From positions 1 through 35,707 of the forward strand of contig JBEKXL010000023.1 in assembly GCA_049512075.1 (NCBI GenBank): a stretch of 35,707 bases of DNA, given 5' to 3'. Position numbers and translations under genes: made by a program. Below are positions 1-35,707 of the stretch, in pieces. Under the pieces are notes generated by a model. It did not search any database, was not told the DNA's origin, and worked only from the letters and a program-made list of their open reading frames with translations. Origin of the DNA: Candidatus Bathyarchaeia archaeon. GTDB taxonomy: Archaea > Thermoproteota > Bathyarchaeia > Bathyarchaeales > Bathycorpusculaceae. The number at the start of each line of letters is the position of its first letter. The first letter of the stretch is position 1.

Positions 1-95
1 GGGCAGAAGGATACTGCGCCAACACGGTAGGCGGACTAAACCTCGACGCCGTCAGAAAATACATACGAGAAGAACAACAAGAAGCCCTACCGTAG
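1..95 (+). CDS. tnpA: 3' end of IS200/IS605-family Y1 (HUH) transposase TnpA, partial (cut by window edge)
   Basis: Frame 3 reads AEGYCANTVGGLNLDAVRKYIREEQQEALP*, matching the TnpA C-terminal (W)xxGYxxxTVG...vrkYI pattern with the catalytic Tyr; stop TAG at 93-95. Confidence 0.85.
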   Translation, partial: AEGYCANTVGGLNLDAVRKYIREEQQEALP

Positions 96-126
96 AGCCC
101 CGGAGCTTGCTCCGGGGGAAACTACT
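96..126 (+). mobile_element. Right end of IS200-like element with subterminal hairpin
   Basis: Perfect 9-bp stem CCCCGGAGC-TT-GCTCCGGGG (98-117) right after the tnpA stop; near-identical hairpin at 35610-35627. Exact end not determined. Confidence 0.8.
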
Positions 127-456
127 TGGAGCCAAATATGACTTGTCAGTTTTGCATGTGCGGTAGCGCGGATGCATGGTCCCAGATTGGTATAAAACGG
201 TTTTTTATTCTACTCTTGCCCGTTTGCGTCTGACACGAGCTTGTTTGAGGTGCAAATCTTGCCCGGGCTGGCCTATCATGGGACTCCCCTCAAATCCTAC
301 AGGAAACGGGGTTTTCCCATACCCCCAAAAAAGGTAAATAAACACCATTTTCAACCATTCCAGGAACACGCATGCAGGCTACAGGTTTATCACTTCTGCG
401 CTCAGGCAACAACACAACACAGTTTTAATACTAACTTGGACTAACACGATATTGCG

Positions 457-939
457 GTGTCAATAATGGTTGACGTCAGAAAACTTTTGGAATACAATGA
501 GAACGTGAGACACAGATACTTCGAAACACTGGCCAGACTGTCTTGGGAAGAGTTCACCGAGAACAGGGAAGCGAGCTTTCACTCAATCAGGAACATATTT
601 GTCCATACTCTCAGCGCGATAGACTATTGGCTGGATTTCCTACAAAACGAAAACCTTCGTTCCAAGAGAAAATATGATGAATACGGAACCCTTGAGGAAG
701 TCAGAGCTTACATGGGACACGTTGAGAAACGAACGCATGAATACCTAGACCCATTGCGCACAGAAGGACTCAACAAGACCTACAGGGGCACGGACGATGA
801 TGGCAAGATTTATGAAGTCACAGCTGAAGACATATTGATCCACGTGTTCGAGGAGGAAGTTCATCACAGAGGCGAACTCATCGCACTTCTTTGGCAAATG
901 AACATTGAACCGCCGCCGATGGGATGGAAGAATCTTTAG
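457..939 (+). CDS. DinB/YfiT-family (DUF664-like) four-helix metalloprotein
   Basis: SIRNIFVH and HVFEEEVHHRGEL motifs typical of the DinB His triad; start may be ATG 466. Confidence 0.85.
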   Translation: MSIMVDVRKLLEYNENVRHRYFETLARLSWEEFTENREASFHSIRNIFVHTLSAIDYWLDFLQNENLRSKRKYDEYGTLEEVRAYMGHVEKRTHEYLDPLRTEGLNKTYRGTDDDGKIYEVTAEDILIHVFEEEVHHRGELIALLWQMNIEPPPMGWKNL

Positions 940-1091
940 CAACCCGCAAACATGATATCGCATGCAAGACGGAAAGACACGGGCAAAAGTTATTAGCAAG
1001 CGACCTGCTCTAGTTTTCTAGAAAAGTTCTGAAAAAACAAGCCATGCAGGAAAAAAATATGTTTATTCCCAAAATGAGGAGTGTAAACAAA

Positions 1092-1610
1092 GTGAAGACG
1101 AAATGGCTTCTTGCCACAACACTGGTCGTTTTCTTGGCTGCACTTGTAGCTACAACACAGATTCACGGCGCAAAGGCAGCAACCATCCGAAGCTTCACCC
1201 TGTACGGTGCCTACTTACAAGGGTGGGGTTTCACAGCAACCAGCATATCAAGTCCTGGCCCAACAATCGTGGTCGAACAAGGCGACACCATAAACCTGAC
1301 TTTGATAAGCAACGACGTTGGAATTACCCACAGGTTTTTCGTCAGCTACACAAATGCTTCATCGGCTAACTCGACCGAGCCACAATCCTCAGACTTTACA
1401 AATACCCTGAGCTATCAGTTCGTAGCCACAAACACTGTCGGAACATACACATATGGCTGTTATTACCACTATAGTCTGGGGATGAAGGGATACTTCCAAG
1501 TCGTGCCGACAGGTACAATCCCTGAATTCCAACCGTTGATAATGCTGTCAGTGCTCGTTGCAAGTTCTGCGGTAGCTGCTCTGGTTTACAGAAGAAAACG
1601 GCAAATCTAG
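1092..1610 (+). CDS. Secreted cupredoxin (blue-copper-like) protein with PEF-CTERM sorting signal
   Basis: N-terminal signal peptide from GTG 1092; PGPTIVVEQGDTINL; upstream His (THRF) and C-x2-H-x4-M (CYYHYSLGM) type-1 Cu ligands; C-terminal IPEF + transmembrane helix + RRKR. Confidence 0.8.
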   Translation: MKTKWLLATTLVVFLAALVATTQIHGAKAATIRSFTLYGAYLQGWGFTATSISSPGPTIVVEQGDTINLTLISNDVGITHRFFVSYTNASSANSTEPQSSDFTNTLSYQFVATNTVGTYTYGCYYHYSLGMKGYFQVVPTGTIPEFQPLIMLSVLVASSAVAALVYRRKRQI

Positions 1611-1617
1611 TCAGCCA

Positions 1618-1636
1618 TTTTTCTCTCCTTTTTTCT
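1618..1636 (+). terminator. Archaeal T-rich (oligo-pyrimidine) terminator
   Basis: TTTTTCTCTCCTTTTTTCT directly after the stop at 1610. Confidence 0.5.
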
Positions 1637-1799
1637 GAGGTCTATGTTGACTTTCGAATTGGCGCGCTTGGTCCGGAATTCCACAGACCGCTCGAAAAGA
1701 CGACGGACAGAGGGCTTGACGAGAATAGTAGTGCCGCAAGAAACACAAGAACATGAATCTATATACCAGTTGATCCGCTCTTGAAACCCCTTGGCGCCT

Positions 1800-3092
1800 T
1801 CAATATCTTCTTCTCAGCAGATACAAAACCGAGAGAGCAATAATGACGATTGTTGAAACAATCCATGATTCTATGGGCAGGGAGAACATCAGGATGACGC
1901 AGCTAGCCAGCCCGAGAGAGGGTATCAGAGGGAACAGCGGTGCCTTGAATGTTTTCAGATTTGGAATCTTTTTCCTCAGTCGTATTGCGGACGAGTGCAG
2001 TATTATGTGAGTGGTGAGCATTGAGAAGCTCGTTATTGCGACAGCTTGTCTCAGATCTGAGACGAATGCCAGGATGGCCATCAGTGCTCCCGTGATGAGG
2101 ATTGAGAGGTATGGTGTCCCGAGTTTTGTGTGGATTTTCGCCAAGGCTTTTGGGAACTGCCCGTTCCGTGCCATCGTGAAGGAGACTCTTGACAGACCTA
2201 GCAAGTTTGTTAGAAGCACGCTTACAGTGGCAACGAGAGCTCCAAAGGAAATTGTTGCGAACACGGCGTAGCTTCCAGTTGCTTTCGCTGCCTCAGCAAT
2301 GGGAGAGCTTGATATTCCGAGGCTTTGGTAGGGTACGAGGCCCGTTGCGACAAAGCCAGTCACAACGTACAGAATCATCGACGCGCCCAACGCGAGGAAT
2401 ATCGCCAGCGGCAACGTCCTCTTCGGGTTCTCCACCTCTTCGCCGAGTGCTGCGATTCTTCCGAAACCCAAGTACGCGAAGAAAATGAAGCCGGCACCCT
2501 GAAGGATTCCGAAAAAGCCGTTCGGAGCAAAATTAGAATAATATTGCGGGTTCACCTGAAAAGCTCCGACGACCACAAAAAAGCAGAGGATCAATATCTT
2601 TGTCACGACTAAAACGTTGTTAACCCTCGCGGAATGCTTAATCCCCCTGAGATTCAGAGTCGTCAAAGCCAACGCCGCTGAAACAGCGACAATGTTCACG
2701 GTTGAAACGGCAAATGAAAAGACAACGATTTTGGCAGGAAAGAAAGGAAATAACCCCACAAAGTAGCTCGCCAGTCCCAGGCATACGGCTGACCCGGCGA
2801 CGGTTTGTGCAAACAACCACATACAGCCCGAGATGAACGCTACGAAGGGATTAATCAGCTCATAGGCATATTGATATGTACCTCCTTCTTTCGGAATTGC
2901 CGAACTTAGCTCGGCAAAGCTGATCGCAGTGAACAGGGCGACCGTTCCCGCGATAATCATCGAGATGACAACGGCCGGCCCAGCATAGCCCACAGCAACA
3001 CCCAAGACGACGAATATCCCTGCACCGATTATTGCCCCGATGCCAATTGCCGTGGCGTCGAAGAAGTTCAGGGTTCTCTTTAACTCCACCAT
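1800..3092 (-). CDS. APC-superfamily amino acid permease
   Basis: LKRTL...IGAIIGAGIF, FAELSSAIPKEGG, GEEVENPKRTLP motifs; about 12 TM; start moved to ATG 3092. Confidence 0.92.
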   Translation of the reverse strand: MVELKRTLNFFDATAIGIGAIIGAGIFVVLGVAVGYAGPAVVISMIIAGTVALFTAISFAELSSAIPKEGGTYQYAYELINPFVAFISGCMWLFAQTVAGSAVCLGLASYFVGLFPFFPAKIVVFSFAVSTVNIVAVSAALALTTLNLRGIKHSARVNNVLVVTKILILCFFVVVGAFQVNPQYYSNFAPNGFFGILQGAGFIFFAYLGFGRIAALGEEVENPKRTLPLAIFLALGASMILYVVTGFVATGLVPYQSLGISSSPIAEAAKATGSYAVFATISFGALVATVSVLLTNLLGLSRVSFTMARNGQFPKALAKIHTKLGTPYLSILITGALMAILAFVSDLRQAVAITSFSMLTTHIILHSSAIRLRKKIPNLKTFKAPLFPLIPSLGLASCVILMFSLPIESWIVSTIVIIALSVLYLLRRRY

Positions 3093-3545
3093 TTTCCCCA
3101 AGCAAATCTGAAAACGGCTGTGCTTATAACACATTCTGTAACGAGCTTGGGTGAGGCCAGTTTCCTTCAGACTTTTTTCTTGGCGACTTTAGAATGGTTG
3201 AAATTAGCGCGTTATCCAGTTCCTGGCCGTCAAAACGGTGGAGGCTGAGAGCATGAGGACGTGTTTCGGGAGAAGCGCGTGAGAAAGTCGACCCCCCTAC
3301 TTTTTGTTCGTAATGTCAGATGTAATCTGTAATTAACTTATCCTCGCAGTTTATCTAGCATTAGCTGTTTAAGTGCAGTCCGCCTAGACAAAGAAAAAAA
3401 GATAGGGATAGTGCCCTAGAAGGGAAATAAAACAAAGCTAGTCTAAGGGATGTAGGGAGTTTCTCAGCCAAGAGGAAATAGATGTGAAGGCTCTGCTCAA
3501 AGCAATAGAAAGATTAAGTGAAAAGGCATAAGAAAGTATGCAAGT

Positions 3546-3887
3546 ATGACAGAGATTTCAATTGAGGACAGTAATCTTACGCTCAGGCGTGAGCGCTGGA
3601 AATCTATGCTTAAAGGCACTGCCATGACAAAGTCTGGCTATTACTCTAATACGGAAGACCTCATAACATTGTACTACCCTCCGCAAATAATTAGAAATGA
3701 CTGTGTTCTTACCTATGATAGCATAACCCATAAAGTGAAAATAGAATCATTGATAGATTCGGTGACCTCAACTCTAGAGCATGAGTACCTTCATGCCGTA
3801 CTCCGTAAAACAGTAGGAAAGGAGGTTTCAGGAGAATTGGACAACCCTTGGGTTATAGCGGCGCTTCGCTTAATTTTAGAGCTATAG
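3546..3887 (+). CDS. Hypothetical protein with HExxH zinc-metallopeptidase-like motif
   Basis: TLEHEYLHAVL; short ORF in AT-rich block. Confidence 0.55.
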   Translation: MTEISIEDSNLTLRRERWKSMLKGTAMTKSGYYSNTEDLITLYYPPQIIRNDCVLTYDSITHKVKIESLIDSVTSTLEHEYLHAVLRKTVGKEVSGELDNPWVIAALRLILEL

Positions 3888-4007
3888 GTAGCTACCTTAG
3901 TTTTTTGGAAAGAAGAGGAGAAGGCATTAATCTCCAAGTTTTCAGCAGCGCGCGCTATCAACATTATGTCGAAAGTGCAGAACGGAAACATTATCTCACT
4001 TTCTATC

Positions 4008-4679
4008 CTATACTTCATTTGTACTAAACTCTTGCTCACTCTGCAAATAGCCAATTCCATCAAAGTACCTCACAGAGACAGTGAAGTTATCCGACCTTGA
4101 GTTTCCAATCACAAGAATCGCAGGATTAGAAGTATATGAACCACCTATGATAGCAAGGGTTTCTGTATGAATAAACATCCCGATAGAGAAAGATGTTTCT
4201 CCCTTTTCTGGTATAGTAGTAATATTCACATTGCAGTATTTCGAAAGGTTAGAATATTCAACTACTGGAACCGTGTAAGGCGTTCCGTCTGAATAATGGT
4301 AAGTGACTGAGAGACCCATGCTTTCGACAATAGCATCCCGTGACCCTTCGTTTACTAGAGTTCCGTTTACCGTTAGGAAAACCCCATTAGCAACAAAAGC
4401 CCAATGCTGGTCAAATTGTGGATTTACTAATATACTCATGTTTGCTCTCATGTTGGCAACTTGCAATTCATATAGGGCTTGAGATAGGTTGTTTTGGGCT
4501 TGAATTAGTGAATTCTGGGCTTGAGATAGGGAATTTTGATGTGCATTAAGACTATATGTCGTAATGCCAAGAATGGTTGTCGATGCAATACTGAGAATTG
4601 AGATAAATATCAGGATTATGTCCTTGTTTTCCAAGAGATTCAACTCAAAAGACCGACTTTGCATCCTGCTTAAATCCAT
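4008..4679 (-). CDS. Membrane-anchored hypothetical surface protein (TM + coiled coil + beta-rich domain)
   Basis: N-terminal hydrophobic helix, heptad repeat NSLSQAQ/NSLIQAQ/NNLSQAL, LVNEGSRDA motif suggestive of an Ig-like fold. Confidence 0.7.
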   Translation of the reverse strand: MDLSRMQSRSFELNLLENKDIILIFISILSIASTTILGITTYSLNAHQNSLSQAQNSLIQAQNNLSQALYELQVANMRANMSILVNPQFDQHWAFVANGVFLTVNGTLVNEGSRDAIVESMGLSVTYHYSDGTPYTVPVVEYSNLSKYCNVNITTIPEKGETSFSIGMFIHTETLAIIGGSYTSNPAILVIGNSRSDNFTVSVRYFDGIGYLQSEQEFSTNEV

Positions 4680-4748
4680 TACTGTTATTGGTCACATAAA
4701 ATGTGCAGAATCGACTTATTATCAAGTTATCTTTACTGAGAACGTAAA

Positions 4749-4783
4749 GACAGAAATCTTTAATCGGCACAGCAACAGAAGAC
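4749..4783 (+). repeat. Repeat A copy 1 (promoter-like, no downstream ORF)
   Basis: GACAGAAATCTTTAATCGGCACAGCAACAGAAGAC, nearly identical to 6924-6955. Confidence 0.85.
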
Positions 4784-4821
4784 AAACTAAAGGACTAAAG
4801 AGGGAAACAGTTAGTCATTGT

Positions 4822-5718
4822 CTAACTAGCCATCACATCAACAACATGCCATTCTGACTTGAATTCTTTTTTGCCTCTTCGGAAGTATATCTCCAATAAC
4901 GCAAAGAAAGAGGCAACGGTTGCAGCAAAGACGTATTCTCTCTGAAGGTTAGAATAGTTGACAATAAGGTAGTAGAAGAAACTACATCCAATGAAGGAAG
5001 AGCAAATAGCCAATGCATGTTTTAGAACAACGTAGGTTCTGAACAGTCTAAGAACTGTTTGATGAATTCCTTCAGGCTGACCTGCCTTAACTGTAGTCTT
5101 CTCGTAGGTCGATTCACTTTTCAGCTTCTTGTTTATTACATCCAGCTTTGTAGGGTCTAAGCTGTAAATTGCAAGAGCAATTTCTTCCAGATGCTCTATC
5201 TTTATCGTTGAACCTCTTATTGCAGGAAGAACAGTCAGTTCTAGGTTCTTAAGAAATTCTCTAAGAATTTCGTTTGTTGGTTTGTACCATGAGATGTTAT
5301 TATCGAGGCTCAGCCCATTCAAAGCGGTGTAAGCTCTCCGCACATCCCAATACGCTTCGTTATAACCAATGTCTTCTTTTAGCTTTTCAAGTAGACCTAA
5401 TGCATGAGTGATTTTTCGGAATGCATAGTTTTCTGGTTCGAGTGGTTGAATCAAAGTCGGAATCCATGAAAGAAAGATGGCTAAACCACCGAAAAATATT
5501 ATTAGAAAATCAATGAGAACGAAGATAGAACCTTGTGGAAAATAATAGGCCATTACGAGGAAGAAAACTGCAAGTACGATGGTGACGAGAATTTTGATTT
5601 CTGTAATTCTCCTTGTATCTTTTGCTTCAATTTCAAGCCTAGCAAGTGCTGTTTCGATTTGCTGTCGTGATTCCTCTTCAGCTTTCATTTTTGTCATTCT
5701 GTAGTAGTGTTTTTTCAC
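4822..5718 (-). CDS. Hypothetical membrane protein (2 N-terminal + 2 C-terminal TM helices)
   Basis: 298-aa ORF with four hydrophobic segments; start uncertain. Confidence 0.7.
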   Translation of the reverse strand: MKKHYYRMTKMKAEEESRQQIETALARLEIEAKDTRRITEIKILVTIVLAVFFLVMAYYFPQGSIFVLIDFLIIFFGGLAIFLSWIPTLIQPLEPENYAFRKITHALGLLEKLKEDIGYNEAYWDVRRAYTALNGLSLDNNISWYKPTNEILREFLKNLELTVLPAIRGSTIKIEHLEEIALAIYSLDPTKLDVINKKLKSESTYEKTTVKAGQPEGIHQTVLRLFRTYVVLKHALAICSSFIGCSFFYYLIVNYSNLQREYVFAATVASFFALLEIYFRRGKKEFKSEWHVVDVMAS

Positions 5719-5785
5719 CTTAAAAATCTATATTTACTAAATAGTTAGACCATTAATGGAAACCCAAAAGCTTCACCGAAGCTTA

Positions 5786-5810
5786 GACAGAAATCTTAAA
5801 TCTGCACAGC
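5786..5810 (+). repeat. Repeat A copy 2, BRE-TATA promoter of the 5826 gene
   Basis: GACAGAAATCTTAAATCTGCACAGC; TTAAAT about 30 nt before ATG 5826. Confidence 0.85.
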
Positions 5811-5825
5811 TAGAGATAGCTAAAC

Positions 5826-6218
5826 ATGGAAAAAGAAGAAAAAGACAAACGTCTTGCAGATTTTTATAGAGAGTTCATATTATTTTTTGCAGTACTATTT
5901 TTTACCTGTATGATTGGCATAATAACACTTCTTCCAGAACTTGAAAATACTAATGGGTTACTTAACTGGGGTTGGCTATCCATATCAGTTTTATATTTTG
6001 GGTTACTTCTAGGCATTGGCTACAGTTTGCATAAATGTTTCTACCTCTACAAACTAAACAAAATTTTTGGGGGAGAATTTGGTTTCAACTATCCTGAACT
6101 TGAAGGTTTGGTTAAGAAGATTTTCAAGAAAACAGAATATTTAGATGGGTTCTTAATTGTTGGAATCACTTTCGTTTTCATAATATTATATCTAGTCAAA
6201 CTCGGAGTATTGCACTAG
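5826..6218 (+). CDS. Hypothetical membrane protein (3 TM)
   Basis: 130-aa ORF with three hydrophobic helices, preceded by repeat A. Confidence 0.7.
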   Translation: MEKEEKDKRLADFYREFILFFAVLFFTCMIGIITLLPELENTNGLLNWGWLSISVLYFGLLLGIGYSLHKCFYLYKLNKIFGGEFGFNYPELEGLVKKIFKKTEYLDGFLIVGITFVFIILYLVKLGVLH

Positions 6219-6250
6219 AACTTAAACCCCAACCCAATCCGTGCATACGC

Positions 6251-6286
6251 TTTATATCTACACGGCAACAGAAGACGAACTAGGGG
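6251..6286 (+). repeat. Repeat A copy 3 (partial), promoter of the 6295 gene
   Basis: TTTATATCTACACGGCAACAGAAGACGAACTAGGGG. Confidence 0.7.
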
Positions 6287-6294
6287 ATTCAAGA

Positions 6295-6882
6295 ATGAGT
6301 GAAACGCAGTCTAGCGTAACTAAACCAAAGAAAATGGTTAGTAGAAATGTTGCTATTGCACTTGGAATAATCTTTATTGTTGTGATAGCTGGTCTAGCTG
6401 TAGCATTTGCATATTACATAAATGACAAGAACAACACGATTACTTCATTGAACATTCGAATATCAAGCAAAGATTCTCAGATTTCTCAACTGAACTCAAA
6501 CGTCACAAATCTTCAAAACCAACTGAACGACCTTAACAGTACCGTCAACGACCTTAACAAGGTGGTCAACTTTGAAAAAACTCAGTATTGGGAAGGGGGA
6601 GAGCAGATATATTACAACGCGAGTTCTTACCACGAATGGGGCTCAAACGCAGATTATGCAGGATACCTTGAAGTTGATGTCCAATCGAATGCAACTAGCA
6701 CCTACGTACAAGTCGCTTACTACTCATACGGCGTCCACTATGACAATCAAATAGTTGTGGGTGCAGGTAACACGCGAACATATTTTCCGATTCTTCCCGC
6801 TCTTACAGTCACAACTAAAGTGGGCAATACAAACTTGTTCGATGGAGCACTTATTGGGGTGACTATAATATATCACTACTAA
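6295..6882 (+). CDS. Membrane-anchored coiled-coil surface protein, paralog 1
   Basis: MVSRNVAIALGII TM anchor, N/Q-rich coiled coil, beta-rich C-terminal domain; start moved to ATG 6295 by alignment with the 6977 paralog. Confidence 0.8.
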   Translation: MSETQSSVTKPKKMVSRNVAIALGIIFIVVIAGLAVAFAYYINDKNNTITSLNIRISSKDSQISQLNSNVTNLQNQLNDLNSTVNDLNKVVNFEKTQYWEGGEQIYYNASSYHEWGSNADYAGYLEVDVQSNATSTYVQVAYYSYGVHYDNQIVVGAGNTRTYFPILPALTVTTKVGNTNLFDGALIGVTIIYHY

Positions 6883-6898
6883 ATCCTATTCTTTTTTT

Positions 6899-6955
6899 AG
6901 TTTAAGCCATGCCGTACAAAGAAGACAGAAATCTTAAATCTGCACAGCAACAGAA
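6899..6955 (+). repeat. Repeat B (TTTAAGCC core 6901-6908) followed by repeat A copy 4 (6924-6955)
   Basis: AGTTTAAGCCATGCCGTACA also at 7626-7645; GACAGAAATCTTAAATCTGCACAGCAACAGAAG follows. Confidence 0.85.
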
Positions 6956-6976
6956 GGACAAGATAGGGGTTTTAAA

Positions 6977-7609
6977 ATGAGTGAAGCACAACCAAACGGA
7001 ACCAAATCAAAGAGGATGGTTAGCAGAAATGTTGCTATTGCACTTGGGATAATTTGCGTTATCTTAGTGGTTGGCTTAGGCGTGGCAGTGGTATACTACA
7101 CATCAACAATAGGTTCGGTAACAAGCGATAAAGACAGTACTATTGCAAGCAAAGATAATCAGATAGCTTCCTTGAACAATCAGATACTTCACAAGAACTA
7201 CACGATTTGGGAACAAAACAACACGATTTCTTCATTAGAAACCCAACTGGCAACCCTGCAAGAACAAACCAAAGACATCCACATATTGGGCACAGGAAAC
7301 TCTCCATACTTTTTCGTAATTAATTTTACTGCATTTGTGGAAGCTGGGCCACCCCCCACATTCGCAGATTCATTTGTCGCTAATGCGTCTTCTGGATATG
7401 TTGTGGTCTGGGTTTCATCGAACAATAACTCAACATATGTTAGTGTCGCCCCACCTGTGAATGCTACAGATTCTTATTATCAAACAATCAATGTCGGTTC
7501 CGAAGGAATAGCAATCTTTCCAATTCCAGTAGCTCCCTTTGTCGATGTCGAGGTCGGTGTTTCTTCAGGCACGGGCACAGTCACATGGACAGCAATGTAC
7601 CTCCATTAG
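6977..7609 (+). CDS. Membrane-anchored coiled-coil surface protein, paralog 2
   Basis: Shares MVSRNVAIALGII, SKDxQI, GY..V.V.SN..STYV.V and FPI motifs with paralog 1. Confidence 0.8.
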   Translation: MSEAQPNGTKSKRMVSRNVAIALGIICVILVVGLGVAVVYYTSTIGSVTSDKDSTIASKDNQIASLNNQILHKNYTIWEQNNTISSLETQLATLQEQTKDIHILGTGNSPYFFVINFTAFVEAGPPPTFADSFVANASSGYVVVWVSSNNNSTYVSVAPPVNATDSYYQTINVGSEGIAIFPIPVAPFVDVEVGVSSGTGTVTWTAMYLH

Positions 7610-7732
7610 AACCCACTCTTTTTCCAGTTTAAGCCATGCAGTACAGAAGGCTCTAGTCAAGCTGAAAGCGGAATATGAGAAAGGGAAAACTTAGACTAAT
7701 AGAAAAAAGAAAGCAAGCGCGCGCTCTGGAGA

Positions 7733-7757
7733 AAAGACCGGGCACATCCCGGTTTTT
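7733..7757. terminator. Hairpin flanked by A/T runs between convergent units
   Basis: AAAGACCGGG-CACAT-CCCGGTTTTT. Confidence 0.4.
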
Positions 7758-7996
7758 AAGGAATATCGTGAGCCATGTCGCAGCAGCCAAAAACGTCTGT
7801 GCAGATGATGAATTAACGACGATTAATCTTTAGGTTCCGCCAATCTGCCCACAAAGGTGGCTAAGTTTGGCTGGGGAAGATCTTAACAATCTTTGGGTTC
7901 TGATATCAGGCATGTTGGTCTTTATTTGACGAGCGCGCGCGCTGTCGTCTCGCGTTGCAGGCTTCCGGATTTCCTTCGGGTTGAGAATGAGAGGTT

Positions 7997-9247
7997 TTAC
8001 GAAGCTGTGTCTGCGGAAGAGTAGGCTTCTTCCCCAGATTGGCTTAAGTCAAGCCCCTGTTCCTCTTCTTCTGGTGTTACTCTCAGCCTAGAGAACCTGT
8101 TGACGATTTTTAGGAGCACGAACGATACGGTGAAGGCAAACGCTATGACTGCCAAGACAGCTTCTATCTGGATAAGAAGCTGGTTCGGATTTCCATAGAA
8201 CAGCCCATTCGCGCCAGCAGAGTTCACTGTAATCGTTGCAAACAGTCCAGTTGCTATTGAGCCCCATATTCCGCTTACGCCGTGGCATGCAAAAACGTCG
8301 AGTGTATCATCCAGACGTGTGCGCGCTCGCCATGTCGAGACTAAGTTTGATAGGACCCCTGCGACCAGACCTATGACGATGGCTGAGGCAGGAGTGACAA
8401 AACCCGAAGCAGGCGTGATTCCTACGAGTCCGCAGACGGCGCCGATTGCAATCCCCGTTGCAGAGGGTTTGCCCTTCACCAGCGTATCCACGATCATCCA
8501 GCTGACTGCGGCGGCTGATGCTGACAAGTTAGTTACCACAAAGGCGCTCACGGCAAGTGGGCTTGCAGACAGGGCACTGCCCGCGTTGAAACCGAACCAT
8601 CCGAACCACAATAGCGCTGCTCCCAAAATCACGTATGGGACATTGTTTGGTTTTCCCTCTATTTTCTCGCGCTTAATTCTCGGTCCCACGACGATGGCTG
8701 CGGCCAGAGCGGTAACTCCGGCGGTTATGTGTACCACTGTGCCACCTGCAAAGTCAATAGCTCCCAAAGTCTTGATCCAGCCAGCAGGATTCCAAACCCA
8801 GTGCGCGACTGGCGCGTAAACAAAGGTTGACCACAGTACGATGAAGATGAGCAGTGAACGAAACTTTATTCTTTCAGCGAACGCTCCAACGATCAGCGCT
8901 GGCGCAATAGCCGCGAACATCAGTTCAAAAGCATAATAGAGCAGTTCCGTGATTCCAGGCGCATTATACTGCACGGGAAGAACTGTCGTCACGCCAACAT
9001 TGTTCAACAGCGCTTTGTCTAGGTTTCCAATGTATCCGCCCATAGATGTACTGAAGGCAAGGCTGTAGCCCCAAAGGGTCCACACCAAACCCACGACGGC
9101 GAAGATTGCAAAGCATTGCATTATCGTGTTGGAAAGGTTCTTTTTTCTAACAAGGCCCCCGTAGAAGAATCCCAAGGCAGGCGTCATAAGCATGACGAGC
9201 CCAGTAGCCATCAACACCCACGACGTATCTCCCGCGTTTACCGACAT
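7997..9247 (-). CDS. amtB: Ammonium transporter (Amt family)
   Basis: LVMLMTPALGFFYGG, DFAGGTVVH, LWFGWFGFNAGS, DDTLDVFACHG; start ATG 9247 after GGAAGGA, TATA at about 9307-9316. Confidence 0.96.
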   Translation of the reverse strand: MSVNAGDTSWVLMATGLVMLMTPALGFFYGGLVRKKNLSNTIMQCFAIFAVVGLVWTLWGYSLAFSTSMGGYIGNLDKALLNNVGVTTVLPVQYNAPGITELLYYAFELMFAAIAPALIVGAFAERIKFRSLLIFIVLWSTFVYAPVAHWVWNPAGWIKTLGAIDFAGGTVVHITAGVTALAAAIVVGPRIKREKIEGKPNNVPYVILGAALLWFGWFGFNAGSALSASPLAVSAFVVTNLSASAAAVSWMIVDTLVKGKPSATGIAIGAVCGLVGITPASGFVTPASAIVIGLVAGVLSNLVSTWRARTRLDDTLDVFACHGVSGIWGSIATGLFATITVNSAGANGLFYGNPNQLLIQIEAVLAVIAFAFTVSFVLLKIVNRFSRLRVTPEEEEQGLDLSQSGEEAYSSADTAS

Positions 9248-9570
9248 TTTCCTTCCTGCTCCAATCATTCCAGCCAGCGCAGAAACTTTTTTTGTGTCTC
9301 TACTTGTTATATATAGCTTTCGACCGCGCTGAAAGTCGAAATCCGCGTGGCTCAACAATTTGCCGGTGACAATACGCTTGAAGCGACATGTAATCCTTGG
9401 CGCGCGCGGGCCTCTCAAGAGCGCACGATATCTTGAACCAATGGCCGTCAAGATAAGAGGACTCGGATACAGTCTTAAAATGGGAACAAAGATAGGGTTC
9501 AAACTAGTGAAAGCTTGAGAGAGCCAACTCCGAAAAAAACATGGAGGAGACTAATGCACGGTCGCGCATC

Positions 9571-9861
9571 CTATCTTACGCCGAACTCACTGCATTCCTG
9601 TTCAGTCTTCAGCTCTCCAAGAGACTCCTTGAGCGTCAACGCATCATTCACTGCTTGAACCATGTCAACAGGTAAACAAACAAACACCTGCCCCAAAAAG
9701 GGCTTTTTCAACCCGAACTCCTCCAATGTTGCATCATTCAACCCCACATGAACATGTGTTACCTGCCAGCTGTTCGTGTCAACATCGCCTCCTTGGACTT
9801 CCCCGATTGTGACACCATCCGACGTTACAACTTTTTTCCAGTTCAGCTTGCCTAAATCCAT
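9571..9861 (-). CDS. PRC-barrel domain protein
   Basis: L.WKKVVTSDGVTIGEV..GDVDTNSWQVTHV and LPVDMVQAVND pattern. Confidence 0.8.
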   Translation of the reverse strand: MDLGKLNWKKVVTSDGVTIGEVQGGDVDTNSWQVTHVHVGLNDATLEEFGLKKPFLGQVFVCLPVDMVQAVNDALTLKESLGELKTEQECSEFGVR

Positions 9862-10078
9862 CTGTCAACCACCTATGACAACGCCTTTTGCTTGCGTGAA
9901 ATATAAGTTTTGAGAATCTATTTCAATATTCTGAAGTAAGCTTTCGAAGTGGCTCTCCAATCGAGTGCCCTAAATTCGTGCTACCCGTCAATGGGACAAG
10001 GGGACGAACACCACATATTGTGTTGTTCGTTGAGTCCGAAAAAGTGTGGATGCTAAAAGTAGTTAGACGACATGTGAG

Positions 10079-10303
10079 TTAAGGGTAGGTGTGGGCGTCT
10101 ACTTCAACTTGCTTCGGAAGCTTCTTTATTTCAATTTCCATACTCGTCGGAGCCTCTCCTTCAACCTGCTTCAGAGTTTTCAGGAAGCCTATCATCATAT
10201 TAGCCAATGTTTCCTGCATGAAATGGTTAAGGGGCAGTCTGATGCTGTCGACCCGGATCTCAGTCTCATAATTCTTCTTGAACGTTCTGTGCTTTGAACT
10301 CAA
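10079..10303 (-). CDS. Small protein resembling the C-terminal domain of archaeal MobB-type proteins
   Basis: IRVDSIRLPLNHFMQETLANMMIGFLKTLK pattern; TTG start after GGTGATG RBS. Confidence 0.55.
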   Translation of the reverse strand: MSSKHRTFKKNYETEIRVDSIRLPLNHFMQETLANMMIGFLKTLKQVEGEAPTSMEIEIKKLPKQVEVDAHTYP

Positions 10304-10486
10304 GACATCACCATCTAGGATAAGCCTGAGTTTTGGTTGATAACTATTGCGGTGCGGTGGTAAGTAAGGTTCTGTCAATTCTTCGGCCGGTAACGTGCTA
10401 GGTGGTCTAAAGCGCGCGCACCGACAAGATAAATAAGGAAGCGATGCTCAAGCTCTAATCGCAGTATTGCACTGTAGGATTCTCTT

Positions 10487-12241
10487 GTGGCAAGGTTCAG
10501 ATGCACTGTTTGCAATTACGTTTATGACGAGACTAGAGAAGGTCGAAAATTCTCTGATTTGCCTGATTATTGGAGGTGCCCTGTATGTGGTGCTCCAAAG
10601 AGTGCGTTTGTACTCCTTTCTGAAGAAGTTGTTGAGAAAAGAACTGGCACAACGGTTTCAGACATTCTGATAGAACAGATAGCCGAATGGGGCGTCAAGT
10701 ACGTGTTTGGGATCCCTGGAACGTCAACCTTGGGCGTCGTGGATGCCATCAGAAAGAACGCTAAGGTAACATACATCCAAGTGAGGCATGAGCAGACCGC
10801 AGCGTTTATGGCTTCGGCCTATGGGAAACTGACGGGAAACATAGCCGCCTGCCTAGGTGTTTCAGGCCCTGGCGCCACCAACCTAGCAACGGGGCTGTAC
10901 GATGCAAGCCTAGACCACTCTCCCGTGCTGGCTCTTACGGGCTTGGTTGCGAGGCAAATGATAGGACCTGGCTCTATACAGGAAATCGACCAGTATTCCT
11001 TCTTTGAGCCCGTTTGCGTCTTCAATAAGATATTGATGTCTGAAGATCAGACAACCACGCTCGCAACCTTGGCCGTAAAGCACGCACTACTGGACAAAGG
11101 AGTCGCTCACATCGGAATCCCAAACGATGTACAAAAACTACCCTATGAGACGAACACACTCCCGTTTGAAGGCAGGATGCCAAACCTAGCATTCTCTCAA
11201 ACTGATGAAATCATCGAAAAAGCCGCGGCAATCGTTGACGAAGCAAAACGACCCGCAGTAATTGCTGGGTTCGGGGCGATGGGCCACGGGGACAGTATGC
11301 TAGAATTGGCAAAGAAGATTGCGGCGCCAATAGTGACGACGTTCCGAGCCAAAGGAGTTGTTGACGAAAGTAACGACCTTTACGTCGGAAGCCATGGAGG
11401 AATTGGCTCAACCGCGGCGGCAGAACTGGTACGAAAATCAGACCTTCTCATAGTAATCGGCTCTTCCTTCTCTGAAATGACAAGTATCCCAGAAAAGAGG
11501 ACAGTGCAGATAGACATCAACCCACTCATGATCGCAAAGAGATATCCCGTAGAAATCGGCCTGCTCGGCAACAGCGCGCTGCTCATCCCCAAGCTCAGGG
11601 ACTCAGTGAAAGAAAAAACGAACGAAGAATACCTCACCGAGATAAGAAGATTGAAAAGACAATGGATTGAACTCCTGGAACAGGAAGCTGACCCTTCAAA
11701 GAAACCGATAAGACCCCAATACATAATCAAAGTATTGAACGACATGATAGCCACCGACGCGGTAATATCACTTGATACCGGAGAAAACTGCTGGTGGTTT
11801 GGAAGAAACTTTTGGATGAAGAAAACCCAGAAAATGGTCATGTCCGGCTACTTGGCATCGATGGGCTTCGGGCTGCCAGGCGCCATGGCGGCAGCACTCG
11901 CATATCCAAACAGGCAGATAATCTGCATCACAGGAGACGGCGGCCTTGCAATGGTGATGGGAGACTTCCTCACTGCAGTCAAACACAATATGCCTATCAA
12001 AGTGTTTGTTTTTAACAACAAACAGTTAGGCATGATAATGCAAGAACAAAAGGTCGAAAACTATCCGAATTGGCAAACAGACCTTTTCGACTTCAACTTC
12101 GCAAACTACGCCCAGAACTGCGGGGGAGTCGGAATCAAAGTGACAGAACCGAAGGATCTCGAAGACGCCGTCAAAGAAGCACTCTCAACACGCAGGCCAG
12201 TGATAGTAGACATCGACACAGACCCAAGGCGGTTCATCTGA
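10487..12241 (+). CDS. ThDP-dependent pyruvate oxidase/acetolactate synthase-like enzyme with N-terminal rubredoxin domain
   Basis: [10 protein letters not shown]...[14 protein letters not shown] rubredoxin; [27 protein letters not shown]...NN ThDP motif. Confidence 0.92.
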
Positions 12242-12323
12242 GCCATCACAAATCAAGCAAGTGTTTGTCTAGACATTTACGCCGCTGTCCTTGCCATTCA
12301 CAGTTGTTTGGGCTGGCGTGGTT

Positions 12324-12745
12324 TCAGTTTTGTTTGCGAACGGAGCCTTGTTTCATGTTGAACAGTGGGGCTTCTTTGAGGGCGTTCAGCAGGTCTTGAG
12401 TTTGGAAGTGAGAGAGCTTGCACGTATTTATGTCCTTCAAGAATGGGAACATGTCCTGAGCATTTTTCAACTCATGCAAATTCTCCCACTCAACCCTGAT
12501 GCCGCATTGGTCCGCGTGTCAGTAACTTCTCTCCAGCCTCCTGGTTTCAAACCAGTTCCTGAATGACCTGCTGCCGTGAATGGTCCAACTAGCGTGTTTG
12601 AACCCATGTTAAGAAGAAACACGATGGAACCTACTTCCATTTCTCGTACTATCTGAACGTTCTCGCCTGAGCAGGTGAAAAGTCTGCGTTTTACGCAATC
12701 CGTGAGAGAATCGGCGTTGCAAAGGAACACATGACCGACGTACAT
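12324..12745 (-). pseudogene. Stand-alone DCD (EVE/PUA-like) domain gene with one frameshift near 12500-12520
   Basis: N-part GHVFLCN..SLTDCVKRRLF...GSIVFLLN...LVGPFTA; the -1 frame continues GIRVEWENL...KLSHFQTQDLLNALKE to TGA at 12326-12324, matching the DCD C-terminal pattern. Confidence 0.7.
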
Positions 12746-12883
12746 AGCCTATAACCTGTTCTTCTGTATTAATAAAAATAGCGCGTCCAAAAAAAGGCGT
12801 CGCGCGCTGCTTCAGTGTTTTTTTCAAATATTCCTCAACTATCTCATCGAATCTCTTGCGCCAATAATCCGTATTCGCACGGA

Positions 12884-14358
12884 TCACTCTATGTCAATCT
12901 GGGCTCTCTGCAATCGTCCAGAGTAATCGATGTAAATCGTCTTGATATCAGAGAACTCGTTTATTCCTTCGATTCCCCCCTCTCTTGTTCCTATGCCCGT
13001 GTGCTTCACTCCTCCAAAGGGAAGGTGAACCTCTGATCCTGTAGTACTTGAGTTGATGTAAGTCAGTCCCGCCTTGATCTTCGTTATTGCCTCACATGCC
13101 CTGTTTATGTCTCTCGTGTAAATCGCAGAGCTTAAGCCATACTCTATGGAGTTAGTTGCATCTATCGCCTCATCAAAGCTTCTGAACGAGATGAGTGAGA
13201 CGACCGGACCGAATATTTCCTCTTGTGCGATTCTCATTTCGATGGAGCAATCTGTGAACAAGGTTGGCTCGAAGAAGAAACCTTCCATCCTTGGAGTCTT
13301 CCCGCCTGTCAGGAGTTTTGCTCCTTCGCTTTTTCCGATTTCAGTGTATTTGGCGCTTTTTTCTTGAGCAGCCTTGTTTATCAGCGGTCCAACATCTGTT
13401 TCGGGCTTAAGTCCATCACCCAGCTTGAGTTTTCTTATTCTGCTAACGAGCATTCTTTCAAACTTGTTCTCGATTTTCTCGTGGACTATGATGCGAGAAG
13501 CAGCCGTGCACCTCTGTCCAGATGTTCCATACCCGCCCCAAATCACTCCCTCCAACGCGAGATTCAGGTCAGCGTCATCCATGACTATGATGCCGTTCTT
13601 TCCACCCATTTCCAAGCCAACTCTCTTAAGGCCCGCTTCTCTCAGAATCGATGCACCAGTGTCCCTGTGTCCCGTGAATGAAACAGCCCCGACTTTCTCG
13701 TGGTTCACAATAGCCATTCCCACATCGTCACCTGAGCCCGTGACCATGTTCAACACACCATTGGGCAGCCCCGCCTTTTCCAAGATTTCAACCAGCCTAG
13801 TTGCACAGAGCGGCGTGTCAGACGAGGGCTTGAAGAGCACGGTGTTCCCACAGACCAGTGCGGTCATTATTTTCCAGGCGGGAATAGCCATTGGAAAGTT
13901 CCACGGCGTTATAAGTCCACAGACACCTACGGGCATTCTTATGGTCAAGCACAGCTTCTTTCTCAATTCAGAAGGCGTAGTGAAACCCAACAATCGCCTG
14001 CCTTCACCAGCCATATACTCCGTCACATCCACCGCTTCTTGGACGTCGCCCCTCGATTCCTGGACGACCTTTCCCATTTCCATGGTCATCTCGCTTGCCA
14101 ACTGCTCCTTGTTTTCCCGGAGCAACTGTGCAGCTCTGAAGAGTATCAGTCCTCTTTTCGGTGCAGGCGTTTCACTCCATTTCGGAAAAACCGCTTCAGC
14201 AGCCTCTACAGCTTTGTCAACATCTTCTTTGCACCCCTTTTGAAATGTTCCCAGAATCTGTTTTGGCCTGGCAGGATTGTCGCTTGCAAATGTCTCACCT
14301 GAAACGGAATCGACCCATGCGCCATCTATGAAAAGTTTATAGTTCTTGGCTTGCTCAT
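12884..14358 (-). CDS. NAD(P)-dependent aldehyde dehydrogenase; start codon out of frame (frameshift in first codons)
   Basis: ITPWNFP, KPS, LEMGGKN, GQRCTA, EEIFGPV, PFGG. Frame stays open to 14362 with YKLFIDGAWV...DNPA; the nearest ATG (14358) is in another frame. Confidence 0.9.
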
Positions 14359-14491
14359 GTTCTCAACATTGTAATCTTCCCCTCACTTTTTATAAGACTT
14401 TATCTCTACGCTCACGAAGCACGAAAACCACATAAACTCGAGCAATACTGAAGTGTAGGAAGTGCTCTGATAGTTAGAACGGTGCTGATTC

Positions 14492-14896
14492 GTGGAAGAC
14501 TGTGTGTTTTGTAAGATAGCACGAGGCAGGGAGCAGGCCAGTCACATCTACGAAGACAGAGACGTGATGGCATTTTTGGATGCAAGACCCGTTAATGAAG
14601 GGCACACGCTCGTAATATCAAAGAAGCATTACGAAAACATATTCGAGATTCCAGACGAGGAACTTGCAAACCTCTTCAAAATCGTGAAGAAAGTAGCCGC
14701 TGCGATTATGAAGAGCGAGAAGGCTGAGGGAATAAGAATAGTTCAGAATAATGGGAGTGCAGCTCACCAAATCATATTTCATTTCCACGTTCATATCATC
14801 CCCGAGCATGAAGGACAGGAATCACACTGGCCTCGTGAAACTCCCGAGCAAAGCGAATTAGAAAGAGTTGCAGCCAAAATAAGAAAACTCATGTAA
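14492..14896 (+). CDS. HIT (histidine triad) family hydrolase
   Basis: DCVFCKI, GHTLVI, HFHVHII. Confidence 0.95.
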   Translation: MEDCVFCKIARGREQASHIYEDRDVMAFLDARPVNEGHTLVISKKHYENIFEIPDEELANLFKIVKKVAAAIMKSEKAEGIRIVQNNGSAAHQIIFHFHVHIIPEHEGQESHWPRETPEQSELERVAAKIRKLM

Positions 14897-15037
14897 CCAC
14901 AATCATCATCGCAACGCGCGCAATCGCGCGCATTACGACTTGTTACCTTTTACCATTCTTTCAACATTGCTCAAAAGTGCTTCAAAGACTCTCGTTGTTA
15001 CGCGCGCGCTGAAATCTATAAATAATTCACAAAAATG

Positions 15038-15136
15038 TGGAGATATCTCCCGAAGAGGCACTATACTAAGGGTGACTTCCAACACTACCATGGACCAAGG
15101 CATCTTATTAACGTTTATGGGAGATGTCTCCCGAAG
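15038..15136. repeat. Two copies of a palindromic 18-19 nt repeat, 81 nt apart
   Basis: TGGAGATATCTCCCGAAG (15038-15055) and TGGGAGATGTCTCCCGAAG (15118-15136). Confidence 0.7.
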
Positions 15137-15282
15137 TCCGTCTTCACATGACCGTTTTCTTCTAAGGAGTGGACGAGTCAAACTGGCTTAAAAAGAATAT
15201 GTCGAAAGCGTAGAGCAGGGATACAACTGGAAACGATAGACTTGCTATGAAAAAGTGCGCGCGCTCTATGTCTTGGAAACGG

Positions 15283-15678
15283 TCACTCTATCGACATTAT
15301 AGAGAGCTTCAATTGCCTGACGTGTCTGTTTGCCTTCAGACCATCTATCAAGTCTTTTAGACGTTTGGACGAACCCTTAACCACCATGACTTCCAAACAG
15401 CTCTTTTTGGTCAAGTGAGAATGCAAATAAGTAGTCATTACGTCCCCGAACTCGTGCTGAAGCTGAGTTAATTCTTCATTCTTGTCCTTTTTCTCGTACA
15501 GTGCAGTTATGGTTGCAATGATGTTTCCTTTTATGTTTTCAAGCTCCTTATATTCAGCGATGTACCTCCGCAGAGCTTGTCTAACTACCTCAGATCTGCT
15601 GGCATACCATTCTTCGCCCAAGATCCTATCCAGTTCATCCCGCAGTTCATCAGGAATAGAAAGGCTAATGATCACCAT
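15283..15678 (-). CDS. nikR: NikR-family ribbon-helix-helix metal-responsive regulator
   Basis: ISLSIP...SRSEVVRQALR RHH domain; LQHEF, HSH and CLEV correspond to the NikR His/His/His/Cys metal site. Confidence 0.85.
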   Translation of the reverse strand: MVIISLSIPDELRDELDRILGEEWYASRSEVVRQALRRYIAEYKELENIKGNIIATITALYEKKDKNEELTQLQHEFGDVMTTYLHSHLTKKSCLEVMVVKGSSKRLKDLIDGLKANRHVRQLKLSIMSIE

Positions 15679-15745
15679 GCTCCATCACTTTTGTCCAGAT
15701 AGTGAAGTTGTTAATGAGGTTATAAAAAACCCACTCATCAAAAGA

Positions 15746-16618
15746 CTATGAAAGCCTGCTTGCAAGTCGGCACGTCCAGCGGGCATGCCACTTGGTCACC
15801 TTTTTGCTGGTCACAATGAAGAGCAAGATCGCAATGCCGACGACAACTATGGTAGCGCCTGAGGCGGTGTCGAGTATGATAGACAACATCAGGCCTAGGA
15901 CGACGCTCACGAGGCCGAACATAGGAGAGAGTATCATTGTCTGCTTGAACGAACGGCTTACTTGTAGGCTTGTGATGGCAGGAAGAACCAGTAAGGCGGA
16001 TATCAGCAGCACGCCGACGATGGGTATCGAAGCGATGACCGTCACTCCGGCGAGAACGCTCACCAAGTAATCGAAGAACCATGTCTTCACACCAGCGGCC
16101 CTTGCCTGAGTCTCGTCGAAGGTGACCAAAACGAGTTCCTTGTAGAATGCGAAGACGATGGCCAAAGTGACGAAGAGCACAACCAGCGCGATAGCTATCT
16201 GTTCAGGTGTGACCACCAGGATGCTTCCGAATAGCAGGCTTTCCAAATTGACACCGTAGCCCCGGGCCAGGCTGAGAAGCACGATTCCCGATGCTAACCC
16301 CATCTGAAGAAACAATGCTACAGCTGCGTCTCCCGATATTCTGGTGGAACGGATAGCTTTCGTTATCCCCAGGGAACCCAATACGACGACGATCGCCCCC
16401 ACCCAAGTAGCGCCCGTGGCCGCGAAGCCGAGGAAATAGCCGAGCGCCAGGCCTCCGAAGGCTGTGTGTCCCAGACCGTCGCCGATAAGCGAGACTTTTT
16501 TGAGCACGATGAAAACGCTGAGCAGGGAACTCAGTATTGCCATTATGAGTCCTACAATGAAGGCCCGCTGGATGAAGGCTTGCTGCAGCATGTTAAGTAG
16601 AGAGTCAAGGATGATCAT
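15746..16618 (-). CDS. znuB: Zn/Mn ABC transporter permease (ZnuB-like)
   Basis: SLIGDGLGHTAFGG, LFGSIL, TFDETQARAAG, VGVLLISALLVLP. Confidence 0.9.
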   Translation of the reverse strand: MIILDSLLNMLQQAFIQRAFIVGLIMAILSSLLSVFIVLKKVSLIGDGLGHTAFGGLALGYFLGFAATGATWVGAIVVVLGSLGITKAIRSTRISGDAAVALFLQMGLASGIVLLSLARGYGVNLESLLFGSILVVTPEQIAIALVVLFVTLAIVFAFYKELVLVTFDETQARAAGVKTWFFDYLVSVLAGVTVIASIPIVGVLLISALLVLPAITSLQVSRSFKQTMILSPMFGLVSVVLGLMLSIILDTASGATIVVVGIAILLFIVTSKKVTKWHARWTCRLASRLS

Positions 16619-17363
16619 GATGCATCATTTCTACTGGATAGTCGTACATCTTCGGGAGCATAGAACTTGCTGAGAACTCCGATTTTTGACCGCAGAAGAA
16701 AAGTGATGTGTTGATGCAGACAACTTTGTTGGCGAGCTTGGTGACCACGCCGATGTCGTGGGACGACAATATGATAGTTATGCCCATCTGCTTGTTCAGG
16801 CGCTCCAGAATGTCGTAAAACTCTGTCTTCGAAGCCGCATCCACTCCGCTCGTCGGTTCGTCTAACAGTAGCAGCTTTGCCTCCGCAGCGATCGCCTTAG
16901 CCACGAAGACTCGTTGTGATTGCCCGCCTGAGAGTTGTCCTATCCTCCTGTCCTTGAGTCCGTATATCCCGAAGAGCTTTAACACTTCCTCGACCTTCTG
17001 CCTGTCCCGTTTGCCAAGCCTATGGAAGAGCCTTGCTCGTGGGACTCTTCCAAGCATGACTGTTTCAAACACGTTGAAGGGAAAGTTAGGATCCTGCGCG
17101 TGCGCCTTCTGGGGAACATAGCCCACGTATTTAAGGTTCTTTGTCAACATTTCGGTGCCGAAAAGCTTCACAGAGCCAGAGGTTGGCTTTATCAACCCCA
17201 GAATAACATTCAGGAGTGTAGACTTTCCAGCACCGTTGGGACCGATTAGGCCGATCAAGTCTCCGTCATTTACGTCAAGTGTTATTCTGTCGAGAGCTAA
17301 CACTCCGTTACTGTATCTGACGCTGACATCACGAAGCTCGATGATTGGTTTAGCTGGATCCAA
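16605..17363 (-). CDS. znuC: Zn/Mn ABC transporter ATP-binding protein (ZnuC-like)
   Basis: GPNGAGKST, GYVPQ, LSGGQSQR, LLLLDEP, SHD. Confidence 0.92.
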   Translation of the reverse strand: MDPAKPIIELRDVSVRYSNGVLALDRITLDVNDGDLIGLIGPNGAGKSTLLNVILGLIKPTSGSVKLFGTEMLTKNLKYVGYVPQKAHAQDPNFPFNVFETVMLGRVPRARLFHRLGKRDRQKVEEVLKLFGIYGLKDRRIGQLSGGQSQRVFVAKAIAAEAKLLLLDEPTSGVDAASKTEFYDILERLNKQMGITIILSSHDIGVVTKLANKVVCINTSLFFCGQKSEFSASSMLPKMYDYPVEMMHHDHP

Positions 17364-18321
17364 CGTTATTCAACGCCAAGAGTATGTTTGTAAGATCCTC
17401 CTGCATGAGGATGAGATATGTCTTGCCAGCGGCTTGATCCGACGTCGTTAAACCTTCGATGGGATTCATCGGTATCAGTGTTGCGTTCGTATCCGCAGCA
17501 ATCGATTGTGCGATGGCAGGGTTCTCGAGTGACTCGTAGCCGACATATTTGAGGTGGTAAAAGTTTATGGCATTGACGACATTTTCGATGTCGCTCGGCG
17601 TGGGCTCTTCTTCAAATGGGCCCGTGATAGGTATCTGTGTTAGATTGTACTGTTGGGCAAAGTAGGCGAAGGCCTCGTGGAAGGTGACAAAGTACCTTGT
17701 CTTGACGTTTGTCGTTGCGTTGAGGATTTGGGAATTTAGATAATCGAGCTTCGCCTCGAAATTCTGGGCATTCGTGATAAAATACTGTTGGTCAGCCGGA
17801 TCCGCTTGTATCAATCCCTGAAGGATATTATTCACTTGCTGCTTCGCAAGGACGGGATCGAGCCAGATGTGAGGGTCGACGGTTCGGTTGTCCTTCTGAA
17901 ACTGCGTTGACACCGGCAGCAGGGTTATGTTCTGGCTTGAATCCACAATCACCAGCTTCGGATTGTCCACAGAACTCACTACTTGGGGAATCCAAGGCTC
18001 GAGGCCTGCGCCGTTGTAGATGAGCACGTTAGCGCTGGCTACCTGCGCAATAGATGAGGGTGTGGGCTCAAAGTCATGAACATCGACAGTTTCTGGTACG
18101 AGAGTGGTCACGCTGACCTTATCTCCTCCAACGTTTTGGGCGAAGTCATACAGTGGGTAGAAAGTGGCAACGACTTTCAACATCTTGCCCTGCTCGCTAG
18201 CAGATGTGTTAGGCGACTTGCCGGACAGATTGTATTCGTACATAACTGCTGCCGATGCAATCACCACAATCGCTATCACCAACGCGGTCAAGGCGCGTAT
18301 ATGAAGACTTTTGTACGTCAT
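17350..18321 (-). CDS. znuA: Zn/Mn ABC transporter substrate-binding protein (ZnuA/TroA-like)
   Basis: N-terminal TM anchor; DVHDFEP, NGAGLE, DPHIWLDP, FHEAFAYF. Confidence 0.92.
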   Translation of the reverse strand: MTYKSLHIRALTALVIAIVVIASAAVMYEYNLSGKSPNTSASEQGKMLKVVATFYPLYDFAQNVGGDKVSVTTLVPETVDVHDFEPTPSSIAQVASANVLIYNGAGLEPWIPQVVSSVDNPKLVIVDSSQNITLLPVSTQFQKDNRTVDPHIWLDPVLAKQQVNNILQGLIQADPADQQYFITNAQNFEAKLDYLNSQILNATTNVKTRYFVTFHEAFAYFAQQYNLTQIPITGPFEEEPTPSDIENVVNAINFYHLKYVGYESLENPAIAQSIAADTNATLIPMNPIEGLTTSDQAAGKTYLILMQEDLTNILLALNNVGSS

Positions 18322-18354
18322 TTGGGGTCATCTCTAATATGCCGCAATCGACCT

Positions 18355-18382
18355 TTATTAAAGTTTATGCTAAACTTAATAA
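18355..18382. promoter_or_regulatory. Candidate NikR-type operator over the znuA promoter
   Basis: Imperfect palindrome TTATTAAAGTTTA-TGC-TAAACTTAATAA, i.e. TATTA-N16-TAATA. Confidence 0.55.
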
Positions 18383-18424
18383 TCATTCCATTAAAAATTA
18401 CTACGACTTAATAACAAGCGCGCG

Positions 18425-18712
18425 CTATGAAGGTTTAGGAGGAATCAAAGCAGGACTTGAACCTGTGACCGATGGAGCGCGGGCAACGATGGAGCTTACG
18501 GTGCTCTTGACACCTTTAATCTTCATCACCTTGTTCTTGAGAATCTCCCTCAATTCCTCAATGTCGGACGCTGAAAACACGGTGACAATGTCAAACTCGC
18601 CCGTTACCTCGTAAAGCTCCTCGATATTGTCAAGTTTAGACAGCGCCGCTACTACGTTATCCATTTCTGGTGACTCCACGAAGATGTCGACGAACGCAAG
18701 TAGACGGGACAT
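18425..18712 (-). CDS. Lrp/AsnC ligand-binding (RAM) domain-only protein, copy 1 with altered C-terminus
   Basis: ELYEVTGEFDIV...IKGVKSTVSSI; close paralog of 24665-24934. Confidence 0.85.
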   Translation of the reverse strand: MSRLLAFVDIFVESPEMDNVVAALSKLDNIEELYEVTGEFDIVTVFSASDIEELREILKNKVMKIKGVKSTVSSIVARAPSVTGSSPALIPPKPS

Positions 18713-18868
18713 GAATAATCATCTTTCTCAAAGGCACACGCCCGTGTCCCTTTAAACGTTTCGGTAAACAGGACTGGCGGAACGCTGATTATCGGTGGAG
18801 ATAAAATCTGCGTTTGTCGGAAAAGGATGTTGCCAAAGAGCTCTATGGCTTCAATGCGGGTTTCTGGT

Positions 18869-19342
18869 TCAAGGGAAGCCGTTGTAGATTGAAGGATATT
18901 CTTTTATGAGCACCAGATTGATTCGCAAGACGTTTACGTAGGGGCTGCCAAAGATCCAAAGCGTTCCTTCCTGATTCTGGTTCACTATGTTTGTTAACGA
19001 ATCGGCGGCAATCCCGGTTGCATTGCTTATTCGGGGTATCTGTGAATATGCTTGCTGAAGGGTAATGTCAGGGTCCACGCCCGACGCTGATTGTGACTGG
19101 TCTCTTGTCTGGAAGAAAATGGGCAAGGTAAAGTTTTGAGCTATAAGATTTGATCCGACAGCTTGCCCGTTGAGCTTGACTAGTTCGCCGTTCGCTTGGT
19201 AGGGAAAGAAAACCTGGCCTAAGCCCGTGATTAGTAGTGGGAAAAAAAGTCCGCAAATCAACAGCGAAACCAGTGCTAGTCCTATAATAGGTTTGAGGTT
19301 CTTTAGGTTCCATTTTTCTTTTTGTTCAGTTGTCATAGTCAT
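18869..19342 (-). CDS. kdpC: K+-transporting ATPase subunit C (short form)
   Basis: FPYQANG, GSNLIAQNF, SASGVDPDIT, YVNVLRIN. Confidence 0.93.
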   Translation of the reverse strand: MTMTTEQKEKWNLKNLKPIIGLALVSLLICGLFFPLLITGLGQVFFPYQANGELVKLNGQAVGSNLIAQNFTLPIFFQTRDQSQSASGVDPDITLQQAYSQIPRISNATGIAADSLTNIVNQNQEGTLWIFGSPYVNVLRINLVLIKEYPSIYNGFP

Positions 19343-19348
19343 TCTTTC

Positions 19349-21532
19349 CTAAATGTGAAATACTCCCACAAGGAACAGATCTATCAATTTAATTCCTACG
19401 AATGGTACAATGACGCCGCCTACACCATAAATTAAGGTGTTCTTGAGAAAAAGCGTCATGGTGCTGGTAGGTTTGAAAGCGATTCCCCGCATGGCCAGAG
19501 GAATCAAAAGCGGTATGATAATAGCGTTGAATATTAAAGCTGACAAGACTGCACTTTTCAAGCCAAGGTGGAGAATGTTCAAAGCTTGCAGTTGAGGTAT
19601 GGCAGCGCCGAACAGAACAGGCATGATAGCGAAGTATTTGGCGACATCATTGGCAATGCTGAAAGCAGTAACCGCGCCTCGAGTCATGAGCAACTGTTTG
19701 CCAAGCATGACGACATCGATTATTTTTGCGGGATTTGATTCAAGGTCAACCATGTTCGCCGCTTCCTTTGCAGCCTCAGTGCCTGAATTCATCGCCAGAC
19801 CAACATCAGCAACAGAAAGTGCTGGGGCATCATTAGTTCCATCGCCTATCATTGCGACAATTCTGCTTTCGGCTTGCTCCTTCTTGGCGATGTTGAACTT
19901 GTCCTCTGGCTTGGCCTGCGCTACATATTCTCCGATTCCAACCTCTGATGCAATACTTTTTGCAGTGAGCGGTTGGTCTCCAGTTATCATGACTGGGCGT
20001 ATTCCCATGACCTTAAGAGCCTGAATTTTTTCTTTTATGCCCTCTTTGAGGACGTCTTTCAGTCTGATTATCCCGATAGCTTCGCGATTTCTTGCGATTG
20101 CTATGGGTGTCTCGCCCTCTGCAGATATTCCTTCAACGATGAGGTCATAGTTTTGAGGAACGGAAGCCACAGTTTTTTTGATGGCTTCTGGAGCGCCTTT
20201 CACAATTTCAATTTCAGTTTCGATTCTTGCTGCAACTCCTTGCTCGGATACTATTGAGGATTTTCTTCTGATTCTCAGTCGGCCTCGTCCTGATTTGTCA
20301 CCTTTAGGAAGCGTTAAGCCCATGTGAGTTATTTTCACTCCGCTCGTGCGGGTGCTGGCTGAGAACGGGTAAGTTTCTGAAAGTGCAAGAGAGTTCAGCT
20401 CTTTTGGCACGAAACCTTTCTCATATGCTAGGCCCAGTATGCTGCGTCCTTCAGGGGTATCGTCGTTCCATGAGGATAGAAACGCTGCTTCCCCCACGTC
20501 TTCTTCTGAACTACCCTCAAACGGTACAAACTCTATTGCCTGTCTGTTGCCAACAGTGATGGTACCCGTCTTGTCCAGAAGAACAACATCTGCGTCACCT
20601 GCGGTTTCTATGGCTTTGCCTGACTTGGCAATTATCTTGTGTTTATACAATCGGGACATTCCTGATAGCCCAATTGCAGGCAACAGGGCACCTATGGTTG
20701 TGGGAAGAAGACAAACGTAGAGCGCGATGAGCACGGAGAGGTCAGCGCCCAGACCCAGCGTGACCGATATGCCTAGCAAAGCAACTATAATGATAGTGAA
20801 AATGGCGGTTAACCCAATCAACACTATAGTTATTGCAACTTCGTTGGGCGTCTTTGGTCTCTTAGAAGATTCAACCATCTTTATCATTTGGTCTATGAAG
20901 GTCTCTCCAGGGTTCGTCGTAACCTTCGCCGTTAAAGTATCGCTTACCACTCGCGATCCACCGATGAGCGAGTCCCCAGGCGCCTTCCGAACTGGGGCTG
21001 ATTCACCCGTGAAAAGCGACTCGTCAACCATGGCAATTCCCTCAAGTACATGAGCGTCCAATGGAACGATGTCGCCTTTTTCAATCAGGATACGGTCGTC
21101 TTTTCTGAGTTCCGTTGATTTTACTGCTACTATCTTCCTTGCCCATTCTTCCGTTACGATTTTTTTGCTGGACACCTCGGTTTCCAATTTCCGTAAGGCG
21201 CCAGCTGTGCTTTTTGCCTGTTGCTCGGCAAGAGCGTCGGAGAGTGTGCTGAACCAGACTGTAATGAGGAGAATTGCGGCAACTTCAACGTAGAAGATTC
21301 GTAGGTTGGAACTGGCTGCGGGCCCGAAAGTCTGTGGAACTATAGCCATTGCTACAACAATGAAGAACGTGATTTCAACGATAAGCATCACTGGATTTTT
21401 GAGCAGTGATTTGGGGCTTAAACGAACCACTGAATCGACTAGCACTTTTCTAGAGAAAGCTGACCTCAATCCTCTAGGGGCTGATTCGTTGCTTTTTGTT
21501 GGTGCCAAAGTTTGCTTGTCATCAGAAGCCAT
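19349..21532 (-). CDS. kdpB: K+-transporting P-type ATPase subunit B
   Basis: NPVM, TGESAPV, LPTTIG, DKTGTIT, MITGD, GDGTNDAPAL, DVAKYFAI. Confidence 0.97.
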   Translation of the reverse strand: MASDDKQTLAPTKSNESAPRGLRSAFSRKVLVDSVVRLSPKSLLKNPVMLIVEITFFIVVAMAIVPQTFGPAASSNLRIFYVEVAAILLITVWFSTLSDALAEQQAKSTAGALRKLETEVSSKKIVTEEWARKIVAVKSTELRKDDRILIEKGDIVPLDAHVLEGIAMVDESLFTGESAPVRKAPGDSLIGGSRVVSDTLTAKVTTNPGETFIDQMIKMVESSKRPKTPNEVAITIVLIGLTAIFTIIIVALLGISVTLGLGADLSVLIALYVCLLPTTIGALLPAIGLSGMSRLYKHKIIAKSGKAIETAGDADVVLLDKTGTITVGNRQAIEFVPFEGSSEEDVGEAAFLSSWNDDTPEGRSILGLAYEKGFVPKELNSLALSETYPFSASTRTSGVKITHMGLTLPKGDKSGRGRLRIRRKSSIVSEQGVAARIETEIEIVKGAPEAIKKTVASVPQNYDLIVEGISAEGETPIAIARNREAIGIIRLKDVLKEGIKEKIQALKVMGIRPVMITGDQPLTAKSIASEVGIGEYVAQAKPEDKFNIAKKEQAESRIVAMIGDGTNDAPALSVADVGLAMNSGTEAAKEAANMVDLESNPAKIIDVVMLGKQLLMTRGAVTAFSIANDVAKYFAIMPVLFGAAIPQLQALNILHLGLKSAVLSALIFNAIIIPLLIPLAMRGIAFKPTSTMTLFLKNTLIYGVGGVIVPFVGIKLIDLFLVGVFHI

Positions 21533-23177
21533 TCTGTAACCCCCTGAAGAATGATGAAATTGGTCCGAGCGCCAAGAAGGGGAAGAACGTCAATACTACG
21601 AGTATGATTATGCTGCCGACTAGAACTATTGTGAATATTGCGCTGTCGGTTTTGAGACCTGTCGTGCCGCCTCGTTTTCGTCCGATCATCGAGCCTGACA
21701 GTGCAAGCAAGATTGCAATTGGAGCGTATCGTCCTATGAACATGACGATACCGGTGGCTATGTTAAAGAACGGGGTGTTTGCTGAGGCGCCTAGGAAATC
21801 GGAACCGTTGTTCGCCGCCGCTGATGTGAATTCGTACAGGATTTGCGTGTAACCCACGGAGTTTCCACCGAGCCCAATGGCTGCCGCTGCGCCCGAAGCA
21901 TACGCCATTACTGTGGGTATTAGGATTATAATGGGGTGGATTAGGAAAGCCACCATGACAAGCTTCACGTCACGGCCAGTGATCTTGATTCCTAAGTACT
22001 CTGGGGTTCTTCCAGACATTAGCCCGACGATGAAGACGGTGATTATGATGTACATCACCATGTACATCAATCCGACTCCTTTTCCGCCTGGAATCGACTG
22101 GATGAACATTCCCATTAAGCCAGAAGTTATGACCAGAGGATGCATGCCTGAGAGCGCAGAGTTAACGGACCCGGTCGTGGCAGCGGTTGTCGCGACCGTA
22201 TAGAAGTTCGACATGAAGCCTCCGAACCTCGTTTCTATGCCTGCAGCGACCAGTGGGATATTGGGAATAAACGCTATGACTAAATTTATCCCGAAGAGAA
22301 TGTACGCACCCCACAATAGGGGTCGAGCCTCCTTCTTTTTACCCAGTAATTCTCCGAATACGAAGATGATTGCTGTGGGAAGAAAAAGCATCAAGGCTAT
22401 CATAAATATGTTTGAATAAGGTGACGGGTTCATAAATGGGTAAGCGGCGTTGGCGCCGTAGAATCCTCCGCCGTTCGTGCCCAACTGCATTATTGAGTCA
22501 AGAGAAGCAACTGGCCCGACGAGGATTGATTGTGTTGTACCTTGCAACGTTGTTACTGCGGTGGAAGCGTTAAGAGTCTGTGGGACACCCATAACCACGA
22601 AGACCACCGAGGCTATGAGGCACAGTGGCAACAGTATTCTGGTTATGGTTCTGACGAAGTCCACGTGGAAGTTTCCCACGTTTTTGGAGCCGACAATGAA
22701 TCCCCGTATGAATGCTATACCCATGCACATTCCGGTTGCTGCTGAGATCCATTGTAGGAATTGGATGGCGGTCATCTGGCTAAATATGGATAGTGTTGCC
22801 TGTCCGTTGTAGTGTTGAAGGTTAGTGTTTGTTGCAAACGAGATTACGGTGGTGAAAGCTAGGTCCCAACTTAGACCTGGGAAGCCTAGAGGGTTAAGCG
22901 GCAATTTATCTTGAAAGACCAGTATTAGAAAAGCGATAACCATCTGGGCAACGTTAAGCAGTAAGCCAGCAAGAAAGTACTGTTTCCAACCCATCAGATG
23001 CTCTGGATCTATGCTGCATATTTTGTAAATAAAATTCTCAATAGGATTTAGGACTTTGTCTAGACGGCTTGGTGCCCGTTTATAAACACGGACAAGGTAG
23101 GGTGCTATGAGTTTCGCTATAAGTATGGTTGTTCCAAGTATGAGGACGACTGATATGGCTTGAATTGCATCGATCAT
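21522..23177 (-). CDS. kdpA: K+-transporting ATPase subunit A
   Basis: SFATNTNLQHY, LGTNGGGF, TTGSVN, GRTPEYLG, SAAANNGS. Confidence 0.97.
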   Translation of the reverse strand: MIDAIQAISVVLILGTTILIAKLIAPYLVRVYKRAPSRLDKVLNPIENFIYKICSIDPEHLMGWKQYFLAGLLLNVAQMVIAFLILVFQDKLPLNPLGFPGLSWDLAFTTVISFATNTNLQHYNGQATLSIFSQMTAIQFLQWISAATGMCMGIAFIRGFIVGSKNVGNFHVDFVRTITRILLPLCLIASVVFVVMGVPQTLNASTAVTTLQGTTQSILVGPVASLDSIMQLGTNGGGFYGANAAYPFMNPSPYSNIFMIALMLFLPTAIIFVFGELLGKKKEARPLLWGAYILFGINLVIAFIPNIPLVAAGIETRFGGFMSNFYTVATTAATTGSVNSALSGMHPLVITSGLMGMFIQSIPGGKGVGLMYMVMYIIITVFIVGLMSGRTPEYLGIKITGRDVKLVMVAFLIHPIIILIPTVMAYASGAAAAIGLGGNSVGYTQILYEFTSAAANNGSDFLGASANTPFFNIATGIVMFIGRYAPIAILLALSGSMIGRKRGGTTGLKTDSAIFTIVLVGSIIILVVLTFFPFLALGPISSFFRGLQNGF

Positions 23178-23349
23178 CTATTCCGCGACTCCAAAAGACA
23201 GCAAGCTGACTCACTATGGCTCCTTTCCGCTCCTTCCTATTTTAACGGTGAAACTCACGTTTTTCTGTTGGCATTTGGGTCCCTTGTGAAACTCCAAGAT
23301 TATAGCGGTTATTGTGCTCTTATGCCTTTAAACTTTATTATTTTCTTCT

Positions 23350-23710
23350 GTAGGACATCTGGAAGTCTTCGAGGCAAGATGCCGAAATCAGGGTGCGGAA
23401 CTCTACCCGTTATTCCGTGTCCAAGAAGTCAAAGTAAAGGCGTCAGGGGCATTCTGAGAGTCGATCGGAAGTTTAGGAGTCCTGGTCCTCAAGAACTCAA
23501 AACAGCTTACAAGAAACGGGAGGTAATAGAGCGAGTTTTCAGTAGACTCAAAAACTTGTCAAGTCTTACGCAGCATAATCTCAGAGGATTAGCCAAGGTA
23601 ACGTTTCATTTTCAGCTCTGCGTCATTGCGATGCTTCTGACAGCTCAAGCAGCTGTCAACACGCACAAATTAAGCAAATCCAGAAGCGTCAGATATTTCG
23701 CGAACCAATT
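23350..23710 (+). pseudogene. C-terminal remnant of a DDE transposase (IS4/IS5/IS1182-like)
   Basis: PVIP...AYKKREVIERVFSRLK (Y-2-R-3-E-6-K signature)...RGLAKV. Confidence 0.8.
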
Positions 23711-23733
23711 TCGGAACAGCATGCGCGGCGCGC

Positions 23734-24171
23734 TCATCGATTGGCGTCGGTTAAGGGATATCGGGTCATGGCATCGATTATTTCTTCACTGAAGGTTTTT
23801 TTGCTAAGGTGCCTGGCAAAATCGGAAGTGGCTATTATACCGACCAACACGTCTTTCTTCTTAACAGGAAGCCGCCTTATTTTGTACTTGACCATTTTCC
23901 TCGCAGCATCTCTGATTGAGGCTTCCTCCTCGATTGTTATAAGCGGATCAGACATTACCTCAGAGACTTTAGTATCAAGCGGTTTTTTCTGTGCCATTAC
24001 CCTTCTAACTAAGTCTCTTTCAGTAACTATTCCCTTTGCGACATTGCCCTCCATTACTACGAGATCACCTACATCTTGTTGGTGCATTAGCTTTGCAGCC
24101 TCAAGCACGGTCCTATGAACATCAATTGTGATGACATTCGTGGTCATAAAATCTCTTACAGTTGGCATCAT
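23734..24171 (-). CDS. Tandem CBS-domain protein
   Basis: VRDFMT, GIVTERDL, VSEVMS, IRRLPV, LVGII; start moved to ATG 24171. Confidence 0.92.
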   Translation of the reverse strand: MMPTVRDFMTTNVITIDVHRTVLEAAKLMHQQDVGDLVVMEGNVAKGIVTERDLVRRVMAQKKPLDTKVSEVMSDPLITIEEEASIRDAARKMVKYKIRRLPVKKKDVLVGIIATSDFARHLSKKTFSEEIIDAMTRYPLTDANR

Positions 24172-24244
24172 TTTACAAGGACTATAGACTATAGTATAAA
24201 AGTTTTGGGACATCCCAATTCTGGATCGCGCGCGCGATTATAGA

Positions 24245-24580
24245 CAGCAGAGCACTTGTGGTTATGCGTTCGAGGCCTCTGGCCCTGTGCCTTCCGAGGC
24301 AGAGCTGCTCATTCAAACGAGAATTCATCCGTTCAATAGCTCCTCTCCACGTCCTTCGCTCTTTTGCAAAGCCCTGAAGACTACAGGGCAGCTGATGAAG
24401 GCGCTTATCGCTGATTTGCAGTTTTCAAGCAGGAAACTCAGAGAACAGCTTTCGGCTCGCGGAGTAAGAGCGGTGATTCCTTACCCAGCAAACCAGAGCA
24501 AGCGAGAGGCGAAGCTGCTGCGGGTGGACAAGTACCTCAGGACTCATGATCCCGTTGTCGAGAAGCAAATCTACACACAG
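24245..24580 (+). pseudogene. Central remnant of a DDE transposase of the same family as 23350-23710
   Basis: LIADLQFSSRKLR (second Asp), AVIPYPANQSK...LRVDK aligns with PVIPCPRSQSK...LRVDR; boundaries approximate. Confidence 0.75.
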
Positions 24581-24664
24581 GACTTGAATGGTCTCGATCA
24601 AATTTTGCAAAACCTCTTTCGGCTATGGCCTGCCCCTCCACGAAATACTTTAGCCCAGTCCTAC

Positions 24665-24934
24665 CTACTGGCGTGAGCGGGCGCGAGGTCCTTTGTGTGT
24701 CTTAAGAATGATGGAGCTTACGGTGCTCTTAACACCCTTGATCTTCATCACCTTGTTCTTGAGAATGTCCCTGAACTCCTCAATGTCGGACGCTGAAAAC
24801 AGCGTCACAATGTCAAACTCGCCCGTTACTTCGAAAAGTTCTTCGAGATTTTCAAGCTTGGAAAGAGCTGCCACTACGTTGTCCATTTCTAGTGACTCTA
24901 CAAAGATGTCTATGAAGGCGAGAAGTCTCGGCAA
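24665..24934 (-). CDS. Lrp/AsnC ligand-binding (RAM) domain-only protein, copy 2
   Basis: ELFEVTGEFDIV...IKGVKSTVSSIILKTHK. Confidence 0.88.
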   Translation of the reverse strand: MPRLLAFIDIFVESLEMDNVVAALSKLENLEELFEVTGEFDIVTLFSASDIEEFRDILKNKVMKIKGVKSTVSSIILKTHKGPRARSRQ

Positions 24935-25133
24935 ACTTAATCATCTTCCAACCGAACGAGCGACCGGTTGATTTATACCTTTTGGTACTCGGCGCGCGCT
25001 AGGAGGCTCTAGCTAGAATCCACTACCCGCTATCACTTCACTCAAAGGGGGACTCATGACTGTTCAAATCGCTCCAGGGTGCAATTGGTAGGGGAGTTGT
25101 GGCGATTAGGTGAAAAAAGGCGTGTTTTGGGTT

Positions 25134-25296
25134 GGTTTGGGTTTCGAAGTGCCAATAACAATTAAAGTATGGTTTAATTGGTGTTTTGTCCATGCTTTCT
25201 CGCGCGCGCTTTCTAGGTTAGTTTGGGTTCGAATAACGATTACTGTTTAAAATCAAGTTTTAATTAGTATTATGTCCATAGTACTAAGCGCGCGCG
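25134..25296. repeat. Two degenerate tandem units of about 80-87 bp, each ending in a (CG)n tract
   Basis: Shared blocks GTTTGGGT(T)TCGAA, AATAACRATTA, TTAATTRGTRTTWTGTCCAT, then CGCGCGCG. Confidence 0.65.
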
Positions 25297-25456
25297 GACT
25301 CTGGGGCTACAACTTCCGCATTTTCAGCGAAAGTGTTATCCAATTCCCGCTTTTCCTTCGGCAATTTCAATGCCTTCTGCCATGTAGGTATGTTGAAAGA
25401 GGCGTATAGGCATTTTGAATTTGATGTTGAACAATAATACGCGCGCGGCCCTACTG

Positions 25457-26542
25457 TTATCCAATTACAGATTCTACGTTTAGATTGAGTACCACTTCTG
25501 AAATGTCGCTCGCGTATTCTGCTGTTCTTCTTACGCTTTCAATGAGTAACCTCAAGTTAGAGATTTGGTCGATTTGGACACTGTGGGAAGACAGAACCGC
25601 TTCCTTTTCCAGCTCGCGAACTTGGGCTAACTTTTCAATTACACTCTCAGCCAAATTGTAATCATGCCTAAACACAGCTTCCACGGCGCTTTCAAACATA
25701 GAAATAGCCAAGCTGCTCAATTTTTCTGTTTTTTCAAGAAGTTCCGGATTTATTGGATCTTTCAAGGCCAATATGTTTTCAGCTATTTTCGTGGCGTGGT
25801 CTGCTGTCCTCTCTACAGATTTCTCTATGAGCCTATACCCCAAACATTCTCTCGGATTGTTTAAGCCAATTTCCCTAACAATTCGAGCGTTGGAAACCGC
25901 CAACTTCAACAATCTCACGATGTACAAGCTAAATCGATTGACTTCCCGATCAGTCTCGACAACTGCCTTAGCGGCAGAATAATCCAAACTCGCAAGACAA
26001 CCAGCAGCTTCCCTGTGCATAGACGCAGCTATTATCGACATCCTGCGCAGGGCACTTTGAACACCAAGTTCTGAGTAGTTGAGCAATATCTGAAGCGTCA
26101 AATCTGTCGGGGAATCAATAACGATTTCCGCCCCCACCAAGTAGTTTCTAGCGAAATTCTTCATGTAATTCCTCAACCCTACCGCCAACGGCTGCTGACC
26201 TTGGGCTCTTACATGAAGAATGTTGTAGCCAACCAAGTAGGCTGAAATCGCCTTTCTCATAACTGCGTCTGGATTGTCATTTGACGAAACTCGAATAAAC
26301 GCTTCATCTTTTCTTTCCTTCTTTTCAAGTCTTGAAGATGTTATCGATAATGATCCATCCTCTTCTTCACTAAGAACCATCAGGCTTCCTTTCTTGAGTT
26401 GATTCCGAGTAACCCATTTCTTCGGCAGAGAAAGAATATAGGTAGACCCACCAGTCACCTGAAGCTTTCTCTGCTCTTCATTCTTCTTTTCTGCTACTTT
26501 GGCCAAATCAAACCGCCTTCCATTGTCCTCTATTGAATCCAA
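25457..26542 (-). CDS. Archaeal phosphate regulator, AbrB/MazE DNA-binding domain + tandem PhoU
   Basis: RKLQVTGGSTYILSLPKKWV; ERTADHA and RRTAEYASDISE. Confidence 0.92.
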   Translation of the reverse strand: MDSIEDNGRRFDLAKVAEKKNEEQRKLQVTGGSTYILSLPKKWVTRNQLKKGSLMVLSEEEDGSLSITSSRLEKKERKDEAFIRVSSNDNPDAVMRKAISAYLVGYNILHVRAQGQQPLAVGLRNYMKNFARNYLVGAEIVIDSPTDLTLQILLNYSELGVQSALRRMSIIAASMHREAAGCLASLDYSAAKAVVETDREVNRFSLYIVRLLKLAVSNARIVREIGLNNPRECLGYRLIEKSVERTADHATKIAENILALKDPINPELLEKTEKLSSLAISMFESAVEAVFRHDYNLAESVIEKLAQVRELEKEAVLSSHSVQIDQISNLRLLIESVRRTAEYASDISEVVLNLNVESVIG

Positions 26543-26643
26543 CTACTCTATTGAATACATACCACTTCTATATAGACTATAAAGGTTATGTCGGATTACT
26601 ATATAACAGACTCGCACTATGGTACAAATGCGAGGAATAAGAA

Positions 26644-27762
26644 ATGAAAACTATATACATAATCACGATCGCTATAGCCGCAATCGTCATAATTGCAGGA
26701 GGAGCAATAGCCTACATCTTCATAGCTCAGTCCAACTCACCAAACTCTCAGGCAACGGTCAAATTGAATGGCGCTGGAGCAACATTTCCATACCCACTGC
26801 TCAACGCCATGATCGCAAACTACACTACGCAAGTGGAAACTAACGTTCAAATCAACTACCAATCAATCGGCAGTGGAGGAGGAATCTCAGCGCTGAAAAG
26901 CAAAACAGTCGACTTCGCAGCCTCAGACGCACCGTTAACCGCCTCCGACATGGCCAGTGCACCAAACACCCTTCATATACCAGAAACAATCGGCGCAGTC
27001 ACGATAGCCTACAACCTCCCAGGCATACCCTCAGGTCTTCACTTGACCGGCAAAATCATCGCGGACATCTTCCAAGGCACAATCACAACATGGAACGACT
27101 CAGCAATACAAAGCCTGAACACAAACAGAACCCTCCCCGAAAAGACCATAACTACAATCCACAGATCAGACGGTTCAGGAACAACCTTCATCTTCACTGG
27201 CTACCTCAGCCTTTCAAGCCAGCAATGGAATAGCGCAGTCGGACAAGGCAAATCAGTAGCTTGGCCAGGAGGAATAGGCTCAAACGGCAACACGGGAGTC
27301 GCATCAACAGTCAACGGAACGCAATATGCCATCGGATACGTCGAGCTGGCTTATGCATTGCAAAATGGCATGACTGTCGCAGCAATACAAAACCCGACAG
27401 GCAACTGGATAGAGCCAAGCCTGGCTTCGACGCAATCAGCAGTTCAATCTGGAGCCGCAAGTGGTCTACCAGCAGGCGACGCAAGCTGGGTGAATGTGAG
27501 TCTTCTGAACACTTTAGATGCGAATGCCTACCCAATAGTGAGCTTCACCTACTTGCTTGCATACAAGGAACTCAACGTGATTCCACAAATGACTCGAGAA
27601 AGAGCGACAACGCTAGTCCAATTCCTTTGGTACGTAGTGCACGACGGACAACAACTCGCGCCCAGTCTCGCATACGCACAGCTGCCATCAAACGTAGTCC
27701 AAATAGACGAAGCAACCATCCGGTCAATAACCTTCAACGGACAAAACCTACCAACAAGCTAA
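26644..27762 (+). CDS. pstS: Phosphate ABC transporter substrate-binding protein
   Basis: GAGATFPYP, YQSIGSGGG, DFAASDAPL, HRSDGSGTT, AIGYVE. Confidence 0.97.
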   Translation: MKTIYIITIAIAAIVIIAGGAIAYIFIAQSNSPNSQATVKLNGAGATFPYPLLNAMIANYTTQVETNVQINYQSIGSGGGISALKSKTVDFAASDAPLTASDMASAPNTLHIPETIGAVTIAYNLPGIPSGLHLTGKIIADIFQGTITTWNDSAIQSLNTNRTLPEKTITTIHRSDGSGTTFIFTGYLSLSSQQWNSAVGQGKSVAWPGGIGSNGNTGVASTVNGTQYAIGYVELAYALQNGMTVAAIQNPTGNWIEPSLASTQSAVQSGAASGLPAGDASWVNVSLLNTLDANAYPIVSFTYLLAYKELNVIPQMTRERATTLVQFLWYVVHDGQQLAPSLAYAQLPSNVVQIDEATIRSITFNGQNLPTS

Positions 27763-27841
27763 AGGTGGCGTGAAACTGTGATCCACCATTTCCAAAAACC
27801 CCTTTTTGTTAGTAATCTCGGCAACAAGAGCAGGTCTACAT

Positions 27842-28783
27842 GTGAAAAAGCTTACCGGAGATAATCTTTTCAGAATATTAGCCGCCTCCATTGCGGCTTC
27901 AGCAGTCTTCATCCTCATAGTCACCGCATACACCCTCACAACTGGATCTAGCCTCGTTTTGCAGCGGTTTGGGACCAATTTTCTATTCGGATCAAATTGG
28001 AACCCAGTTGAGGGAAGAGAAGCGTTCGGGGCTCTTCCGTATGTTCTCGGGACGCTTGTCACTTCAGGCATCGCGCTTCTCATAGGTGTGCCTTTGAGCT
28101 TGGGCATAGCGATTTTTCTTGTGGAAATGGCTCCAAAATTCCTGAGAGTACCCATCGGATACCTTGTTGAGCTACTGGCGGCCGTTCCAAGCGTGATTTA
28201 TGGGCTTTGGGGTCTCTTCGTCTTCCGCTATTGGATCCTAGACTACGTTGAGATACCGCTATCCAATTATTTAGGGTGGATTCCGATTTTCAGCGGAACC
28301 CCCTTCGGTCTAGACATTTTCACAGCTGGGATAATTCTGGCAATCATGATAATACCTACAGTGGCGTCAATCTCCAAAGAAGTCATCGGCGCAGTTCCAA
28401 ACTCAATCAGAGAAGGCGCCTACAGCATCGGAGCCACAAAATGGGAAGTAATTAGGCACTGGGTTCTAAGCTATGGACGTTCTGGAATTTTCGGAGCAGT
28501 CATTCTAGGCCTTGGCAGAGCAGTAGGCGAAACAATGGCTGTCTCAATGCTCATAGGTAACGCAACAGGACCCGCTGCAATACCGACTTCTCTTTTTAGA
28601 CCTAGCCAAACAATGGCATCTCTTATAGCCAATGGCTTCTTGGAAGCGACGGGACCATTGGAGAAGTCAGCATATTTTGGCGTGGGATTGATTTTGCTCT
28701 TGGTGAGCCTGCTCATAAACGCAGCCGCTCAGGTGATGGTAACTCGTGTTCTGAAAGTCAAGGGAGGCGCGGTCGAGCAATGA
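27842..28783 (+). CDS. pstC: Phosphate ABC transporter permease
   Basis: ELLAAVPSVIYGLWG, GLGRAVGETMAV; start GTG 27842 or TTG 27806. Confidence 0.95.
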   Translation: MKKLTGDNLFRILAASIAASAVFILIVTAYTLTTGSSLVLQRFGTNFLFGSNWNPVEGREAFGALPYVLGTLVTSGIALLIGVPLSLGIAIFLVEMAPKFLRVPIGYLVELLAAVPSVIYGLWGLFVFRYWILDYVEIPLSNYLGWIPIFSGTPFGLDIFTAGIILAIMIIPTVASISKEVIGAVPNSIREGAYSIGATKWEVIRHWVLSYGRSGIFGAVILGLGRAVGETMAVSMLIGNATGPAAIPTSLFRPSQTMASLIANGFLEATGPLEKSAYFGVGLILLLVSLLINAAAQVMVTRVLKVKGGAVEQ

Positions 28784-29607
28784 CCAATTACAGCCTCAGA
28801 AAATTTAAGAACCAGCTTTTCTTTATCCTCTGTGCCGCTTGCGTAATCATCGCAATAATCCCACTGCTAAGCATTCTTTACGAGGTGGTCTCAAGAGGAG
28901 CGCCACAGCTGAGCATCAATTTCCTCACACAAAAGGATGCTGATGGCGGCATTGGGCCCGCTATCCAAGGTACTCTTATTCTGATAGGCTTGACAAGTAT
29001 CATTGGAATTCCAGTGGGCGTTTTGTCTGGCGTCTACTTGGCCGAGTTTGGAAACAACAAGTATGCTGCCTCAATTAGAACGGTCAATGACGTGCTGACG
29101 GAGTTTCCGTCAATAGTTGTTGGAATCACGGCTTTCGGCGTGGTGGTTCTCGGCATTATAGGGAGCTATTCTCCGCTCGCAGGTGCCGTTGCGCTTTCTT
29201 TTATTCTCATTCCAGTAGTGGCTAGGACTACCGAGGAGTCACTGAAACTAGTTCCCAACTCTGTCCGCGAAGCTTCACTCGCGCTGGGGGTTCATAAGTG
29301 GAGAACCACCCTGAGCGTTGTCTTGCCAGCCGCAAAGGGTGGTTTGGTGACAGGAACTCTTCTCGCAATTGCCAGAATAGCTGGCGAGACTGCACCCCTA
29401 ATTATGACCATTTTAGGCAATTCGTATTTCTTCCAAGGCTTCTCCTCACCCATGGATGCCTTGCCCCTGAGAATCTGGAGAGATTCGCTGCAGCCTTATG
29501 CCAATCTGCAGGCACAAGGCTGGGGAGCCGCGCTAGTTCTAATTCTAATAGTGTTAAGCCTGAACATTGCCGTTAGAGTGGCAAGCCGAGGTCGACTGAG
29601 AAGATGA
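28780..29607 (+). CDS. pstA: Phosphate ABC transporter permease
   Basis: [24 protein letters not shown]; ATGA overlap with pstC. Confidence 0.95.
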
Positions 29608-30425
29608 CAACCCTAAGAATGAGCAACAAGAATGGGGAGACAGCCGTCAACTTGGAACAAGTGCGACCAGAGGCAAAGATGCAGAGTATCGCTTTAAACG
29701 CGTGGTTTGGCTCCAAACAAGCCTTGAAGGACATAAACCTTACCGTAAAAGCCAACGCGGTCACAGCCATAATCGGTCCTTCAGGATGCGGAAAGTCCAC
29801 TTTCATACGCTGCCTCAACAGAATGCATGAGTTAGTCCCAAACGCAAGAATGTCTGGACAAGTGCTTCTCGACGGAAAGAACATCTACAGCAAGGAAACC
29901 GACTCCGTACAGATCCGCCGGAGAGTAGGCATGGTTTTCCAGAAACCAAATCCGTTTCCCACCATGTCTATCTACGACAATGTAGCAGCAGGATTGAAAC
30001 TCACGGGCACAAAGAAAGGTCAGAACCTCGATGAGATTGTGAAAAAGAGTCTTCAGCAGGCAACCTTGTGGGATGAAGTTAAGGATGATTTGAAAAAGCC
30101 CGGAACAGGCATATCAGGGGGCCAACAACAGAGGCTCTGCATCGCCCGCGCAATTGCATTACAGCCCGAGGTAATTTTGATGGATGAACCCTGCTCAGCT
30201 CTTGACCCAATTGCCACAGCCAAAATTGAAGAGTTAATAGTGCAGCTCAAGAATGATTACACTGTCGTTATTGTCACCCATAATATGCAGCAAGCCGCAC
30301 GTGTTTCAGATTTCACTGCTTTTATGTACTTAGGTCAACTAGTGGAGTTCGACGACACGACAAGTATGTTTGAAAACCCCAAGAGTGAGCTAACAGAGAA
30401 ATACATAACTGGAAAATTCGGTTAA
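29604..30425 (+). CDS. pstB: Phosphate ABC transporter ATP-binding protein
   Basis: [50 protein letters not shown]. Confidence 0.97.
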
Positions 30426-30436
30426 GGTGATATGAT

Positions 30437-31081
30437 ATGCACAGACTACTGGACAGAGGACTAGAACAACTAACAGCCATGGTTTTCAACATGGGCAAAG
30501 TAGCTGAGAAAGCGTTGGCCATATCTATTGATGGCTTCGTCAGGGAAAAGGATACCTCGGGAGATGTACACGAGCTATCGGAAATTCTCCTCTCCTTGAC
30601 CGTGGAGGTGGAGGAGAAAGCCTTCGGGTTGATCGCCAAATATCAGCCTGTAGCGTCGGACTTGAGGATTATCAACTCCTACATGAAAATCGCTTACGAC
30701 TTCGAAAGGTACGGCAGGTATGCGTGGGACATATGCTTCATACGCAAGCGTCTGGGTGGCTTGAAAGACTGCGAAGAATGGATACCTCATTTCATCGAGG
30801 AAATGGGGGAAAAGGTTCTCCAAATGGTGCGGACAAGCATAAACTCGCTTAAGAATCAGGACACCGACCTCGCCAAAGCAATATCTAAGACAGAACAAGA
30901 AGTAGATGAAATGTACTTCCAATACCTCGACAAGCTCGTGAAAGAGGCACATGTCACAGGTCAGTGCACGACTTCAAGTGTACTCGTAGTAAGATACCTA
31001 GAGAGAATAGCTGACCATGCAACATACATTGCCGAAGCAGTCGTCTACATCGCTACAGGGCAGAAAATAACTCTTAGATAA
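30437..31081 (+). CDS. phoU: Phosphate signalling protein PhoU
   Basis: QPVASDLR, DFERYG, RYLERIADHATYIAE; GGTGA RBS. Confidence 0.95.
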   Translation: MHRLLDRGLEQLTAMVFNMGKVAEKALAISIDGFVREKDTSGDVHELSEILLSLTVEVEEKAFGLIAKYQPVASDLRIINSYMKIAYDFERYGRYAWDICFIRKRLGGLKDCEEWIPHFIEEMGEKVLQMVRTSINSLKNQDTDLAKAISKTEQEVDEMYFQYLDKLVKEAHVTGQCTTSSVLVVRYLERIADHATYIAEAVVYIATGQKITLR

Positions 31082-31227
31082 CTAGGAGAAAATTTGAACG
31101 TAGAGTCAATACTGAACTGGGAAAGTTGAAATCGCTGCATAACAGTATGGCTTGTAGTGGTTGAACTTGAGGAAGATTCTTTCTTCATGCTTAGGAAAGG
31201 CTTGGCAAAGCGAGAAGGTTTTTCTTA

Positions 31228-31722
31228 ATGAATAGGATGAAAGTCCTTTTATTGTGTGAGCACAATTCAGCCAGATCGCAGATGGCTGAAGGCTTGCTTA
31301 GGCATCTGTACGGTGAAAAGTATGAAGTCTTCAGCGCAGGCTCAAACCCGACGCAAGTCAATCCTTTTGCCGTCAAGGTTATGGCTGAGATAGGGATAGA
31401 TATTTCCAAGCAGACTTCCAAGAGCATTGAAGAGTTCCGAAACACGCAAATAGATTTAGTTGTATCAGTCTGCAAGACCAGCGCCAAGCTGATGTGTTCA
31501 CTCTGTTCTTCACCAATAGTTATGGGTAGACCCGAGATTATCAACACGACACTACCCGGAGCAAAACACTACCTTCACCATGGATTCAACGATCCTTCCG
31601 AACTGGACGGGAGTGATGAGGAAGAGACCATTGCCTTTCGACGCACAAGAGACGATATCAAGAAGTGGATAATTGACAATTTTGCCGATCCAAAGATAGT
31701 AAGCTTAGCTGATGATTTGTAG
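31228..31722 (+). CDS. arsC: Arsenate reductase, LMW-PTPase family
   Basis: CEHNSARSQMAE (CX5R), SAGS.P, EIGIDIS, DP...FRRTRDDI. Confidence 0.85.
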   Translation: MNRMKVLLLCEHNSARSQMAEGLLRHLYGEKYEVFSAGSNPTQVNPFAVKVMAEIGIDISKQTSKSIEEFRNTQIDLVVSVCKTSAKLMCSLCSSPIVMGRPEIINTTLPGAKHYLHHGFNDPSELDGSDEEETIAFRRTRDDIKKWIIDNFADPKIVSLADDL

Positions 31723-31747
31723 GCGCGTGCGCTTTTTCTGTTATGCA

Positions 31748-31795
31748 CTTTCGATGTATTCTTTTTAAGCCGATCTTTGATTTTGCGGAAAAGTT
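31748..31795 (+). repeat. Repeat B copy at the left edge of the right accessory block
   Basis: CTTTCGATGTATTCTTTTTAAGCC matches the reverse complement of 15185-15208; TTTTGCGGAAAAGTT matches the copies near 34795 and 35161. Confidence 0.75.
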
Positions 31796-31897
31796 GTCTA
31801 TTTCGAACTGAAAAGTAAGTTTTAATACCAAGTTGAACACCTTGTTATTTGTTACGAGCGAACCCTTGTCACATATGATAGACTGAGGCGGTTTGAA

Positions 31898-32404
31898 TTG
31901 TCAGAAGATGAATGGACTCAAAATATCAAGAAAATGAAAGAAAGAGAAAAGGAAATTGATGCTGTTGGGGAAGCAAAAAGGAAGGAATGGGAAGAACTTA
32001 AAGAGAAGCACAAAGATGAAGCCACGAAGATTATAGACCTACTCAATTCGGAACTGAAAAAAGTGCTCACCGTTTACGAAGACTCATCACTTAAAAAATA
32101 TGACAAACCCAAAGTGGAAGGTGACAACCGTTATGTGAAGTTGGATATTCCAATAGTCCGTGGGGGTTCTTACTATAGTTTCGGAATATCCTTCTGGTTG
32201 AAGTTGACTGAAAAAGGCTATGGGCTTGATGTAGTTAAAAGCACTTTTCTGACAAGGGATTCAACACCGCATGAAGACAAGACTTACATTCCGCCACTAG
32301 TAACAGCGATTGCGATACGGAAGGAAGTTACGGAAGTTCTTCAAGCACGAAACGAATCCATCAGGATTATGACAGAGCAAGAGGACAGATACCGCAAGCA
32401 ATGA
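31898..32404 (+). CDS. Hypothetical protein
   Basis: 168-aa ORF, TTG start after GAGGCGG, charged N-terminal helix. Confidence 0.7.
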   Translation: MSEDEWTQNIKKMKEREKEIDAVGEAKRKEWEELKEKHKDEATKIIDLLNSELKKVLTVYEDSSLKKYDKPKVEGDNRYVKLDIPIVRGGSYYSFGISFWLKLTEKGYGLDVVKSTFLTRDSTPHEDKTYIPPLVTAIAIRKEVTEVLQARNESIRIMTEQEDRYRKQ

Positions 32405-32656
32405 GAAAACAAATAGAAATCAAATCCCCAGTTCGTGCGAAGGACTTAGAGGGAAGATTTCACGTTCTGTTCAAGACTCTTGTGGGGGCAGACGGTTCAA
32501 GGAGAGAACTTTTTGATACCTACAAAAATGGTCACTCTAAACTTAAAGAAAGGCGAGTGTATAGCGTTGATAGACGAAAAAAGCAGATTCTGGGAATTGT
32601 ATAGAAACGAAAAGGGACTCTATATCTTGAAGAGATTAGATGAGGAAGAAGACTAG
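32401..32656 (+). pseudogene. Small hypothetical gene with probable +1 frameshift near 32450
   Basis: ATGA overlap with the upstream gene; removing one G from GAGGGAAGAT joins MRKQIEIKSPVRAKDLE to EDFTFCSRLLWGQ...LYILKRLDEEED*, and repeat B follows that stop. Confidence 0.5.
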
Positions 32657-32662
32657 AAGACA

Positions 32663-32760
32663 CTTCTATCAGTCCTTTCAAGCCAATTTGACCCTTTGAT
32701 TTTGGCGTCTTTCCGTTCTACGGCTTTCGTCTTCTATTGCTGTGCAGATTTAACGTTTCC
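32663..32760. repeat. Repeat B (+, 32663-32693) facing repeat A copy 5 (-, 32727-32760)
   Basis: CTTCTATCAGTCCTTTCAAGCCAATTTGACC; minus strand GGAAACGTTAAATCTGCACAGCAATAGAAGACG. Confidence 0.8.
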
Positions 32761-32849
32761 GCCTTAGCTTTGAATTGATATTGAGAATTAACAAGAGATT
32801 TATAATCAGACCGTAAACTAGAACTTGGCAAGAAAGAACGTTCCAGAAG

Positions 32850-34181
32850 GTGCGGAGAGACTTGGCTAGTAGTTTAGAGAATTTTAGATGCCCTTTGTGT
32901 GGCAAACCATTAGCTAGCGATGAATATCAAGATGCCGTAGGAAAACTCGAAAAAAAAGTAGCTGAGAAATATAACGAGAAAAACCAGCAGAGCAAGCAAG
33001 ATTACGAAAAGAAGATTGCGGAATTGACTTTAGGACATAAAGCAGAAGTCAAAAATCTAAAGGAGACTTACGAAGAACAACAAAAAACGTTCAAGAGAGA
33101 ACTACAGGATTCAAATAAGAAGCAGTTTGCAGAGTTGAAAAAGACTTATGATGAAATCAATAGAAAAAACCAAAAAGAATTCGGGAGATTGAGAAAGACA
33201 TTAGAAGATGAGCATAAGAAGGAATTGCGGAGAAAAGACCAGCAATTAACAGACATGAGAAAAGAACAATCTCGGTTGAAGAAGCTTGCTTTTGAAGAAG
33301 CTAAAGATGAAGCTAGTTCAGAAATAAGGAAATTGAAGGGCGACATTGGGGAGCGAGATATCCAAATAAAACGGTTCAATGATGAGGTTGAAGACTTAAA
33401 GAAACAATTGTCGCAAAGCCAAGCAGAATTGAAAGGTGAGTATGGAGAAATGGACCTCTACTCTACGCTCGTTCAAGCCTTTCCTGACGATAGCATTAGA
33501 AGGCAGAAAAGAGGGGAAATTAGCGGAGATTTAGTGCAACACATCAGGACTCTATCGAAAACACTTGCTACACCAATTGTGTATGACAATAAGCAAGCTG
33601 AGAGAGTTACGAAGAAGGACATAGAGAAAGCAAAAAACTACAAGAAAGTGCATAGAACTGAATACGTTATAATCGTCTCAAGCAATCTTCCTAAGAAAGA
33701 AATCAAGAATGCACTATGTGGAGAAAAAGAAGGGATTCTACTTGCACATCCCTCAATTGTTGTTGAAGTTTCTCGCCAGATTCGAAAAGCAATCATAGAG
33801 ATATCAAAGCAATCCGAAAGCGAAAAAGACCGAGAAACTAAAGAATCGAAACTGTATGATTACGTCAAGAGTCCAGAATTTTGTAGCACCATAGAGAAAA
33901 TCTATGGCATACATCAAAAAATGACAGAATTACAGAATAGAGAAGAGAAAGCACACGAAAGATTATGGAGAGAGAGAAAAGAATTACACACACAAATAAA
34001 CCAAACGTATATGAATATATCAGGTGGAATCGAAACCATACTTCAAGAAAAACCACCTATGGAAGAACTGACCAAAGAGGACACAGAACAAAAGGAAATC
34101 GAAGAATCGGCGAAAGAGCAGTTACCCATACTTGAAGTTAAACGTAAGAAGAAAAAAGCCACACAAACCGAAAGTTCTTGA
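32850..34181 (+). CDS. DUF2130-like protein (CxxC + long coiled coil + RmuC-like PD-(D/E)xK domain)
   Basis: CPLCG, long coiled coil, KGEYGE..L...AFPDD.I, GDLVQ, IVYDNK; start may be TTG 32862. Confidence 0.75.
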   Translation: MRRDLASSLENFRCPLCGKPLASDEYQDAVGKLEKKVAEKYNEKNQQSKQDYEKKIAELTLGHKAEVKNLKETYEEQQKTFKRELQDSNKKQFAELKKTYDEINRKNQKEFGRLRKTLEDEHKKELRRKDQQLTDMRKEQSRLKKLAFEEAKDEASSEIRKLKGDIGERDIQIKRFNDEVEDLKKQLSQSQAELKGEYGEMDLYSTLVQAFPDDSIRRQKRGEISGDLVQHIRTLSKTLATPIVYDNKQAERVTKKDIEKAKNYKKVHRTEYVIIVSSNLPKKEIKNALCGEKEGILLAHPSIVVEVSRQIRKAIIEISKQSESEKDRETKESKLYDYVKSPEFCSTIEKIYGIHQKMTELQNREEKAHERLWRERKELHTQINQTYMNISGGIETILQEKPPMEELTKEDTEQKEIEESAKEQLPILEVKRKKKKATQTESS

Positions 34182-34255
34182 AGCATTGCAATGCCTTTCT
34201 TTGCTCTTGAGTCTCTTTTTTCATCTTCATCACTCAGTATATCAGTAATGTTTCA

Positions 34256-34280
34256 AAAACCCGCTATTTGGCGGGGTTTT
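34256..34280. terminator. Hairpin with A/T tails between convergent genes
   Basis: AAAACCCGCTA-TT-TGGCGGGGTTTT. Confidence 0.45.
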
Positions 34281-34323
34281 CTCCCGTATTCCCGACTGAC
34301 ATAGATATCGCCAAGAATACGAT

Positions 34324-34354
34324 GGTCAAACTCGCTTAAAAGGACTGATAGAAG
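34324..34354 (-). repeat. Repeat B copy after the stop of the 34361 gene
   Basis: Minus strand CTTCTATCAGTCCTTTTAAGCGAGTTTGACC, three mismatches to 32663-32693. Confidence 0.85.
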
Positions 34355-34360
34355 AATGCT

Positions 34361-34774
34361 CTACAACAGAGCCAATATCCCAACTATGACAGCAACGACA
34401 CCTAACACTATGCTCACTGCCAATGAGAGATAGAAGTTTCTTCTTTCTCTTTTTGCGTCTTTCACAGCTTCATCTCGTTGTTCCTCAGCTAGTTTATTGC
34501 TTTTCTCCAGTTCGTCAGCAATCTTCTTGAGATATTCGAAACTCTGGTCAATGTGCAATGTATTTGCAATGGTGGCTTGACTAGCGTCAAAAGTCTCAGC
34601 TAATCTTCCATAATCCTGTTGGATAGAACCACTAATCGTGGAGATTGAAGTTGCAGAAGCCGCACCCGACAGCTTAATTTCTCCACTTGCTTTGACCGCG
34701 TAATTCTTGGGCTTGGCTTCTTTCTCACTCTCTTTTTCTTTCTTTTTTTCGCCCACTCTACTTCCTCTATTCAT
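34361..34774 (-). CDS. Hypothetical protein with C-terminal TM anchor
   Basis: Charged N-terminus, coiled coil, terminal hydrophobic helix; GAAAAGTTATA promoter about 25 nt upstream. Confidence 0.7.
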   Translation of the reverse strand: MNRGSRVGEKKKEKESEKEAKPKNYAVKASGEIKLSGAASATSISTISGSIQQDYGRLAETFDASQATIANTLHIDQSFEYLKKIADELEKSNKLAEEQRDEAVKDAKRERRNFYLSLAVSIVLGVVAVIVGILALL

Positions 34775-34789
34775 AATCTCTGCGTTCAG

Positions 34790-34835
34790 CTATAACTTTT
34801 CCCCAAAACCCAAAAACTGGCTTAAAAAGTCGAAG
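34790..34835 (-). repeat. Repeat B copy running into a BRE-TATA
   Basis: Minus strand TTTTAAGCCAGTTTTTGGGTTTTGGGGAAAAGTTATAG. Confidence 0.75.
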
Positions 34836-34865
34836 TTCCTAAAGTGGCAGAAGAGTCAGTAGAGT

Positions 34866-35117
34866 TTATTTTTCGACCGATTTCGGAAATGGAAAGAATA
34901 ATTCTACAAGCAAGAGTAGAAGTTTAAAAAGGTAATACACTAACAAAATAGGATAAGTGATGACCATAAACGCCATGACTATATCGACTCTATGCTTCTT
35001 TACGAACCTGAACAGCGTGTAAATTGTCAAGCCGTAGCCTATTAAGTCAAGAAGTTCCTTAATCATCTTCAAGGATGCATTGAAATCAATAATGTTTGAT
35101 GGTCTTTTGATAGACAT
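34866..35117 (-). CDS. Small hypothetical membrane protein
   Basis: ATG 35117 downstream of GAAATGTTATA; two hydrophobic segments. Confidence 0.55.
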   Translation of the reverse strand: MSIKRPSNIIDFNASLKMIKELLDLIGYGLTIYTLFRFVKKHRVDIVMAFMVITYPILLVYYLFKLLLLLVELFFPFPKSVEK

Positions 35118-35158
35118 GTTTTTCACTTTCACTATTGTAATTAGTTCTCTTGGTTCGA

Positions 35159-35207
35159 CTATAACATTTCCGCAAAACCTCAAACTGGCTTAGAAGAACT
35201 GATAGAA
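35159..35207 (-). repeat. Repeat B copy running into a BRE-TATA
   Basis: Minus strand TTCTATCAGTTCTTCTAAGCCAGTTTGAGGTTTTGCGGAAATGTTATAG. Confidence 0.8.
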
Positions 35208-35235
35208 CTATTCTCTATCTAGCAATTAACCTATT

Positions 35236-35586
35236 TCAACCAGTAGCAGTTTTCAGCCATTGATAGGTGTCCGCACTCGTTCTGTTATATATCGCAATCG
35301 TTGGATAATAGCCGTGATATTCAAGGAATAGATGACTGATGACTCCATTTATCAAACCGCCTGTAGTGTCTTCAATAGTGTAAGTTATCGTGAAGTTCTG
35401 AGGGTCTCCGACTGGATAGATGTTGACCGAATAGCTTGAATAGGTCTCCATATGGCTCGTAGCGGCTATATTGAATTTGACTTGTGTTTCATTATACTCT
35501 ATCCAAGGCTCAAGTTGATTTACCGTGATATTCGCATTCGCCACCGTGACAACCAGTTTCAAAGACGCATCGATGCTTCCTCTATT
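35236..35586 (-). pseudogene. 3' part of a secreted beta-rich protein gene, apparently truncated by the IS
   Basis: Frame open up to 35586 (NRGSIDASLKLVVTV...) where IS sequence begins; no signal peptide or promoter left; several N-x-S/T sequons. Confidence 0.6.
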
Positions 35587-35587
35587 T

Positions 35588-35707
35588 CAAGGGTGTGGGG
35601 GAAGAGAACCCCGGGGCTTGCCCCGGGCGGTGAATTCCCCCACTTAAGCCTTTATACTGAGCGTGTGTTACGAAAATGTGGAGATAACCTTGGAGATGGA
35701 GGCCGGG
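35588..35707 (+). mobile_element. Left end of IS200-like element with hairpin, promoter and probable tnpA start
   Basis: CCCGGGGC-TT-GCCCCGGG (35610-35627) nested in a GTGGGGGAA/TTCCCCCAC outer stem; TTTATA at about 35651; matches the hairpin at 98-117. Confidence 0.78.

Follow-up and report, generated by a model that had tools for sequence, protein, structure and literature searches.

Alternating CG tracts in the window

The window (the whole stretch of 35,707 nt analysed here, from a Candidatus Bathyarchaeia archaeon) contains 20 alternating C/G runs of at least 6 nt. Thirteen are at least 8 nt long (starting at 3948, 7717, 7933, 9400, 10412, 15001, 15257, 18418, 24227, 24992, 25201, 25288 and 25440), each exactly where the first-pass annotation had placed it. 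The shorter runs it listed at 1662 (6 nt), 12801, 14915 and 14925 (7 nt each) are likewise present. Two further entries are correctly located but differ in form: the tract at 23723 is GCGCG followed by an out-of-phase GCGCGC (23723–23733), and that at 31723 is imperfect (GCGCGTGCGC). Two 6-nt runs absent from its list, at 8321 and 11574, both lie within large ORFs. The features are as follows, with strand given where one applies; G002 is a sister species of ~95% identity, and X2, X4 and X6 are public assemblies or runs.

1662–1667: 6-nt run GCGCGC, near an alignment-block break (1773/1791) at which G002 carries an insert of ~290 nt headed by CGCGCGC
3335–7942: 4.6-kb segment missing from the syntenic G002 locus (blastn blocks stop at 3334 and restart at 7943); its right edge is the 10-nt tract at 7933–7942, and some short stretches within it are multicopy in each of the four congeners
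3948–3955: GCGCGCGC tract, overlapping the start of a 35-nt sequence (3954–3988) that is multicopy in G001–G004
7717–7724: GCGCGCGC tract, 3′ of a multicopy stretch (7607–7690)
7933–7942: GCGCGCGCGC tract, exactly at a homology boundary (G002 homology begins at 7943); 2 nt shorter in run X6; in run X4 a different sequence, ending ...TAGCGCGCGC, adjoins 7944
9400–9408: GCGCGCGCG tract heading a 35-nt filler that replaces 1811 nt of G002
10412–10419: GCGCGCGC tract; the same place in G002 reads ACGCGCAT
12801–12807: 7-nt run CGCGCGC, an indel hotspot, with ~550 nt extra in G002 and 2144 additional letters at 12795/12797 in run X6
14915–14921: CGCGCGC, kept in G002
14925–14931: CGCGCGC; G002 reads CGCGTGC
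15001–15009: CGCGCGCGC tract; G002 reads CACGCTCGC, and its synteny stops at 15013
15257–15264: GCGCGCGC tract, in a stretch unaligned to the syntenic G002 locus
18418–18425: GCGCGCGC tract, then TA; the opposite-strand TAG is the stop of ORF 18425–18712, and G002 homology begins at 18476
23355–23733, + strand: relic of a GC-tipped IS5-like element, with a C-terminal transposase fragment, right inverted repeat (AATTTCGGAACAGCAT, 23707–23722) and GC tips (GCGCG at 23723–23727, then GCGCGC at 23728–23733)
24227–24236: CGCGCGCGCG tract in place of a 149-nt G002 segment; a run X4 contig jumps over 24228–24664 at this tract
24287–24676, + strand: possible second transposase fragment, a weak Pfam match (DDE_Tnp_1, E=0.0077, 16.4 bits, below the 23-bit cut-off)
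24992–24999: GCGCGCGC tract common to G002; the genomes diverge fully directly 3′ of it
25201–25209: CGCGCGCGC tract; X2 record 8 and X6 record 30 agree, with no differences
25288–25296: GCGCGCGCG tract (window scan; public assemblies)
25440–25447: CGCGCGCG tract (window scan; public assemblies)
31723–31732: GCGCGTGCGC, a tract with one transition, directly 3′ of the TAG of ORF 31228–31722

Independent public assemblies from other studies match the tracts with zero differences over 9203–14957 (X2 record 4), 24062–26483 (X2 record 8) and 24001–26999 (X6 record 30), and the tracts are therefore not artefacts of one assembly. The claim that no run of at least 8 nt lies in coding sequence holds in substance, but the run at 9400–9408 falls within the longest ammonium-transporter (Amt) ORF (7997–9502), in the first ~34 codons. 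This is an N-terminal extension upstream of the conserved part: the family match begins at residue 95, and in most rows for its relatives at residues ~83–89, in each case downstream of the run.

Abundance and form across the genome

Across the 2.73-Mb genome, alternating runs number 8834, 2105, 669 and 195 for lengths of 4, 5, 6 and 7 nt, and then 284, 186, 105, 3, 2 and 1 for lengths of 8 to 13 nt. The tracts thus peak at 8–10 nt with a ceiling at 10, only six runs being 11 nt or longer. GCGCGCGC occupies 547 loci, 468 of them intergenic (expected, ~6), where intergenic and coding labels come from a crude gene caller made for this analysis. In 593 kb of intergenic DNA it occurs 553 times, against Markov expectations of 6.1 (order 1), 22.9 (order 2) and 101.7 (order 3), an enrichment far above chance. 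No intergenic 8-mer is commoner; the first unrelated word below it reaches 99 copies.

Typically the unit reads (T)A-GCGCGCGC-T(A). Out-of-phase joints are few (GCGCGGCGC, four copies; GCGCCGCGC, six) compared with the 553 in-phase copies, and A(GC)6T was not found. There are many single-substitution variants, in which transitions dominate every position (~50 each), with no bias toward the first and last positions. Called ORFs contain 79 runs of at least 8 nt, mostly in weak short ORFs or at ORF ends (17 in the first decile and 13 in the last).

Position relative to genes

The tracts are not promoter or terminator signals. The first-pass annotation had them bracketing transcription units, as boundary, insulator, supercoil or promoter-linked elements; this reading is not supported, given that tandem, divergent and convergent spacers have about equal tract densities (0.88, 0.67 and 0.82 per kb), that the vicinity of starts is avoided, and that retention between species is poor (see below). 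A preference for gene ends is real but modest (62 tracts observed 0–20 nt after stops, 34.1 expected), and is explained by the TAG contained in TA-GCGC. In place of the supposed excess near promoters there is a deficit, with 16 tracts observed 20–40 nt upstream of starts and 33.1 expected. Placement within spacers is otherwise uniform.

Comparison with the sister species

The (T)A-GCGCGCGC-T(A) unit marks sites of DNA deletion, insertion or rearrangement, and the tracts turn over much faster than their own flanks. Both flanks are collinear in G002 for only 102 of 338 informative intergenic tracts, and 45 of the 338 are undisturbed (collinear and of the same length); for random intergenic controls the figure is 665 of 1267 (odds ratio 0.14, p=8e-42). 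In two sets of collinear orthologous positions, only 24 of 128 and 25 of 78 keep the tract itself. Synteny breakpoints, which the first-pass annotation had proposed to compare with the tracts, do fall on them: of 319 intergenic alignment-block ends, 52 have a tract no more than 5 nt away, versus 1.7% of 20,000 random intergenic positions, and at 48 of the 62 block ends located at tracts G002 has no GC run. Indels between strains, seen in public assemblies and runs, also fall at tracts. Among the functions offered by the first-pass annotation, the recombination junction is accordingly the one that block ends, disturbed context and strain indels bear out.

Tract alleles of 8–13 nt stand opposite sister segments of 38, 48, 137, 146, 149, 173, 439, 521 and 604 nt, and opposite longer ones of 902, 1028, 1149, 1235, 2397, 4419, 4700 and 27,670 nt, so that the replaced segments range from 38 nt to 27.7 kb. 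Clean insertions of +8 to +12 nt are also seen (e.g., G versus GCGCGCGCG, and C versus AGCGCGCGCGC), as are 36 and 13 cases in which the species differ without a change in length. With G004 as outgroup, 4 of 36 large events are informative as to polarity, and in all four (G000 C2:167086, C4:78238, C13:24739 and C25:6010) the long allele is ancestral. One small event (G002 C4:107706) polarises likewise, with the tract allele derived, and none of the five polarised events has the opposite polarity. In the polarisable events, then, DNA was lost and 8–13 nt of tract closed the gap. The ancestral alleles of the polarised deletions, seen in G002 as well as in G004, contain no element and show no GC microhomology at their edges. 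At G000 C1:34485, A-GCGCGCGCG corresponds to a GCGCG already present at the right-hand end of the 48-nt segment in the sister.

A GC-tipped IS5-like element

An IS5-like superfamily of insertion sequences and MITEs has GCGCGC-tipped inverted repeats with the same outer flank as the tracts, reading (T)A-GCGCGC-TG[GC]CTTGTCCC..., and its transposase matches DDE_Tnp_1 and DUF772. Of the 59 element ends examined in G000, 40 have a GC tip of exactly 6 nt and four a tip of 8 nt. The frequency of A at −1 is 0.78 and of T at −2 is 0.58 for element ends, compared with 0.65–0.74 and 0.35–0.43 for tract ends, and A is at 0.34 for background (CG)2 runs. The tips belong to the element: the one virgin empty site (G002 C8:5005 versus G000 C10) has no GC run, and G065 carries a full copy with tips, yet has zero AGCGCGCGCT units. 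At two orthologous sites an element in G002 corresponds to a tract in G000, namely a MITE with 6+6-nt tips (C1:16605–17042) to a 10-nt tract (C14:8000), and an element end (C6:103267) to an 8-nt tract (C3:150020).

Transposase relics near the CBS gene are bordered by tracts, as the first-pass annotation had described. ORF 23160–23792 contains a C-terminal transposase fragment (DDE_Tnp_1, E=1.8e-6; DDE_Tnp_1_6, E=1.1e-6; 38% identity over 115 aa to the G118 transposase, E=4e-21), which ends in a GC-tipped inverted repeat (23707–23733), with the terminus GCGCG|GCGCGC.

The window's genome (G000) has an end-joining cassette made up of LigD Prim-Pol, Ku, and ligase plus phosphoesterase. All three of the richest genomes have Ku; it was found in G000, G002, G004 and tract-poor G010, and not in G001, G003 or G018, although G001 and G003 still have tracts. 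Within the genus, the polymerase X thumb domain occurs only in G003, and no reverse transcriptase was found in G000.

Distribution across genomes

The inverted repeat is present in all five genomes of the genus, and among 26 other relatives 24 have no match and two a single match. In 151 genomes of the order it is found in 5 of 9 tract-rich and 9 of 142 tract-poor genomes (odds ratio 18.5, p=3e-4, with kin among the genomes not independent), presence/absence calls being soft because metagenome bins often give poor assemblies of elements. A second element subfamily is present in G053, a sixth tract-rich genome, and G118 and G102, from another family, have the same transposase at 75–79% identity. 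In G039 and G135 the repeat matches only with 2 mismatches. The nine tract-poor genomes have 1–3 copies each. One genus holds both tract-rich and tract-poor species (121 to 4 units), and within the window's genus the two counts do not scale (253 tracts and 4 repeat matches in G003; 168 and 13 in G001). G018 has 227 GCGCGCGC matches, and in 20 kb that were read these are 8–10-nt runs with A..T flanks, between ORFs; neither inverted-repeat pattern, nor the element transposase, was found in it, and its visible DDE_Tnp_1 elements have no GC tips. In G145 (40 units), neither inverted-repeat pattern was found.

Origin of the tracts

The short GCGCGCGC tracts are probably remnants of a mobile-element family whose ends carry the same letters. 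More specifically, we give about an even chance to the reading that the (CG)4-5 tracts are not signals but neutral scars, left by deletion or excision and derived from element tips. The material would come from the tips of the IS5-like insertion sequence and its MITEs. Being self-complementary, the GCGCGC tips of one element could pair with each other; alternatively, a tip may pair with a short GC stretch in nearby DNA. Loss of the element, alone or with neighbouring DNA, and joining through 2–4 nt of pairing, by the Ku-LigD cassette of G000 or by other microhomology joining, would leave an in-phase tract that retains the outer A/T flank. Two 6-nt tips would give 6+6-4 = 8 or 6+6-2 = 10 nt, but never 12. 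Scars inside genes would destroy those genes and be purged, leaving survivors in spacers and dead genes, and hence the intergenic-only picture.

The dominance of in-phase joints, the scarcity of runs of 11 nt or more and the absence of A(GC)6T favour tip-derived scars, as do the junction association, the polarity of the events, the outer flank shared with the element, the orthologous element/tract sites, the co-distribution of repeat and tracts and the relic in the window, and one-sided cases such as G000 C1:34485 fit pairing of a tip with flanking GC. Other observations speak against them: G018 and G145 are tract-rich with no GC-tipped elements detected, G039 and G135 have only the 2-mismatch matches, nine tract-poor genomes carry the inverted repeat, scaling is lacking within the genus, and tract-bearing G001 and G003 have no detected Ku. 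Since the polarised ancestral alleles have neither element nor GC microhomology, insertion and loss must be assumed within one lineage. Pairing also does not predict that the full-overlap product, A-GCGCGC-T (40 copies), should be rarer than the 8-nt (104) and 10-nt (46) products, and the 9-nt class (186 of 581 runs) needs an extra assumption, either odd-length tips or tip pairing with flanking DNA.

In the main reading of the first-pass annotation, which we consider improbable, the tracts would act in cis at the edges of transcription units, as a Z-DNA former or supercoil sink, as an insulator, or by binding chromatin or SMC proteins. Alternating CG is the classic Z-forming sequence, and the strong, almost exclusively intergenic over-representation and the excess after stops would suit such a role; however, runs of 8–10 bp are short for Z-DNA in vivo at physiological supercoiling, the stop-codon excess has the explanation given above, density does not depend on spacer type and the zone upstream of starts is avoided, few tracts are undisturbed or kept between species, deletion junctions inside former genes carry tracts, and tract content varies widely within one genus. 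The control of the Z-alpha search was silent. A HIP1-like iterated palindrome, with methyltransferase-linked repair bias converting near-cognates to a perfect octamer, would explain an octameric GC-rich palindrome in hundreds of copies, its many variants and the same-length differences, but HIP1 occurs in genes as well, unlike the intergenic tracts, gains are mostly insertions or replacements rather than substitutions, and the transition-dominated variants do not deviate in the HIP1 manner. As no C5 methyltransferase exceeds the cut-off in any of the five genus genomes, and N4/N6 enzymes occur in 28 of 31 relatives irrespective of tract content, the methyltransferase-target option is unsupported too, and we regard HIP1-like conversion as extremely improbable. 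Integron-like crossover sites, or footprints of a duplicated 4-bp GCGC target, are very improbable, and as a general origin largely refuted. Cassettes are suggested by segments bounded by tracts on both sides at 24992–25447, by a G002 array with 21- and 40-nt cassettes and by a tract-bounded repeat of ~265 bp in at least five copies, and IS5-family elements often duplicate 4-bp palindromic targets. Against these, segments lost from tract alleles have no flanking tracts in sister or outgroup, the tracts lack flanking direct repeats (0 of 4 nt, 2 of 5 nt), a +4-nt difference is seen in only 2 of 79 clean events, neither being GCGC to GCGCGCGC, and the virgin site has no GCGC.

A less remote alternative, though we still think it unlikely, is that an activity spreading horizontally adds a short self-complementary (GC)4-5 linker to broken DNA, making any ends cohesive. 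The agent might be an end-joining polymerase, a nuclease-ligase or a minimal mobile unit, and the IS5-like elements would exploit, mimic or preferentially insert at tract sites. Such a linker would fit the tract-sealed derived deletions with their element-free ancestral alleles, the clean insertions, the strict phase and the narrow 8–10-nt length; the patchy distribution, even within a genus, is as expected for a mobile determinant, and the four 8-nt tips and two element/tract orthologous sites also fit insertion into tracts. The two tract-rich genomes with no detected GC-tipped elements, G018 and G145, leave room for a separate tract-writing activity of this kind. Nevertheless, no candidate enzyme (Ku, polymerase X thumb domain or reverse transcriptase) follows the tract-rich genomes, the element tip is the sole sequence found in these genomes with (T)A-GCGCGC, and the tips are element-borne even in G065 and uniformly 6 nt long, whereas the tracts are 8–10 nt.

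Abundance and form of the tracts

All 13 alternating C/G runs of at least 8 nt in the window are located exactly where the first-pass annotation had placed them, and nearly all of its shorter runs are as listed. Independent assemblies from other studies match the window tracts with zero differences, so the objection that they are assembly artefacts fails. In the genome bin that contains the window as one entire 35.7-kb contig, C23 (G000; 2.73 Mb, 86 contigs, 47.5% G+C), the lengths of alternating runs are bimodal (669 runs of 6 nt, 195 of 7 nt, 284 of 8 nt, 186 of 9 nt and 105 of 10 nt), and their numbers collapse past 10 nt, with three, two and one examples of 11, 12 and 13 nt, respectively. 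The core of the tract is GCGCGCGC, represented by 250 exact 8-mers, 186 9-mers and 90 copies of GCGCGCGCGC. An A is preferred on the left flank and a T on the right, and the sequence further out is unrelated from tract to tract; in-register repeat families account for only 36 of 1162 tract flanks, and we therefore reject the idea that the tract is part of a longer repeat.

The enrichment suggested by the window holds genome-wide. GCGCGCGC is the top intergenic 8-mer, with 553 occurrences as compared with 6.1, 22.9 and 101.7 expected from Markov models of order 1, 2 and 3. The claim that the tracts are exclusively intergenic is largely but not strictly correct: with genes predicted by a purpose-made, simple codon-usage caller (2539 genes, 78% coding), 468 of 547 GCGCGCGC loci fall in intergenic DNA and 71 in coding DNA, the latter mostly in weak short ORFs or at ORF extremes. 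The coding total (85 occurrences vs 11–23 expected) is inflated by such weak ORFs. CGCGCG occurs within 150 nt of an end in 24 of the 86 contigs, which by a rough estimate is a mild excess at most.

A repeat of approximately 265 bp without inverted ends, and with an 8–9 nt tract on each side, is present in at least five copies in G000:
Contig C3, 152463-152729
Contig C6, 79194-79456
Contig C8, 6415-6685
Contig C13, 8740-9010
Contig C26, 22430-22699

Placement relative to genes

The tracts had been proposed to bracket transcription units, lying at stop codons and just upstream of promoters. Their density is essentially equal in the three types of spacer (0.88 per kb in tandem, 0.67 in divergent and 0.82 in convergent spacers), and their number simply grows with spacer length. 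Fewer tracts lie upstream of start codons than random placement within these spacers would give, both at 0–5 nt (1 vs 7.8 expected) and at 20–40 nt (16 vs 33.1 expected); the latter zone is roughly where we would expect the core promoters of short-leader archaeal genes, the promoters themselves being unmapped. A role as promoter or terminator signal is rejected by the even density across spacer types and the depletion at 20–40 nt. The association with stop codons survives in part, as a 1.8-fold excess 0–20 nt after stops (62 vs 34.1 expected) with uniform placement elsewhere. Since the TA-GCGC... unit contains TAG, a scar that truncates a gene brings its own new stop.

Candidate readers of the tracts were also sought. 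C5 methyltransferases (PF00145), as would suit a methylation target, score above the cut-off in none of the five genomes of the genus, and the N4/N6 methyltransferase family PF01555 is present in 28 of 31 relatives regardless of tracts. A search for Z-alpha domains gave no match, in a family that was silent in all 14 control genomes as well. Overall, an interpretation of the tracts as boundary, Z-DNA or promoter elements finds no support, and the case is a caution for annotation: a palindrome may be strikingly enriched between genes and yet have no regulatory role.

Tracts at DNA junctions

The tracts are derived fillers of DNA junctions, and of the options raised by the first-pass annotation it is the recombination junction that gains support. 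We compared G000 with a sister genome of the same genus (G002; 85–96% identity in syntenic blocks, approximately 80% of G002 read). The blastn blocks shared by the window and G002 break at or beside tracts at positions 7943, 9400, 12792/12865, 15013, 24228/24234 and 25000. Among the 338 intergenic tracts with at least one flank located in G002, only 45 are undisturbed (collinear and of equal length), as compared with 665 of 1267 random intergenic controls (odds ratio 0.14, p=8e-42, a value that overstates significance because related genomes are not independent); a smaller first sample gave 49 of 210 tracts and 484 of 792 controls. Likewise, a tract lies within 5 nt of 52 of 319 intergenic ends of whole-genome alignment blocks, vs 1.7% of random intergenic positions, and G002 lacks a GC run at 48 of 62 tract-associated block ends.

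Collinear pairs were collected from both genomes (128 from G000 and 78 from G002). The tract is kept in 24 and 25 of these, respectively, and is replaced by a variant of the same length in 36 and 13; where the alleles differ in length, the shorter one carries the tract in 49 and 24 and the longer one in 19 and 16. At base level the events are clean: the unique DNA that faces a tract allele of 8–13 nt ranges from 38 nt to 27.7 kb, and in other events the tract is a pure insertion opposite 1–2 nt. Strain variation also occurs at the tracts. In one independent assembly (X6) the run at 7933 differs in length by 2 nt, and 2144 additional letters are present at 12795/12797; in another (X4), a contig omits 435 nt from 24228, and foreign sequence ending in ...TAGCGCGCGC adjoins 7944.

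The direction of change was read from an outgroup of the genus (G004; approximately 80–90% identity, approximately 35% read). Four of 36 large events are informative, and in each of them G004 has the long allele joined to its flanks without a break, so that the tract allele is derived. For small events, one of 14 three-way comparisons is informative and agrees in direction, and no polarised event runs the opposite way, with the tract ancestral. At two further loci the tract is common to G000 and G002, and G004 has CTTGGGC or GGGCTCTCGC in its place. Paralogues within G000 supplied a copy spanning both flanks for only 2 of 579 tracts.

The cleanest polarised deletions are at C13:24739 (776 nt lost) and C2:167086 (604 nt lost) of G000. 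Both lie within conserved, apparently coding DNA and are sealed by ACCGCGCGCGTA and AGCGCGCGCG, respectively, and their ancestral edges have neither an element nor GC microhomology. In these cleanly polarised events the long alleles of G002 and G004 carry no tract at either edge, which argues against an integron-like site for site-specific recombination. Judged by eye from the G002 and G004 counterparts, the 776 nt lost at C13:24739 lie within what resembles a helicase-type gene, of which G000 would therefore retain a tract-sealed pseudogene.

Once formed, the tracts erode through transitions at every position (approximately 46–71 each) and through slippage of ±2 nt (10 of 79 clean events).

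A GC-tipped IS5-like element

In the sequence that replaces tracts in G002 we found an IS/MITE superfamily with the ends (T)A-GCGCGC-TG[GC]CTTGTCCC[TG]AAAT; the ends of a second subfamily read GCGCGC-A-TGCTTGTTCC. G000 has 59 such element ends, with a GC tip of exactly 6 nt in 40, as compared with tracts of 8–10 nt. Complete copies in G000 measure 291 bp (four copies), 470, 900 and 1097 bp. The 1097-bp copy (C32:7475-8571) has inverted ends and encodes a transposase, a 348-aa paralogue of which matches the Pfam families DDE_Tnp_1 (5.2e-12) and DUF772 (9.8e-9). This domain pair, the length of approximately 1.1 kb and the terminal inverted repeats mark it as an element of the IS5-family type.

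The outer flanks of tracts and elements are alike. At tract ends the frequency of A at -1 is 0.65–0.74 and that of T at -2 is 0.35–0.43; the corresponding values at element ends are 0.78 and 0.58, and background runs are flat (A 0.34). Tract ends thus share the outer-flank profile of the element, as remnants of its terminal nucleotides would. The tips belong to the element itself, because the one virgin empty site has no GC run and because a relative in the same order (G065) has a full element copy with tips and zero copies of the 10-nt unit AGCGCGCGCT.

In two cases an element in G002 is orthologous to a tract in G000 (C1:16605-17042 vs C14:8000, and C6:103267 vs C3:150020), and at two more orthologous element sites runs of 7 and 4 nt stand opposite the element; these changes may have run in either direction. 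The window contains a relic, whose transposase fragment is 38% identical (E=4e-21) to a copy from another family of the order (in G118, listed below):
Window 23707-23733, right inverted repeat and tips (GCGCG/GCGCGC) of an element relic, following a C-terminal transposase fragment

A 2-kb GC-tipped element in G004 (C1:76840-78797) has no recognisable transposase among its listed ORFs. In G000, a segment of 7.9 kb (C3:7476-15334) lies between two inward-facing GC-tipped element ends, with one to three tracts in nearly every spacer of its five genes.

Distribution across genomes

GCGCGCGC is represented by 168–646 hits in each of the five genomes of the genus, and is near zero in most sister genera. 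The 10-nt unit is strongly enriched in scattered genomes, which represent no fewer than four families of the order. It occurs 121 times in G118, 115 in G000, 91 in G102, 40 in G145, 35 in G132, 30 in G053, 23 in G039, 14 in G136 and 12 in G135, as compared with 0–6 for reversed-pattern controls. Its number varies even among species of one genus (121, 91 and 4 in genus g54).

The inverted repeat of the element is present in all five genomes of the genus; of the other 26 close relatives, 24 have no hit and two have a single hit. In a sample of 151 genomes, its carriers are 5 of the 9 that are tract-rich and 9 of the 142 that are tract-poor (odds ratio 18.5), a comparison in which p-values overstate significance because kin genomes are not independent. 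G053 is a sixth tract-rich positive (6 of 9), through the second subfamily. Its contig C71 (L266:1047-2266) carries a distant IS5-like element (33% identity) with 21-nt inverted repeats that begin GCGC-TAGGGTG; since the tips of this element are GC-rich too, GC tips recur in more than one element lineage. The transposase of the G000 element is also present in two genomes of a different family, at 75–79% protein identity and with the same GC-tipped inverted repeat, which indicates horizontal spread of the element:
G118, contig C5, 361718-362716 (L264), transposase copy (DDE_Tnp_1 2.5e-14, DUF772 3.3e-9)
G102, contig C132, 6631-7536 (L265), transposase copy

Some tract-rich genomes depart from this association. 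G018, read over 20 kb, has runs of 8, 9 and 10 nt only, with A..T flanks and between ORFs, but both inverted-repeat patterns, this transposase and Ku are all absent from it, and the DDE elements visible in it carry no GC tips. G145 is negative for both inverted-repeat patterns. G039 and G135 gave only hits with two mismatches to the second pattern, which are not counted in view of a control hit in G135.

Origin of the tracts

Our preferred reading, which we hold at about even odds, is that the tracts are remnants of the tips of the GC-tipped element. In this scheme, a tract would be what is left of the element's two self-complementary GCGCGC tips. Two 6-nt tips that pair through 2 or 4 nt would give an in-phase product of 10 or 8 nt and could never yield 12 nt, which matches the hard length ceiling of the tracts. 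Alternatively, one tip might pair with a nearby GC stretch, which would leave a one-sided, A-flanked 9-mer and remove the intervening DNA; C1:34485 of G000 fits this description. The joining machinery could be the archaeal Ku-LigD cassette, although the distribution of Ku does not follow that of the tracts. Joints that are out of phase stay at the background level (4 and 6, vs 553 in phase), which excludes random blunt joining of two retained tips; duplication of a GCGC target is likewise excluded by the clean events, of which only 2 of 79 differ by +4. The origin from element tips has several weak points: the 6-nt product of full overlap is rarer than the 8- and 10-nt products, the polarised deletions require an unseen insertion followed by loss, and G018 and G145 are exceptions. 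It is for these reasons that we hold it no more firmly.

A rival explanation, which we think rather unlikely, is that a tract-writing activity is primary and that the element exploits or mimics it. One form of such an activity, improbable in our estimation, is that some archaea of the order have, or repeatedly acquire, the ability to seal breaks via a self-complementary (GC)4–5 linker. Written onto DNA ends, the linker would make any two ends cohesive; the approximately 550 tracts would be the fossil record of a repair pathway, and the IS5-like elements would have taken on matching GC tips so as to exploit it. The deletions whose ancestral edges lack an element have the form that such sealing would give. 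As for candidate writers, no reverse transcriptase was found in G000, and the presence of polymerase X does not track the tracts. Ku was found in 4 of 31 related genomes (G000, G002, G004 and G010), that is, in the three richest genomes and in the tract-poor, element-free G010; end joining by itself is therefore not enough, and there is no strict requirement for Ku. The cassette of G000 is a complete one of the Ku-LigD type (C16, L216:571-3536), with genes for Ku (1.3e-40), a LigD Prim-Pol (3.8e-83) and an ATP-dependent ligase to which a LigD 3'-phosphoesterase domain is fused.

Functional-signal, methylation-driven and site-specific-recombination readings share what small probability remains. 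Palindromes formed by hairpin replication around the tracts are rejected, as flank complementarity is 0.52 at position 1 and 0.21–0.29 at positions 2–12. The tract is not itself an element with a target-site duplication, since flanking direct repeats of 4, 5 and 6 nt number 0, 2 and 0 among 579 tracts; shorter repeats of 2 and 3 nt number 55 and 11. The pattern is real and striking, and is best filed as mobile-element-derived junction scars, the novelty being a fixed GC palindrome scar in hundreds of copies in archaea; a new break-sealing mechanism has a minority chance.

Comparison with known systems

Excision footprints are left by Tc1/mariner transposons. Together with the "nearly precise excision" of Tn10 (Ross, Swan and Kleckner 1979; Foster et al. 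1981, as cited in 10.1101/2023.06.07.543989) and IS loss with deletion of flanking DNA at microhomologies, such footprints are the closest known processes. As is proposed for the tracts, footprints and Tn10 remnants are short palindromic remnants of an element's terminal nucleotides at its old site, depend on inverted repeats and host joining, and are neutral scars. Unlike them, the tracts would consist of only 8–10 nt of self-complementary GC tip; they number approximately 550 per genome (far above the 59 resident element ends) and are often coupled to loss of neighbouring DNA. According to the same source, IS excision promoted by IEE, and loss of ISApl1, involve neighbouring deletions with 2–4 bp microhomology at the junctions and an end-joining enzyme of the primase-polymerase type (10.1101/2023.06.07.543989). 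IS loss, flanking deletion and 2–4 bp microhomology would be common to both systems, and G000 has a LigD Prim-Pol; that system differs in acting on copy-out-paste-in elements of the IS3 and IS30 families in bacteria and in leaving no fixed sequence.

Among iterated sequences, the tract resembles HIP1 of cyanobacteria (GCGATCGC) in being a hyper-abundant, GC-rich octameric palindrome, with hundreds to thousands of copies in few lineages. HIP1 occurs in genes too; it is associated with cognate methyltransferases, and its deviations fall mainly on the outer positions. In contrast, the tract is intergenic, lies at indel junctions and has no tracking methyltransferase, and its even decay (the same 46–71 transitions at each position) lacks any bias to the first and last positions. 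REP/BIME sequences of enterobacteria are extragenic and mobilised by RAYT transposases, and as 20–40 nt imperfect, hairpin-forming palindromes they are conserved in place. The tracts share with them the extragenic location, the hundreds of copies and the link to a transposase family, but are bare alternating runs of 8–10 nt with no extended palindromy and rapid turnover. Interstitial telomeric repeats of mammals, which telomerase writes from an RNA template at sites of double-strand-break repair, are also fixed short sequences inserted cleanly at repaired breaks, as seen at orthologous loci; the tracts differ in that G000 yielded no reverse transcriptase. Finally, (CG)n tracts form Z-DNA and share the alternating CG, whereas the archaeal tracts are capped at 10 nt and follow no positional logic with respect to genes.

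In the literature searched, we found no description of GCGCGCGC-type intergenic tracts in archaea. Searches on highly iterated palindromes and archaea returned only cyanobacterial HIP1, and among the matches listed for archaeal or other prokaryotic IS/MITE excision footprints none deals with such tracts. If the origin from element tips is correct, these genomes preserve hundreds of deletions and excisions in legible form, all bearing the same 8–10 nt tag. How often and on what scale genes are lost, pseudogenes form and spacers turn over could then be measured directly in uncultured archaea of peat and sediment. The same origin would account for the low coding density (approximately 78% by our own caller), and would document both that an IS5-like element of archaea forms footprints on a large scale and that it has been transferred between families. 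The rival would amount to a new kind of break repair and, in the form of a break-sealing linker, to a sequence-defined mode of end joining, of which we know no described counterpart in prokaryotes.

Other features of the window and genome

Sequence of the window is found in metagenomes from peat, wetland, freshwater and sediment; no RNA data set is among those listed as containing it. Its genes are mostly of ordinary transport and metabolism, and include an amino-acid permease, Amt, a thiamine-diphosphate enzyme, an aldehyde dehydrogenase, a ZnuABC-type transporter, KdpAB, PstSCAB-PhoU and small regulators. The nearest named relatives of the ammonium transporter, at no more than 62% identity, are from metagenome bins labelled Nitrososphaerales, Bathyarchaeota and Thermoplasmata. 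Several further features were observed:
Window 3335-7942, 4.6-kb segment with six ORFs, absent at the syntenic locus of G002
Window 10487-12241, rubredoxin domain (5.8e-10) fused N-terminally to the thiamine-diphosphate enzyme
Window 18425-18712, minus strand, small ORF consisting of the Lrp/AsnC ligand-binding domain alone (7.4e-17)
Window 24665-24934, minus strand, a second such ORF (1.7e-14)

Four ORFs of the 4.6-kb segment were tested and matched no Pfam family (3546-3887, 4008-4679, 4822-5718 and 6977-7609), and another (6241-6882) had Pfam matches below the cut-off only. Six stretches of the segment are present in many copies in all four congeners (3954-3988, 4746-4790, 5787-5846, 6252-6500, 6920-6985 and 7607-7690). 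The DNA around the two Lrp/AsnC ORFs is duplicated, with window 24707-24987 being 81% identical to the G002 counterpart of 18476-18760. Elsewhere in G000, the largest multicopy protein family in our own clustering is that of the TATA-binding protein, with eight paralogues (representative Pfam TBP match 1.7e-59; e.g., C3:194207-194800).

Follow-up and report, generated by a model that had tools for sequence, protein, structure and literature searches.

Genes and Repeat Copies in the Window

The window (the whole stretch of Candidatus Bathyarchaeia archaeon DNA that was analysed, 35,707 nucleotides) carries at 31-35 kb a series of small genes interspersed with copies of a short element, repeat B, and this part is AT-rich as originally predicted, with a G+C content of 0.385-0.41 against 0.475 for the genome. 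Each copy consists of a left piece lying just after a gene, the core TTTTAAGCCAGTTT, and then one of two right pieces. The left piece is either M1a, a palindrome (TAGAAG-N3-CTTCTA) followed by TCAGTCC, or M1b, an alternative 40-nt piece. The right piece is either R1 (TTTTGCGGAAAAGTTATAGCTGAAC, BRE/TATA-like; written out in full (AAGCCAGTTTTTGG)TTTTGCGGAAAAGTTATAGCTGAACCGAAA) or R2/R3, roughly 60 nt long and closed by CGGGAG(A), often in the form of the palindrome CGGGAGA-YA-TCTCC. The features are as follows, with gene calls based on longest-ORF heuristics.

6901..6908, + strand: exact 8-mer inside a tandem gene duplication, as is 7628-7635; not a member of the family
15039..15052, - strand: solitary second CGGGAGATATCTCC motif, 81 nt beyond copy 6; a 19-mer is identical on contigs C19 and C11
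15120..15225, - strand: copy 6, with M1b, core (15177-15193), R3 (15127-15145) and end palindrome CGGGAGACATCTCCC (15120-15133); nhmmer E 5.1e-09
31733..31799, + strand: copy 1, with M1b (31733-31771, ending TTTTTAAGCC), a degenerate core and an R1-like piece; nhmmer E 1.6e-06
31781-31799, + strand: R1-like piece of copy 1, 3 mismatches, TATA part degraded
31898..32656, + strand: small ORFs between copies 1 and 2 (31898-32404, 32401-32604 and 32480-32656)
32654..32740, + strand: copy 2, with palindrome TAGAAGACACTTCTA (32654-32668), M1a (32664-32684), core (32676-32692) and an M1b-like remnant; nhmmer E 7.7e-10
32850..34181, + strand: DUF2130 coiled-coil protein, 443 aa, flanked by copies 2 and 3; PF09903, E 4.7e-20, above cut-off
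34247..34279, no strand: GC-rich hairpin and T-run (CCCGC...GCGGGG TTTT) that separate CGGGAG from the end of the DUF2130 gene; target-side flank of the putative crossover
34280..34363, - strand: copy 3, with palindrome, M1a (34333-34353), core (34325-34341), R2 (34291-34309) and CGGGAGA end (34280-34286); nhmmer E 5.2e-10
34361..34774, - strand: gene B, 137 aa; copy 4 (R1) before it and copy 3 after it
34784..34844, - strand: copy 4, with core (34811-34827) and R1 (34790-34808, then CTGAAC to 34784); nhmmer E 7.3e-07
34866..35183, - strand: gene C, at most 105 aa, no family match; copy 5 (R1) before it and copy 4 after it
35153..35216, - strand: copy 5, with palindrome, M1a (35187-35207), core (35179-35195) and R1 (35159-35177); nhmmer E 1.8e-07
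35236..35562, - strand: gene D, 108 aa, no family match; copy 5 after it

Copy 1 comes after an LMWPc phosphatase gene, whose stop codon is at 31720-31722, and after a GC-rich GCGCGTGCGC stretch; the M1b of this copy is matched on contigs C19, C30, C35, and C1. Copy 2 has no R1 and overlaps with the first part of a different repeat (32726-32765), which precedes the DUF2130 gene; it also has inverted matches (I1/I2) to the copies at 35173-35217 and 34324-34363. A short ATG frame within the R2 of copy 3 stops after 12 codons. Copy 4, which has neither M1a nor M1b, sits ahead of gene B and matches R1 copies on C10, C15, C6, and C11 at 87-92%; copy 5 sits ahead of gene C (likely ATG at 35118) and matches copies on C10 and C11 at 78-81% over 78-81 nt. 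Both had been described as running into the promoter of the next gene, and both indeed carry the promoter-like R1. Copy 6 lies between nikR and a HIT gene, outside 31748..35207, with a near-identical unit on C19. The ORFs 32401-32604 and 32480-32656 overlap in different frames, and none of the small ORFs between copies 1 and 2 matches a family. Among the genes around the array, the sole match of gene B, to DUF3040, stays below threshold (E 0.0025; 18.5 bits, cut-off 24.7), and besides it and the DUF2130 gene the other four have no Pfam match at E<=0.01. The DUF2130 gene also has a 68% DNA match in one same-genus genome and lies on the target side of the proposed CGGGAG crossover.

Membership and Modular Structure of the Repeat B Family

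The exact core TTTAAGCC occurs seven times in the window against 1.58 expected, a count that none of 100 shuffles reached, and the copies at 32677, 34333, and 35187 differ from it by one base each. A profile built from six copies and searched by nhmmer against the 2,725,246-base genome (E<0.05) bore out the family at genome scale, with matches at 16 places, six of them inside the window (31745+, 32658+, 34359-, 34844-, 35212-, and 15211-). Repeat B is a real family of modular copies with no single site. Eight copies had been proposed, and for six of these, which form one family, the proposed consensus is right; those at 6901(+) and 7628 belong to a 682-nt local tandem duplication (6252-6418 and 6934-7100, 72%; 6867-6918 and 7594-7645, 77%), have only ...AGTTTAAGCCATGC in common with the family and are missed by the profile. 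The exact cores at 21415 and 25860 were also rejected, being intragenic with flanks unrelated to the family.

Qualitatively, the copies do come after a gene and share its orientation, as had been claimed: a co-oriented frame of at least 60 codons ends within 150 nt upstream of 24 of the 33 left-module matches in the source genome and its relatives (three of which look like chance intragenic matches), against 0.41 for random places. As TTTAAGCCAG occurs only nine times in the genome, five of them in repeat B, the core is no general terminator, the reading that the original prediction had named as its counter-case. Left pieces also include, among others, the 3' ends of GNAT genes, M1a or M1b is found with R1, R2, R3, or the M1b remnant, and the switch between modules falls within AAGCCAGTTT.

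R1 as a Putative Portable Promoter

The M1a-plus-core 26-mer (up to three mismatches) was found in 8 of 41 genomes, including all four other genomes of the genus and three other genera, with no match for the reversed control. The R1 25-mer was found in 39 of 121 genomes of this family of Bathyarchaeia (26 of 70 genera, up to 32 copies per genome; reversed control 0 throughout), and 94 exact R1 matches were obtained from 185,579 species genomes, 79 of the 80 listed being titled Bathyarchaeia/ota. Among same-genus genomes the repeat modules are 79-100% identical (mostly 80-95%) against only ~70% DNA identity for the pst operon. To judge from these sequence comparisons, the modules appear specific to one Bathyarchaeia family, where they seem to punctuate accessory-gene islands.

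In 55 aligned R1 copies, conservation is limited to ~45 nt around the GGAAAAG-TTATAG block. The distance from R1 to the start codon is 17-54 nt in 35 of 42 R1-gene units (5 and 74-112 nt in the remainder) and is fixed at 36-37 nt for GNAT genes. These units represent 17 unrelated protein families, and in relatives they form co-oriented one-gene arrays, such as one with 13 R1 copies over 14 kb, with cargo that includes GNAT, DinB, DUF4760, SnoaL, CMD, glyoxalase, methyltransferase, and flavodoxin genes. The tRNA genes of the source genome have similar A-rich TTATA boxes upstream. Because of its position and this likeness to tRNA promoters, R1 is predicted to be a portable BRE/TATA promoter for the next gene. 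The suggestion of a shared terminator-promoter linker fits R1, which lies ahead of at least 17 unrelated families, but not the core to which it had been assigned.

CGGGAG as the Candidate Crossover Site

Locus L135 is 100% identical to window positions 25228-34285 and then continues as contig C19 from 4185 to 752 (2 mismatches in 3440), and only the 7-mer TCTCCCG is common to both parents at the joint. The alternative form is found in locus L136 and in the window's own assembly, and an 11-kb contig of run X6 (depth 41) has the L135-form joint at 34286, although L135 and run X6 may share a data set and so possibly are not independent. This is the one strain-level rearrangement seen, and a joint with 7 nt of microhomology could stem from a single illegitimate recombination. 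The unitig 34247-34286 has a depth of 329, where its neighbours have ~94, and in runs X1, X5, and X7 it continues into several alternative flanks that the source genome lacks.

A second line of evidence comes from contig C11, where CGGGAG stands at both ends of a 5,801-bp stretch, within which the gene for a tyrosine integrase lies at the left end. The left flank of this element is an R2 module, and its right flank (ATATCTCCACTCG) is close to the sequence that follows an uninterrupted R2 on C29. The direct repeat is 6 nt only, and no excised circle or attP junction of the element was observed. Homologues of its integrase are only 27-29% identical within the genus, against 79% in another genus and 64% in another family, and the homology upstream of them sets in at CGGGAG (CGGGGG in the copy from the other family). 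In the source genome CGGGAG lies 79 nt before the ATG, and the gene starts 79 nt after an R2 copy. The arm upstream of the integrase occurs in five copies in 4 of 151 genomes, with unrelated DNA further left. The report of no visible integrase is accordingly correct within the window but not for the genome, which has 23 PF00589 matches; only one of the 19 integrase genes examined there lies in a clear CGGGAG context.

Beyond R2/R3, the DNA of relatives encodes housekeeping genes (Ham1, Kae1/TsaD, PmbA, PfkB, FTR, and ABC transporters) and in several places opens with a tRNA 3' fragment, such as 28 nt identical to the 3' end of tRNA-Leu. A synteny comparison of the nikR-HIT copy places the break ~25 nt from the motif, and a palindrome with arms 2 nt apart is an atypical core site for a tyrosine recombinase. 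Because of the strain break at 34280-34286, the bounds of the C11 element, and the start of the integrase-flank homology, the recombination site within the repeat appears to be CGGGAG(A) at the R2/R3 end (34280-34286 and 15127-15133) and not TTTAAGCC, at which no crossover is seen in the one strain variant available. A recombination site in the repeat had been proposed, though at the core, and the strain break inside the repeat speaks for the original prediction, which had named the lack of such breaks as a counter-case.

Proposed Mechanism and Alternative Explanations

On balance we favour, with moderate confidence, an accessory island built by integrases and punctuated by promoters, in which a modular repeat offers CGGGAG as the crossover for integrase attachment. 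M1a or M1b with the core TTTTAAGCCAGTTT would lie a few to ~120 nt after a co-oriented stop, where T-runs probably end the transcript. With R1 as the right piece, the repeat would supply the BRE/TATA promoter of the following gene; with R2/R3, CGGGAG(A) would be the crossover core of an attachment site for mobile elements with tyrosine integrases. Islands ending in R2/R3 are found at different chromosomal places in different strains, and the comparisons place integrase elements precisely at CGGGAG. Gene blocks may be delivered or exchanged beside the array through integration at CGGGAG, and the one-gene, one-promoter units may be reshuffled where the repeated modules recombine with one another. 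The part of the window beyond 34286, with genes B, C, and D and their R1 promoters, would be the end of one such block, and the repeat would mark where this Bathyarchaeia lineage (a peat archaeon) adds and swaps genes.

The original label of an integron-like array, taken here as a system with the TTTAAGCC/AAGCCAGTTT core as cassette site and each gene and its repeat moved singly by a recombinase encoded elsewhere, now seems unlikely. Left and right modules in many combinations that switch within AAGCCAGTTT, co-oriented arrays with one gene per repeat, cargo typical of integron cassettes, and patchy presence among genera agree with it. However, conserved hairpins and inverted R''/R' boxes are absent (RNAalifold on 12 copies gives 3 pairs at -0.51 kcal/mol with no covariation; single-strand DNA fold z-scores are -2.5 to +0.55), as the prediction itself had noted in finding no clear attC structure. 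Furthermore, the single available strain variant has no break at the core, the integrases near copies score 49-57 bits against an integron-integrase cut-off of 265, and the 69 ORFs (of 116) that were scanned in five R1-array loci of relatives (L032-L034, L036, and L037; stretches of 11-20 kb) gave no integrase match at E<=1e-5. Each unit also has a promoter-like module, whereas cassettes are promoterless. A purely regulatory role, in which R1 and the upstream palindrome form the shared promoter/operator of a lineage-specific regulon of small stress/detoxification genes, conserved through a dedicated transcription factor, and the repeats have no role in moving genes, fits the R1 part of the favoured explanation and is a rival only as a complete account, as which it is doubtful. 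It would explain the perfect conservation of a 25-nt motif across many genera, the start-codon spacing (mostly 17-54 nt, fixed within gene families), the retention of the palindrome TAGAAG-N3-CTTCTA though just 6 of the 33 copies use its TAG as the true stop codon, and the coherent cargo (GNAT, DinB, glyoxalase, CMD, and SnoaL). It leaves unexplained the R2/R3 copies that no conserved gene follows; in 10 of 11 copies the frame that opens in R3 is closed after 3-52 codons, and it diverges. Nor does it account for the tandem clustering of unrelated genes or for CGGGAG being the place of both the strain breakpoint and the integrase element.

It is very improbable that repeat B is a MITE-like element with an outward promoter, spread by transposition and landing between genes. 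The left boundary of conservation differs from copy to copy in the alignment of R1 copies, the modules recombine independently and not as one unit, and neither target-site duplications nor filled-versus-empty pairs were seen, even though the repeat is short, dispersed, multi-copy, and patchily distributed, a weak inverted similarity is visible between its ends (TTCTATCAG ... CTGAACCGAA, by reading the R1 alignment), and the genome contains DDE transposases and a contig-end repeat. Equally remote is an assembly artefact at 34286 with CGGGAG merely a conserved repeat end. All sequences are metagenome assemblies, and the 40 nt at 34247-34286 are multi-copy in the source sample, so that the assembly graph branches there; against this, seven identical bases at the joint are too few for a k-mer assembler to link the parents, neither form is confined to one assembly (one is shared by the window and L136, the other by L135 and the X6 contig), and the C11 element and the integrase flanks independently indicate CGGGAG.

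Comparison With Known Systems

Integron cassette arrays and CALINs have been reported, including in archaeal MAGs, and the passages concerned contain no mention of the repeat B motif of this lineage (Ghaly et al., 2022, PMC9668308). They resemble repeat B in their co-oriented arrays with one gene per repeat, in a cargo of small acetyltransferases, DinB, glyoxalase-type, and unknown proteins, and in having a tyrosine recombinase somewhere in the system. Repeat B differs in having no attC-type folded site and no IntI, in carrying a predicted promoter by which units would be self-expressed, and in a putative CGGGAG crossover at the array end and not between every gene pair.

In islands of the Islander type, tyrosine integrases insert at tRNA or other conserved sites (PMC4383910). 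The likeness lies in the integrase gene beside one end, the short direct repeat that bounds the element, the displaced tRNA 3' fragments that adjoin the site in some copies, and the presence of the same block at different sites in different strains. Archaeal SSV/pNOB8-type integrases provide the comparison for integrative elements. Here, by contrast, the target would be a multi-copy intergenic module (of the R2/R3 or AAAAAGGG..TTGCGGGAGA type) rather than a single-copy gene, identity at the core spans just 6-7 nt, and the C11 integrase gene is unsplit by integration. Repeated extragenic palindromes (REP/BIME) are targeted by IS1397 and the IS110 family, and a dispersed short palindromic repeat is likewise the landing site there, but with a DDE or DEDD transposase in place of a tyrosine integrase and without the gene-end and promoter modules that repeat B adds. 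Finally, archaeal promoters consist of BRE/TATA elements, and uniform promoters occur in some viruses and plasmids. R1 resembles them, and the tRNA promoters of the genome, in an A-rich BRE-like stretch with TTATAG after it, placed as expected relative to the start codon. It differs in being near-perfect over ~45 nt in front of unrelated genes from at least 26 genera, a degree of conservation that appears to exceed by far the normal need of a promoter alone.

Modular organization of repeat B

Repeat B is modular, and comparison of all copies in register resolves a left module with two alternatives (M1a and M1b), a core, and a right module of two classes (R1 and R2/R3), where the end of R2/R3 is often extended to the palindrome CGGGAGA-YA-TCTCC. 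The modules and the copies of the window are as follows.

Modules of repeat B and its copies in the window
M1a, left module, alternative 1: small palindrome TAGAAG-N3-CTTCTA, then TCAGTCC
M1b, left module, alternative 2: TTTTTCTGTTCTACGCTTTCGACATATTC
Core: TTTTAAGCCAGTTT
R1, right module, class 1: TTGG-TTTTGCGGAAAAGTTATAGCTGAACCGAAA
R2/R3, right module, class 2: homologous variants of ~60 nt, starting GACC..TATTCTT and ending CGGGAG(A)
15120-15225 (-): M1b, core and R3
31733-31799 (+): M1b and degenerate R1
32654-32740 (+): M1a, core and M1b remnant
34280-34363 (-): M1a, core and R2
34784-34844 (-): core and R1
35153-35216 (-): M1a, core and R1

The original prediction had listed eight copies, six of which were found by the profile; those at 6901 and 7628 were missed by it and fall within a 682-nt tandem duplication. 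Two adjoining coiled-coil ORFs (6241-6882 and 6977-7609, 213 and 210 aa) are tandem paralogues that match at 72% over 167 nt with a spacing of 682 nt, and ...AGTTTAAGCCATGC after each of them accounts for the two false copies. PADLOC gave weak coiled-coil matches only, for ORF 6241-6882 and the DUF2130 protein. The window contains 7 exact occurrences of the 8-mer TTTAAGCC versus 1.58 expected, a count reached in 0 of 100 shuffles, and the copies at 32677, 34333 and 35187 are one base off it. Searching the whole assembly (86 contigs, 2,725,246 bases, G+C 47.5%) with a six-copy profile returned 16 places at E<0.05, 6 of them on the window contig; cores at 21415 and 25860 were discarded as chance matches within genes. 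A BLAST comparison of 31500-35707 with the genome showed likeness over 34-81 nt at a time and no further, hence no larger repeat contains the copies. The region was confirmed as AT-rich, with a G+C of 0.385-0.41 over 31-35 kb.

Position 34286 divides the window. The pst-phoU operon, the LMWPc phosphatase gene (ending at 31722), small ORFs and DUF2130 are on its left; on its right is the end part of an accessory block, with genes D (35236-35562), C (34866-35183) and B (34361-34774) on the minus strand, and this block terminates in M1a-core-R2-CGGGAGA. Genes C and B would each be driven by an R1 copy as a candidate promoter. The final 130 nt of the contig (35575-35707) have counterparts of 96-100% identity in the terminal or near-terminal sequence of 12 or more other contigs (C2, C3 at both ends, C6, C8, C17, C19, C21, C25, C30, C31, C40, and C52) and resemble the terminus of an insertion sequence or of some other multi-copy element at which the assembly breaks. 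Following ORF 31898-32404, the reading frames 32401-32604 and 32480-32656, which differ in phase, overlap, the latter stopping exactly at the TAG of the palindrome in the second copy, and together they may represent a frameshifted or decaying gene (32401-32656). Elsewhere in the window, two AsnC-type ligand-domain genes (18425-18712 and 24665-24934), 84% identical over 241 nt, bracket kdpABC and two DDE transposase fragments (23160-23792 and 24287-24676), an arrangement that suggests rearrangement around the kdp operon.

A second repeat, AAGACAGAAATCTTAAATCTGCACAGCAACAGAAG, is present at 4747-4781, 5784-5818, and 6922-6956 (+), all within the other low-G+C stretch (3-7.6 kb), and at 32726-32765 (-), where it precedes the DUF2130 gene. 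Its reverse complement stands right before R1 in the relatives' loci L005, L035, and L038 (...TTTCTGTCTTTGAGG-TTTTGCGG) and ~40 nt upstream of R1 in L033, which suggests that the system includes it as an additional module. Many genes of these archaea have runs of the GCGCGCGC type immediately behind the stop codon or in front of the start, as at 31723-31732 of the window and at many other loci (e.g., downstream of LMWPc homologues in L149-L169).

R1 as a candidate promoter and M1/core as a possible gene end

Archaeal promoters are recognized by a TATA box ~25 nt upstream of the transcript start. Across 55 distinct R1 copies, information is high only from AAGCCAGTTTTTGG through GGAAAAG-TTATAG to CTGAACCGAAA, with unrelated flanks; AAGCCAGTTTTTGG lies upstream of R1 and CTGAACCG downstream. 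R1 occurs in relatives in co-oriented arrays with one R1 ahead of each ORF, reaching 13 copies in 14 kb on a single strand in locus L032. The 42 R1-ORF units fall into 17 protein families (17 GNAT, 7 DUF4760, 3 small proteins, 2 DinB, and 13 singletons), and the start codon lies 17-54 nt past R1 in 35 of them, the other seven having distances of 5 and 74-112 nt. The spacing from R1 to the start is constant in the GNAT genes (36-37 nt), and comparable A-rich TTATA boxes are present upstream of tRNA genes in the window's genome. Its placement ahead of start codons favours reading R1 as a putative portable promoter of BRE/TATA-like type.

Copies had been described as lying downstream of, and oriented with, the preceding gene, and this holds for 24 of the 33 M1a matches, versus 0.41 for random places. 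The genes adjoining copies in the window's genome encode GNAT, SnoaL, flavodoxin, DUF4760, and GIY-YIG proteins as well as unknowns. The TAG of the palindrome is present in 28 of the 33 matches and is a true stop codon in just 6; its conservation therefore belongs to the palindrome rather than to a stop signal. On this sequence evidence, we infer that M1 and the core form a candidate gene-end piece.

Distribution among Bathyarchaeia

Exact R1 gave 94 matches in 185,579 species genomes, and among the 80 matches listed, 79 have Bathyarchaeia or Bathyarchaeota titles and one has the title of a Methanomicrobia MAG. With up to three mismatches, the R1 25-mer was found in 39 of 121 genomes and 26 of 70 genera, with a maximum of 32 copies per genome (reversed control, 0 in 121/121 genomes), and the M1a+core 26-mer in 8 of 41 genomes, the window's own counted (reversed control, 0); the carriers of the 26-mer are all 4 other genomes of the genus and representatives of 3 other genera of the family. 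Within the genus, pst operon DNA is ~70% identical versus 79-100% (mostly 80-95%) for the repeat modules in many places, so conservation is higher in the modules than in coding sequence, and their distribution is, by the genome counts, patchy. One IMG/VR 'provirus' record contains R1 twice together with an M1a-core-CGGGAGA unit, with no PF00589 match in the record. Repeat B was downstream in none of 78 metagenome loci (of 80) that carry an LMWPc homologue 80-89% identical to that of the window and were aligned at the DNA level; most of these loci share just the gene with the window and a few also the upstream flank, so they are of no use for breakpoint mapping.

Probable recombination at CGGGAG

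Two metagenome loci found by LMWPc search are 100% identical to the window, and one of them (L136) follows it up to 35700. The other (L135) is identical to 25228-34285 and then continues into contig C19 of the window's genome, from 4185 down to 752, with 2 mismatches in 3440. At this joint the two parents share only TCTCCCG (34280-34286), the reverse of the CGGGAGA that ends R2 in the window and R3 in C19, and seven shared bases are too few for the joint to be the product of a k-mer assembler. In another strain, then, the CGGGAG site of the window is occupied by a different block, that of C19. The L135 form was recovered as an 11-kb contig from sequencing run X6, which may be the data set behind L135, and the window form from runs X1 and X5. 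This variant, from one polymorphic site with a very short core, is the first of four lines of evidence that point to CGGGAG as the recombination crossover; the others, given below, are an integrase element bounded by the motif, the start of integrase-flank homology at it, and the chromosomal nature of the DNA past it. For a nikR-HIT copy examined by same-genus synteny, where different species are compared, the break lies close to the motif and not on it.

In runs X1, X5, and X7, a 40-nt hairpin plus CTCCCG at 34237-34286 is covered 2.5-3.5 times as deeply as adjacent sequence, and on either side it is also joined to other flanks, which are missing from the window's genome; a more abundant relative or mobile element in those peat samples shares this stretch. 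Contigs from X1, X5, X6, and X7 also have loose ends at 32019, 32654, 34237, 34280, 34286, and 34785. The eight loose-end strings examined are absent from the window's genome, the window's own hairpin excepted, and belong to other strains or organisms, so nothing is concluded from them. Gaps in the coverage of the window by X6 and X7 do not indicate that the sequence is missing there.

The description of the array as lacking a visible integrase does not extend to the genome, where an integrase gene on contig C11 (44615-45760; PF00589, E 6.4e-12) starts 79 nt past the CGGGAG of an R2 copy. C11 carries, in order, this R2 copy, CGGGAG (44540), the tyrosine integrase gene, and a second CGGGAG (50341), the two motifs being 5,801 bp apart, and its right flank ATATCTCCACTCG closely resembles ATATTCCCACTCGGG, which follows an uninterrupted R2 copy on contig C29. 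This is the pattern that would be expected of an element inserted into an R2 site, with a direct repeat weaker than in classical cases because the core is just 6 nt. Homologues of the C11 integrase are 79% identical in another genus, 64% in another family, and 27-29% in its own genus, and upstream homology begins at CGGGAG (CGGGGG in the other-family copy). The integrase-side arm has five copies in 4 of 151 genomes and gave no match in the viral collection. On its left each copy has a short conserved stretch, which is AAAAA..GGGTTTGC in four and R2 in the window's genome, and beyond that unrelated DNA.

The geometry of the palindrome CGGGAGA-YA-TCTCC is unusual for the tyrosine recombinase class. 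A clear CGGGAG context was found for 1 of the 19 integrase genes of the window's genome, in five R1-array loci of relatives none of the ORFs scanned matched an integrase (gene calls throughout being longest-ORF heuristics), and no circular (excised) form was observed among assembled contigs. In relatives, the DNA past R2/R3 is chromosomal, codes for housekeeping genes and in several places starts with a tRNA 3' fragment, which in locus L012 is 28 nt identical to the end of tRNA-Leu. On contig C1 (295944-298381), ARAGORN reported a tRNA-Leu with a 2,338-nt 'intron' containing an integrase match (296385-296837); an integrated element probably interrupts the tRNA gene here.

A related family, AAAAAGGGG..TTGCGGGAGA-YA-TCTCCA, has at least six copies in the window's genome (C4 18524, C10 34758, C12 3124, C13 42893, C15 10094, and C36 5986). 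Some are followed by a tRNA 3' fragment resembling the T-arm and acceptor, and in the C15 copy GCGGGAG is able to pair with CTCCCGC downstream. No Rfam match was obtained for this family, and its copies could represent attachment sites, empty or old, or else a minihelix resembling a tRNA.

Alternative explanations for the repeat

Integrons are distinguished by IntI, which has an extra domain, and by mostly promoterless cassettes read from a common Pc promoter, and their attC sites are imperfect palindromes that fold as single-stranded DNA, with R''/L'' and L'/R' boxes (RYYYAAC ... GTTRRRY). Of the proposed integron-like character, the co-oriented arrays with one gene per site are retained, as in the three units of 34280-35216; the attC fold, IntI, and promoterless cassettes are not, each unit having an R1 module of its own. 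RNAalifold of 12 copies gave 3 pairs at -0.51 kcal/mol with no compensatory change, and single-strand DNA folds of six stretches gave z-scores of -2.49 to +0.55 with no common long hairpin, so repeat B is without the fold that defines attC. GTTTGAC within the core is one base off GTTRRRY, and the upstream inverse box is absent. Against the NCBIfam model TIGR02249 (cut-off 265), integrases on contigs C6 and C10 scored 49.1 and 56.8 bits and that on C11 had no match at E<=0.001; the integrases adjoining copies are generic tyrosine recombinases, far under the XerA and IntI cut-offs.

A terminator, a miniature transposon, a structured RNA and a coding segment were also considered. T-runs are present, so the core may act locally as a terminator; that it is not common as such after housekeeping genes was borne out by TTTAAGCCAG, which occurs 9 times in the genome, 5 of them in repeat B and another immediately behind a tRNA-Leu gene, and by TTAAGCCAGTTT, all 5 occurrences of which are in repeat B (reversed controls, 2 and 0, respectively). 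MITEs have terminal inverted repeats, a target-site duplication, and a fixed length; in repeat B the left boundary varies and the modules assort independently, which speaks against a MITE, and target-site duplications were not noticed in the copy flanks examined. Rfam gave 0 matches at the gathering score for the window and 0 at E<=1 for two loci with R3/P copies, and ARAGORN found 0 tRNAs in the window and in 11 relatives' loci with R2/R3-type or other M1a-core copies. R3 was also considered as the start of a small protein: its GTG frame runs for just 3-52 codons in 10 of the 11 copies and for 139 in the remaining one, and the frames diverge after ~8 residues, from which it follows that R3 is not coding. 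The ATG frame of R2 spans 74 aa on C11 and just 12 codons in the window.

Significance and comparison with known systems

Bathyarchaeia are abundant, uncultured archaea of sediment and peat, and to our knowledge almost nothing is known of their gene regulation and gene exchange. Integrase elements might dock at CGGGAG, itself part of a dispersed intergenic repeat; a captured gene would then become a unit with the lineage-wide R1 promoter in front and a standard gene-end piece behind, and the repeated modules could allow such units to be reshuffled and passed from genome to genome across genera. That these parts together make up a gene-capture platform of a Bathyarchaeia family, with integrase docking at double-stranded CGGGAG, self-contained units, and inter-genus shuffling, is a tentative proposal that we hold to be rather unlikely. 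Should site-specific capture indeed be what builds the arrays, Archaea would have a functional equivalent of integrons with an independent origin. R1 is a candidate standard promoter for use in metatranscriptomes and later in genetic tools, the C11-type integrase and CGGGAG are a candidate pair of integrase and attachment site with a very short core, and the motifs of repeat B can serve as a marker of accessory islands in metagenome bins.

Four motif strings were absent from the literature searched, except that the 12-mer TTCTATCAGTCC turned up by chance in a cancer paper on an unrelated subject, and searches for work on integrons in archaea, mobile elements of Bathyarchaeia, and arrays of conserved promoters gave no description of the system. 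Integron arrays have been reported in archaeal MAGs (PMC9668308). Repeat B arrays are like them in layout and cargo, the acetyltransferases, DinB, and glyoxalase-type enzymes resembling the cassette cargo of soil bacteria, whereas the defining features, attC and IntI, were looked for in repeat B and not found. Integrase-built genomic islands are alike in their recombination part; in contrast to these, the target here is a dispersed intergenic repeat module with a core of 6-7 nt.
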